A DNA stretch of 64,000 nt from Blepharisma stoltei ATCC 30299 (taxonomy: Eukaryota; Protista; Ciliophora). The notes beneath the pieces are model-generated. The model made no database searches and was not told the DNA's origin. It saw only the letters and a program-made list of their open reading frames with translations. Positions within the stretch are counted from its first letter, which is position 1, and the number at the start of each line of letters is the position of its first letter. Location of the stretch: assembly GCA_965603825.1 (NCBI GenBank), contig CBFDEM010000055.1:468925-532924 (forward strand). The letters are read 5' to 3'. Both the position numbers and the translations under genes were made by a program. This document shows positions 1 to 64,000 of the stretch, piece after piece.

Positions 1-2
1 AT

Positions 3-167
3 GAAGAAATTTCCGATTTCCCTGAGTTTCCTCAGATTTCTCCGATCAGAAAGCCTCTAAAAGTATCATCCCCACTAAACCCTATCCCAGAATTTATTCC
101 TCAAGTAAAGCCAGACACTACAGATACCGCAATTCTTTCTTTGCTCAATAAGCTTGAATTGCTCTAA
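3..167 (+). CDS. 3' end of a protein-coding gene that starts upstream of the window (unknown product)
   Basis: Open frame from nt 3 (EEISDFPEFPQISPIRKP...LLNKLELL) ending in TAA at 165-167, followed by a short AT-rich spacer. Confidence 0.6.
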   Translation, partial: EEISDFPEFPQISPIRKPLKVSSPLNPIPEFIPQVKPDTTDTAILSLLNKLELL

Positions 168-215
168 CCTCCTATAAATATTTTAATTCAGCTTGATTAA
201 ATCTAATATTTTTTA

Positions 216-1136
216 ATGGAGACGCCAAAGATTTACATAATCGGTGGAGGTGCCCTCTTGCTTATCGGGATAATCCTCTTCGCTATGTCTTTCGACTCAA
301 TTGAGCCAACTGAATGGGGACTGTGCTATAACACCTGGACAAAAACAGTATACACGGACGAAATTTATGAAGGAGGCAGATATGTGATTGGCTTCCAAAA
401 CTCTTTTATAGCCTTCCCAAGGAATTTAAGGACTATTGAGTTCTCAGAGTCAAGTCATGCACAAGGAAGCTTACTTAAGACGAGGACTAAAGAAGGGCTT
501 TCACTTGGTCTTGAGCTATCTTTTCAATATGAGTTAATCAGAGGAAAAATACCAAAGCTCTATGAAATTTCTAATGTGAATTTTGAGCAGACTTTTATTA
601 GAATTGCGAGGGATACTATTTTGCAGGAAGCAGGGAATTATCAAGCCCCGGAGTATTGGAATAACAGGACTGAGATTGGAAAGAAAATGCAGGAAAAATT
701 AGATGAAGCATTGGTAAGTGCTTATGCACATTGCAGAAATTTACAACTGATGAAAATTATTTTACCTGACAGCTACGAAGAAAGCATTGTGGAGACTCAA
801 GTTGAGGTCCAAAAAACAACGATGAAAGGCTTTGAACAGCAAGCTGAAGTTGTCAGGCAAAAATCATTAGTCCTTCAGTCAGAATGTGACCAAAATATCA
901 CTATTATTGAGTCAAGCGCCAATGCTCAAGCTTATTTTCTAAAAGAACTTGCTAAATCAATCTCAAGCTCCAATACACTGTATATGCAGTCTTATGTCTA
1001 CTCGCAAGCTATTGACTTATTGCAGCTATCCCAAGAAGAGCTGAGTGAGTATTTATTCTTGAGATCAGTCAAAGATAAACCAGACGCTACAATTGTTGTG
1101 GGAATTGATAGTGCAATGATCCAAGTGAAAGGCTAA
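216..1136 (+). CDS. SPFH / band-7 (prohibitin/stomatin-like) membrane protein, 306 aa
   Basis: N-terminal hydrophobic anchor, then SPFH-type motifs (IEPTEWGLCYN, RTKEGLSLGLELSFQY, IILPDSYEESI) and a C-terminal coiled-coil region. Confidence 0.75.
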   Translation: METPKIYIIGGGALLLIGIILFAMSFDSIEPTEWGLCYNTWTKTVYTDEIYEGGRYVIGFQNSFIAFPRNLRTIEFSESSHAQGSLLKTRTKEGLSLGLELSFQYELIRGKIPKLYEISNVNFEQTFIRIARDTILQEAGNYQAPEYWNNRTEIGKKMQEKLDEALVSAYAHCRNLQLMKIILPDSYEESIVETQVEVQKTTMKGFEQQAEVVRQKSLVLQSECDQNITIIESSANAQAYFLKELAKSISSSNTLYMQSYVYSQAIDLLQLSQEELSEYLFLRSVKDKPDATIVVGIDSAMIQVKG

Positions 1137-1328
1137 ATCTTAACTTATTAGAGTCTTAATAGAAATTCTGAAGTATCAGAAATAATTTCTGAAGGTAACC
1201 TTAGAATATTTAGAGAATGCAAAATAATTATGTAGTCCGTAAATTATTTTAATTAAAATAAAATCGTCTTTATTCGGAATATGTGAAAAACTTTTAAAAA
1301 TTCTTAACTATATCATCATGGATATAGC

Positions 1329-4040
1329 TTAATTTTCCGAAGCTATGCAAAGCTGACCTTGATTCAGATAAAGCAATTCTAGTACTTGAGGAAGTCTTTC
1401 TTGCAGCATTTCTCTTTTTTTTACTTTCAAAATCTCAATCAGCTCATCAGGCTTGATTTTCAGACTTTTAGTCTCCTGAGGATTTACAGCTACAATAAGG
1501 ATTTCTTCTTTTCCGCCATAATCCAGCTCATAAATCTTGATAAAATAATAGCTATTTGATCTCAGCTTGCTTCTTCCTCTATAAAGAAGTCTCCTTCTCG
1601 CTTCTTCTCTTTCTTGTGCAGCCTTTAACACCACGAACCCATATTTTATCGTAACAAGCTCAATAAGCATTATTTGGTAAATTCCTACAAGCTCGTCAAG
1701 TTTCCACACAGAAAGCAGCTCACAAATTTCATTTTCTGAGTAGCAGCTGCATTTTGGCTTGGCAATGCCAGATACTAATGGAAAGGCATCTACAATTACA
1801 TTGGATTTGGTGAACTTGCCACCTTGAAGTCCGCCTAGCTGCTTTAAAGCTTTTTGGTGGAAACCATCCTGTGTAACTGTCACGAAATGCAAAACGCCGT
1901 CAATTTCTTTTTTTCCAAAAGCAATATACTCTTTTAGAAGCTGATTTTGGATTTTTCGGCCCTTATATCGTTTGTATTCTTTATATCGCCGTATAGCACT
2001 CTGGATCACTAAAAGAGCTTTAGTTATGTCTCCGCATCTTGGGGAGGAATTTCTAGGTTTTACGTTTTCTTCAGTTTTTTGATGGTGAACTTTAGATTCT
2101 TGCAGGACTTCTGAGGTGTCAGCAGTGCGAATTTCTGCTATATTCATCTGATAAGTTGCCTTTGACTTCATCGGAGTCGTATTTTGCGGCCTTGCTATAT
2201 TAGAAATTCCAACTTTTCTTTCTGAAATTCCTGTGCTTTCTCTTTCTAATGGAGACTGGCCATTGGAAATAAGATTGTGGATCGTAGCTTCTTTAGGGAT
2301 TAATGGGTCTTTTGTAGGAGAAACTGACCGCGGAGGGTTTGAAAACTTTTTTGTGCTTTTTTTGGACTGTTGAAAACTAGGAGTTTCATCTCTTGGCTTT
2401 GGAGTGGAGGCTAATGTTTTTTTCCTGGAATTTTTCCGAATTTTTCATGGACTTTGAGGCTCAGATTTTTGCTTTGAAGATTTCGGGGAATTTTTGCCTT
2501 TTTGAGGCTTTTTGTCTATGAATCCTGAGTTGTCAGTGTGTAAGCTGGATTGAGGGCTGTTTTGAGGTACTTCTTTAGTGACTTCATGGTTAGTTTGTAT
2601 AGAAATTTTGTGTATTAAACGTCTTGCTTTGAGAACTTCTTGACCATTTGGGAGATCAGTTATTTTTTCATTTTTATTAGAAACTTCTGGAGATGTATCT
2701 ATATTATTTTTGCTTTGAGTCTCATTTTTTGAGCTTACAACTGCAGGGTGATTTTCATTTGTATCAAATTCCTGATTATTCAATAATTTTTCGATTTTTA
2801 ATGTTCCAGACAATATTTCTTCTGGCTTTTCTATAGCTTTTGCTTCTTCTTTACTATAAATTTCAGTTTTATTGCCCTCTTCTTTTGCTTTTTCAAATTG
2901 AGTCATTATACTATGAGACGGTCTTGCTGATTTTAAGGTCTCTTCTTTTGAATGAGGTAATGGACTGATCGTCTCAATGCTATTTCTTCTTGCATGGTTA
3001 ATTTTTGGATCATTTAAGTACTTTAAAGCTGGATTTCCTTCATTTTTTGGCTTTATTGCTACTCCATTGTCTATTGGCATCAATAAATTTTTCTGCTGCT
3101 TATCAAGCTTTAAATTTTTTCTTATAAATGGATTTTCTTGTGGGACAAAATTATCTCTTATTAGCTTTTCAGGAGAATTTTTTATCAAAATCTCAGTTTT
3201 ATTTAAATTTGTAGGTTTCAGCCCAGGAAGTCTGACAGTTTTTAATGCATCCTTTTTTGCTTGTTTTTTTTTACTCCGAACTGATGATTTTTCTTCAGTT
3301 GTTCTTGTAGCAAGCTCTTCGTCAAATTGTGACTTAATAAAGGCTAAATATTGACAATTTGCTTCATTTATTTCATATTTCTCTTGCAGTTTTTTTATAT
3401 AGTTATATCACTCTTCTGCTTGGTCTGTAATATTTTGATGTAAAAATATCACACATAAAATGCTGGCTCCGTCGACTAAATACTGGACAATTTTGTTTTT
3501 ATTGTTAGTTTCAATATTTAGCAAATGCTCGGCGAGTGAAACTGATTTTTTAGCCTTTTTGATAGCTTTTTCGGTATTATCATTTTCAAGGTATAATGTG
3601 CATACTCTTAAATAAATTTCAGGGATTTTTACCCTGCAACTTGAGTTTTCCTTGGCAAGTGCTAAAGCCTCTTGGTAACATTTTTTCAATATTTCAAGCT
3701 TACCCTCACACTTAGCAACCTCCCCAATCAAAAGCTTTATTTCAATACTGATCTCTGGAGTCAATAAATTGTATTTTGTTAGAAATTCTATGAAATTTTC
3801 TGAAACTTTTGATGCTGCAGTAAGCTCAGAATTATCAATAAACGATTGAATAACCTCAATAACGCGAGATGTAAAGGCAGATATTTGACTTGAAGAACCG
3901 TAACTGATATACATAGAAACTTCGAGGGAGCCGAAATCTGTGGTAGAGTTCAGCTTTAAAAGCGTTTCTTCGATGTTTGCTTTGTCGATAGAGCCTGATA
4001 AGAGGTCAAGGATTGTTGATGAGATTTGAGAATCTGACAT
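1329..4040 (-). CDS. 903-aa protein with a helical-repeat (TPR-like) N-terminus, a low-complexity middle and an IQ-like motif
   Basis: Track ORFs 3408-4040, 2445-3188 and 1329-2171 share one frame and are separated by TGA codons (3408-3410, 2445-2447); the final stop is TAA. IQ-like segment LVIQSAIRRYKEYKRY. Confidence 0.75.
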
Positions 4041-4859
4041 TACTGCTAAATTGATTAAATATATATGGAAAATACTGAGGAATTATTTAATAGGTAGCTG
4101 AAAATGAGTTCATAGGCTAATTATGTGAATAAAAGATGAAAGTTATTATATTCTATATTAAAAAACGTCGAGGAAACTATTAGAATAAGCTACGGCAGTT
4201 ATATTTTAAGAAAAAAATGTTGCAATGCTTCAATTTTAAAGATAAAAGAATTATAAATTTCACTAAAATTTCAAATCTCTCATATTTCATAGGGAATTTT
4301 ATTATTTACTTTGATTCATAATACAAAACTAAATTTATTGTTGAAATAAAGCCGTTTTTTTAGAAGCAAATAAAGGAAATTGTAATTAGATGTTTATTGA
4401 AAATATATAATTTAGAAAAAGTAAAAATATCGATAAAAATCGGATTAGCTATTTTTTTTATTGAGAATCTATACTAATTATTCTAAAAATATGATAAGAA
4501 GTAAAATTATTTTTTCACCTTAGAAAACCTTCTAAAAGTATTGTAAACTTTCAATTAGATATCCATAATGTCCTGTGCAAAAATTATTCAAATAATCATT
4601 TGCAATTAAATTTTCTAATTATTTAAATAGCATAAGTTTAAAATGCATGAAGCAAACAAAAATGGTCTTTGCTAGAAATCATCTCTACCATATTAATTAA
4701 ATTCTAATTCTAGATAGCTAATAATCAAGCATATAATAATATGTTCCAATAGGATTAATTTATTTTTTTCCCAGAAATTTATTGTTTAATTTTGACTAAA
4801 TTTGTGTTAAGCTGTGAAAATAATTTCAGTATTGAAAATCATTTGGAATCATTAATAAA

Positions 4860-7800
4860 ATGTCTCTTATTAAAGCTTTAGAAGAAACTTTAAGATGTTG
4901 TCAACTCTCATGGTGAAAATTGATCCTGTTAATTTGTCTCCAGAATTTTTGTTATTCTTTAGAAGCTATTGTGGCTTATGAAAAAAATAACCCAATCTGA
5001 AGGCTAGATTTACTTTTGGATATATCCTCAGATTGAGATTCTCTCATAGAATGACACAATTGTGAATTTTTACAAATATCGACTTGCTTTGATTTTTATG
5101 AAAATTCTACTGTAATACTAGATTTAACAGATAGCATTGAAACTCAATTTTTTATTTCTAAATTATGCAAAGAAAGAGAAATCTCTCATTTGGTGTTTGA
5201 AAATAAGCTGGCTTATGCTGATCAGCTAACTTTCTCAATAACACCATCCTACTTAGAACAAATTAATGTCTTCATATCTGTCCTTAACTATTTTAATTGA
5301 ACTCAAGGTCTTATAGTTTATGATAGACTTGAAAATTCTCTAAAAGAAAAATTCGAAAAATATTCAGAAAATTTGAATTATTTGATTATTGAATCTGAGG
5401 CAAATATTGATGAGCTGGTAAATAGGATTATAGCTCCTCTCGGTACTACTCTTTATTACATTTTTATGAATTACACTGATTCATATAAATTGCAAAATGC
5501 TTTACTATCAGCTAAACTTTTAACCAGCGGCAATGGAATTGTTTTAGATCAAAAAAGCGGGTATGAATGTAGTATTGATGGGGCCTTGATTATTACAGAT
5601 AAAGGCCAAGAATTCGTCATTTCTGATGAAGATTATTTGAAATCATCAATAAAGAGCATAGTTTCTTATTTACTGAGTCACATAAGAACAGAAAGTAGCT
5701 CAGAAATATTTTTTCATCTAAATTCTCTCTTTAAAAGTCATTATGGCAATAGAAATTTTTCATTAATTAATACCCAAGAGGGGAAAAGAGAAATAATAGG
5801 AGAAATTATTGACGAAAAATTATTTTTATTCAAAAATATCACTTTTCCAGGCAATATATCAGAAATCCCGAAATCTCAGAAAAAAATTTTGCAGTTAAGC
5901 ATTGAAGCTGGCTCCACAAATCCTACAGGCCCAGCTCTTCCTATAGGATTAATCGGCGGATACGGCTCATATGCCGCTCGTGACATTATTAATAACGGAG
6001 ACTCTGATCTTCTCAATAATTTCCAAATTTCCCTTACAAATTTTGACTGTGGAGTATCAATTTATAATGCAACTTTTGCAAATACCTGTTATTCAAAAAA
6101 CAAAGAAAATTTCGGCCTAGGACACATCTCAGCCTGAGGGTCAGTCATGGCAATTGGATCAATGTCATCTTTTAAGCAGCTTAATTTAACATTCCCTATC
6201 GTCAGTGCTACCAATGGTGACACCACCTTAAGTTCCACCACAAATTTCCCTATGTATATGCGAGTCCAACTTTCCTATTCCTATGCATACTCTTTAGTCC
6301 CAATTTTTATCCGAGCTTTAGGATGGGAAAAAGTTGCAGTCCTTTACCAAAATGACACATGAGGACTATCAGGGTATTATTTTCTAATCCAAAGCATAAA
6401 AAGCCATGATCTCTCTTTAATCAACCCAGAAAGCAGCAGAGCTTTTCCACCAAATCTTGACAGAGATGGACTAAAAAAATACTCATATATTCTTCAAGAA
6501 ATTATTGACTGCCAAGCAAGGTTCTTAATTTTTATTTTTCAGTACCCATCAGCTTATTATATATTTGAAGAATTTTATGATTTAGGACTGAGAAAAGGAG
6601 ACTTGGTGTTTTTTACGACACTTACAGATTTAGTTACCCTAGCGGGGTATGATAATGTGCATAAATACAAAGTTTATGAAATTGCGATACCAATTATAAC
6701 GACCTATGGACAAAGCTGGGTTGGACCTTTAGGAACAAAAGCGTTAGCACATATTAATAAGGACTATGGAGGGATAATAAATTCATACAGCTGCTTTTAT
6801 TTTGATGCTTTATTTTTGATGGTTTATGCTTTAGATTATATGATAAATAGAGGGCTGGATTATTCTAACCCTTTTAAACTTCAAGAGATAATGAGAAATC
6901 AGCAGTTTTATGGGTGCACTGGACAAGTGATTATAGAAAAAGGGTCAAATGATAGGATTGTCCAAGTTTTTGAAATAATTCTTAATAAATTGGACGAAAA
7001 TGGAAATTTAGCTTATTATATTATGGGAGAGTTTCGGCCGCAAAGCACACAGCTTATAAAAATCCAAGAGCCTTTGCTATATGCAGATGGATCCACAGTA
7101 AAACCTACTGATTTAAGGAACAAAAATTATGAATGTCCTTTTCCTAACAGACTTGTAAAGACTTTTGCAAAAGGAAGAGCTTTGGTATTTGGGATTTGTT
7201 TTGGAATTGCAGGAATTTCGCTATTTATTACTATTTATATATGAAAAAGATGGTGGGAAATCTCTATAGAGCCTTTAGAAGCTAAAAAAGAAATCTCTTT
7301 ACAAGACTTTATTGTCGGCGCAACTATGTTTATTGAATTTTTCCAGTTTTCCTCTATGGGCCCTGATTTTTCGCCAATAAATTCTGCACTGGCCAGCGTA
7401 AGTGATACTCTTTCCCTAAGTCTGGACCATATTATTAAGCTCAAGAATGGAGTATTTTGAATTGTGGTTAATGCTGTATTCGGGTCTATTGGCTTATGAG
7501 TAATCCTATGCTCTGTAATTCTTCTTCGGCTTGACGAAAAATTCCCACACAATTTTATGCTCAGAAATCTGAACACCTTGGCTGATTATTTTATGCCAAT
7601 TTTAGGCGACCTATGCTTTATCCCATTTATTTCAGTCTGCCTTGACATTTTTTTATGTGACCAATCTATTGGAGATAATTTTACTGACAGTTTTCTTGCC
7701 CAAGACTGCTATTATTTTTGCTGGGAAGGTGAGCATTTAGCTTACGCAATTTTGTCGATTTTTGCTTTAATGGCTTATGAGCCTCTAGCTGTTTTTTGTA

Positions 7801-8297
7801 GACCTCTTTGACAAGAGCTTCAGCCTCTTTTGCATGTAAAAGCAGCTCCACTTTTTTTGATGGTAAAAACGATGGTTCAAATTACCTTAATTGTTATGAA
7901 TAAGACAGTCAAAAGAGCACAAAGCGCTCTTCATGGAGCTCTATTTATAACAGTGATGGTTTTATATATCATTTTTCTATGTAAATTCAAGCCTTATAAT
8001 TATGCAAGATACAGTTGATGGCAAACTTTGATTTTAATTGGAGTTGTATGACTTGCTTTTCTGTCGATAATTTCTCAGAATATTTGAGGCAATCCATTGA
8101 CTCTAACATTAATTTTGGGGTCAGGTTTGGTAATTATTGGATTAATTGGTATTTATATACAATATAAAAAATACCCAAGTCTATTGTTCCGTAAAAAGGG
8201 TCAAGATACATCTACTTTATTTAAATTTGCTTTTGCTTTTGGAAAAAATTCAAAAATTGCACTATCAAAAATTCATCCAAATATTGTCTCGAAGTAG
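4860..8297 (+). CDS. Receptor-array copy 1: signal peptide + 2 Venus-flytrap (ANF-receptor-like) domains + ~9 TM helices, 1145 aa
   Basis: ATG 4860 (MSLIKALEE...WWKLILLICL). All track fragments are in one frame joined by TGA; ends in TAG. VFT motifs FPIVSATNGD..LSS..NFPMYMRV, LGWEKVAVLYQNDTWG, FYGCTGQV.IEKGSNDR. Confidence 0.85.
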
Positions 8298-8869
8298 CTT
8301 GAAAAGTCTTTTATTGTTAATAATTTACTATCTTTATATATTATACATATATTCTGGCTTTCGAATTGCATTTCATTATTATAGTTATTCAAGAAATTAA
8401 GTAGTAATAAATTATTTATTTTGTGCTATATGAAATATTCTCATCTTCGTCCCTTAAACATTTTACTTCATTCTAAAAGATAGCATTAATGTGCAAATCT
8501 TCTCGACATACATAAGCATGTTTAAAGCTGCTTGGCCATATCATTTGCTTAATATCAAATAAATACTGACAAATTTTTATTAAATTTATTTTCTTTAATA
8601 GAGATTAATAAATGTTTAATTATTGTTGGATATCAATAGCATGTTAGAAAGACCCTGAAACAGAAACAAACTTCTTGCCAGAATTTTATTTTGCTCGGCT
8701 ATATTTGACCTATATTAGAATAAAATTTGCTAGTATTAGGAGGATTCAAAAATTGAGTATTACTTATTAACTAATACTTTAAATAAAAATTAGGTTTATA
8801 TTTAAATATAGAATATAATATAAAAAGCTTTCTCTTTATATAACTAATATTATCGGGACTTAATAAAAA

Positions 8870-11800
8870 ATGTCTCTCATTGAAAACTGTTCAATAAATT
8901 ATCGGACCATATGAAAATTGATATTCTTTATTTGTTTGCTGGATCGTTGCAAATGCTTAGAAATTATTGTGATTTATGAAAAAAGTAATATTGATTGAAA
9001 TTCACAACTGCTTATGAGTTCTCTGCCAGAGCCAAATTCTGTTGTTGAATTGCACAATTGTGAATTTTCAAATATTTCAGCTTGCTTTAATTATTATGAA
9101 AACTCTATTTTAGCGGTAGATTTAACAGAAAGCAGTAAAAGCCAATTTATTATTTCTCAAATATGCACAGTAAGGGAAATTCCTCACTTGGTGTTTGAGA
9201 ACAAACTCAGTTATTTTGATGAATGAACTTTCTCAGCTAAGCCTTCTTCACTAAGCCAGATTAATGCATTTATAGATGTTCTTATATATTTTGGATGGAC
9301 TCAAGGCCTCGTGATTTATGATGGATTTAAAAATACTCTAAGAGAAAACCTCGAAAAATATTCAGTAAATTTGAACTACTTGAATATTGAGCCTAAGGCA
9401 AACATTGAAGAAATAGTTAATAGAATTATAACCCCTCTTGGTGAGACTCTCTATTATATTTTTATGAATCCAACTGAGTCCTTAAAATTGCAAAATCTTT
9501 TGATGTCCACAAAACTTTTAACTTCTGGAAATGGAATTCTTTTGGACCAGAAAAGCGGATACCAGTGTATAGTTGAGGGTGCCTTAATTATTACTGAAAA
9601 ACCTCAAGAACTCATCTCTTCAGAAGAAAATTATAGAATATCAGCAATCGGAAGTGTAATCTCTTCCTTGCTAAAGTCCATTAAATCAGAAAATGCTTAC
9701 GAAATGCTATACCATCTAAACTTGCTGTCAAAAAACCATTATATTTTCAGAAATTTTTCCTTAATTAACATACAAAATGGTGAAAGAGTAATTGTTGGAG
9801 AAATCATTGATGGAAATTTATCCTTATTTAGCGATATAAATTTCTCAGGTAACTCTACAGATATCCCAAACTCAGCCCAAAAAATTTTGCATCTTAGCAT
9901 TGAAGCTGGCTCTACAAATCCTACAGGCCCACCAATTACTGTTGGATTAGTTGGAGGATATGGCTCATATGCTGCAATAGACGTCATAAATGAAGGCAAT
10001 ATAGATCTCCTCAATAATTTTCAAGTCGAGATGTTTAATTTTGACTGTGGAACCTCAATTTATAACTCCGCATTTGCTAATTCCTGCTATTTAAAAGATA
10101 AAGATAAATTTGGCCTGGGACATGTATCAGCGTGGTCTTCAGTTATGGCAATTGGGTCAATGAAATCTTTTAAAGAGCTTAATTTAACATTTCCTATTGT
10201 AAGTGCTACAAATGGAGACATTACCTTAAATTCAACAGCAGATTATCCAATGTATATGAGAGTTCAGCCTTCTTTTTCTTTTGAATACTCTTTAATTTCA
10301 ATTTTTATCCGCGCTTTAGGGTGAAAACAAATTGCAGTTCTTTATCAAAATGATTCTTGAGGACTATCAGGGTATCTTTATTTTTTAGAAGGAATTAAAA
10401 ATCATGATATCTCTATAATAAACCCAGAAAATAAAAGAGTTATTGCACCAGATCTTGACCGTGATGAAGTAAAGGAGTATTCAGGAGTTCTCCAACAACT
10501 GATAGATTGCCAGGCGCGATTTTTGGTTTCTATTTTACATTTTCCTACCGCTTACTATATATTTGAAGAACTCTACGATTTAGGACTGAGAAAAGGTGAC
10601 CTCGTCATTTTCACGACTGTAACTGATTTGGCTACTTTTGAAGCATATGATGATAAATATTTATACAAATTAAATGAAATTGCTGTACCTATGATTTCTA
10701 TATATGGGCAAAGCTGAGTCGGATCATTAGGGAAAAAAGCCTTAGATAGAATTTCTGAAGCTTATGGAGGATCAATAAACTCGTATAGCTGCTTTTATTT
10801 TGATTCAGTATTTTTAATTGCTTATGCGCTGGATTTTATGATTAATAGAGGATTAGACTATACTGATCCTAATAAGCTACAAAAAATTATGAGAAATATC
10901 CAATTTTATGGGTGTACTGGAAAAGTTAATATAGAAAAAGGGTCAAATGATAGGATTTTGCAGATATTTGAGATTATAGTAAATAAGCTTGATGCAAGTG
11001 ATAATATTACAACGTATATTATGGGCCAGTTTAAGCCTCAAAGTACACAATTGATAAATATCCAAGAACCATTAGAATATTCTAATGGTTCAACTACAAA
11101 GCCATCAGATTTAAGGACTAGTAGTAGCCAATGCCCTTTTCCTGATAAGCTTATAAAAACATTTGCTAAAGGTAGAATCCTAGTGTTTGGGATCTGCTTT
11201 GCCGTTGCCTTGATATCCTTTGCTATTACATTTTATATATGGAAAAAATGATGGAAATTTTCAATTGAGCCATTAACAGTAAGAGAAGAAATCTGCTTGC
11301 AAGACATTATTGTAGCTGTGACCATTATTATTGAATTTTTTCAACTTTCTTCAATGGGACCAGATTTTTCACCTATTAACTCTACACTGGCTGGAATTAG
11401 TAATTTTTTTTCGCTGAGCTTAGACAATATATTGAAATTAAGAAATGGAGTATTTTGAATTATTGTCAATGCTGTTTTCGGATCAATTGGGTTATGGGTA
11501 TTTCTGTGCTCAGTTGTGCTTCTTAGACTTGATGAAAAATTTCCTATGAGCTTTATTTTCAGAAATTTAGGTACTTTAGCAGAGTATTTGATGCCTGTTT
11601 TAGGCGATCTTTGTTTTATTCCCTTTATTTCAATTTGCCTTGATATTTTTTTATGTGATCAGTCGATTGGAGATAATTTTACTGACAGTTTTTTAGCAGC
11701 AGACTGCTATTATTTTTGTTGGAAAGATGAACATTTATTTTATGCAATTTTTTCTGTTATTGCTTTAATAGCTTATGAGCCCCTTGCAGTTTTTGGTAGG

Positions 11801-12343
11801 CCTCTTTGGCAAGAGCTGCAGCCCATTTTGCATGTAAAAGCAGTTCCACTATTTTTGATGGTAAAAACAATGATCCAAATTATATTAATTGTGATGAACA
11901 AGACAGTAAAAAGGGCCCAAAACCTCCTTCACGGAGCTCTTTTTATATTTGTGATGATCATATATATAGCTTTTCTTTATAAGTTCAAGCCTTTTAATTA
12001 TCAAAGATACAGTTGATGGCAAACTTTAGTCTCAGTTGGAGTTGTGTGGCTTGCTTTGATTTCAGTAATTGAGCAAAGTTCTGGAGTTAATCCTATATTT
12101 TTACTATCAGTTTTATGCTTTGGATTCTTAATCATTGGACTGCTAGGAGTATATGTTCAAAGAAAAAAATACCCTAGCCTTCTTTTTAGGAAAAAGGGTC
12201 AAGATACATCTAATTTATTTAAATTTGCCTTTACTTTTGGTAGGCATTCAAAAGCAGCTTTATCAAAAATTGTACCGAGTAGTTTACCAACGTCAGCAAG
12301 AAAATCACTTTCAGCGAGAAAAATTGAAAATCCTAGCCCTTAA
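8870..12343 (+). CDS. Receptor-array copy 2, 1157 aa
   Basis: ATG 8870 (MSLIENC), single frame with TGA=Trp, TAA stop, collinear with copy 1. Confidence 0.85.
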
Positions 12344-13224
12344 GCTATTTTAAAATTAAATATGCACGCTGGAATTTTTTAATGTAAATAATCGGCTCTT
12401 TTTGAGCAAAGAGATATCTGCTTTATATAATCACATTTAAATTTATTGATAGATGCTCATCATAATAAATATGTGCTCGAGGTTTAATCCATATAGAGCA
12501 GCGCTCTATAGCCCAGAATAAATTTTAAGCTTGTAATTAGAGTCTATTCACTTTTAAATAATAGTTGCTATTATACAAAATCATAACTTGCATGAATATG
12601 CCATGATTGTTTAAGATTTAATAGACTGCATCAAAACTCAGTTATTATCTGCTATGCAAGGGCACTTACAAAGTAAACTCATCATTCTGAGTAGTTTACC
12701 ATTATCAGCTGAAAATTTTAAACTAAGTCCTTGCTCTTCAGCAAGCATAGCTCAGCATTTCTGAAAAAGCAAGCTTCATATAGAATAAGTCTGTATTAAT
12801 TTTTGATAATTTTCTATCAGGATTCAATAAAAAGTATTAATTTGAAAATACAATTTACGGTAGTCATTTAATATAGAGCGAATATTACTATTAATAAATT
12901 TCAGAGCTGATAACTTTGCCTAATATTCTACTTTTAAATTTTAGAATTCAAATTCTTAGATTAAGCTTAAACTCCATAACATAATGAAAATTTTCCATAT
13001 AGCATTGTCCCGGGCTTAGCAATGAATAATTTCATTAATTTCTTAAAAGAATAATATATTAAGAAGATAAATGCGTAAAATAAATTTATTCGCCTTCTAA
13101 TATTAGTTTAAATATTTAATAGCGTCTCTTTTCAAATTATTAAATTTGCTTACAAGAAAAGTAATGAATGCTCACAATAAATTTATTCACCTTCTAATAA
13201 AACATAAAGTAATTTACCTCTATA

Positions 13225-16200
13225 ATGATGTCTCTAATCAAAGATCTTGTGGAGAGATTGGTCTATCATAAATCCCTATGAAAATTCCTTTTATTTATCT
13301 GCTTGCTGAATGACTTAAACTGCTTAGAAATTATTTTGATATATGAAAAAAGCAACATCAGCATAAACAATATAGCGATTTCGAAGCTATTTGCTAAAAC
13401 AAACTCCCTTATTGAATGGCATTTATGTGAATATTCTACTGCAGCAATATGCCTTAGTTCTTATGAAAATGCTATGCTAGTTTTAGATTTAACGAATCGC
13501 ATCGAAACTCAGTTTTTTGTATCTGAGATATGTAAAGAAAGAGAAATCCCACACTTGGTGTTTGAAAATAAGCTAAATTATTTTGATAAATGGACTTTTT
13601 CAGTAAAACCATCACCCTTAAAAGAAATAAACGCTTTTATTGCTGTGCTTCGCTATTTTGGATGAACCCAAGGTCTTGCCATTTACGATGGATTTACGAA
13701 TATTCTAAAAGAAAATCTTGAAAAAAAAATTGAAAAACTAAATTTTTTAACAATTGAGCCCGATTCAAATCTGAATAAATTTGTTAACAGAATTATTACA
13801 CCTCTTGGTGAAACTCTTTACTATATATTTTTAGATTCTGTTGAGTCATTAAAACTTCAGAGCATTTTAAAGACCACAAAACTTCTTGCTAGTGGAAATG
13901 GAATTATTTTTAATCAGAAAAGTGGATATGAATGCATTATTGATGGAGCCTTAATTGTTGTCGCCGAAGGACAAGAATTAATATCTTCTGATGAAGAATA
14001 TATGGAATCAGTAATAGAAAATGCGATTTTTTACTTATTAAGCAATGTTAAAACAGAAAACAGTTTGGAAATTTTATTTTGGTTAAATACTCTATTAGAT
14101 AGTCAGAGCATAAATGAATTTTCTTTAGTCAATATTCAAAACGGAAAAAGAATAATAATAGGAAAAATCATGAATGAAAACTTATTTTTATTTAGCAACA
14201 TCACATTTCCAGGCAATTCAACAGAAATCCCAAAATCAACAAGAAAAGTGCTACAATTAAGCATCGAAGCTGGTTCTTCCAATCCATCAGGGCCACCTAT
14301 CACTATAGGAGCAGTTGGAGGGTATGGCTCATACGCAGCTTGTGACATAATTAACGAACAATGCTCAGGATTGCTTGATAATTTTCAGATCGATCTATTT
14401 AATTTTGACTGTGGTGTAACAATTTATAACTCCACATTTGCTAATGCTTGCTATTTAAAAGACCAAGAAAAGTTTGGCTTAGGACACATTTCAGCTTGGT
14501 CTTCAGCAATGACAATTGGGTCAATGAAATCTTTTGCAAAGCTTAATTTAACGTTCCCCATTGTAAGTGCTTCAAATAAAGATGCCATTTTTAATTCAAC
14601 CCCAAATTATCCAATGTACATGAGAATTCAGGCTTCATTGTCTTATATATATTCTTTAATCCCGATTTTTATCCGAGCATTAGGCTGAGAAAAAGTTGCT
14701 GTTCTTTACCAAAATGATACGTGAGGGCAATCTGGGTATTATTTTTTTACCCAGAGCATTAAAAGTCATGATCTTTTGTTGGCCAACCCAGAAAGCAGCA
14801 GAGTTATCCCGCCGAATCTTGATAGAGATGGAGTAAAAGAATACTCATATTTACTTCAAGAAATAATAGACTCTCAAGCAAGATTTTTGGTGTCTATTTT
14901 ACAATATCCGACTCCTTACTATATATTTGAAGAGCTTTATGATTTAGGGCTAAGAAAAGGAGATCTAGTTATTTTTACGACTGTTTCTGATATGACCACA
15001 TTTTCACAATATGATGGCGAATTCAGAAATAAAATATATGAAATTGCTATTCCAATTATTACTATATATGGACAAAGCTGAGTAGGGTCATTAGGAAAAA
15101 AAGCTTTATCAAGAATTTCAGAGGCATATGATGGTTTAATAAATTCTTACAGTTGTGTATATTTCGACTCAGTTCTTTTGATTTCTTATGCTTTGGATTT
15201 CATGATTAATAGGGGCTTAGATTACACAGATCCAGATAAATTGCAAAAAATAATGAGAAATCAGCAATTTTATGGGTGCACTGGACAAGTTAACATAGAA
15301 AAAGGGTCAAATGATAGGATTGTCCAAACATTTGAGATAGTGGCTAATAAGCTTGGCGAAAATGAAAATATTACATCTTATCTAATGGGATATTTTCGGC
15401 CTCAAAGTACACAATTAATAGCAATCCAAGAGCCTATGATATATGCTGACGGCTCAACCACAAAGCCATCAGATTTAAGGACTAGTAGTAGCCAATGCCC
15501 TTTTCCTGATAAGCTTATAAAAACATTTGCTAAAGGTAGAATCCTAGTATTTGGGATCTGCTTTACTGTTGCCTTGATATCCTTTGCTATTACATTTTAT
15601 ATATGGAAAAAATGATGGAAATTTTCAATTGAGCCATTAACAGTAAAAGAAGAAATTTGTTTGCAAGACATTATTGTAGCTGTGACCATTATTATTGAAT
15701 TTTTTCAACTTTCTTCAATGGGGCCAGATTTTTCACCTATTAACTCTACATTGGCTGGAATTAGTAATTTTTTTTCGCTGAGCTTAGATAATATATTGAA
15801 ATTAAGAAATGGAGTATTTTGAATTATTGTCAATGCTGTTTTCGGATCAATTGGGTTATGGGTAATTCTGTGCTCAGTTGTGCTTCTTAGACTTGATGAG
15901 AAATTTCCTATGAGCTTTATATTCAGAAATTTAGGTACTTTAGCAGAGTATCTGATGCCTGTTTTAGGAGATCTTTGTTTTATTCCCTTTATTTCAATTT
16001 GCCTTGATATTTTTTTATGTGATCAGTCGATTGGAGATAATTTTACTGACAGTTTTTTATCAGAAGATTGCTATTATTTTTGTTGGAAAGATGAACATTT
16101 ATTTTATGCAATCTTTTCTATTATTGCTTTAATTGCTTATGAGCCCCTTGCAGTTTTTTGTAGGCCTCTTTGGCAAGAGCTGCAGCCTATTTTACATGTA

Positions 16201-16677
16201 AAAGCAGTTCCACTCTTTTTGATGGTAAAAACAATTGTTCAAATTATATTAATTGTGATGAACAAGACAGTAAAAAGGGCTCAAAATCTCCTTCATGGGG
16301 CTCTTTTTATATTAGTGATGGGCCTTTATATTGGTTTTTTATTTAAATTCAAACCTTACAATTATCCAAGATTCAGTTGATGGCAAACTTTGGTTTCAAT
16401 TGGAGTAGGCTGGCTTGCCTTAGTTTCAGTTGTTGAGCAAAGTATTGATGCTGGCCCTATTATTTTATTATCAGTTTTGTGCTTTGGTTTCTTAATCATT
16501 GGATTTCTAGGATTATACATCCAAAGAAAAAAATATCCAAGCCTTCTTTTTCGAAAAAAAGGTCAAGATACGTCCAATTTATTTAGGTTTGCTTTTTCTT
16601 TTGGCAAACATTCGAAAGAAGCTTTATCAAAAATTGTCCCTAGTAGTTTAGCAAATTCATCAAGAAAATTATTATAA
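13225..16677 (+). CDS. Receptor-array copy 3, 1150 aa (probable chimera of the copy 4 and copy 2 lineages)
   Basis: ATG 13225/13228 (MMSLIKDL), single frame, TAA stop. Confidence 0.85.
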
Positions 16678-17327
16678 GCTAGATTGTAAATATTTTTCAT
16701 CACTGACCTATTCTTTGAAAACCAAAAATTTCTCTATGGTATTCTTCATTTGGTTAAAAGAAATTTTTTCCTTGCAAGTTTTTTTTAAGCCTGAAAGTTT
16801 CTTTTGAGAAAGTTCTTTCGATTTTTGCTTGTGCTCAGCACATTATATGCGTTTTCTTTCGTTAAATTGATAATTATGTAATTATGAATGTTGTTTTTAG
16901 ACTCTGTGAAAGTGTATAAATAAAGTAAACTCCAGCTATAGTCATAGCCCCATCCATTTTAAAACTGTTGATCTATAGTAAATTATAAGTTTATGAAATT
17001 TAATTTTATTTAGAATTTTCTAATTTTTCTATTGTATTGAAAATTACACAACAAAGCTATAATATAGCACCTTGGATAATTTGTAGTAGGTTTGATATTT
17101 AAGATAGCTATACTAATAATGAAGAAAAGCCACGAAATCAAGAAGCTGGCAGAAATGAAAAACGAATATTATATTACAGGAGTATAGAGAATTATATTTA
17201 ATTTAAATTAAAATACTTGCTATATATAGAAAGCATTGACAAAAATATTTCTACAAGCCAAGCACTTCAAGAAATCATCCCCAAAATCAATCATAAAATC
17301 GAAATCATAAATGCTGAACTAAATTTA

Positions 17328-17873
17328 ATGCGAACTTACAACGATTTATTAAAAAATTCAACATCATTCATTTCCCAAAAGGCTTTTGAATATTCTAGGC
17401 AATACGATTTCAGCTCTAATAATTGATATTTTAGAACACCTCCTTCTTCAGCTTCCCTTAAGCGTAAAAAGCCATGTGAAAACGCTATAAAGCTTATAGA
17501 CTGTTTGCATATACTTATGAATTACAAAAATAATGATTATGATCGTTTTTATAAAACTTATGATCTAAGTGTCTTATGGAATTTGGATCATCAATGATGA
17601 AATTATGCGGTAAGATTGACTGATAAGCAGCTGATGAAAATATCTGAAGTTATTGAAGAACTGGATAGCTGAAGTTCTGGAGCAAATTGTCATTTGAAAG
17701 ATATTTATTTATGAATTAAAGGGACGAGCATAAAACTTTTAGCAGTCAGAGCAAAATCTAGCTGTGAAAAGATTAGAGAAGAAGTAGAAAAAAAGAGAGA
17801 GTCAAAGAAAAAAGAGTTAAGATGTCTACAAAGAGAGCTGCTGGATGCTATAGATTTTAAATCTAAAATCTAA
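17328..17873 (+). CDS. Hypothetical protein or decaying gene unrelated to the array (frame open 17202-17873 with TGA=Trp)
   Basis: About 223 codons free of TAA/TAG, with 5 in-frame TGA and a lysine/glutamate-rich C-terminus. The first in-frame ATG is 17328. An upstream ATG at 17119 (MKKSHEIKKLAEMK) is out of frame, so the 5' end may be damaged. Confidence 0.45.
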
Positions 17874-18109
17874 TTTTTCTTTAAAATTACTAATTTTTTA
17901 GTAAATATTAAATTAATTATATTAAAGTTAATCTTAGCTTATGCTGCAATTAAAATTTTCGGATTTAAGCTTTATGTGCTTAGAAATAAATCGCAACATT
18001 AATTTTTAAATAATTTAAGTAATCAATCATATTTTGAATTAGAAGCTATAAATTAAACAATAAATTTATTCACCTATAATAATAGTTAAAGTATTTTACC
18101 TCTATAATA

Positions 18110-21100
18110 ATGTCGATAACCAAAGATCTTGTGATAAATTTTGACTATCATAAATTCCTATGAAAATTGTTTTTATTCGTCTGTTTACTGGATAGTTTTA
18201 ACTGCTTAGAAATTATTGTGATATATGAAAAAAGCAACTCCAGCATAAACAAACAATGCGTTTTGAGCTTTTTTGCTGAAGCAAGCTCCCTGGTTGAATG
18301 ATATAATTGCGAATATTCTGAGGCAACAACTTGCCTTAGTTCTTATGAGAATGCTGTGCTCGTTTTAGATTTAACAGATCGCATCGAAACTCAGTATTTT
18401 TTATCAGAATTATGCAAGGAAAGAGAAATCCCACACTTGGTGTTTGAAAATAAGCTAAATTATTCTGATAAATGGACTTTTTCAGTAAAACCATCACCCT
18501 TAAAAGAAATAAACGCTTTTATTGCTGTGCTTCGTTATTTTGGATGAACCCAAGGTCTAGTCATTTATGATGGGTTTCAGGATTTTGTAAAAGAAAATCA
18601 CGATAAATATTCAGAAAAACTAAATTTTTTAGCAATTGAACCTGAGGCAAGTATTAGTGAATTAGTAAATAGAATTATCACACCTCTTGGCGAAACTCTT
18701 TACTATATATTTTTGAAAACAGCTGAATCATTAAAACTGCAGAGTATTTTAACGACCACAAAGCTTTTAGCTAGTGGAAATGGAATTATTTTTGATCAAA
18801 AAAGCAGTTATCAATGTATTATTGATGGAGCTTTAATTATAACCGCCAAAGGCCAGGAGCTAATTTCTTCAGATGAAGAATATATAAAGTCGGCGATGGG
18901 AAATGTGATTTATTACTTATTAAGCCATATTAAAACAGAAAACAGTATGGAAGTCTATTTTTGATTAAATTCTCTGATGGAAAGTCAACGCAGTATAAAT
19001 GAGTTTTCTTTAGTTAACATTCAAGATGGGCAAAGAGTAATAGTAGGAGAAATCATTAATGAAAGTTTATATTTGTTTAGCAATTTCATTTTCCCAGATA
19101 ATTCAACAGAAATTCCAAGATCAGCTAAAAAAGTTTTAAAGCTTAGCATTGAAGTTGGCTCTTCAAATCCTTCAGGTCCGCCTATTGCTCTAGGAAAAGT
19201 TGGAGGATATGGCTCATATGCAGCTTGTGATATAATTAATGGCCAAAGCTCTGGGCTACTAAATAATTTTCAGGTCGAGATGTTTAATTTTGACTGCGGT
19301 ACCTCAATTTATAACAACACATATGCTAATGCATGCTATTTAAAAGATAAAGATAAATTTGGCTTAGGGCATGTGGCAGCTTGATCTTCCGTTATGGTAA
19401 TAGGGTCAATGAAATCTTTTAAACAGCTTAATTTAACATTCCCCATAGTAAGTGCTTCGAATTTAGATGCAAGTCTGAATTCCACCACAATTTTCCCGAT
19501 GTATATGAGAGTTACAGCATCATTTTCTTATATGTACTCTCTGGTCCCAATTTTTATCCGAGCTTTAGGATGAGAAAAAGTTGCTGTTATTTACCAAAAT
19601 GATACATGAGGGCTATCTGGATATCATTATTTAACTCAGGGAATCAAAAATCATCATATTTCTCTCGTTAACCCAGAAAATACTAGAGCAATTCCGCCAA
19701 GTCTTGATCGAAATGGTGTAAAAGAATATTCGAGCCTTCTCCAAGGAATAATAGACTCCCAAGCAAGATTTTTGATTTCAATTTTGCTTTACCCTACTGC
19801 CTACTATATTTTTGAAGAGTTCTATGATCTCGGGTTAAGACAAGGAGACCTTGTCATTTTTACAACAGTTTCTGATTTAACCACATTTTCAGCATATGAT
19901 TATGCATTTAGTTATAAAATATTAGAAATTGCTGTCCCAATTATTACCATATATGGACAATGCTGAGTCGGACCATTAGGAGAAAAAGCATTGACACAAA
20001 TTTCAAAATCCTATGGGGGATTAATAAATTCTTATAGCTGCTTTTATTTCGATTCAGTATATTTGATTGCTTATGCTTTAGATTTCATGATTAATAGAGG
20101 ATTAGATTATACAGATCCTGATAAATTGCAAAAAACAATGAGAAATCAGCAATTTTATGGATGCACTGGACAAGTTAACATCGAAAAAGGGTCAAATGAT
20201 CGCATTATTCAATCTTTTGAAATCGTCGCTAACAAGCTGGGCGACAATGGCAATATTACCACTTATATTATGGGATACTTTCGGCCTCAAAGCACACAAT
20301 TAATAACAATCCAAGAGCCTATGATATATACTGATGGCTCAACTACTAAGCCAGCCGACCTAAGGAACAGCAATAATGAGTGTCCTTTTCCCAGCAGGCT
20401 TGCAAGAACTTTTGCAAAAGGAAGAGCATTGGCATTCGGAATTTGTTTTGCAGTAGCATTGATTTCTCTAATTATTACCATTTATATATGAAAAAAGTGA
20501 TGGAAATTTTCGATAGAGCCTTTGACTATTAAAGAAGAAATTTGTGTCCAAGATGTTATTTTGGCAGGGACAATTATAATTGAATTTTTTCAGTTTTCTT
20601 CAATGGGGCCTGATTTTTCAGCAATTGATTCAACATATGCTGATATAAGTGACTCTTTTTCACTAAGTTTAGACCATATTTTGAGACTGAGAAATGGAGT
20701 CTTTTGAATTGTTGCTAATGCTGTTTTTGCATCTATTGGCTTGTGAGTGATTTTATGCTCAGTGGTTCTTTTTAGACTTGATGAAAAATTCCCTATGAGC
20801 TTTGTATTTAGGAATTTAGGAACTTTATCTGATTACCTGATGCCTATTTTAGGCGATCTTTGTTTTATTCCGTTTATTTCAGTTTGTCTTGATATCTTTT
20901 TATGTGATCAGTCTATTGGAGATAATTTTACGGATAGTTTTTTAGCAGCAGATTGCTATTATTTTTGTTGAAAAGACGAGCATTTAGTTTATGCAGTTTT
21001 TTCTATTATCGCTTTAATCGCTTATGAGCCACTAGCAGTATTTTGTAGGCCTCTTTGGCAGGAGTTGCAGCCTATTTTGCATGTAAAAGCAGTTCCACTC

Positions 21101-21559
21101 TTTTTGATGGTAAAAACAATGGTTCAAATTGCATTAATTGTGATGAATAAAACAGTAAAAAGGGCACAGAGTATTCTTCACGGAATTCTTTTTCTAATAG
21201 TGATGAGTTTTTATATTATTTTTTTATTTAAATTCAAGCCTTACAACTACGCAAGATTCAGCTGATGGCAAACTTTAATTTTAATTGCTGTTTTATGACT
21301 CTCTTTCCTTTCAGTAATCGAGCAAAGTATTGGCGGGAACCAAATTATTCTGATATCAATTTTATGCTTTGGATTTATAATTATTGGATTACTTGGTCTT
21401 TATGTTCAACATAAAAAGTATCCAAGTCTTCTATTTCGGAAAAAGGGGCAGGACACGTCAAGTTTGTTTGTATTTGCTTTTTCTTTTGGAAAGCATTCAA
21501 AATTGGCTTTGTCTAAAATTGTTTCAAGCTCCAAGATAGGCATGGGATCTTGAAAATAA
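18110..21559 (+). CDS. Receptor-array copy 4, 1149 aa
   Basis: ATG 18110 (MSITKDL), single frame, ends ...GMGS-TGA-AAA-TAA. Confidence 0.85.
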
Positions 21560-21883
21560 ATGACTTTATTATCATTAATTTTAAAAAATCTAATCTTAAA
21601 GAATAAAAAATTAAATTACATAGAGTCCTGATAGGAATATTAACAGAATCCTTTTTTATTATTTAATAACAGTGAATAATTAAATCATATATAGAATTAA
21701 ATCAGCTATCTAAAATGCACATAGAAGAAGTAAAGCGCAGTAATTCGCTAATTAAAATGGATTGGAAATAAAAGTCTAAATTTTGCTCTTATTTAAAACA
21801 ATAAATTTTGCCAATAAATGCCATAGTAAATTTTCTTCCTCTTCAATTAAGTAATAAAATTATATAATATTGATTAATAAATT

Positions 21884-24800
21884 ATGTCTCTAGTAGATTA
21901 TTTTGGTGAATTTTTTTGCAATCATCAATCTCTATGGAAATTGGCTTTATTTATTAGCTGGCTGAATCTTTTTAAAAGTTTAGAAATTATTTTGATTTAT
22001 GAACAAGGCAATTCTATTTGAAATCAAAAAAATAAATTTGAAGGATTTTCAGAGTTTAACTCCCTTGCTGAATGGCACATTTGTGGTTACTCAGAAGCTT
22101 TAATCTGCTTAGATATGTATGAGAACGCTTTACTGCTTTTGGATTTGACAGAGCGAATTGAAACTCAATTTCTCTTATCTAAATTATGCGAGGAGAAAGA
22201 AATATCTCACCTTGTATTTGAAAATAAATTAAGTTATTCTGATCAATGAACCTTTTCAATAAAGCCATCATCTTTAGAGCAAGCCAATGCATTTCTTTCA
22301 GTTCTTCGTTATTTTGGATGAACTAAAGGTCTTACGATTTCTGACGGATTTAAGAATATTTTAAAAGAAAATTTGGAAGAATACTCAAAGACTTTAGCTT
22401 TTATGACGATTGAGCCTAATGCAAATATAGAGGAATTAGTTAATAGGATTATAACTCCACTTGGCGAAACTCTTTATTATATTTTTATGACTCCGACAGA
22501 GTCCTATAAACTGCAGAGCATCTTAGCGTCGACTAAACTTTTAAATATTGGAAATGGAATTGTTTTAGACCAAGAAAGTGGATATAATTACTCAATAAAT
22601 GGGGCTTTAATAATTACAGTAAAGGGGCAAGAGTTTTCTTCTTCAGAAAATGAATATATGACCTCTTCAGTGAAAAGTATAATTAATTATATATTAGAAA
22701 ATATTGAAACTGAGACTAAACAAGAAGTATTTTTTATATTGCAATCATTACTAAGAAGCAAGAATCATTTTTCGTTAGTAAATACCCAAGATGGAGAAAG
22801 AGTCGTAGTTGGAAAAATCCTTAATGAAGAATTATTTTTATTTAGTGATATTATTTTCCCAGGAAACTCTAAAGAAATTCCAAAATCAATAAAAAAAGTT
22901 TTACAGCTTAGCATTGAAGCTGGCTCTTCTAATCCTACAGGCCCCCCTATTACTGTTGGGCTAGTTGGAGGATACGGCTCATATTCAGCTTGTGAAATAA
23001 TAAATGAAGATAATTCAAGCTTACTAAATAATTTCCAAATTGAATTATTTAATTTCGACTGCGGGACATCAATTTATAACTCCACATTTGCTAATGCCTG
23101 CTATTTAAAAGATAAAGACAGCTTTGGCTTAGGCCATATATCAGCTTGATCTTCAGCAATGTCAATTGGGTCAATTAAATCTTTTAAGCAGCTTAATCTA
23201 ACATTTCCTATTGTAAGTGCTTCTAATGGAGATGTCACGCTAAATTCTACGGCTAATTACCCAATGTACATGAGAGTCCAAGCTTCCCTTTCTCTTGGAT
23301 ATTCCTTAATCCCTATTTTTATCAGAGCTTTAGGTTGAAAACAAGTGGCAGTTCTTTACCAAAATGATTCATGAGGACTATCTGGGTATTATTATTTCAA
23401 CCAAAGCGTTAAAAACCACGATCTCTCTTTAATCAACCCAGAAAGCAGCAGAACAATTCCAGCAAATCTTAACCGAGCTGAAATAAAAGAATATTTATAT
23501 ATCTTCCAAGAAATTATTGGCACCCAAGCACGATTTTTAATTTCAATTCTACAATACCCAATGGCTTATTATATATTTGAAGAGTTTTATGATTTAGGAA
23601 TAAGAAAAGGAGATCTTGTTATTTTTACAAAACTTTCGGACCTTGCTACGTTTGCAGCTTATGATAATTTATATGCATATAAACTATATGAGACTGCTGT
23701 TCCTATAATTACTATGTATGGACAAAGCTGGGTTGGGCCATTAGGAGAAAAAGCATTATCTTATATTACAAAAAATTATGGAGGATTGGTAAATTCATAT
23801 AGCTGCTTCTATGTAGATGCAGTTTTTTTAATTGCATATGCGCTGGATTTTATGATTAATAGAGGAATTGATTATACTGACCCTGATAAGCTGCAAAAAG
23901 CTATGAGAAATCAGCAATTTTATGGGTGTACTGGACAAGTTAATATAGAAAAAGGGTCAAATGATAGGATTATCCAAACTTTTGAAATTATTGTAAATAA
24001 AATAGACGAAAATGGAAATTTAACTACTTATGTGATGGGGCAGTTTCGGCCTCAAAGCACACAGCTAATAACAATCCAAGAGCCTTTGGTATATGCAGAT
24101 GGCTCCACAACAAAGCCAGCAGACTTAAGAAGCACTGATTATAAATGCCCTTTCCCTGATAGGCTTGTAAGAACTTTTGCAAAAGGAAGGGCTTTGGTTT
24201 TTGGAATTTGCTTTTTTGTTGCTTTGGTTTCTCTAGTGATTACAATTTATATATGAAAAAAGTGATGGAAAATTTCAATTGAGCCATTAACTACAAAAGA
24301 AGAAATTTGTATGCAAGATGCTATTGTGGCAGGGACAATTATAATTGAATTTTTTCAGTTTTCTTCAATGGGGCCTGATTTTTCAGCAATTGATTCTACT
24401 TTGGCTGAAATAAGTGGTACCTTTTCGTTGAGCTTGGACCATATTTTGAAATTAAGAAATGGGATCTTTTGAATTATTGCTAATGCTGTTTTTGCGTGTA
24501 TTGGCTTGTGAATAATTTTATGTTCAGTAGTCCTTCTCAGACTGGATGAGAAATTTCCTTTGAGCTTTGTGTTTAGGAATTTAAGCACTTTGGCTGATTA
24601 TTTGATGCCTATTTTAGGTGATCTTTGCTTTATTCCGTTTATTTCAGTTTGCCTTGACATTTTTTTATGCGATCAGTCTATTGGAGATAATTTCACTGAA
24701 AGTTTTCTAGCTCAAGACTGCTATTATTTTTGCTGAAAAGATGAACATTTAGCTTATGCTATTTTTTCTATATTTGCACTAATAACATATGAACCTCTTG

Positions 24801-25342
24801 CGGTATTCTGTAGACCTCTTTGGCAAGAGCTTCAGCCTATTCTACATATAAAAGCAGTTCCGCTATTTTTGATGGTAAAAACTATCGTTCAAATAACTTT
24901 AATTGTAATGAATAAGACAGTAAAAAGGGCTCAAAGCCTCCTTCATGGGGCTCTTTTTATAGTAGTGATGAGTTTTTATGTTGCTTTTTTATTTAAATTC
25001 AAGCCTTTTAACTATGCAAGATTCAGCTGATGGCAAACTTTGATTTCAATTGGAGTAGTCTGATTAGCTTTAATTTCAGTAATTGAGCAAAGTATTGGCG
25101 GAGATTATCTTGTTTTAGTGTCAATTTTGTTCTTTGGATTTATAATGATTGCTTTAATTGGAGTTTATGTTCAGTATAAAAAATACCCAAGTTTGCTTTT
25201 TCGTAAAAAAGGCCAAGACACATCAAATTTGTTTATTTTTGCATTTTCTTTTGGCAAGAATTCAAAACTGGCATTATCAAAAATTGTTCCAAGTGTGACG
25301 TCTATGTCGTCACCACGTAAAATTGGAGACCAAAGCCCTTAA
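21884..25342 (+). CDS. Receptor-array copy 5, 1152 aa
   Basis: ATG 21884 (MSLVDYF), single frame with TGA=Trp, TAA stop. Confidence 0.85.
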
Positions 25343-25753
25343 GTCATAGTACTCTTAACGTTTTATAATAATTAATCAAATATAAATAGTGCTTTTATGT
25401 AAAATGAATAATTGAATATGAAAAAGTCAGATAAATTAAAAAAAATTACTAAATTTGGATTTTTTAAGATGATTTAAAAAGAAATTAATATAAATAAATA
25501 TTTTATAAATAATTAATCGAAAATTATAGAATATAGATTTTTTGTTATTGCGAGATCCCATTTTTGATATTTGTTTTTCTTTTATAATTGAATAAGTTAT
25601 ATAAAATTAATTAAATTTCAAATAAAAAGCACTTTTATTATCCTAAGTTAAGCACTCCATACCACAAATATTTATCTTTTTACATTTTTTTAATAATTTG
25701 GAATGCTAATCAATGTTTACCTTAATAAAAATCAATAATTTACTGAGAAATTT

Positions 25754-28700
25754 ATGTTTTATACCAAAGATACCACACAAAATTTTGGTTATTATCTGCT
25801 CCTGTGAAAACTGCTTGTATCAATTTTTATATTGAATTTCTGCAATTGCTTAGAAATAATTGTGATTTACAAAAAAAATAGTTCTATCTGAAGCGAAAAC
25901 TTTATTTTTGAGTTATCATCTGATAATAATGCCTTTACTGGCTGGCATAACTGTGAATATTCAGAGATTTCAATTTGCCTTAATCTTTATGAAAATGCTG
26001 GTCTAGTTTTAGACTTAACAGAAAGCATTGAAACTCAGTTTTTTATTTCAGAAATGTGCAAAGAAAGAGAAATTTCCCATTTGGTGTTTGAAAATAAGTT
26101 AAATTATATTGATCATTGAACTTTCTCAATAATGCCTTCATCTTCGGACCAAATTAAATCTTTTATAGCTTACTCAAATATTTTGGTTGAGAAAGAGGCC
26201 TTATGATCTATAATGGGATAAAAAATTTTTTAAAAGAATATGCGGAAAAATACTCAGAAAATTTTGACTATTTAACTATTGAGGAAGAAGCAAATACAGA
26301 CGATTTAGTTAAGCGAATTATTACTCCACTTGGAGAAACTTTATATTATGTTTTTATGGAATCTTCTGAATCTTTAAAATTGCAGAGTGCTTTAATAGCT
26401 ACAAATCTTTTAACAACTGGAAATGCAATTGTTTTTGATCAGAAAAGCGGATATGGCTGCGCAGTTGATGGAATTTTAATTGTTACTGTTAAAGGAGAAG
26501 AGCTCAGTTCTTCGAACGAGGACTATTTAAAATCGTCAATGCGGAGGATAATTTCTTATTTATTAGATCACATTAAAACTGAAAGCAGCCTTGAAATTCA
26601 TTTTCAATTAAATTTATTTTCAAAAAATAATACAAGAGAATTTTCTTTATTAAATGTCCAAGATGGAAAAAGAGTAATAGTAGGCGAAATAAATAATGGG
26701 AAATTATTTATATTAAAAAAATTTCTTTTCCAGGCAATTCTAAAGAAATCCCTAAATCGCAAAAAAAAATATTACAGCTAAGCATTGAAGCTGGCTCTTC
26801 AAATCCAACTGGTCCACCTATATCTGTCGGACAAATTGGAGGATATGGCTCATATGCAGCCCGTGATATAATTAACGTCAGCTCTGGGCTTCTTGATAAC
26901 TTTAAAATCAGCCTTTTCAATTTTGATTGTGGAGTCACTATTTATAACTCCACATTTGCTAATACTTGCTATTTAAAAGATAAAAACAGTTTTGGCCTAG
27001 CACATATATCAGCCTGAGCATCAGTTATGGCAATCGGGTCAATGAAATCTTTTAACCAGCTAAATTTATCCTTCCCTGTTATAAGTGCTTCGAATGGAGA
27101 TGTCACGCTTAATTCGACAAAAAATTACCCAATGTATATGAGAATTCAGGCTTCTTTTTCTCATGAATATTCATTAATTCCTATTTTTATTCGTGCTTTA
27201 GGCTGGAGAAAGGTGGCAGTCCTTTATCAAAATGATACATGAGGCCTGTCTGGGTACGTTTATTTTAACCAAGGAAGTAAAGGCCATGATTTATCTTTAG
27301 TTAACCCAGAAAGTAGCAGAGCTTTTCCTGGGAATCTTAATAGAGAGGAAGTAAAAGAACATTCGCATATACTTCAAGAAATAGTAAACTCTGAGGCGAG
27401 ATTTTTGATTTTAATAATGCAGTATCCGACTGCTTATTATATTTTTGAAGAATTTTATGATTTAGGATTAAGAAAAGGGGATCTAGTAATTTTTACATCA
27501 CTTTCAGACCTGATTACATTTTCCGCATATGATAATGCTTATAAACATAAAGTATATGAAGTGGCTGTGCCTATTATGACTGGGCATGGGCAAAGCTGGG
27601 TTGGGCCATTAGGAGAAAAAGCACTTTCGCAAATAGAAAAATCATATGGCGGATTAATAAACTCGTATAGCTGCTTTTATTTTGATGCTATCTTTTTAAT
27701 TACTTATGCGCTGGATTTTATGATTAATAGAGGGATGGACTATACTGATCCTGATAAACTACAAAAAGTTATGAGAAATCAGCAGTTCTATGGGTGTACT
27801 GGGCAAGTTAATATAGAAAAAGGGTCAAATGATAGGATTATCCAAACTTTTGAAATTTTTTTAAATAAAATAGACGAAAATGGAAATTTAACTACTTATG
27901 TGATGGGGCAGTTTCGGCCTCAAAGCACACAGCTAATAACAATCCAAGAGCCTTTGGTATATGCAGATGGCTCCACAACAAAGCCAGCAGACTTAAGAAG
28001 CACTGATTATAAATGCCCTTTCCCTGACAGACTTGTAAAAACCTTCCCAGATGGAAGAGCCTTAGTTTTCGGGATTTGTTTTGGCGTTGGATTAATCTAC
28101 CTTGGCATCGTAATTTATATATGAAATCGATGATGAAAAATTTCTATTGAGCCGCTAAAGCGAAAAGAAGAAATTTCTATGCAAGACGTGATTGAGATCA
28201 GTAATATGCTTTCCCTAAGCCTAAACGATATCCTTAAGCTCCAAAATGGGGTATTTTGAATAGTGGTTGACGTCGTTTTTGGGGCTATAGGCTTATGAGT
28301 AATTTTATGTTTTGTAATTCTTACTAGGCTTGATGAGAAATTTCCGACAATTGTTATGCTGAGACATTTAGACGCTTTAGCTGACTATCTTATGCCAATT
28401 TTAGGGAATCTTTGCTTTATTCCTTTTACTTCAGTGTGCCTTGACATCTTTTTGTGTGACCAATCAATTGGTGATAGCTTTACAGAAAGTTTTCTAGCTT
28501 GGGATTGCTATTATTTTTGCTGAAAAGGTGAGCATTTATATTATGCCGTTTTTTCAGTTTTGGCGCTGACTGCTTATGCTCCGCTTGCAATATTTTGTAG
28601 GCCTCTTTGACAAGAGCTGCAACCGCTTTTGCATGTAAAAGCAATCCCACTTTTTTTGATGGTAAAAACAATGGTTCAAATAATTTTAATTGTGATGAAT

Positions 28701-29111
28701 AAGACAGTCAAAAGGGCTCAAAGCGCCCTTCATGGAGCTTTATTTTTGATAGTGATGCTTATTTATATTAGTTTTTTGCATAAATTCAAGCCTTATAACT
28801 ACGCAAGATTCAGCTGATGGCAAACTTTGATTTTAATAGCAGTTGTATGGCTTGCTTTTCTTTCGATGGTTGCACAGAGTATTGGAGGGAATCCATTTAT
28901 ATTGTCAGCTATGCTATGCTCAGGTTGAGTAGTTATTATATTAGTTGGCATTTATGTGCAGCATAAAAAATACCCAAGTTTACTTTTTCGCAAAAGGGGC
29001 CAAGATACATCAACTTTGTTTAAATTTGCTTTTGCATTTGGCAGGCATTCAAAGCAAGCTTTACAAAAGATTGTTCCGAACACTAATGTAGAAAAGATTA
29101 TTTTAAAGTAA
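25754..29111 (+). pseudogene. Receptor-array copy 6, pseudogene
   Basis: 1-nt deletions near 26171 and in the A-run at 26715-26721, plus an in-frame ~81-nt deletion at 28193/28194 that removes the second TM segment (QDVI|EISN vs QDFIVG...SALASVS). Confidence 0.75.
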
Positions 29112-29284
29112 GAGTCCTGAAAAATATTCGTATTTCTAATAATAAATATAGCATAATAATTAAATTATTGTTTTATTAATTTATGGATAAGATAATAAAT
29201 AGAATTTTATGACGCTAATAAATTGGAATGATCATAGATAATTGAGTTTATATATTATAAAAATTGCTGATTGATATTTTAATT

Positions 29285-29396
29285 AAAAAAATACCCAAAT
29301 TTACTGTATTGAAAAAGGCAATTACACTGCAAACTTGTTGAAATTAGAATACTTTGGAAAACCGTTAAAAATCGATTGTCTAAAATTATTTCAAGT
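29285..29396 (+). pseudogene. Degraded relic of a receptor 3' end
   Basis: aaaaaatacccaaatttactg...gtctaaaattatttcaag matches the KKYPSLLF...SKIV tail of the paralogs. Confidence 0.5.
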
Positions 29397-29551
29397 TTAT
29401 CAATTAAAAGTCCATTGCATGAGCTTGCAGATCTAGAAAAACACTAGTATATAAATGACATCAATAGGTTAAATCAATTTTTTTTATAATTTAATAATAC
29501 CCAATTTGATTAGTTTTAATTTTAGATTTTTATAATATCAATCATTAGCTA

Positions 29552-32500
29552 ATGTCCTATTTGAAAGACTATCCGAAAAATTCTAAAAGTTGTTGACCCT
29601 TGTGATGACAATTGATTTTATTTATTTGTTTGCTGGATATTAGTCGCTGCTTAGAAGTCATTGCGATCTATAATAAAAGCAGTGCAGTAAAATCTTATTT
29701 TAATTTTTCAGATGAGCTTAATTTGCTTGTGGAGTGGCATAATTGTGAATACCAAGAAGCATGAATTTGTTTTAATACATATATGAACTCTATGCTCATT
29801 TTAGACCTAACAGATAGCATTGAATCTCAGTATTATATTTCCAAATTATGCGAAGAGAGAAACATTCCTCACTTGGTGTTTGAAAATAAGCTAAATTACT
29901 TCGATCAGTTAACTTTTTCAGTAACTCCATCTTCTTCAAACCAAATTAATGCGTTTATTACTACTCTTCATTATTTTAGGTGGACTCAAGGCCTTGCAGC
30001 AAATAATGGAATTACAAGCTCTTTAAAAGAAAACCTAAAAAATTACTCAGAAAGCTTTAACTATTTAACAATTGAGTCTGGAGCAAATATTGATGAACTA
30101 GTTAATAGGGTTATAACTCCTTTAGGTGCTACTTTGTATTATATTTTTACGAACTCTTCCGAATCCTATAAATTGCAAAAGGCTTTAATATCCACTAAAC
30201 TCTTATCAAGCGGAAATGGGATTGTTTTAGACCAGAAAAGTGGATATAGCTGCATAGTTGATGGAGCTCTAATTGTTACTGCCAAAGGACAAGAATATAG
30301 TACCTCTGATGGAGATTATATGAAATCATCAATCGAAAGTGTAATTTCTGAACTGCTGAAAAATATTCAAACAGAAAGTAGTATTGAAATCCTTTCTTAT
30401 CTGAATTTTATTTCAAAAAATCATTACAGAAGCCAAAACTTCTCTTTAGTTAATATTCAAAACGGTGAAAGGTTAATAGTAGGAGAAATTTTTGATGAAA
30501 AATTATCAATATTTGGAAATATAACATTTCCAGGGAATTCTTCAAAAATTCCGAAGTCAGAAAAGAAATTTTTGCAGCTGAGCATTGAAGCAGGCTCTAC
30601 AAATCCAATAGGGCCTGCAATTCCTATTGGATTAGTCGGAGGGTATGGCTCATATGCAGCTACAGACGTTATCAACGAAGGTGACTCTGGCCTGCTCACA
30701 AATTTCCAAATCGAAATGTTTAATTTTGACTGTGGAGCCACAATTTATAATGCCACATTTGCTAATGCATGCTATTTAAAAGACAAGGAAAATTTCGGTC
30801 TTGGGCATGTGTCAGCATTAGGTTCTGCTATGGCAATTGGCTCAATGACTTCTTTTAAGCAGCTCAATTTGACATTTCCAATTGTGAGTGCTGCAAATGG
30901 AGACCCAAGTTTAAGTTCTACAGCTGCTTTTCCAATGTACATGAGAGTTCAGCTTTCAAATTCTTATGCATTCTCATTGCTCCCAGTTTTTATCAGAGCC
31001 TTGGGATGGCAGCAAGCCTCAGTTCTTTACCAAAATGATTCCTGGGGAATATCTGCTTACTATTATTTACAGCAAGGCGCTAAAAATAACCAAATTGAGC
31101 TAAAAAATCCAGAAAGCAGCAGAACTATCCCTCCAAATCTCGACAGGAATGGGGTAAAAAAATATTTATATGTTCTTCAAGAGATTATTGATACTCAGAC
31201 AAGATTTTTCATTTCTCTTGTTCAGTATCCAGCTATTTATTTTATTTTTGAAGAATTTTATGATTTAGGACTAAGAAAAGGAGATCTAGTTATTTTAACA
31301 GCGCTCACAGATCTTGTTCCATTCTTAGGATACGACAATTTACATTTATATAAACTATATGAGACAGGAGTTCCAATTATAACTATGTATGGGCAAAGCT
31401 GAGTTGGGCCACTTGGAGCAAAGGCTTTATCAAGAATTTCAAATGCTTATGGAAACCAAAAGAACTCTTATAGCTGCTTTTATTTTGACTCGGTATTTTT
31501 AATTGCTTACGCTTTGGATTATATGATTAACAGAGGACTCGATTATACTAATGCTAATAAATTGAATGAAGTCATGAGAAATCAACAATTTTATGGGTGC
31601 TCTGGAGAGGTCATTATTGAAAAAGGGTCAAATGATCGAATTTTACAAACCTTAGAAATTTTTGCTAACAAATTAGATGAAAATGGAAACTTGACGACGT
31701 ATATTGTGGGGCAGTTTAAGACTCAAAGCACACAGCTTATAAAAATTGAAGAACCTTTGGTATATGCAGATGGGTCAACTATAAAACCTACCGACTTGAG
31801 AAACACCAATTATGAATGCCCATTTCCTAATAGACTTATAAGAACATTTGCAAAAGGAAGAGCATTGGTTTTTGGGATCTGCTTCAGTGTTGCCTTGATT
31901 TCTCTGTTTATTACTATTTACATATGAAAACGATGGTGAAAGATAACTGTTGCACCTTTAACAGTAAAAGAAGAAATTTCTATGCAAGATTTTATTGTCG
32001 GAGCAACAATTGTTATTGAATTTTTCCAATTTTCATCTATGGGCCCTGATTTCTCGCCAATAAACTCTACATTAGCAGGAATAAGCAGTTTATTTTCTCT
32101 CAGTTTGGACAATATTTTGAAGCTGCGGAATGGGATTTTTTGAATAATCGTGAATGCTGTTTTTGGCTCAATAGGATTATGAGTAATCTTATGCTTGGTT
32201 GTGCTTCTACGATTAGATGAAAAATTCCCAACAAATTTTATTTTTAGGAATTTGGATGCTATTGCTGACTATTTTATGCCAATTTTAGGTGATTTGTGCT
32301 TTATTCCGTTTATTTCAATTTGTCTTGATATATTTCTCTGTGATCAGTCTATTGGAGATAATTTTACTGATAGTTTTCTTGCTCAAGACTGTTATTATTT
32401 TTGCTGAAAGGATGAACATTTAGCTTATGCGATTTTGTCTGTGTTTGCTTTAATAGCTTATGAGCCACTTGCTGTATTCTGTAGACCTCTTTGGCAAGAA

Positions 32501-33013
32501 CTTCAGCCTCTTTTGCATGTAAAAGCAGTTCCACTATTTCTGATGGTAAAGACAATAGTTCAGATGACTTTAATTGTGATGAATAAGACAGTAAAAAGAG
32601 CACAAAATAATCTCCATGGAGCTCTATTTATAGCAGTGATGGGTTTCTATATTATTTTTTTATTTAAATTCAAGCCTTATAACTACCCAAGATTCAGCTG
32701 ATGACAAACTTTAGTTTCAATTGCAGTTGTCTGACTAGCTTTTCTATCAATAATTGCTCAAAATGGCGGTGATGACCCACTTATTTTGACATCTATTTTG
32801 ATACTCGGGTTTATAGTCATAGCAATAATTGGAGTTTATGTCCAGCATAAAAAGTATCCAAGTCTGCTATTCAGGAAAAAAGGCCAAGATGCATCTAATT
32901 TATTTAAATTTGCTTTTTCTTTTGGCAGGCATTCAAAACTAGCTTTATCAAAAATTGTTCCAAGCGGAACATCAATGTCATCTCCACGAAAAATTGAAGA
33001 CCCGAGCCCATAA
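29552..33013 (+). CDS. Receptor-array copy 7, 1153 aa
   Basis: ATG 29552 (MSYLKDY), single frame, TAA stop. Confidence 0.85.
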
Positions 33014-33329
33014 TTTTTATATAAATAAACTTAGTCGAAAAACAGTTCTTAATATATTTTGGTTTATAAACTAAGACGTAATTTATTTACATTGAATGTC
33101 CGTTACCTATTTAAAGTTTCATAATCTCTTCATTTAAAACCTTTATTTTGAATGATGTCTAAATAATTTTGCGCAAGCTGCAAATAAATATTAAAAAAAT
33201 GTGATAATGGCATATCAGCATAGCTTAGTGAACAGTGAGGTTTTATACCTCTAGAATATGGTCTAAAACTTCTACCTAAATCAAGATAAAACTGGAGCTT
33301 ATTAAAACTGGAGCTTATTTGAAGAAATG

Positions 33330-33680
33330 ACGTATATTGCAGAAATTAAAACAGCCATTGGTGAAAAACTTACAGAAGTTGAGCTGCCGACAAAAATATA
33401 TTAAAGAAGGAGACCTATCATGAGGCCAAAAAAGGAAGCTTTCTTTTGCAATCGCCCTAATTGGGTACTAAAAAATAGCAATGCTTGGCGAGCCAGCTTC
33501 TGGATGGATTTTGCTGCCAGAAGAAGGATGTAAATGATAAAAAGACAGAATAATTATTTGACCACTAATTATATTGAAGATGCTAATATTTTTGTTGATA
33601 GAATTGCCATCATAGTTGAAGGAAAAGTTCATTCTTAGAAATCCTTTGCTTCTAAAAAAAGTTTGAGTTTGGTTATTAAT
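33330..33680 (+). pseudogene. Decayed ABCA-type ABC transporter nucleotide-binding-domain fragment
   Basis: Across stops and frameshifts it reads GDLS(W)GQKRKLSFAIALIG..KIAMLGEPASG/MDFAARRRM...KDRIIILTTNYIEDANIFVDRIAIIVEGK..FGY. This is the ABCA signature, Walker B, D-loop and H-loop. Confidence 0.75.
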
Positions 33681-33897
33681 AGAAAAATTGATGCAAATGG
33701 AAAAGAATTATCCTAAAAAATAAAATTAGTATATTATCAGCAATTTTTAACTTATAGACGCAAATTTTTAATATATTTTAATATCAAGTTTTAATTCATT
33801 TATATTCCTTACGGTTTTGTAGATTGTATAATTTATGAAAAATATTTTTCTTTTTATCTAAGAGCATGCTTTAAATTATATTGGCAATAACATAAAA

Positions 33898-36800
33898 ATG
33901 GCTGTCTTGAAAACACCTGTTAAACTGTTGAGTAATTGTTGGACCCTATGATGAAAATTGATTGTATTTAGTTGCTTGCTAGATATTAGCAACTGCTTAG
34001 AAGTTATTATGATTTATGAAAAAAGCAGTATCTTGAGTCCAATTTACCTTTTAGATTTTCTAAAAGAGATTAGTCCCCTTATCGAATGACACAACTGTGA
34101 ATATCCAGAGGCATTAAATTGCTTTAACGCTTATGAGAATTCTATGCTTGTTTTAGACCTAACTGATCGCATTGAAAATCAGTTTTTTATTTCAGAATTA
34201 TGTGAAGAAAGAGCAGTTCCTCATTTGCTGTTTGAAAATAAGCTGAATTATATTGATCAATTTACTTTTTCAGTTGCAACATCTCTTTTAGATCAAATCA
34301 ATGCCTTTATTGCTGTTCTTCGCTATTTTGGATGAACTCAAGGCCTTGTTGCAAATAATGGGTTAACCAATTCGATAGGAGAAAATCTTAACAATTACTC
34401 AGAAAAATTCAATTATTTAGCCATTGAATCTGGAGCAAACATTGACGAATTAGTAAATAGAATTATTACTCCCTTAGGATCAACTTTATACTACATTTTC
34501 TTAGACTCTGAAAAATCCTATATAATTCAAAAAGCTTTAATATCCACTAAACTTTTAGATAGTGGAAATGGGATTGTTTTAGATCAGAAAAGTGGATACA
34601 AATGCATAATCAATGGAGCGTTAATTATTACAGTCAAAGGACAAGAATTAAGTGCTTCAGATGAAGATTACAAGAAATCATCAATAAAAAATCTAATTTC
34701 TGAGCTGTTAAATCGCATTCAAACAGAAAGCAAGCTTGAAATCTTTTCTCAGCTAAATTTCCTGCTCAAAAAGCACTCCATTAGTAGAAATTTTTCATTA
34801 ATTAATATCCAAGGAGGCAAAAAAGTTATAGTCGGAGAAATTATTGATGAAAACTTATCAGTTTTTAGAAATATAACATTTCCAGGTAATTGCACTACAA
34901 TTCCAAAATCAGAAAAAAAAATCTTGCAGCTGAGCATAGAGGCAGGCACTTCAAATCCTGTTGGGCCACCTATTCCCTTTGGATTAATTGGAGGATATGG
35001 CTCATATGCAGCTGCAGATGTTATCAATGAAGGCGACTCTGGCGTGCTCACAAATTTCCAAATCGAAATGTTTAATTTTGACTGTGGGACAACAATATAT
35101 AATGCCACATTTGCTAATGCATGCTATTTAAAAGACAAAGAAAAATTTGGTCTAGGACATATATCAGCATTAGGATCAGTCATGACAATTGGCTCAATGA
35201 TTTCTTTTAAGCAGCTCAATTTGACATTTCCAATTGTGAGTGCTGCAAATGGAGATGCAAGCCTGAGTTCTAAAGCTAATTTCCCAATGTACATGAGAGT
35301 TCAGCTTTCAATCTATTATGGATACTCACTACTCCCCGTTTTAATAAGAGCTTTTGGGTGGCAAAAAGTTTCTGTTCTTTACCAAAATGATTCATTAGGA
35401 TTGGCTTCTTATTATTATTTAAGCCAAAGCGCTAAAAACAACAAGCTCTTTATAATTAATCCTGAAAGTAGTCGATCTATCCCTCCAAATCTTGACAGAA
35501 GTGGAGTAAAAAGGTATTCATATCTACTTCAAGAGATTATTGATTCTCAAGCAAGAGTATTTATTTCGCTTGTGCAAAATCCTGCAATTTATTACATATT
35601 GGAAGAATTCTATAATTTAGGACTCAGAAAAGGAGATCTCGTTGTTTTGACTTCGCTTTCAGAAATTGTTCCACTTGTAGGATATGATAATCTATACAAA
35701 TATAAATTATATGAGACTGGAGTTCCAATTATAACTATGTACGGACAAAGCTGAGTTGGACCGCTTGGAGCAAAAGCCTTATTAAAAATTTCAAGTGCTT
35801 ATGGAAACCAGAAGAATTCCTATAGCTGCTTTTATTTTGACTCAGTATTTTTGATAGCTTATGCTTTGGATTATATGATTAATAGAGGATTCGATTATAC
35901 TAATCCTAATAAGCTAAATGAAGTCATGAGGAATCAACAATTTTATGGGTGCACTGGAGAGGTTATTATAGAGAAAGGATCAAATGATAGGATTCTGCAA
36001 GCATTTGAACTTTTTGCAAATAAATTAGATGAGGATAAAAATTTAAAGACTTATATTGTGGGGCAGTTTAAGCCTCAAAGCACAAGACTTTTAAAAATTG
36101 AAGAATCTATGGTATTTGCTGATGGGTCAACAATAAAACCATCTGACCTGAGAAACACCAATTATGAATGTCCTTTTCCGAATAGGCTAATAAAGACTTT
36201 TGCAAAAGGAAGGGCTTTAGTTTTTGGGGTCTGCTTCGGTGTTGCATTAATTTCCCTAATTATTACTATTTATATATGAAGAAGATGGTGAAAAATTTCC
36301 ATTGAGCCATTGAAAACAAAAGAAGAGATTACATTGCAGGATTGTATAGTCGGAGGAACAATTATAATTGAATTTTTTCAATTTTTGGCAATGGGTCCTG
36401 ACTTCTCAGCAATAAACTCTATTATAACTGGAATATTCGATACCTTTTCTCTAAATTTGGACAATATTTTGAAGCTGAGAAATGGCGTTTTTTGAATAAT
36501 TGTTAATGTTGTTTTTGGATCAATTGGATTATGAGTAATTTTGTGTTTGGTTGTACTTCTAAGACTTGATGAAAAATTTCCAACAAATCTTATATTTAGA
36601 TATTTGGATATCCTAGCTAACTATTTGATGCCAATTTTAGGTGATTTGTGCTTTATTCCCTTCATTTCTATTTGTTTGGATATTTTCCTATGTGATCAGA
36701 CAATTGGAGATAATTTTACTGATAGCTTTCTTGCTCAAGACTGCTATTTTTTTTGCTGAACAGGCGAGCATTTAACTTATACAATTTTGTCTGTATTTGC

Positions 36801-37326
36801 TCTAATAGCTTATGAGCCGCTTGCCGTATTTTGCAGACCTCTCTGGCAAGAACTGCAGCCTTATTTGCATGTCAAAGCAGTTCCTCTCTTTTTGATGGTA
36901 AAGACAATGGTTCAAATAATATTGATTGCGATGAATAAGACTGTAAAAAGAGCACAAAGCATCCTCCATGGGATTCTCTTTATATTAGCAATGTTTTTCT
37001 ATATTATTTTTTTATTTAAATTCAAACCATACAACTATCCAAGATTCAGCTGATGACAAGCTTTGGTTTCGACAGGAGTTGTCTGATTTGCCATAATTTC
37101 AATAGCAGCTCAATGTATTGGAGGAACTCCACTTATATTGGTATTTATTTTAATATTGGGACTTGCAATTATTGCTATAATCGGAGTTTATGTTCAGCAA
37201 AAAAAGTATCCAAGCCTCTTATTCCGTAATAAAGGTCAGGATACATCCAATTTATTTAAGTTTGCTTTTTCCTTTGGCAAGTCCTCAAAACTTGCCTTAT
37301 CTAAAATTGTTCCAAATGGAACCTAG
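33898..37326 (+). CDS. Receptor-array copy 8, 1142 aa
   Basis: ATG 33898 (MAVLKTP), single frame, TAG stop with a slightly shortened tail. Confidence 0.85.
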
Positions 37327-37931
37327 CATGAGGAATCAAAGATTCTCATAAGCATTTATTAATATAAATCAGCTATTTTTAGTATTTTTTTATATTATTA
37401 AACAAAAATTAATAAAATATAATTATTATCAATGTTATCATTTATTTTAATTTTATACTTAATATTTACATTAATATCAGTATAAGTATTTTTTAGTTAA
37501 AAAAGTGTCATGAGCATAATTTTTATATAGCTACTTATATATCCTTAAAATAAATAGGCAAATTTTTAGAGGTTAGATTATCGCAAGCCAAAAAAAATTT
37601 ATCATTACACTACGATTATGGCGAAATTTTTGGGTCAAACTCTTTTCTTACCAACTTTTTCCTTCACACTTTCTCTAAGTAATTAAATTAAGAAGCTATT
37701 CAGTTTGGTTTAAGCATAATGAATTTTTTGGTTGTTTTTATCACTTCAAAATTAATAAATTTATATAATACACAATAATTTTTAATATTGTGTCCTAGAT
37801 TTGGGTGACGCAGTCTGAATCTACAAGAAAATATTTATTTTCCTTAATATTATAATTTTTATAAGAAATTTGTTAATCAGACTGTATAAGAGCATAATAA
37901 TAAATATTAATAACTAAAAAAGCATTAAATA

Positions 37932-40900
37932 ATGTCTAGCATGAAAAAGTCTCCTAAAATCTGAAGTAATCGCTGGCTCTCGCTATGAAAATTTGTTGTT
38001 TATATTTGGCTGTTAGATATTGTTGGTTGCTTAGAAATTATTGTGATTTATGAAAAAAGCTCTGCATTTTGAAATATAGCATCCATTTGAGATATATCGG
38101 AAAAATTTAAAAACATTGTTGAGTGGCATAGCTGTGAATATTGAGAGGTATTAAATTGTTTTAATGCATATGAAAACTCTACATTAGTTTTAGACTTAAC
38201 TGATCGAATTGAAACACAATTTTCTGTTTTGAAATTATGTGAAGAGAGAAAAATTCCTCATTTAGTGTTTGATGATAAGCTGAATTATACCGATAAATTA
38301 ACTTTCTCAGTAATACCATCTGCTTCGCATCAAATCAATGCATTTATTTCTGTTTTTCGTTATTTTAGATGAACTCAAGGTCTTGTTGTAAACGATGAAT
38401 TAAAGAATTCTCTCGAAGAAAATCTTAAAAATTACTTAGGAAACTTTTATTATTTGACACTTGAATCTGGTACAAATATCAACGAGTTCGTCAATAGAGT
38501 CATTACTCCTTTAGGTGTAACTTTATACTGTATTTTCTTGAGTCCCATTAAATCTTATAAAATTCAAAATGCTTTAAGATCTGCTAAACTTTTAGCAAGT
38601 GGAAACGGGATTGTTTTAGACCAGAAAAGTGGATATGAGTGTATAATTGATGGAGCCTTGATTATTACTGCCAAAGGGCAGGAATTTTGTTCCACAGAAG
38701 AAGATTATATGAAATTATCAATCGAAAGTGTAATTTCTGAATTGCTTGAGCGCATTGAAACAGAGAGCAGCCTTGAAATCCTTTCTCAGTTAAATTTTCT
38801 ATTAGGCAAAGACTACAGCAGCAAAAATTTTTCATTAATTAATATTCAAGAAGGAAAAAGAATCGTAGTTGGAGAAATTGCTAGCGAAAAAGTATCAATA
38901 TTTGGAAATATCATTTTTCCAGGCAATTCTACAATAATTCCGAAGTCTGAAAAGAAAGTTTTGCAATTGAGCATTGAAGCAGGCTCTACAAATCCAACAG
39001 GGCCTCCAACACCTTTTGGATTGATTTCAGGATATGGCTCATTTGCAGCTCGAGACGTGATTAACGAAGGAGATTCTGGCCTGCTCACAAATTTCCAAAT
39101 CGAAATGTTTAATTTTGACTGTGGAGCATTAATTTATAATGCCACATTTGCCAATGCATGCTACTTGAAAGATAAAGATAAATTTGGCCTAGGACATATT
39201 TCAGCTTGGGGATCATCGATGACAATTGGCTCAATAACTTCTTTTAATCAGTTCAATTTCTCTTTTCCTATTGTAGGTGCTGCAAATGGAGATCCAAACC
39301 TGAGCTCAACAGCTAATTTTCCTACTTACATGAGAGTCCAGGTTTCAAATGTTTATGGATACTCTTTACTTCCAGTATTTATCAAAGCTTTTGGCTTCCA
39401 AAAAGCTTCAGTCATTTATCAAAATGATAGCTGGGGACGCACTTCTTATAGTTACTTGAACCAAAGTGCCAAAAATCATAATATGGATTTTATGAACTCA
39501 GAAAGCAGCAGACAAATTCCAGCAGACCTTGATCGAAATACCATCAAAAATTATATAAATACACTCCAAGAGATTATTGATTCTCAGACAAGAATTTTAA
39601 TTTCACTTGTTGAATATCCATCAATTTACTATATATTGGAAAAATTTTACGATTTAGGACTTAGAAAAGGAGATCTGATTATTTTAACATCAGTTGCAGA
39701 AATTGTTCCGTTTACAGGATATGACAACTTATATAAATATAAATTATACGAAACTGGAGTTCCAATTGTAACAATGTTCGGGCAAAGCTGAGTTGGGCCA
39801 CTTGGAGCAAAAGCTTTTACGAAGATTTCAAAAGTTTATGGAAGCCAAATGAGTTTCTACAGCTGTTTTTATTTTGACGCAGCTTTTTTGATCGCTTATG
39901 CTTTGGATTATATGATTAACAGAGGACTCGATTATACTAATTCAACTAAATTGAATGAAATCATGAGAAATCAACAATTTTATGGATGCACTGGAGAAGT
40001 TACCATAGAAAAAGGATCCAATGACAGAATTATACAAGCCTTTGAAATTTTTGCAAATAAACTCGATGACACTGGAAACTTGGTAACCTACTTTGTGGGG
40101 CAGCTTAGGCCTCAAAGTACTCAACTTATAAAAATAGATAAGCCATTAGTGTTTGGAGATGGGTCGATAACAAAGCCAGCTGATATAAGAACCAGAGATT
40201 ATACGTGTCCTTTTCCTAATAGGCTTGTAAAGACATTTGCAAAAGGAAGAGCTTTAGTTTTTGGGATTTGCTTTACTGTTGCATTAATTTCCCTTGTAAT
40301 TACTATTTATATATGAAAAAGATGGTGAAAAATCTCTGTTACTCCACTTACAGCAAAAGAAGAAATTTCTATGCAAGATTTCATAGTTGGTGCAACCATT
40401 GTTATTGAATTTTTCCAATTTTCTTCAATGGGTCCTGATTTCTCTCCAATTAACTCTACATTGGCTAATATATCTAACTATTTTTCTCTTAGCTTGGACA
40501 GTATTTTTAAGCTGCGAAATGGGATTTTTTGAATCATTGCTAATGCTGTTTTTGGATCTATAGGGCTATGAGTGATCTTATGCTTGGTTGTACTTCTGCG
40601 GCTTGATGAAAAATTTCCTAATAATTTTATTTTCAGAAATTTAGATGCATTTGCTGACTATTTTATGCCAATTCTAGGCGATTTATGTTTCATTCCTTTT
40701 ATTTCAATTTGTCTAGATATCTTCTTATGCGACCAATCAATTGGAGATAATTTTACTGATAGTTTTCTTGCCCAAGATTGCTATTATTTTTGCTGAAAAG
40801 ATGAACATTTAGCTTATGCGATTTTGTCTGTGTTTGCTTTAATAGCTTATGAGCCACTTGCTGTATTCTGTAGACCTCTTTGGCAAGAACTGCAGACTCT

Positions 40901-41402
40901 TTTGCATGTAAAAGCAGTTCCTCTATTTCTAATGGTAAAGACAATAGTTCAAATAACTTTGGTCGTAATGAACAAAACAGTAAAAAGAGCAGAAAGCACT
41001 ACTCATGGCGGTCTGTTTATAGCAGTGATGGTTTTGTATATTATTTTTTTATTTAAATTCAAGCCCTACAATTATCCAAGATTCAGCTGATGGCAGACTT
41101 TAATTTCAATTGCAGTTGTCTGGCTTGCTTTTCTATCAATAATTGCTCAAAATATTGGTGGAAGCCCACTTATTTTGACATCTATTTTAGTGTCTGGGTT
41201 GATAATAATAGCTCTAATAGGAGTATATGTCCAGCATAAAAAGTACCCAAGTCTACTATTCCGCAAAAAAGGCCAAGATGCATCCAATTTATTTAGATTT
41301 GCATTTTCTTTTGGCAAAAATTCAAAAATTGCCTTATCAAAAATTTTACCAAGTGGGACCTCTATGTCATCACCTCGAAAAGTTGAAGATCTCAGTCCTT
41401 AA
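37932..41402 (+). CDS. Receptor-array copy 9, 1156 aa
   Basis: ATG 37932 (MSSMKKS), single frame, TAA stop. Confidence 0.85.
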
Positions 41403-41566
41403 ACTATATATATTTGCAATTTAATTATAATTAACCTCTATTGATATATCTTTACTAATATTATAATATTAGTTATTTACAAAATTATTTACTTAGCGAT
41501 TAAGACTTAAGAAATATTTTGGTCTATAAGATCTCTCAGCCGATATTAATAATGCAATAAATTGAG

Positions 41567-41695
41567 TTAGAAATCATATATGAAAAAAGCTGTGCATTCT
41601 GGATATATCATCCATACGAGATTTGCCTAAAAAATAAATCACCTTGCTAAGTGGCATAATTGTGAATGCTGGGAATTATTAAATTGTTTTATCGT
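41567..41695 (+). pseudogene. Relic of a receptor 5' region, closest to copy 9
   Basis: ttagaaatc..atatgaaaaaagctgtgcattctgg...gtggcataattgtgaatgctgggaattattaaattgtttt aligns to 38031-38163. Confidence 0.65.
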
Positions 41696-42138
41696 CTAAG
41701 ACATTTTTTTAAAATTAATTAGCATTTACGCAGCTAATTTATATACTTTTTTATTATTTTAATTTATTTATTAAAAATAAATCAGATATCATAGCTTTTA
41801 TACTTTCCGATCTTTGCCTACAACTAACAATCATATTATTATGAAAATCCTTATGTTGAAGGCTAAAAGTACAAAAGCGCTTATTTTCGAGCTTGTAGAT
41901 CTGAAAAGTAAATGATAAAAATATTTAAAAAGGTATTAACTTGTCAATGATAATTTTTATAGATTATCTTAATTTCTAGGCATAACTTATAAATCTCAAT
42001 TAAAGACTTTATAGTTAATAAGGTCTGTGTAGCCTTAATTTTGAAAAATATTTATATTTTTAATTTTTTAATCTTACGTAGTTACTATTGTTAAAATCCG
42101 TATTACCAAATATTAATCACATAAAATAGCATTAAATA

Positions 42139-45100
42139 ATGTCCTACTTGAAAACGCCTGCAACACTTTTGAGTAGTCACTGGCTCCCTTTATGAAAACT
42201 GGTCATACTCATTTGTTTGCTAGATATTTATGTCTGCTTAGAAGTTATTGTGATCTACGAAAAAAGCAATATCTTTAGCCCAAACTTCTTATTAGGCTTA
42301 TCAGAAGAGCTTAACACCCTTTTTGAATGGCATGATTGCGAATATCCTGAAACTTTAAATTGCTTTAATTCATATGAGAACTCTATACTTATTTTAGACT
42401 TAACAGATCGTATTGAAACGCAGATTTTCGTTTTAAAGTTATGCGAAGAGAGAAAAATTCCTCATTTAGTGTTTGAAAATAAGTTGAACTATACTGACCA
42501 GTTAACTTTTTCGATATCACCATCTCCTTCAGATCAAATAAGTGCTTTCATTTCTGTTCTTCGCTATTTCGGGTGAACCCAAGGTTTGGTGATAAATGAT
42601 AAATTTGCAAGTCCTTTAAAAGAAAATCTTAAAAATTACTCAGAAAATTTTAATTTTTTAAAGATTGAATCTGGTGCAAATATCGATGAGCTAGTCAATA
42701 GAGTGATTACTCCTTTAGGCACAAATCTATACTACATTTTCTTGAGCACTTCTAAATCTTATAAAATACAAAAGGCTTTGATATCCACTAAACTTTTATC
42801 TAGTGGAAATGGGGTTGTTTTAGATCAGAAAAGTGGATATGAATGTATAATTGATGGAGCCTTGATAATTACTGTAAAAGGGCAAGAATTCAACACTTCA
42901 GACGAGGATTATATGAAAGCATTGATTGAAAGTGTATTTTCTGATATATTGAAGAGTGTTAAAAATGAAAGCAGCCTTGAAATCCTTTCTCAGTTAAAAT
43001 TTCTTTTAAAAAAACATCACATCAACAGAGACTTTTCTTTAATCAATATTCAAGGCGGCGAAAGAGTTATAGTTGGAGAAATTTTTAATGAAAAATTATC
43101 AATTTTCAGAAATATCACTTTTCCTGGAAATTCTGATGAAATTCCCAGGTCTGAGAAGAAAATTTTACGCTTAAGTATTGAAGCTGGCTCTTCAAATCCA
43201 ACAGGACCAGGGATTTTTATTGGTTTGGTTGGAGGATATGGCTCATACGCAGCTCAGGATATAATTAACGAAAGTGGTTCTGGCTTACTCACAAATTTTC
43301 AAATCGAATTATTTAACTTTGACTGTGGAGCAACAATTTATAATGCTACGTTTGCAAATGCATGCTACCTAAAAGATAAAGAAAATTTTGGCTGAGGTCA
43401 CATCTCAGCTTGAGGATCAGTAATGACAGTTGGCTCAATGGTCTCTTTCAAAGAACTCAATTTGACTTTTCCAATTGTAAGTGCTTCAAATGGAGATGCA
43501 GGACTTAGCTCAAAGGCTAATTACCCTATGTATATGAGGGTCCAGCTTTCAAACTATTACGCATTCTCATTACTTCCAATTTTTATCAGAGCTTTGGGCT
43601 GGCATCAAGCTTCAGTTCTTTACCAAAATGATTCCTGAGGATTATCAGCCTATGATTATTTAACCCGAGGTGCGAATAATCAGCACATACAATTAATCAA
43701 TTCAGAAGGCTGCAGAGCTATTCCACCAAATCTTGACAGAGATGGTGTTAAAAATTATTCACACCTCCTCCAAGACATCATTGATTCTCAGGCAAGGTTT
43801 TTTATTCCACTTGTGCAATTTCCAGCAATTTATTACATATTTGAAGAATTTTATGATTTAGGACTTAGAAAAGGAGATCTTGTTATTTCAGCACCGCTTG
43901 CAGATATTGTTCCACTTATAGGATATGACAACGCATATACATATAAATTATATGAAACAGGAGTTCCAATGGTAACTATATATGGCCAAAGTTGAGTTGG
44001 GCCACTTGGAGCCAAAGCATCGTCACAGATAGCAAAGGTTTATGATAATCAAAAGAACTCCTATAGCTGCTTTTATTTCGACTCAGTCTTTTTGATTGCT
44101 TATGCTTTGGATTTTATGATAAACAGAGGACTCGATTATACTAATTCTACTAAATTGCAAGAAACTATGAGAAATCAACAATTTTATGGATGCACTGGAG
44201 AGGTGATGATTGAAAAAGGGTCAAATGATCGAATTTTACAAACCTTAGAAATTTTTGCTAACAAATTAGATGAAAATGGAAACTTGACGACTTATATTGT
44301 TGGGCAGTTTAAACCTCAAAGCACACAGATTATAAAAATCCAAGAATCTTTGGTATATGCAGATGGATCGACAGCTAAGCCAACAGATCTAAGAAACACA
44401 GATTATAAATGCCCTTTTGCTACTAAGCTTGTAAGAACTTTTGCAAAAGGGAGGGCTTTAATTTTTGGAATCTGCTTTGTTCTTACCTTAATTTCTCTCT
44501 GCATTACCATTTATATATGAAAACGATGGTGAAAAATCTCAGTTGCTCCTTTAACTGTGAAAGAAGAAATTTCAATGCAAGATTTTATCATCGGAGCAAC
44601 GATTGTGGTTGAGTTTTTTCAATTTTGCTCGATGGGACCAGATTTTTCTCCTATAAACTACACATTGGCTGATATAAGCAATACCTTTTCTTTGAGTGTA
44701 GACAAAGCTTTAAATCAGCGGAACGGAATTTTTTGAATAGTTGTTAATGCTGTTTTTGGATCAATAGGATTATGAGTAATTCTATGTCTAGTTGTACTTC
44801 TACGACTAGATGAAAAATTTCCTACGAATTTTATATTTCGGAATTTAGATGCCTTTGCTGATTACTTTATGCCTATTTTAGGCGATTTGTGCTTTATTCC
44901 TTTTATTTCAGTATGTCTTGATATCTTCATATGTGATCAATCAATTGGAAATAATTTTACTGATAGCTTTCTTGCTCAAGATTGCTATTATTTTTGCTGA
45001 AAAGATGAGCATTTAGCCTATGCAATTTGTTCTGTGCTCGCTTTAATAGCTTATGAGCCTCTTGCAGTATTCTGTAGACCTCTATGACAAGAATTGCAGC

Positions 45101-45606
45101 CTCTTTTGCATGTAAAAGCAACTCCACTCTTTTTGATGGTAAAGACAATGGCTCAAATAGCCTTAATTGCTATGAACAAGACAGTAAAAAGAGCACAAAG
45201 CACTCTTCATGGTGGTCTCTTTATAGCTGTGATGATTTTTTATATTATTTTTTTATTTAAATTCAAGTCCTACAATTACTCAAGATTCAGCTTGTGGCAA
45301 ACTTTAGTTTCAATTGCAGTTGTCTGGCTTGCTTTTCTCTCAATACTAGCTCAGTGAACTGGAGGCAACCCAATAATAATGACATCTATTTTAATTTTAG
45401 GATTAGTAATTATAGCCTTGATTGGATTATATATTCAGCATAAAAAGTATCCAAGCCTCCTATTCCGTAAAAAAGGTCAAGATGAATCAAATTTGTTCAA
45501 GTTTGCATTTACTTTTGGCAAGACTTCTAAACTTGCTTTATCAAAAATTGTTCCAAGCGGAACATCAATGTCATCTCCACGAAAAATTGAAGATCCAAGC
45601 CCTTAA
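42139..45606 (+). CDS. Receptor-array copy 10, 1155 aa
   Basis: ATG 42139 (MSYLKTP), single frame with TGA=Trp, TAA stop. Confidence 0.85.
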
Positions 45607-45753
45607 AACGTTTACTGTTTAATATTTAAAATTTAATAAAGCCCAAGCATAAATGTTAAATGATGATATATATTATTATATACATTATAATATTTTTAAC
45701 GAAAAATTTTATAAAATATACCTTTAATTACAAAATGGCTATAATAAATTATT

Positions 45754-46218
45754 ATGAAGAAGTGCTCTTCAAACTGCAATACTAGACCAAAGCTTATAAG
45801 AAATTTAAAAGAACTCGAAAATACTCTCCCAGTGAAATATTCAGTTTGGCCAATATCTAATGGCAGCATATATGATTGCATTGGCTCTATAGTTGGTCCT
45901 GAAAACACTCCTTATGAAAATGGGATTTTTTATGTAAGAATATCATTACCTACTCACAATCATGGGACTTTCGCTAATATTAAATTTCTCACAAAAATTT
46001 ATCATCCTAACATAAGTGCTCAAGAAGGAAATGTATCTTCACTTAAGTTGAGAGAAGCTAGGAATGATATAATGCTAATAATAGAAACACTATATAGCAT
46101 CCTGACGCATCCCGATCTAGAAAATTCTGAAAATATAGAAGCGAGAGATTGCTATATAGAGGATATAAAAGAATTTAATAAAGGTGCTGCAGAATGGACA
46201 AGACTTTATGCATCATAA
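45754..46218 (+). CDS. Ubiquitin-conjugating enzyme (E2)-fold protein, probably catalytically inactive
   Basis: IVGPENTPYENGIF, KFLTKIYHPNI and AAEWTRLYA are UBC motifs; Ser occupies the catalytic-Cys position. Confidence 0.8.
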   Translation: MKKCSSNCNTRPKLIRNLKELENTLPVKYSVWPISNGSIYDCIGSIVGPENTPYENGIFYVRISLPTHNHGTFANIKFLTKIYHPNISAQEGNVSSLKLREARNDIMLIIETLYSILTHPDLENSENIEARDCYIEDIKEFNKGAAEWTRLYAS

Positions 46219-46528
46219 GACGCAGTTTATAAAAATTAATAATAAATCAGAGATTTATTAATAGAAAAATATAAATCATTTTAGATAATAATGCAATATT
46301 CTTTCCAATTGATTAATTAAACTAATGCAGAGATTTAGTTTAAGTTAAAATTAATATTTAAGTAGATTAAGACACAACAAAAATTATTACAGTATCCTTG
46401 TTACTCTTGTTAAAAAAAAGTTAAAAATTAAATTCATGAGCTCAAGTTGCCCTTTAAAGAAATTCAGTCCCAGCAGATGGCTATTTTTTATTAAATTTTA
46501 GATATCTATCTCTTTTGTTTCTTTATTA

Positions 46529-49500
46529 ATGTCTTGTATTGAAGATTTGACCAAAAATCTTTGTCTATCTCGATTTTATTGATGGAAATTAGGTCTATTT
46601 TCTTCTCTCTTATGTATTTGCAGCTCTCTAGAAATCATTGTAGTATATGAAGAAAGCAACTCATTTTGAAACTCAAATAAGTTTTTGAATTTGTCTGCAG
46701 ATATAAATTCCCTTGTAGAATTGCATTATTGCGAATACTCAGAAGCAGATAAATGCATTGATTTTTACGAAAGTGCTCTGCTAGTTTTAGACTTAACAGA
46801 CCTAATTGAAACTCAGTTTTTTATTTCAAAATTCTGCAATGAAAGGAAAATTCCTCATTTGGTTGTCGAGAATAAGCTCAATTATTTTGATCAGCTAACT
46901 TTTTCTACTACGCCATTGTATTTAGATAAGCTTAACGCCTTTTTGGCTGTCCTTCGATATTTTGGGTGACAAAAAGGACTTGTGATTGACGAAAAAATTG
47001 AACAGTCTCCAAAGGCTGAATTTCAAGCATATTCGGAAAGCTTCAATTATTTAACGATTGAATCTGGGTCAAACATTGATGAATTAGTCAATAGAATTAT
47101 AACCCCTCTTGGAACAACCTTGTATTATGTATTTGTGAACTCTACTGAATCTTATAAGCTGCAGGAAGCATTAATGGATAACAATCTTTTGATTGAAGGA
47201 AATGGAATTGTTTTAGATCAAAATAGCGGATATAACTGCCTAATTGATGGCGCCTTAATTATTACAGTCCAAGGCCAAGAGTTTTCTTACTCAAAAGAAG
47301 ATTATATTAATTCAACAATAGAATCTGTTTTTTCTTATTTGCTGAAAAACATTAAAACAGAAAGCAGTCTTGAAATTCTTTTTAGTAAATATCCAAAATG
47401 GGGAAAGGGTGGTAGCTGGAGAAATAATTAATGGAGAGTTATCCTTATTAAGCAAAATAACCTTTCCAGGCAACTCTCAAGAAATTCCAAAATCAGCCAA
47501 AAAAACGCTAAAAATAAATATAGAAGCTGGAGCTTCAAATCCGACAGGAGGGCTTATTACTGTAGGTAAAATTGGAGGATATGGCTCATTTGCTGCTTGT
47601 GACGTAATTAATGAAGCTGATTCAGGAATTCTCGACAATTTTCAGTTAGATTTATTCAACTTTGACTGCGGGACTACTATTTATAATGCAACTTTTGCAA
47701 ATATTTGCTACTTAAAAGACATCAGGAAATTCGGTCTCGGACATGTGTCTGCCCTAGGATCAGTTATGGCAGTCGGATCAATGAAATCTTTTAAACAGCT
47801 TAACTTGACCTTTCCTATAGTAAGCGCTACAACCGCAGATATCAGTTTAAGCTCTACAGCCAATTTTCCAAATTTCATGAGAGTTCAGCTTTCGAATTCT
47901 TATGGATATTCCTTAATCCCAATTTTTATTCGAGCTTTGGGATGGGAAAAATGTGCTATTCTTTATCAAAACGATACTTGAGGGGCATCTGGGTATTATT
48001 ATTTCAATCAGAGCATCCAAAACCACGATATCTCATTAATCAACTCTGAAAGCAGCAGAGCTATTCCTTCAAATCTTGATAGAGTAGGAGTCAAAGAAAA
48101 TTCAAAAATACTTCAAGATATTATAGATTGCGAAGCAAGATTTTTGGTTCTAATTTTACAGTATCCAGCAGCTTATTATGTATTTGAAGAATTTTATGAT
48201 TTGGGACTGAGAAAAGGAGATATGGTAATCCTAACCTCAATTAGTGATTTAATTTCTTTTTCAGCATATGATGGTGCATATAAGTACAAACTATACGAAA
48301 TTGCTATTCCTGTCATAACTTTGTATGGACAAAGCTGAGTAGGGAAATTAGGAGAGAAGGCTTTATCACAGATTTCGAATGCTTATGGCAACCAGAAGAA
48401 CGCTTATAGCTGTTTTTACTTCGATTCAGTCTTTTTGATTGCTTATGCTCTGGATTATATGATTAACAGAGGGCTTGATTATACTGATTCCGATAAGCTG
48501 AATAACATTATGAGAAATCAGCAATTTTATAGCTGCACTGGAGAAGTTATTATTGAAAAAGGGTCAAATGATAGAATTATGCAAGCCCTGGAAATAGCTT
48601 AAATAAGCTAGATGGCAATGGAAACTTAACCACGTATATAATGGGACAGTTCAAACCTTATAGTATTCAGCTCATTAGGATCCAAGAGCCTTTGGTATAT
48701 ACTGATGGCTCAGCAATAAAGCCACCAGATTTGAGAAACACTAATTATAAGTGTCCTTTCCCTAATAGACTAGTCAAAACTTTTACAAAAGGGAGGGCAT
48801 TGGTTTTTGGGATTTGCTTTGGTGTTGCTTTGGTTTCTCTTTTTATTACTATCTATATATGAAAACGGTGATGGAAAATTCCTATTGAGCCATTAATAGT
48901 AAAGGGAGAAATTTCACTGCAAGATTTTATTGTTGGGATTGCTATTATTGTTGAATTTTTCCAATTTTGCTCTATGGGTCCTGATTTCGAGCCAATAAAC
49001 TCTACCTTGGCAGAGATAAGTAGCACCTTTTCATTAAGTTTAGATAGTGTTTTAAAGCTACGAAACGGCGTATTTTGAGTTATCGTTGATGCTGTGTTTG
49101 GAGCAATCGGGCTATGGGTAATTCTTTGCTTAGTGATTCTTCTACGTCTTGATGAGCATTATCCTAGAATATCTATTTTTATGTACTTAGATGTCTTTGC
49201 TGACTATTTTATGCCTATTTTGGGTGATCTGTGCTTTATTCCGTTTATTTCTATTTGTTTAGATATCTTCTTATGTGATCAATCGATAGGAAATAATTTT
49301 ACAGATAGTTTTCTTGCCCAAGATTGTTATTATTTTTGCTGAAAAGATGAGCATTTAGCTTATGCAATTTTGTCAATATTTGCTTTAATAGCTTACGAAC
49401 CTCTTGCAGTATTTTGTAGACCTCTATGGCAAGAATTGCAGCCACTTTTGCATGTAAAAGCAATCCCACTCTTCTTGATGGTCAAGACAATGATTCAAAT

Positions 49501-49948
49501 AACATTAGTTGTAATGAACAAGACAGTTAAAAGAGCGCAAAGCACTCTTCATGGAGTTCTATTTGTATTAGTTATGATTTTGTATATTATTTTCCTTTTC
49601 AAATTTAAGCCGTACAATTATCCAAGATTCAGCTGATGGCAAATTTTGGTTTTAATCGGAGTTCTCTGATTAGCTATTCTCTCAATAATAGCTCAAAGTT
49701 TCGGGGGAGACCCATTTATTTTGACATCTATTTTAATATTCGGACTGATAATCATTGCTTTAATTGGAGTTTATGTCCAGCACAAAAAATATCCAAGTCT
49801 TTTATTTCGCAGAAAAGGGCAAGATACAACAAATTTATTTAAGTTCGCGTTTACTTTTGGGAAACATTCAAAAATTGCTCTAACAAAAATCAGTCCGAGC
49901 AGCCTTTTAAAATCCTCCTCCCAAAAAGCTGAAAATCAGAGTTCTTAA
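46529..49948 (+). pseudogene. Receptor-array copy 11, pseudogene
   Basis: ATG 46529. A ~41-nt frameshifting deletion at ~47383 (relative to copy 12) leads to TAA at 47429-47431; a second 1-nt deletion lies at ~48600 (gct-taa). Confidence 0.75.
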
Positions 49949-50994
49949 TTTATAATCTCATAATATTTATATATAAAAATGATTACATTTTGCAAAATAT
50001 TAAATATTTAATATTTTGCCAATAGAAACCTCTTTATTTAATAAATCTGAATAAATATAGCAGCCCCTGAACAGCCGAAATGCAAGGGTGCTTAGAAGAC
50101 GCATGAAAAATTGATACCAATGCGAAAACAAAGTCGAAATTTGAAGTTAAAGCAGAAATATGTAGTTAAAGCAGAAATAATAGGTAAAATTAAAAAATTA
50201 TCAATCGAATTGCCAACAGAAGAATGTAGCGATGAGAGATATGAGCAACGACATAAGAATTTTTGCAAGAAATGCAATTGGATACTTAATAGATATTGAA
50301 ATTCTATAATTCAGAAATGCCAGAAAAATTTAATTCAGATTAGCATTAAATTTTGACAGTCGGTAAATACCTCTTTTCTGTCAAGGATGTCCTTGAGCTC
50401 TTTTTAATTTTGTGAAAATTACATAAATGAATTCAGTGTAAACCTTTATCCTTTTTAAATTTGATCTATATGGTAAGCATAAAAGTTTAAAGATATCAAT
50501 AAAATTAATTTCAAACTATAAAATATATATTAATTTTTTAGAAGTAGTGATCGACAGTTCTATGCTTAATTAAAAGTTTATTTTTCAACAAAATTCTTAT
50601 CCAAATCCCCGATTTCAAGTCATTTAAATAGCATAAAACTGATAATTAAATGGCTGAGTTGGCAATTTGTAACTGGCTCCCAGTAATCTTTTCTAAGTTC
50701 GATAAGCATCAATGCAGACAAGCTTAAAATTTAGCATAGAGTATATTATTTTAGTCTAGCTTAGTTTTCGACTCCAAGGTGGCCTGGGACAATTATAAGA
50801 CTATCAAAGCTTAGTTTTCGACAAAAATAGAGTAGAATTCACAATAATATTCAAATCAATATTATTGACCGTTTTGGGATAATAGAACTATGAGATTTAA
50901 ATATACTAAGTTTAAGCTTTGCTTTATAAATACAATTTGATTACATAATTAGTTCACCAGTTAATATATAAATGCCTAATAGTTTTCTTAAATA

Positions 50995-53900
50995 ATGTTT
51001 TTTATTGAATTTCATATAGCAGATTCAAGCTACGCTCAGCAACTTTGATGGAAGCTATTGCTTTTAATGTATCTGCTGCCTCTTTTCAGCTCTTTAGAAC
51101 TCATTGTTGTTTATCAAAAAAGCAGTTCACTTTTAGACTCAAATAACTTCTTGAATTTATCAGGAGATACAAATTCCCTTCTAGAATTGCATTACTGCGA
51201 TTATTCAGAGGCAGAAAATTGCATTTCATCTTACAAAAATGCCCTGCTGGTTTTAGATTTAACAGATCGTGTCGAGACACAGTTTTTAATTTTAGAATAC
51301 TGCAAGGAATGGAATACTCCTCATCTGGTTCTAGAAAATAAACTCAACTATTTTGATGAGCTAACTTTTTCGGTTACGCCTTCATCTTCTGACAAAATTA
51401 AAGCTATTTTAGCTGTCCTTCGCTATTTTGGATGGCAAAAAGGACTTGTAATATATGAAGAAATTGAGGAGTCGCCAAAGGCTGAATTTGAAAATTACTC
51501 TGCAGGGTTCAACTATCTAACAATTGAATCTGGGTCAAGCATTGAAGAATTAGTCAATAGAATTATTACCCCTCTTGGCACAACTATGTATTATGTTTTT
51601 ATGAGATCATCTGGGTCATATAAATTACAATTTGAATTATCTGATAATAAACTTTTAGTTGAAGGAAATGGGATTGTTCTGGACCAAAATAGCGGATATC
51701 AGTGCATAATTAACGGTGCATTGATAGTTACAGTTAAAGGCCAAGAGCTCTCGACCTCTGAGGACGAATATTTTAATAATGTGCTAGAAAGCTTTATGCT
51801 TTATTTGCTGGAACATGTCAAAACTGAAAGTAAGAAGGAAATTCTTTTTCAACTAAATTCTTTATTAAGCACAAATTTCAATTTTTCAGTAGTAAACATC
51901 CAGGATGGAGAAAGGGTAGTAGTTGGAGAAATCATCGATCAAGAATTCTCTTTATTAACCAATATAGCATTCCCAGGAGATACCCAAGAAACTCCAAAAT
52001 CTGCCAAAAAGATTTTGCTATTAAGCATTGAAGCTGGCTCTACAAATCCTACTGGCGCACCAGTTTATGTCGGCAAAATTGGAGGCTTAGGATCATATGC
52101 AGCTTGCGATGCAATTAATGAAGGCAGCTCTGGCTTACTTGACAATTTTCAACTCGAATTATTCAATTTTGACTGCGGAGCGACAATTTATAACGCCACA
52201 TTTGCAAATCCTTGCTATTTAAAAGATTCTGGAAAATTTGGGATTGCCCATGTAGCAGCGGCCGGATCAGGCATGGCTATCGGATCGATGAAATCTTTTC
52301 AGCAGCTCAACTTAACCTTTCCTATCGTTAGTGCTTCAAATGGTGATGTCAGTTTAAGCTCAACAGCGAATTTCCCAATGTATATGAGGGTTTCAGTCTC
52401 AAATTCCTATACATTTACCTTAATCCCTATATTTGTAAGAGCTTTGGGATGGGAGAAATGCGCTATTTTATATCAAAATGATACTTGAGGAAAATCTGGG
52501 TATTATTATTTCAATCAGAGCACCTATAATCATGACTTGGCATTAATAAACCCAGAAAGCAGCAGAGCAATTCCTCCTAGCCTTGATAGAGATGGAGTGA
52601 AAAAGTATTCGTATATACTCCAAGAAATTATTAATTCCAAGGCAAGGTTTCTAGTTTTCATCGTACTTGAGCCGTCTGCTTATTATATACTTGAAGAATT
52701 TTATAACTTAGGACTAAGGTCAGGAGATCTCATACTTTTAACGGCAGCTAATGAGTTGCTTTCTTTTTCTGGATATGACAATGCTTTTAAATATGAATTG
52801 CTAGAAATTGCTGTTCCTTTTCTAGCAATATATGGACGGAGCTGAGTCGAACCAGTAGCTTCAAAAGTTAAATCACTGCTAGCAAAGAGTTATGACAACC
52901 AAATTAGCCCTTACAGCTGCTATTATTTTGATGCTATATATCTAATTGCACATGCATTAGACTATATGATTGATAGAGGATTGGATTATACAGACCCAGA
53001 TAAACTGCAAAAAATCATGAGAAATCAGCAGTTTTATGGATGCACTGGAAAAGTTCTTATTGAAAAAAACACCAATGATAGAATTATGGAGTCCCTTAAT
53101 ATAGAAGTCAACAGTCAAAATAATGGAAATGTCACAACATTTTATATGGGTCTTTTTAAGCCTTATAGCACTCAGATTATTGAAATTACGAAGCCTTTGA
53201 TTTATGCAGATGGTTCAACAATAAAGCCATCTGATCTGAGAGACACTAATTATAAATGTCCGTTCCCTAATAAATCAATAAAGACTTTTGAAAAAGGGAG
53301 GGCATTGGTTTTTGGAATTTGCTTCGGTGTTGCTCTGATTTCACTTATTATTACTGTTTATATATGAAAACGATGGTGGAAAATCTCTATTGAGCCATTA
53401 ACTGCGAAAGAAGAAATTTCAACGCAAGATTTTATTGTGGGCGCAACCATTGTTATTGAATTTTTCCAATTTTCCTCAATGGGCCCTAATTTCTCTCCAA
53501 TAAACTCTACCTTAGCAGAGGTAAGCTACGCCTTCTCATTAAGCTTAATTAGCATTTTGAAGCTAGAGAATGGAATATTTTGAATTGTTGTAGATTCTGT
53601 TTTTGGAGCAATTATATTATGAGTAATTCTCTGCCTAGTAGTACTTCTACGGCTTGATGAAAAATTTCAGACGGTTTCTATGTTTAGATATTTGGATATT
53701 CTTGCTGATTATCTTATGCCTATCTTAGGAAATCTCTGCTTTATTCCCTTCATTTCAATTTGCCTGGATATATTTTTATGTGATCAATCAATTGGAGACA
53801 ATTTTACTGATAGTTTTCTAGCCCAAGACTGCTACTATTTTTGCTGGACAGGCGAGCATTTAGCTTATGCAATTTTGTCTGTATTTGCTTTAATAGCTTA

Positions 53901-54453
53901 TGAGCCTCTTGCAGTATTTTGCAGACCTCTATGGCAAGAACTGCAGCCTCTTTTGCACGTAAAAGCAGTTCCGCTGTTTTTGATGGTGAAAACAATTGTT
54001 CAAATAACTTTAATTGTGATGAACAAGACAGTGAAGAGGGCGCAAAGCACTCTTCATGGAGTACTCTTTTTATTAGTGATGGTTTTGTATATTATTTTCC
54101 TTTTTAAATTCAAACCGTACAATTATCCAAGATTCAGCTTATGACAAGCTTTAGTTTTAATTGGAGTCGTCTGGCTTGCTTTACTCTCAATAATAACTCA
54201 AAGCCTTGGCGGTAATGAACTACTTTTGACGTTTATTTTAATATTGGGGCTAATAATCATTGCTCTGATCGGAATTTATGTCCAACGTAAAAAGTACCCA
54301 AGTCTATTATTCCGTAAAAAAGGACATGACACTTCGACCTTATTTAAATTTGCTTTTACTTTTGGTAAACTTTCACAGAAGGCCTTAACAAAAATTTCTC
54401 CAAGTGTGCTATCTAAATCCTCAGCTCAAAAGGTTGAAAGCCAAAGTTCTTAA
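50995..54453 (+). CDS. Receptor-array copy 12, 1152 aa (most divergent intact copy)
   Basis: ATG 50995 (MFFIEFH...LWWKLLLL), single frame, TAA stop. Confidence 0.85.
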
Positions 54454-54897
54454 TTTATATAGTTATCTATGGACACCATTTATGAATTTAAGAGAAGTAT
54501 ATTATCGATTTTTGAATTGCTTAGAACTATATATTGAAAAAATTTCTCGATTTGTTTGATATGAAGCAAAGAAGAATGAGCAATTATATGAGAACGATTA
54601 TAAATAATAATTAAACTTTGGTGAAAATCAATAATTGATGATGCTTGCAAAAATAAAGAATGAAATTTAAAATAAAATAAGGGATTTGCTTTATAAATTA
54701 AATTAAATATATTTTTATTAAATAACGCTATGTATTAAAGGTCTGATAACAGACCTGAACTATAATCTGAGTTTTTGATGGGAATTCTTGCTCTTTTCTC
54801 ATCTACTGTCTTTTTGCAGCTCTTTAGAAGCAATTGTGATATATCACAAAAGCAGTTCATTTTTAGACTCAAATAACTACTTGAATTTATCAGAAGA

Positions 54898-55041
54898 TAT
54901 CATCCGCACTAAAAATCATAATCTTTCTATAAGGTAAGCTAAAGATAAACTTGCAAAATAGATCTATTCTATTTTTTAAAAACAAAATAAGTATGACTTA
55001 GTGTATGTAGTTTATGTATGAGGAATCTTAAAGATGGTGTA
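54898..55041. mobile_element. IES-like insertion 1 (142 bp, TA-containing direct repeat TATCA)
   Basis: TATCA at 54898-54902 and 55040-55044; deleting 142 nt restores gaa gat atc aat tcc (EDINS), collinear with copies 11 and 12. Confidence 0.6.
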
Positions 55042-55759
55042 TCAATTCCATTCTAGAATTGCATTACTGCGAATATTCAGAGGAAGAAAATTGCATTTCA
55101 TCTTACAAAAATGCTCTGCTCGTTTTAGACTTAACAGATCGTATCGAGACACAGTTTTTAATTTTAGAATATTGCAAAAACACTAATATTCCTCATCTGG
55201 TTCTAGAAAATAAACTCAAATATTTTGATGAGCTAACTTTTTCAGTTACCCCGTTATCTTCTGAAAAAATTAAAGCGTTTTTCGCTATTCTTCGCTATTT
55301 CGGATGACAAAAAGGACTTGTTATAGATGAAAAAAATTGAAAAGCCACCAAAGTCTGTATTTGAAAATTGCTCTCCAAGCTTTAACTATTTGATGATTGA
55401 GTCTAGGTCAAATATTGAATAGCTGGTCAATAGAATTACTAACCCTCTTGGCACAACTATATTATGTTTTTATGAGCTCATCTGGGTCATATAAATTACA
55501 ATTTGAATTATCTGAAAATAAACTTTTAGTTGAAGAAAATGGGATTGTTCTTGACCAAAATAGCGGATATCAGTGTATTATTGACGGTGCATTGGTAGAT
55601 GCAGTTAAAGGCCAAGAGTTTTCAATCTCAATTAAGTTTATATCAATTCAACAGTAGAGGGATTACTTTCTTATTTGCTAAAACATATTGAAGCCGAAAA
55701 CAAAATTGAAATACTAGATCAGTTAAATTCCTTGTTTAGCAAAAATTTTAATTTTTCAC

Positions 55760-55867
55760 TATACTGCTTTTAAAGACTTCGCCGCCAATTTTTTAATTCA
55801 TCAAGCCCTAGTAAACAATTGATGACTAATTTAAAATAAAAATTATTTATAGAGAAATCTGAAAATA
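55760..55867. mobile_element. IES-like insertion 2 (106 bp, TA-bounded)
   Basis: TA at 55760-61 and 55866-67; deleting 106 nt restores tca cta ata agc atc caa (NFSLISIQDG vs NFSVVNIQDG in copy 12). Confidence 0.6.
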
Positions 55868-56545
55868 ATAAGCATCCAAGACGGAAAGAGGTTTTTAGTT
55901 GGAGAAATCATCAATCAAGAATTATTTTTATTAAGTAATATAACATTCCCAGATGATACCCAAGAAACTCCAAAATCTGCCAAAAAGACTTTGTTATTAA
56001 GCATTGAATCTGGCTCTACAAATCCTACTGGCACATTTGCTACTGTTGGCAAAATTGGAGGATACAGTTCATATGCTGCTTGCGACGTAATTAATCAAAA
56101 TGACTCTGGCTTACTTGACAATTTTCAACTCGAATTAATCAGCTTTGACTGCGGAGCAACTGTTTATAACACAACATTTCCGAATGATTACTACTTAAAA
56201 TATAAAGACAAGTTTAGGCTTGCTCATGTTGGAGCTGCAGGGTCAGGTATGGCTATCGGATCGATGAAATCTTTTCAGCAGCTCAACTTAACCTTTCCTA
56301 TCGTTAGTGCTTCAAATGGTGATGTCAGTTTAAGTTCAACAGCGAATTTCCCAATATACATGAGAGTTTCAGTCTCAAATGCTTATGCATATACATTGAT
56401 CCCAATTTTATAAGAGCTTTGGGATGGGAGAAATGCGCTATTTTATACCAAAACGATACTTGATGAAAATATGGATATTACTATTTTAATCAGAGCGCAT
56501 ATAGTCATGCACTAGAAATTATCAATCCAGAAAGTAGTAGAGCTA

Positions 56546-56797
56546 TAGCTTGAAAATTATTTTAGCTTGGGCTAAGACTTTGATGCTTCTTAACTAGCCA
56601 GGAATCTGGCTTTGTTTCATTAGGTGATTAGTCAGCCCATGAATTGGTAATAAAGCTTGTGATCGATATTTATTAATTTGCAAAGTAGATACAACTCAAA
56701 AATCGCTAAAGCAATATATAAATTAAAGTTTTAGAATGGAAGCAAATATAAGCATAATAGAGCCTTCTTGCAAAAACTATTATTATATTTCAAGATA
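56546..56797. mobile_element. IES/MITE-like insertion 3 (~250 bp, TA ends, short terminal inverted repeat)
   Basis: Left end TAGCTTGAAA vs reverse complement of right end TATCTTGAAA (9/10 match). The interior is non-homologous to the array and sits at the junction of the large deletion. Confidence 0.5.
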
Positions 56798-57330
56798 ATT
56801 TGGCAAGAACTGCAGCCTCTTTTGCTTGTAAGAGCAGCTCCACTATTTTTCATGGTAAAACAATTGTTCAAATAGTCTTGGTTGCTATGAACAAAACATC
56901 AAAAAGAGCTCAAAGCACCCTCCATGGAGCTCTTTTTGTATTAGTGATGATTTTGTATATTGTTTTCCTTTTCAAGTTCAAGCCGTACAATTATCCAAGA
57001 TTTAGCTGGTGGCAAGTCTTGACTTCAGTTGGAGTTATCTGACTCGTTTTACTCCCAATAATAACTTAAAAAAAATTTGAAGGCACTCTTATATATACAT
57101 CTTTACTGATATTGGGATTTATTGTCATTGCCCTAATTGGAGTTTATTTTCAACGTAAAAAATATCCAAGTCTACTATTCCGCAAGAATGGCCATGATGC
57201 ATTCATTCTATTTCAGTTTGCTTTTGCTTTTGGCAATCATTCAAGAGCAGCTCTTTCAAAAGTTGCTCCAAGCGGATCATCATCTTTGCAACACCGAAAA
57301 ATAGAAAGTCATAGTTCTTAATTTACCTCT

Positions 57331-57468
57331 GGAAAAAGCCAAGCTATATCAACTTTGCTTTGACTGTTACTTTTGGAAAGGCTGGATTCAAAGAGGCTAT
57401 TAGCAAAAATTACTCCAAGGATGCTGTCAAAATCTTCAGCTCTAGGCATTCAAGATCATATTTCTTAA
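57331..57468 (+). pseudogene. Relic of a further receptor 3' end
   Basis: Degenerate match to the copy 12 tail KKGHDTSTLF..FTFGK..KALTKISPSVLSKSSAQ...S*. Confidence 0.6.
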
Positions 57469-57752
57469 TTCTATACATTCTAGTACCCATTATTTATAAA
57501 TAAGCTTCTAATAAGTAGCATTTCTATTCTAGAAATCATTAATTTATAAATAAGCTTTTTAATATGATGCAATCTATTTTAGAAATGATTAATCTTATAA
57601 AATATTGCCTTTGCTTAGCTGTGAAATTAAATCTACCTCTCTGAATAATAAAATTTACTTCATAACTTATGATAATCTTCACTATATTTTAATTCCATCA
57701 AAGCATGCGCTTTTACTAATCATGATAATCTTTCAATTAGAATTATTACAAT

Positions 57753-60700
57753 ATGGCAACCCCAAATACAGCACACAACCTGAAACAGTTAGCAATTGGC
57801 GTTCCAATTCAGTCAGTCATCAAAATTAAGCCTAATGCAGGCTATTTTCGAGAAGACTTAAAAGTAACAGGAACTAAGATCGGTGTTCTAGATGCAAATA
57901 ATCGGGTTCGTGAAGAATTCGAATGCGGGGATATTTATGATGGCGGAGCTCCTCTCTACAAAATCTTCGAAAATTCTTGCCAAGCTTATTTAGGCGCAAT
58001 TCTTGAAGGAGTCAATGTAGGAATTGTAAGCTTTGGGACAACAGGATCAGGCAAAACCTTCAATCTCGAAGGCGAAGGCTCAGATTCCGGCTTGATCCAC
58101 TACTTTGTTCAGTCTCTATTCGAATCTCTAGACGAAAAAAAGTACAAACTCAACCAAGGGCGGCCTTCTTCAGGGAGCTCACAAGCTTATTCTTACTCAG
58201 TCAGAATTCGTTACTTGGAAATCGTCGATGAGGAAATCTCTGACTTATTGATCCAGTCAAATTCAAGAATCCTGGGAACTCTGCATATTGTGCAGAGCGA
58301 ATGAGAAGGTCCAGCAGTAAAAAATGCAAGCTGACTCCAATGCAATAGTTCTCACGAGCTTATTGATATGTTTACATTGGCCAGAAGAAATAGAACCCAG
58401 GCGACAAATGAATTCGGGCCTCTAAGTGATAAAGCAACCACTTTTTTCACGGTTGAGATTTTGCAGATTGCGGTGGACCAGGTCACAAAGGAGACAAATG
58501 TATTGGTTTCTCGGCTGAACTTTGTAGACCTGCCTGGGATGGAAAAACTGAATGAAGACGCTGAGACCTTAAGAATTCGTGAAGGAAATACATTGAACAA
58601 AGCAGTTCTAGCTATAGGAGAGCTAATTCGAAATGTCAGTCAAGATAAAGAAGACTATATCAGATATGACGGGTCTAACGTGGCCCATCTGCTTAAAGAC
58701 ATCTTTGCAGGCAATTGCTTGTCAATGTGCTTGACTTGCTTGCAATATGGAGACAATATTGGGTCTTTGCTCGTGCTTAATTATATGAAAATGCTGAAGG
58801 CCACTATAAATTTCCCAGTAGTCAATGACAGCCGACAAATAGGACTACTAAGGAAATACAGAATTGAGATTATGAACCTGATGAACCAAATTAGCCTCCT
58901 CAGCGTCTCAGCTTTAGGCTCAGGGCAAATTACAGACTTAGAAAAGCAGCTTATTGATGGGAACTTGCACAAGCTGAGAATTGCTGACGAAAAATCACAG
59001 CTGATTCTGAGGATGAGAGATCTAAAAGCCGCGTATAACAAATTAATCAAAGAAAAAGCAGATCTGCAAGAAGAATTGATCAAATCAGAAGAGGCAAGGC
59101 TAGATATCGGAAAAGCCCTTATTGAGCTGCAGATGGAAAACGCAAAGCTGCAACATGAAATGGGGAAAGGAGATCTTGATGTGAACTCCAAGGTGCTTTA
59201 TGCAGAGAATGAAGTCCTTGCTGCCAATATGAAGCAAGAAAAAGCGTTGCAGGCTATTAACGAAATGCAAGAAAAGCTAAAAAAAGTGCTGGAAGAAAAA
59301 AGAGACCTGGAGATAGAGTTTGTAGCCCTTAAAACAAATTATTTGAATTTATCGAATGAATTTAATGAAGAAAAGGTCAGAAACGAAAATCTGAGTTTAG
59401 AAATAATCAACTTAGCAAATGAAAATAAGGCCTTAAGAGCCGATTCTGATGCCTATGCAAAAATCAAAGGAAATATCTCATTAGAGCAAAATAAACTACT
59501 TTCAGAACTGGAAAAACTTGGAAAATTAAACAGAGAGCTCGAAGATTCTCTGCTGGATGCCAAAGCTGAAGTTGAGAGACTCAAGTCCGAGTTGATCAAG
59601 TACGATTTAAATGCTGAAATGCAGCAAGTTGACTTCGATAACCGCAAAGTTGAGCTGGAAAGAGGCTATATTGATGCTGACCGAAAGAGAGACAAGCAAA
59701 TGAACAAGAAAATAAATGAAACTGAGAATAAAGTAGGCCAATTGGTCCAACAAAACGATATGAACTTTTCAGATATCGTTTCTGTCACCAGACAACTAAA
59801 AATAGCTCAACGAAAGGTGGCAGAGCTAGAAGAGCTCTTAAGTGACTACCAAAACCATGACAATTTGATGACCAGCGAGAATCAAAGGCTTCATCTGCAA
59901 ATTGATGACATGAGAGCCAATTTCAGAGCAAAACTCATTAAGACTATGAAAGAAGGGGTTGATCCTTTGGACAACAGGGTGACCAATGCAAGAGAAGAAA
60001 TGATAAGGTCTTATAACGAGCAAGAAGCAGAACTGAGAGAAAAACTTAATAAAGAATTGGCCGAAAGTGACCACAAAAACAAAATAATCAGAGGACTCAA
60101 AGCGTATGCGAGGAACTTGAAGAGCTTGGCTGAGGACTGGGCTCCTCTAGGCCAACCAATACCGCAAGTCTTGGTGGCTCCACCTCCAATTCTGTTGGAA
60201 GATGAAGACAGGCCTATTGCTCAAAGAGCACTAAATCAGGAACTAGAAAAGCTGAGAATTAGGAATGCAAGCCTTGACCAAGAAGTAAAAGTACTGCAAA
60301 ATAAGCTCCTGGGCAGTAATGAGCAGTTTTCGAGGCTTGCAAATGGAAACCGAGGCACTGGAATTCAAGAAAGGCTGCTGAATGAAATCGAGTACTTGAA
60401 AGGAGCTCCTGTGAGTCAGTCTAGGCCTGGGAGTGGAAATTATGACATAGATGTCCTTCGGAAAGAAAGAAATCAGCTGAGAGAAGAAAATAGAAGACTC
60501 AATCAAGAGTTAAGGGAAAGCCGAGCTAGAGGCAGCAATCAAGGAGTCCCTTCAAACGACCAGTCTTTGTATGGAGAAATAGAAAGACTGAGGAAAAAAC
60601 TGATGGAGTATGAGCAGGGATCGTCAAGCCCAGCGAATGGCTCGCAGCCCAAAAATCTTCAGATGAAAGTTTCCTATCTTGAAGACGTGCTCAGAAAGCT

Positions 60701-60887
60701 GGAAAAGGAAAGAAGCGAATTGAGTATCAGAGCTACTATGGCTGAAGAGCAGCTAAAGAATTTGAATGAGCATATGAACTCTTCAATACAGAACTACCAG
60801 AGAAAGATCGGAGAACTCAAAAATATCATCCAGCAAATGAAGGGTGGGAGAGCCAATGACTCGAGAATGGGGGAGCTTAATTTTTAA
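57753..60887 (+). CDS. Divergent kinesin-like motor domain plus long coiled coil (possibly CCDC78/DUF4472-related), 1044 aa
   Basis: Track ORFs 57753-58304 and 58368-60887 share one frame, joined through two TGA codons. P-loop FGTTGSGKT, YLEIVDEEISDLL, SRLNFVDLPGME. Confidence 0.85.
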
Positions 60888-61194
60888 TTAATTGTATTAT
60901 CAAAATTCGCCTTATGGATACTAATAACATTGAAAATTTTTTTTACTTCTCCTCTTAATAAAGAACACTTTTTGCGCGAAGGTGGCGCGGCTATATACTA
61001 TTAAAGAGATATTCTGGATTTATTAGAAGTATAGATGATTAAGGAATTGAAATATAAAAAATGAAATACACCAAGTTTATTATTTAAAGAAGTATAAAAT
61101 AAAAGTTATTATAATTCATAAATGGGATATAACTTCTATCTGCTCAGAATGCTCAAAATTTTGCTCTTTTAACTTTTGTTTTATTATATTCTGG

Positions 61195-61659
61195 ATAAAT
61201 ACCCCTTTTGCACAAATAAATTCTCCAAAACTGCTAAAATGCATTAAGCTTGTCTGATTTAGAATGAATAATATATAAATCCGATCTTTTTAATAGGGAA
61301 GCTGATTTTGATAAACTAAGTAAATGAACTATTAATTTCTTATTGCAAATTTCAGAAATTGAAATTTTAGCACCGATCTATTCAGATATATCTAGCAGAA
61401 ATGATCTGTTGACATATTAAAAAATGCTAGTTCTGATCGATGCAAATTTGCATTCATGTCATTCGACTGATAAAAAGATTCCAAAAATTTCTTCCTCATT
61501 GAGATTATTCTTAGTGCCCAATTTAGTAGCAAATGAATATTTATGTTCGTTATTAGCGGGCATATTTATGCTTATAATTGTAATAATTTTTTTATGATAT
61601 GCTTTGGATGTGTGTGTTAATTTTATAATAAAATAAAATAATATAAAGCAATTTTTCAA
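61195..61659 (-). pseudogene. Inverted, highly diverged relic of the receptor N-terminal domain
   Basis: Minus strand reads SVEWHECKF...SFLLDISE*IGAKISISEICNKKLIVHL...SDKLNAF/LAVLENLFVQKG, against array LVEWHNCEY...LVLDLTDRIETQFFISEICKEREIPHL...DKLNAFLAVLRYFGWQKG. Confidence 0.6.
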
Positions 61660-62393
61660 TTTAAAAAATAAAAAATAAAATTTTATTGGAATTGTAGCTT
61701 AAAAAAGCGAATTTTATCAAATATTATTTTAAAATTATAATACCTTGTTTTGATATTATTTATAAATTTTAAGCATATTTTTATGATTATTTGCGAACCT
61801 TTAATTAAATATTTTATTATTCAAAGCTAACTAAACTCAATTAGTGGGTAAAACATTGAAAAATCCTTCTTTTTAGAAATTTGCTTCAAATTATTTTTAA
61901 AAAATATTTTAAATATAACAAAAAATTCTCAGACAAAATATTGGCGAAAAATCAGCTGTTGAAGAGCAGGAAATATAAAAATATGTTTACGCTCATTCTA
62001 ACTACATTTTGCATAGAAGATTCAGATCGAAAAACATTTTCCTTGATGAATATAAAAATGGAAAATTATTAAAATAATATTTGCTAATAGCCGGATATGA
62101 ATGCTAATCTCTTTATGTATTAAATAGAAATGCTTATTCAAAGGAATTGAATGAGTGCTCAGGTATATTCTGAGATAAGGCCTGACTTTTCTTATCTCCA
62201 GAGTGGTTTAAAAAATCAAAGTTAAGCCCTTCATGAGCGAAGAACAAAATTGTTTGCTCGCACATCGATAGGGGTTGTTAGCAAAAAATAATCAAGGCAT
62301 TGCTGTCATAAATATCATAATTTTTAATTTTGTATATACTAAGTTAAATAATGATATGTTTAATTGAATATTTAATAAAATAATTATTAATTT

Positions 62394-64000
62394 TTAGGGT
62401 GTTAGGGTGTTAGGGTGTTAGGGTGTTAGGGTGTTAGGGTGTTAGGGTGTTAGGGTGTTAGGGTGTTAGGGTGTTAGGGTGTTAGGGTGTTAGGGTGTTA
62501 GGGTGTTAGGGTGTTAGGGTGTTAGGGTGTTAGGGTGTTAGGGTGTTAGGGTGTTAGGGTGTTAGGGTGTTAGGGTGTTAGGGTGTTAGGGTGTTAGGGT
62601 GTTAGGGTGTTAGGGTGTTAGGGTGTTAGGGTGTTAGGGTGTTAGGGTGTTAGGGTGTTAGGGTGTTAGGGTGTTAGGGTGTTAGGGTGTTAGGGTGTTA
62701 GGGTGTTAGGGTGTTAGGGTGTTAGGGTGTTAGGGTGTTAGGGTGTTAGGGTGTTAGGGTGTTAGGGTGTTAGGGTGTTAGGGTGTTAGGGTGTTAGGGT
62801 GTTAGGGTGTTAGGGTGTTAGGGTGTTAGGGGTGTTAGGGTGTTAGGGTGTTAGGGTGTTAGGGTGTTAGGGTGTTAGGGTGTTAGGGTGTTAGGGTGTT
62901 AGGGTGTTAGGGTGTTAGGGTGTTAGGGTGTTAGGGTGTTAGGGTGTTAGGGTGTTAGGGTGTTAGGGTGTTAGGGTGTTAGGGTGTTAGGGTGTTAGGG
63001 TGTTAGGGTGTTAGGGTGTTAGGGTGTTAGGGTGTTAGGGTGTTAGGGTGTTAGGGTGTTAGGGTGTTAGGGTGTTAGGGTGTTAGGGTGTTAGGGTGTT
63101 AGGGTGTTAGGGTGTTAGGGTGTTAGGGTGTTAGGGTGTTAGGGTGTTAGGGTGTTAGGGTGTTAGGGTGTTAGGGTGTTAGGGTGTTAGGGTGTTAGGG
63201 TGTTAGGGTGTTAGGGTGTTAGGGTGTTAGGGTGTTAGGGTGTTAGGGTGTTAGGGTGTTAGGGTGTTAGGGTGTTAGGGTGTTAGGGTGTTAGGGTGTT
63301 AGGGTGTTAGGGTGTTAGGGTGTTAGGGTGTTAGGGTGTTAGGGTGTTAGGGTGTTAGGGTGTTAGGGTGTTAGGGTGTTAGGGTGTTAGGGTGTTAGGG
63401 TGTTAGGGTGTTAGGGTGTTAGGGTGTTAGGGTGTTAGGGTGTTAGGGTGTTAGGGTGTTAGGGTGTTAGGGTGTTAGGGTGTTAGGGTGTTAGGGTGTT
63501 AGGGTGTTAGGGTGTTAGGGTGTTAGGGTGTTAGGGTGTTAGGGTGTTAGGGTGTTAGGGTGTTAGGGTGTTAGGGTGTTAGGGTGTTAGGGTGTTAGGG
63601 TGTTAGGGTGTTAGGGTGTTAGGGTGTTAGGGTGTTAGGGTGTTAGGGTGTTAGGGTGTTAGGGTGTTAGGGTGTTAGGGTGTTAGGGTGTTAGGGTGTT
63701 AGGGTGTTAGGGTGTTAGGGTGTTAGGGTGTTAGGGTGTTAGGGTGTTAGGGTGTTAGGGTGTTAGGGTGTTAGGGTGTTAGGGTGTTAGGGTGTTAGGG
63801 TGTTAGGGTGTTAGGGTGTTAGGGTGTTAGGGTGTTAGGGTGTTAGGGTGTTAGGGTGTTAGGGTGTTAGGGTGTTAGGGTGTTAGGGTGTTAGGGTGTT
63901 AGGGTGTTAGGGTGTTAGGGTGTTAGGGTGTTAGGGTGTTATGGGTGTTAGGGTGTTAGGGTGTTAGGGTGTTAGGGTGTTAGGGTGTTAGGGTGTTAGG
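62394..64000 (+). repeat. Telomere, (TGTTAGGG)n = (CCCTAACA)n, about 200 units
   Basis: Nearly perfect 8-mer tandem repeat with the G-rich strand running to the window end; this is the heterotrich ciliate (Stentor/Blepharisma) telomere unit. Confidence 0.97.

Follow-up and report, generated by a model that had tools for sequence, protein, structure and literature searches.

Chemical sensing in ciliates is little understood, and according to a study of Tetrahymena no GPCR had by then been demonstrated in any ciliate (PMC3226668). The window analysed in this work, a stretch of 64,000 nucleotides of a macronuclear contig of Blepharisma stoltei, carries 13 related genes whose intact products join two extracellular flytrap-type domains to nine transmembrane (TM) helices, and raises the question of what these proteins are and what they do. 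The reading we prefer, at a probability of about 0.55 and with function, ligand and localisation all inferred, is that the genes encode plasma-membrane sensors of small soluble ligands and are the local array of a large heterotrich chemoreceptor repertoire. The receptor question is directly testable, because the ligand-binding domain is well understood and the membrane module is confidently modelled.

A tandem array next to a telomere

The end of the window is the end of the contig (C55, 532,924 bases long), which is capped by a telomere: GGGTGTTA repeats (a permutation of CCCTAACA) occupy positions 62390..64000 (no strand assigned) up to the contig end (PMC9942806). TGA encodes Trp in the array genes; long ORFs appear once TGA is read as sense, and of 17 conserved Trp columns, 15 show TGA and TGG interchanging. 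A tblastn search with copy 7 as the query located 13 paralogs, all on the + strand, with start codons spaced by a mean of 4194 bases. Ten are intact (1142-1157 aa), two (copies 6 and 11) show two frame changes each, and one (copy 13) is decayed. An earlier, sequence-only reading had proposed 13 co-oriented paralogs of ~1150 aa, ~4.2 kb apart and hidden by TGA codons, and this held, with the qualification that only ten remain intact; the code-4 translation of each of these ten is identical to its public gene model in B. stoltei, the start of the copy 8 model being the only difference.

The intact copies are copy 1 (4860..8297, 1145 aa, public model P0185), copy 2 (8870..12343, 1157 aa, P0188), copy 3 (13225..16677, 1150 aa, P0177), copy 4 (18110..21559, 1149 aa, P0174), copy 5 (21884..25342, 1152 aa, P0187), copy 7 (29552..33013, 1153 aa, P0179), which was the reference copy for all models, copy 8 (33898..37326, 1142 aa counted from the first ATG; P0189 begins 37 residues downstream), copy 9 (37932..41402, 1156 aa, P0186), copy 10 (42139..45606, 1155 aa, P0191) and copy 12 (50995..54453, 1152 aa, P0178), the most divergent of the array. 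In copy 6 (25754..29111, +) the reading frame changes near 26165 and again near 26720-26770, here beside an A9 run, without any in-frame stop; its public model, P0199, is truncated (694 aa). This copy is either a young pseudogene or the product of a homopolymer assembly error. In copy 11 (46529..49948, +) the changes lie near 47378 and near 48598, and its matched pieces contain no in-frame stops. Tiny introns were ruled out in both copies: neighbouring pieces either touch or share a few bases, and the changes are therefore shifts of 1-2 bases. Copy 13 (55041..57315, +) is a dead remnant: it lacks residues ~557-970, has at least 11 stops and survives as pieces spread over three frames.

Pairwise identity among the array copies was 61-78%, and dN/dS was 0.11 for the membrane module, 0.16 for the second flytrap and 0.21 for the first (dS ~1.2). 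With identities in this range and dN/dS of 0.11-0.21, the array is not a chance pattern. Purifying selection acts on the copies and is strongest in the membrane module, the most conserved part of the protein.

Two flytrap domains outside the membrane

All intact copies share one layout: a leader, a first domain of the PBP1 type, a second, canonical Venus-flytrap domain, a linker of ~20 residues, a membrane module of nine TM helices and a basic tail. In copy 7 (+ strand throughout), residues 1-33 (29552..29650) form a basic N-terminus and a hydrophobic leader, inferred to be a signal peptide from sequence alone; residues 34-337 (29651..30562) form a divergent first PBP1 domain closest to the amino-terminal domain of ionotropic glutamate receptors (iGluRs); and residues 338-750 (30563..31801) form the second, canonical flytrap (PF01094). 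The PF01094 model matched copy 7 over residues 72-616 with 60.4 bits (gathering cut-off 25.4), and all eight full-length relatives tested scored 35-176 bits.

The two-lobed PBP1 fold is present in domain 2. Domain 1 aligned with domain 2 at an hhalign probability of 96% (E 2.4e-9), its profile matched the amino-terminal domain of GluN1 (E 5e-11) in two stretches spanning the domain, and strands and helices alternate along it in the full-length model. It is thus a second, divergent PBP1 domain, a conclusion that rests on sequence profiles only. The flytrap motifs listed in the sequence-only reading were recovered within 0-5 substitutions, apart from the spacing given for one of them (DIIN..LLNNF....FDCG), which was wrong and should read IN-x6-LLxNF-x7-FDCG; its degenerate first domain of PBP1-type fold, its hydrophobic leader and its basic tail were all confirmed. 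The residues by which class C receptors grip the alpha groups of amino acids are apparently not conserved in the array copies: the Thr of the mGlu2 SYAST loop aligns with Gly. This is likely rather than established, as the alignment was made by eye over a short motif.

A membrane module of nine helices

Residues 751-1105 of copy 7 (31802..32866, +) comprise the linker, with the invariant Cys756, and the nine-helix module. The linker region (residues ~733-766) contains this single Cys, and therefore the nine-Cys (cysteine-rich) domain is absent, as had been claimed. The modelled helices span residues ~767-795, 811-830, 862-885, 896-926 and 955-984 (TM1 to TM5) and ~994-1017, 1019-1040, 1046-1072 and 1076-1101 (TM6 to TM9). 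Nine helices were obtained both when the module was modelled by itself (pLDDT 89.7, pTM 0.87) and in the full-length model of copy 7 (pLDDT 87.3), in agreement with the earlier count of about nine hydrophobic segments and more than seven TM helices.

A topology with an outside N-terminus and an inside C-terminus agrees with the distribution of charges (15 K+R in the inside loops vs. 5 in the outside loops). In this topology the NST and NKT sequons and all four invariant Cys fall on the outside, three of the latter (Cys930, Cys947 and Cys951) in the loop between TM4 and TM5. Conserved polar residues lie within the helices (D813, Q826, H956 and Q1004). After the module comes a cytoplasmic tail that is basic and contains short amphipathic helices (residues 1106-1153; 32867..33010, +); the last 50 residues of the copies hold 8-12 K+R vs. 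1-4 D+E. The KPYNY-R loop, which links TM7 to TM8 on the inside, and the tail motifs PSLL and LFxFAF are kept across 50 divergent members of the family.

No Pfam family, including PF00003 and PF06011, was matched in the membrane module, either with TGA-free pieces or with 50 whole modules at E up to 10. Searched against the sequences of the PDB, the module profile returned nothing at E up to 10, and Foldseek gave no match of the module to the PDB below E 0.1.

Comparison with known flytrap receptors

Class C GPCRs (mGlu, GABA-B, CaSR, T1R) differ from the array family, which has flytraps in tandem, nine helices and no cysteine-rich domain (also lacking in GABA-B). At E up to 10, none of 50 members matched PF00003 (7tm_3), and structural alignments to mGlu and GABA-B that ran into the membrane gave rmsd values of 11-20 A. 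IGluRs and plant GLRs share with the family two clamshell layers stacked over a membrane part; array domain 1 is nearest to the GluN1 amino-terminal domain, and AtGLR3.4 was the sole direct phmmer match in the PDB of a piece of the window. Unlike in iGluRs, however, the second layer is a PBP1 domain uninterrupted by membrane segments, not a split PBP2 (S1S2) domain, and the membrane part is C-terminal, has nine helices and lacks a Lig_chan pore. Natriuretic-peptide/guanylyl-cyclase receptors share the PF01094 ectodomain, but have one TM helix followed by kinase-homology and cyclase domains, whereas the array proteins have nine helices and a tail of ~50 aa. Cyclase, kinase and Lig_chan domains were absent from full-length members, in which Pfam found only PF01094.

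The membrane module is thus very unlikely to be either a GPCR bundle or a glutamate-receptor pore. The proposal that the family fits none of mGluR/GABA-B, iGluR or receptor guanylyl cyclase held, with the tests for each of these negative, as did the claimed lack of a cyclase or kinase tail. Of the three Pfam families named for checking in the sequence-only reading, PF01094 matched and PF00003 and PF06011 did not; none of the results that would have refuted it (a PF00003 match, a missing PBP1 fold in the first ~330 aa or a prior functional description) was obtained.

Possible remote relatives of the membrane module

PF06011 (Pkd2/Flc) proteins are only putative channels, and the function of the fungal members is disputed. 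The PF06011 model (gathering score 28.5 bits) gave no match, not even a weak one, in 50 members of the family; its 25 matches in the B. stoltei genome were all at other loci. More indirect evidence came from ESM Atlas searches: by shape, the module resembled a cluster carrying Ephrin_rec_like and PF06011 (TM 0.61 over 301 residues; PF06011 in 11% of the cluster members) and a DUF7630/LRR cluster (TM 0.59), and by features PF06011 appeared as a weak lead (score 0.86). At the sequence level, the module aligned with the nine-TM modules of B. stoltei PMP-repeat/DUF7630 proteins (hhalign 89-90%, E ~2e-6, 138-149 columns; reversed controls below 1%), though only from TM4 to TM8; these proteins themselves match PF06011 below threshold. 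Aligned alone with the modules of the C43 array, the best PF06011 matches in B. stoltei, it reached only 0.7% in hhalign, and four PF06011 loci searched with the module profile (hmmsearch) scored only marginally. It remains possible, on this indirect evidence via B. stoltei intermediates, that the membrane module is not an orphan and is remotely related to nine-TM modules of the PF06011 type.

The fungal PF06011 proteins compared (S. pombe Pkd2, Trp663 and Trp1322; Flc1-3; A. nidulans TrpR) are alike in overall plan, with a signal peptide, an outside N-domain, a nine-helix membrane domain of ~365-405 aa and a cytoplasmic tail, but have an Ig/ML-like lipid-binding ectodomain instead of a double flytrap. 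The published description of S. pombe Pkd2 (bioRxiv 10.1101/2022.08.11.503631) places nine TM helices between an outside N-domain and a cytoplasmic tail, and the calcium permeability of this protein is reported to have been tested through in vitro reconstitution (PMC9727806). The PMP-repeat proteins (C39, C35, C30) are the closest sequence-level relatives of the module: both groups have C..CW..H in an outside loop and KPY..N in an inside loop, and both form tandem arrays in the same genome. The ectodomains of these nine-TM relatives bear no relation to those of the array family, being beta-helix PMP repeats or domains of the furin-like or laminin-G type, and the proteins carry a Cys-rich Ephrin_rec_like/DUF7630 stalk, in contrast with the single Cys of the array family.

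Family size and expression

At least 150 loci among 226 candidates belong to the family in the B. stoltei genome, spread over many contigs, and four loci were found in Stentor; homolog searches found none in other named organisms. The full-length P0001 query retrieved at least 9 proteins, and queries with the membrane region performed better. As a very rough estimate, the family represents ~0.5-1% of the genes of the 41-Mb genome. Contigs from four sequencing runs mapped solely to coding parts and none to intergenic bins. That these runs are RNA is a guess, as the run search found none recorded as such, and transcription of the array is accordingly suggested but not shown. No published functional description of a double-flytrap nine-TM family was found in the genome paper or in the searchable literature; this agrees with the earlier remark that no such family was recognised in ciliates.

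Proposed function and rival explanations

That the array proteins are receptors for soluble ligands is likely, though there are no ligand data; that they belong to a chemoreceptor-like repertoire, as the sequence-only reading also proposed, remains an inference. In the mechanism we propose, flytrap 2 would close upon ligand, and flytrap 1 may serve assembly or modulation, as does the iGluR amino-terminal domain. The movement would reach the nine-TM module via the short linker, whose Cys is probably disulfide-bonded to the Cys-bearing loop that joins TM4 to TM5 (the pairing is inferred). The module, as a putative distant relative of the Pkd2/Flc type (PF06011), would then conduct cations, most likely Ca2+, or signal by conformational change, and ectodomain divergence among the paralogs would provide ligand diversity. 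An ionotropic (channel) output is purely inferred, and we would put it at well under even odds.

Among the alternatives, the most serious is a ligand-binding receptor whose module is not a channel, and which relays a conformational change to partners in the cytoplasm via the KPYNY-R loop and basic tail, as metabotropic or scaffold signalling, or controls receptor endocytosis. The conservation of this loop and of the tail motifs across 50 divergent members speaks for it, as does the failure of any pore-like family or solved channel to match the module; on the other hand, neither a signalling domain nor a docking motif could be recognised, and the conserved polar helix residues, together with very strong constraint throughout the module, suggest a role beyond relaying. 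This relay remains possible, as does a module that is a mere anchor or trafficking chassis common to many surface proteins. A nutrient transceptor, in which the flytrap, like bacterial LivJ-type binding proteins, would capture nutrients such as amino acids and pass them to a nine-TM transporter, is improbable: no transporter family was matched in Pfam, the Foldseek rows bearing on this reading were noise (E >0.1, TM-scores 0.1-0.2), and more than 150 divergent paralogs suit sensing better than uptake.

Cell-cell or mating recognition, by gamone receptors or by variable surface or adhesion proteins, also seems unlikely. Gamone 2 is a small tryptophan-derived molecule and would be a plausible flytrap ligand (there are no binding data), and the position of arrays near contig ends and the birth-and-death turnover, with 3 of 13 copies broken, fit this view; however, two gamones cannot explain more than 150 genes, and neither the purifying selection (dN/dS 0.1-0.2) nor the age of the duplications (dS ~1.2) resembles antigenic variation. 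That the proteins are divergent class C GPCRs or iGluRs with a wrongly counted membrane part is all but excluded: the ectodomains do resemble both families, but there was no PF00003 or Lig_chan match, two independent high-confidence models have nine helices, rmsd in the membrane was 11-20 A and no PDB sequence matched the module profile even at E 10.

Significance

In the array proteins the flytrap is joined to a fourth kind of membrane partner. A bolder version is possible, with the activity inferred: the proteins may be ligand-gated, Ca2+-permeable chemoreceptor channels, and the first ligand-gated members of the Pkd2/Flc-type nine-TM superfamily. If true, this would be a fourth independent wiring of a flytrap to an effector, in addition to those that use the 7-TM bundle, the iGluR pore or the cyclase; the genes of the family in Blepharisma (at least 150) would be the "nose" of the cell, leading Ca2+ straight into ciliary and contractile responses, and one clade might hold the long-sought receptor of gamone 2, a small-molecule mating pheromone.

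Within one genome, a nine-TM chassis putatively related to Pkd2/Flc is combined with differing ectodomains: double flytraps, PMP beta-helices and furin-like/laminin-G domains. This suggests that the chassis transduces signals in protist surface receptors generally; if it does, it would also bear on what the fungal Pkd2/Flc proteins do, which is disputed.

Organization of the array and of the contig end

A tblastn search with copy 7, the reference paralog, under genetic code 4 (TGA read as Trp) located 13 co-oriented copies between positions 4860 and 57315. Ten of them were intact and encoded proteins of 1145-1157 aa, the translations of which agreed at every residue with the public gene models (intronless in all cases; the model of copy 8 merely begins at a later Met). 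Copies 6 and 11 showed two frame changes each (at 47378 and 48598 in copy 11) but, since they were devoid of in-frame stops, are possibly not pseudogenes but intact genes affected by assembly errors; one of the changes in copy 6 adjoined an A9 run (26763-26771), so an assembly error is conceivable there. Copy 13 was a remnant spread over three frames, with stops, additional sequence between its matched pieces and the middle 400 codons absent. The sequence-only reading had described 13 co-oriented paralogs spaced about 4.2 kb apart, which held (mean start-codon interval of 4194 bases), and the motifs it quoted were found in the copies, one of them having been written with the wrong spacing.

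When TGA was taken as sense, the broken ORF track became a row of ORFs of approximately 1150 codons, and TGA and TGG alternated in 15 of the 17 Trp columns conserved among the ten intact paralogs. Translation of UGA as Trp and the telomere unit CCCTAACA have been published for B. stoltei (PMC9942806). The final 1.6 kb of sequence consisted of an array of the 8-base unit GGGTGTTA, perfect but for two irregular units, and the window end coincided with the end of the contig (C55, position 532,924). The irregular units were located at 62829-62838 and 63940-63946, one carrying an extra G and one being TATGGGTG. The 3' side of the array comprised, in order, a kinesin gene (57753-60887, plus strand, 1045 codons with two TGA; DUF4472 and a GAS-like coiled coil lie C-terminal to the kinesin motor), a 1.5 kb AT-rich spacer and the telomere. 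The term “subtelomeric” used earlier was thus upheld for C55 as assembled, with the kinesin gene and the spacer separating the array from the telomere; the genome paper warns that alternative telomere addition sites are numerous in Blepharisma (PMC9942806). Upstream of the array were a Band_7/SPFH gene (216-1136, plus strand) and a 918-codon ORF, with TGA as sense, on the minus strand (1329-4082), three pieces of which gave no Pfam match.

Ectodomain and membrane module

TGA-containing proteins were searched as TGA-free pieces or by means of database proteins that matched the code-4 translation exactly, and profiles were built from per-region alignments of 50 members (window proteins, other B. 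stoltei paralogs, Stentor proteins and environmental sequences). PF01094 (ANF_receptor), at residues ~350-700, was the sole Pfam match, both in TGA-free pieces from the window and in eight full-length relatives. The profile of this second domain matched the Venus-flytrap domains of the class C receptors T1R, mGlu3, GABA-B1 and CaSR (E from 1e-19 to 1e-15). The first domain matched the second (hhalign 96%, E 2.4e-9, 263 columns) and, on its own, the amino-terminal domain of the NMDA-receptor subunit GluN1 (E 5e-11, in two stretches jointly spanning the domain); the earlier proposal of two flytraps in tandem was therefore supported. Profile comparison showed flytrap 1 to be divergent, below the Pfam threshold and closest to the iGluR amino-terminal domain. 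The linker before the membrane contained one invariant Cys, in a CPF motif, and the predicted absence of a nine-Cys domain was therefore also confirmed. In mGlu receptors, the SYAST loop grips glutamate by its alpha-amino and carboxylate groups. By-eye alignment of this short motif placed SAxNGD at the loop position in the array copies, with Gly instead of the Thr and an adjacent position differing among paralogs, so that the ligands of the array copies need not be amino acids.

The membrane module (residues 751-1125), folded alone with 50 sequences, was modelled with a pLDDT of 89.7 and a pTM of 0.87, and contained nine long helices, the loop joining helices 4 and 5 being structured; the full-length model reproduced the nine helices, in agreement with the ~9 transmembrane segments originally counted. 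With the ectodomain placed outside, there were 15 Lys and Arg residues in the inside loops and tail versus 5 in the outside loops. Given this topology, the invariant Cys 756, 930, 947 and 951 and two N-x-T sequons face outside, and a conserved KPYNY-R loop and the basic tail face inside. The polar residues D813, Q826, H956 and Q1004 were invariant or nearly so within the helices. Pfam matched no family on the module in any of the 50 members, PF00003 (7tm_3) and PF06011 included; the module profile found nothing among PDB sequences at E up to 10, and no solved structure resembled the module above noise in a structure search.

Probable relatives of the module

The ESM Atlas provided three notable shape matches: a cluster annotated with Ephrin_rec_like (72% of members) and PF06011 TRP (11%) (TM 0.61, 301/375 residues), a DUF7630/LRR cluster and a chlorophyte cluster (TM 0.59 each). 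The PF06011 model detected 25 loci in the genome, mainly arrays on contigs C43, C39, C35 and C30, none of them belonging to the double-flytrap family. Sixteen matching regions, retrieved and translated with code 4, encoded proteins of 900-1280 aa, each with a C-terminal multi-helix module, preceded by PMP repeats, furin-like, laminin-G, Ephrin_rec_like or DUF7630 domains; one chassis thus bears unrelated ectodomains. Tandem families of these surface proteins, with their PF06011-like multi-helix module, were seen on C43 at 498-545 kb (L005-L010), C39 (L011, L012, L016, L017), C35 (L013), C30 (L015, L018) and C25 (L019).

The module profile matched the combined PF06011-type set (hhalign 90%, E 1.6e-6) and the PMP/DUF7630 group alone (89%, E 2.6e-6, 149 columns), the latter alignment superposing a C..CW..H outside loop and a KPY..N inside loop; reversed-sequence controls remained below 1%, and the C43 group alone, which contains the best PF06011 matches, reached only 0.7%. 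From these profile and shape comparisons the module is inferred to be one of a broad group of nine-TM surface-receptor modules in protists, situated at the edge of PF06011. Membership of PF06011 itself fails Pfam's own criterion.

Expression

None of the sequencing runs recorded as RNA contained the gene. Four small runs from one study, RNA by guess only, contained 27-40% of its words; their contigs fell within the coding sequence of copies 6, 7 and 8, and in none of the four runs did a contig fall in any of the nine intergenic bins. This is the pattern that low-level transcription would yield, which is suggestive but no proof, the kind of run being guessed.

Putative function

Anatomy, topology, selection pattern and family size are shown; that the array proteins are receptors is likely (probability of about 0.7). 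Membership of the class C GPCRs, iGluRs or cyclase receptors is excluded, as the sequence-only reading had maintained. Fungal PF06011 members share the overall plan of the array proteins: in S. pombe Pkd2, a signal peptide and an outside domain precede a membrane domain of 405 aa with nine helices, and the tail is cytoplasmic (10.1101/2022.08.11.503631); Aspergillus and Cryptococcus PF06011 proteins have been tied to calcium homeostasis (PMC8618638, PMC9600462). An ionotropic output, in which the nine-TM module would conduct Ca2+ or another cation, is inferred but less likely than not, its main rival being a module that acts as a non-conducting relay instead of a channel. In the receptor reading, flytrap 2 would bind small ligands, flytrap 1 would serve assembly or modulation, and the signal would travel via the Cys-anchored linker into the module.

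Selection and distribution of the family

The ten intact copies (61-78% mutual identity) formed a single fully supported clade (FastTree), with sub-clades that tracked physical order: copies 2-5, copies 7-10, and then copy 1 and copy 12. Pairwise dS was ~1.2, indicating old duplications. Values of dN/dS were 0.21 in flytrap 1, 0.16 in flytrap 2 and lowest in the module, at 0.11; every part is constrained, and the constraint is tightest on the membrane module.

A 173-aa query taken from the module, run against the genome (41.46 Mb, 64 contigs; the published ATCC 30299 macronuclear assembly comprises 41 Mbp in 64 telomere-to-telomere contigs, PMC9942806), detected at least 150 loci out of 226 candidates, every one at E < 1e-28; most of them stood in tandem runs, and many were less than 100 kb from a contig start (C1, C11, C21, C22, C23, C24, C38, C51, C59, C63 and C64). 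Equal-scoring loci occurred at nearly matching offsets on C1 (7781-8281 and 32653-33114) and C23 (7767-8267 and 32635-33096), so the two contig starts are perhaps duplicated, or alternative isoforms of one region.

No description of the family was found in the literature searched on Blepharisma, Stentor and ciliate receptors, flytraps, gamone and PF06011; the words receptor, ligand and gene family are all absent from the genome paper (PMC9942806), and UniProt carries solely the automatic label “Receptor ligand binding region domain-containing protein”. Among the 1.84 billion representatives of the library searched, only 274 proteins matched the double-flytrap piece, most of them 1100-1200 aa long and built on the same three-part layout. 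The only named source organisms were B. stoltei and Stentor coeruleus, the others being metagenome contigs. One of these (L021, ENA contig k141_145899, 121 kb) carried a single family copy amid housekeeping genes; this environmental, ciliate-like, gene-dense contig also bears a P2X-receptor gene 9 kb from the family member, which the gene caller of the source called intact and which therefore lacks in-frame TGA. Four Stentor genes were found (SteCoe_30052, 6415, 11760 and 37407). SteCoe_30052 and SteCoe_6415, the only two Stentor proteins in the tree, sat in two deep clades, from which we conclude that the family is older than the split between Blepharisma and Stentor and has been greatly expanded in Blepharisma.
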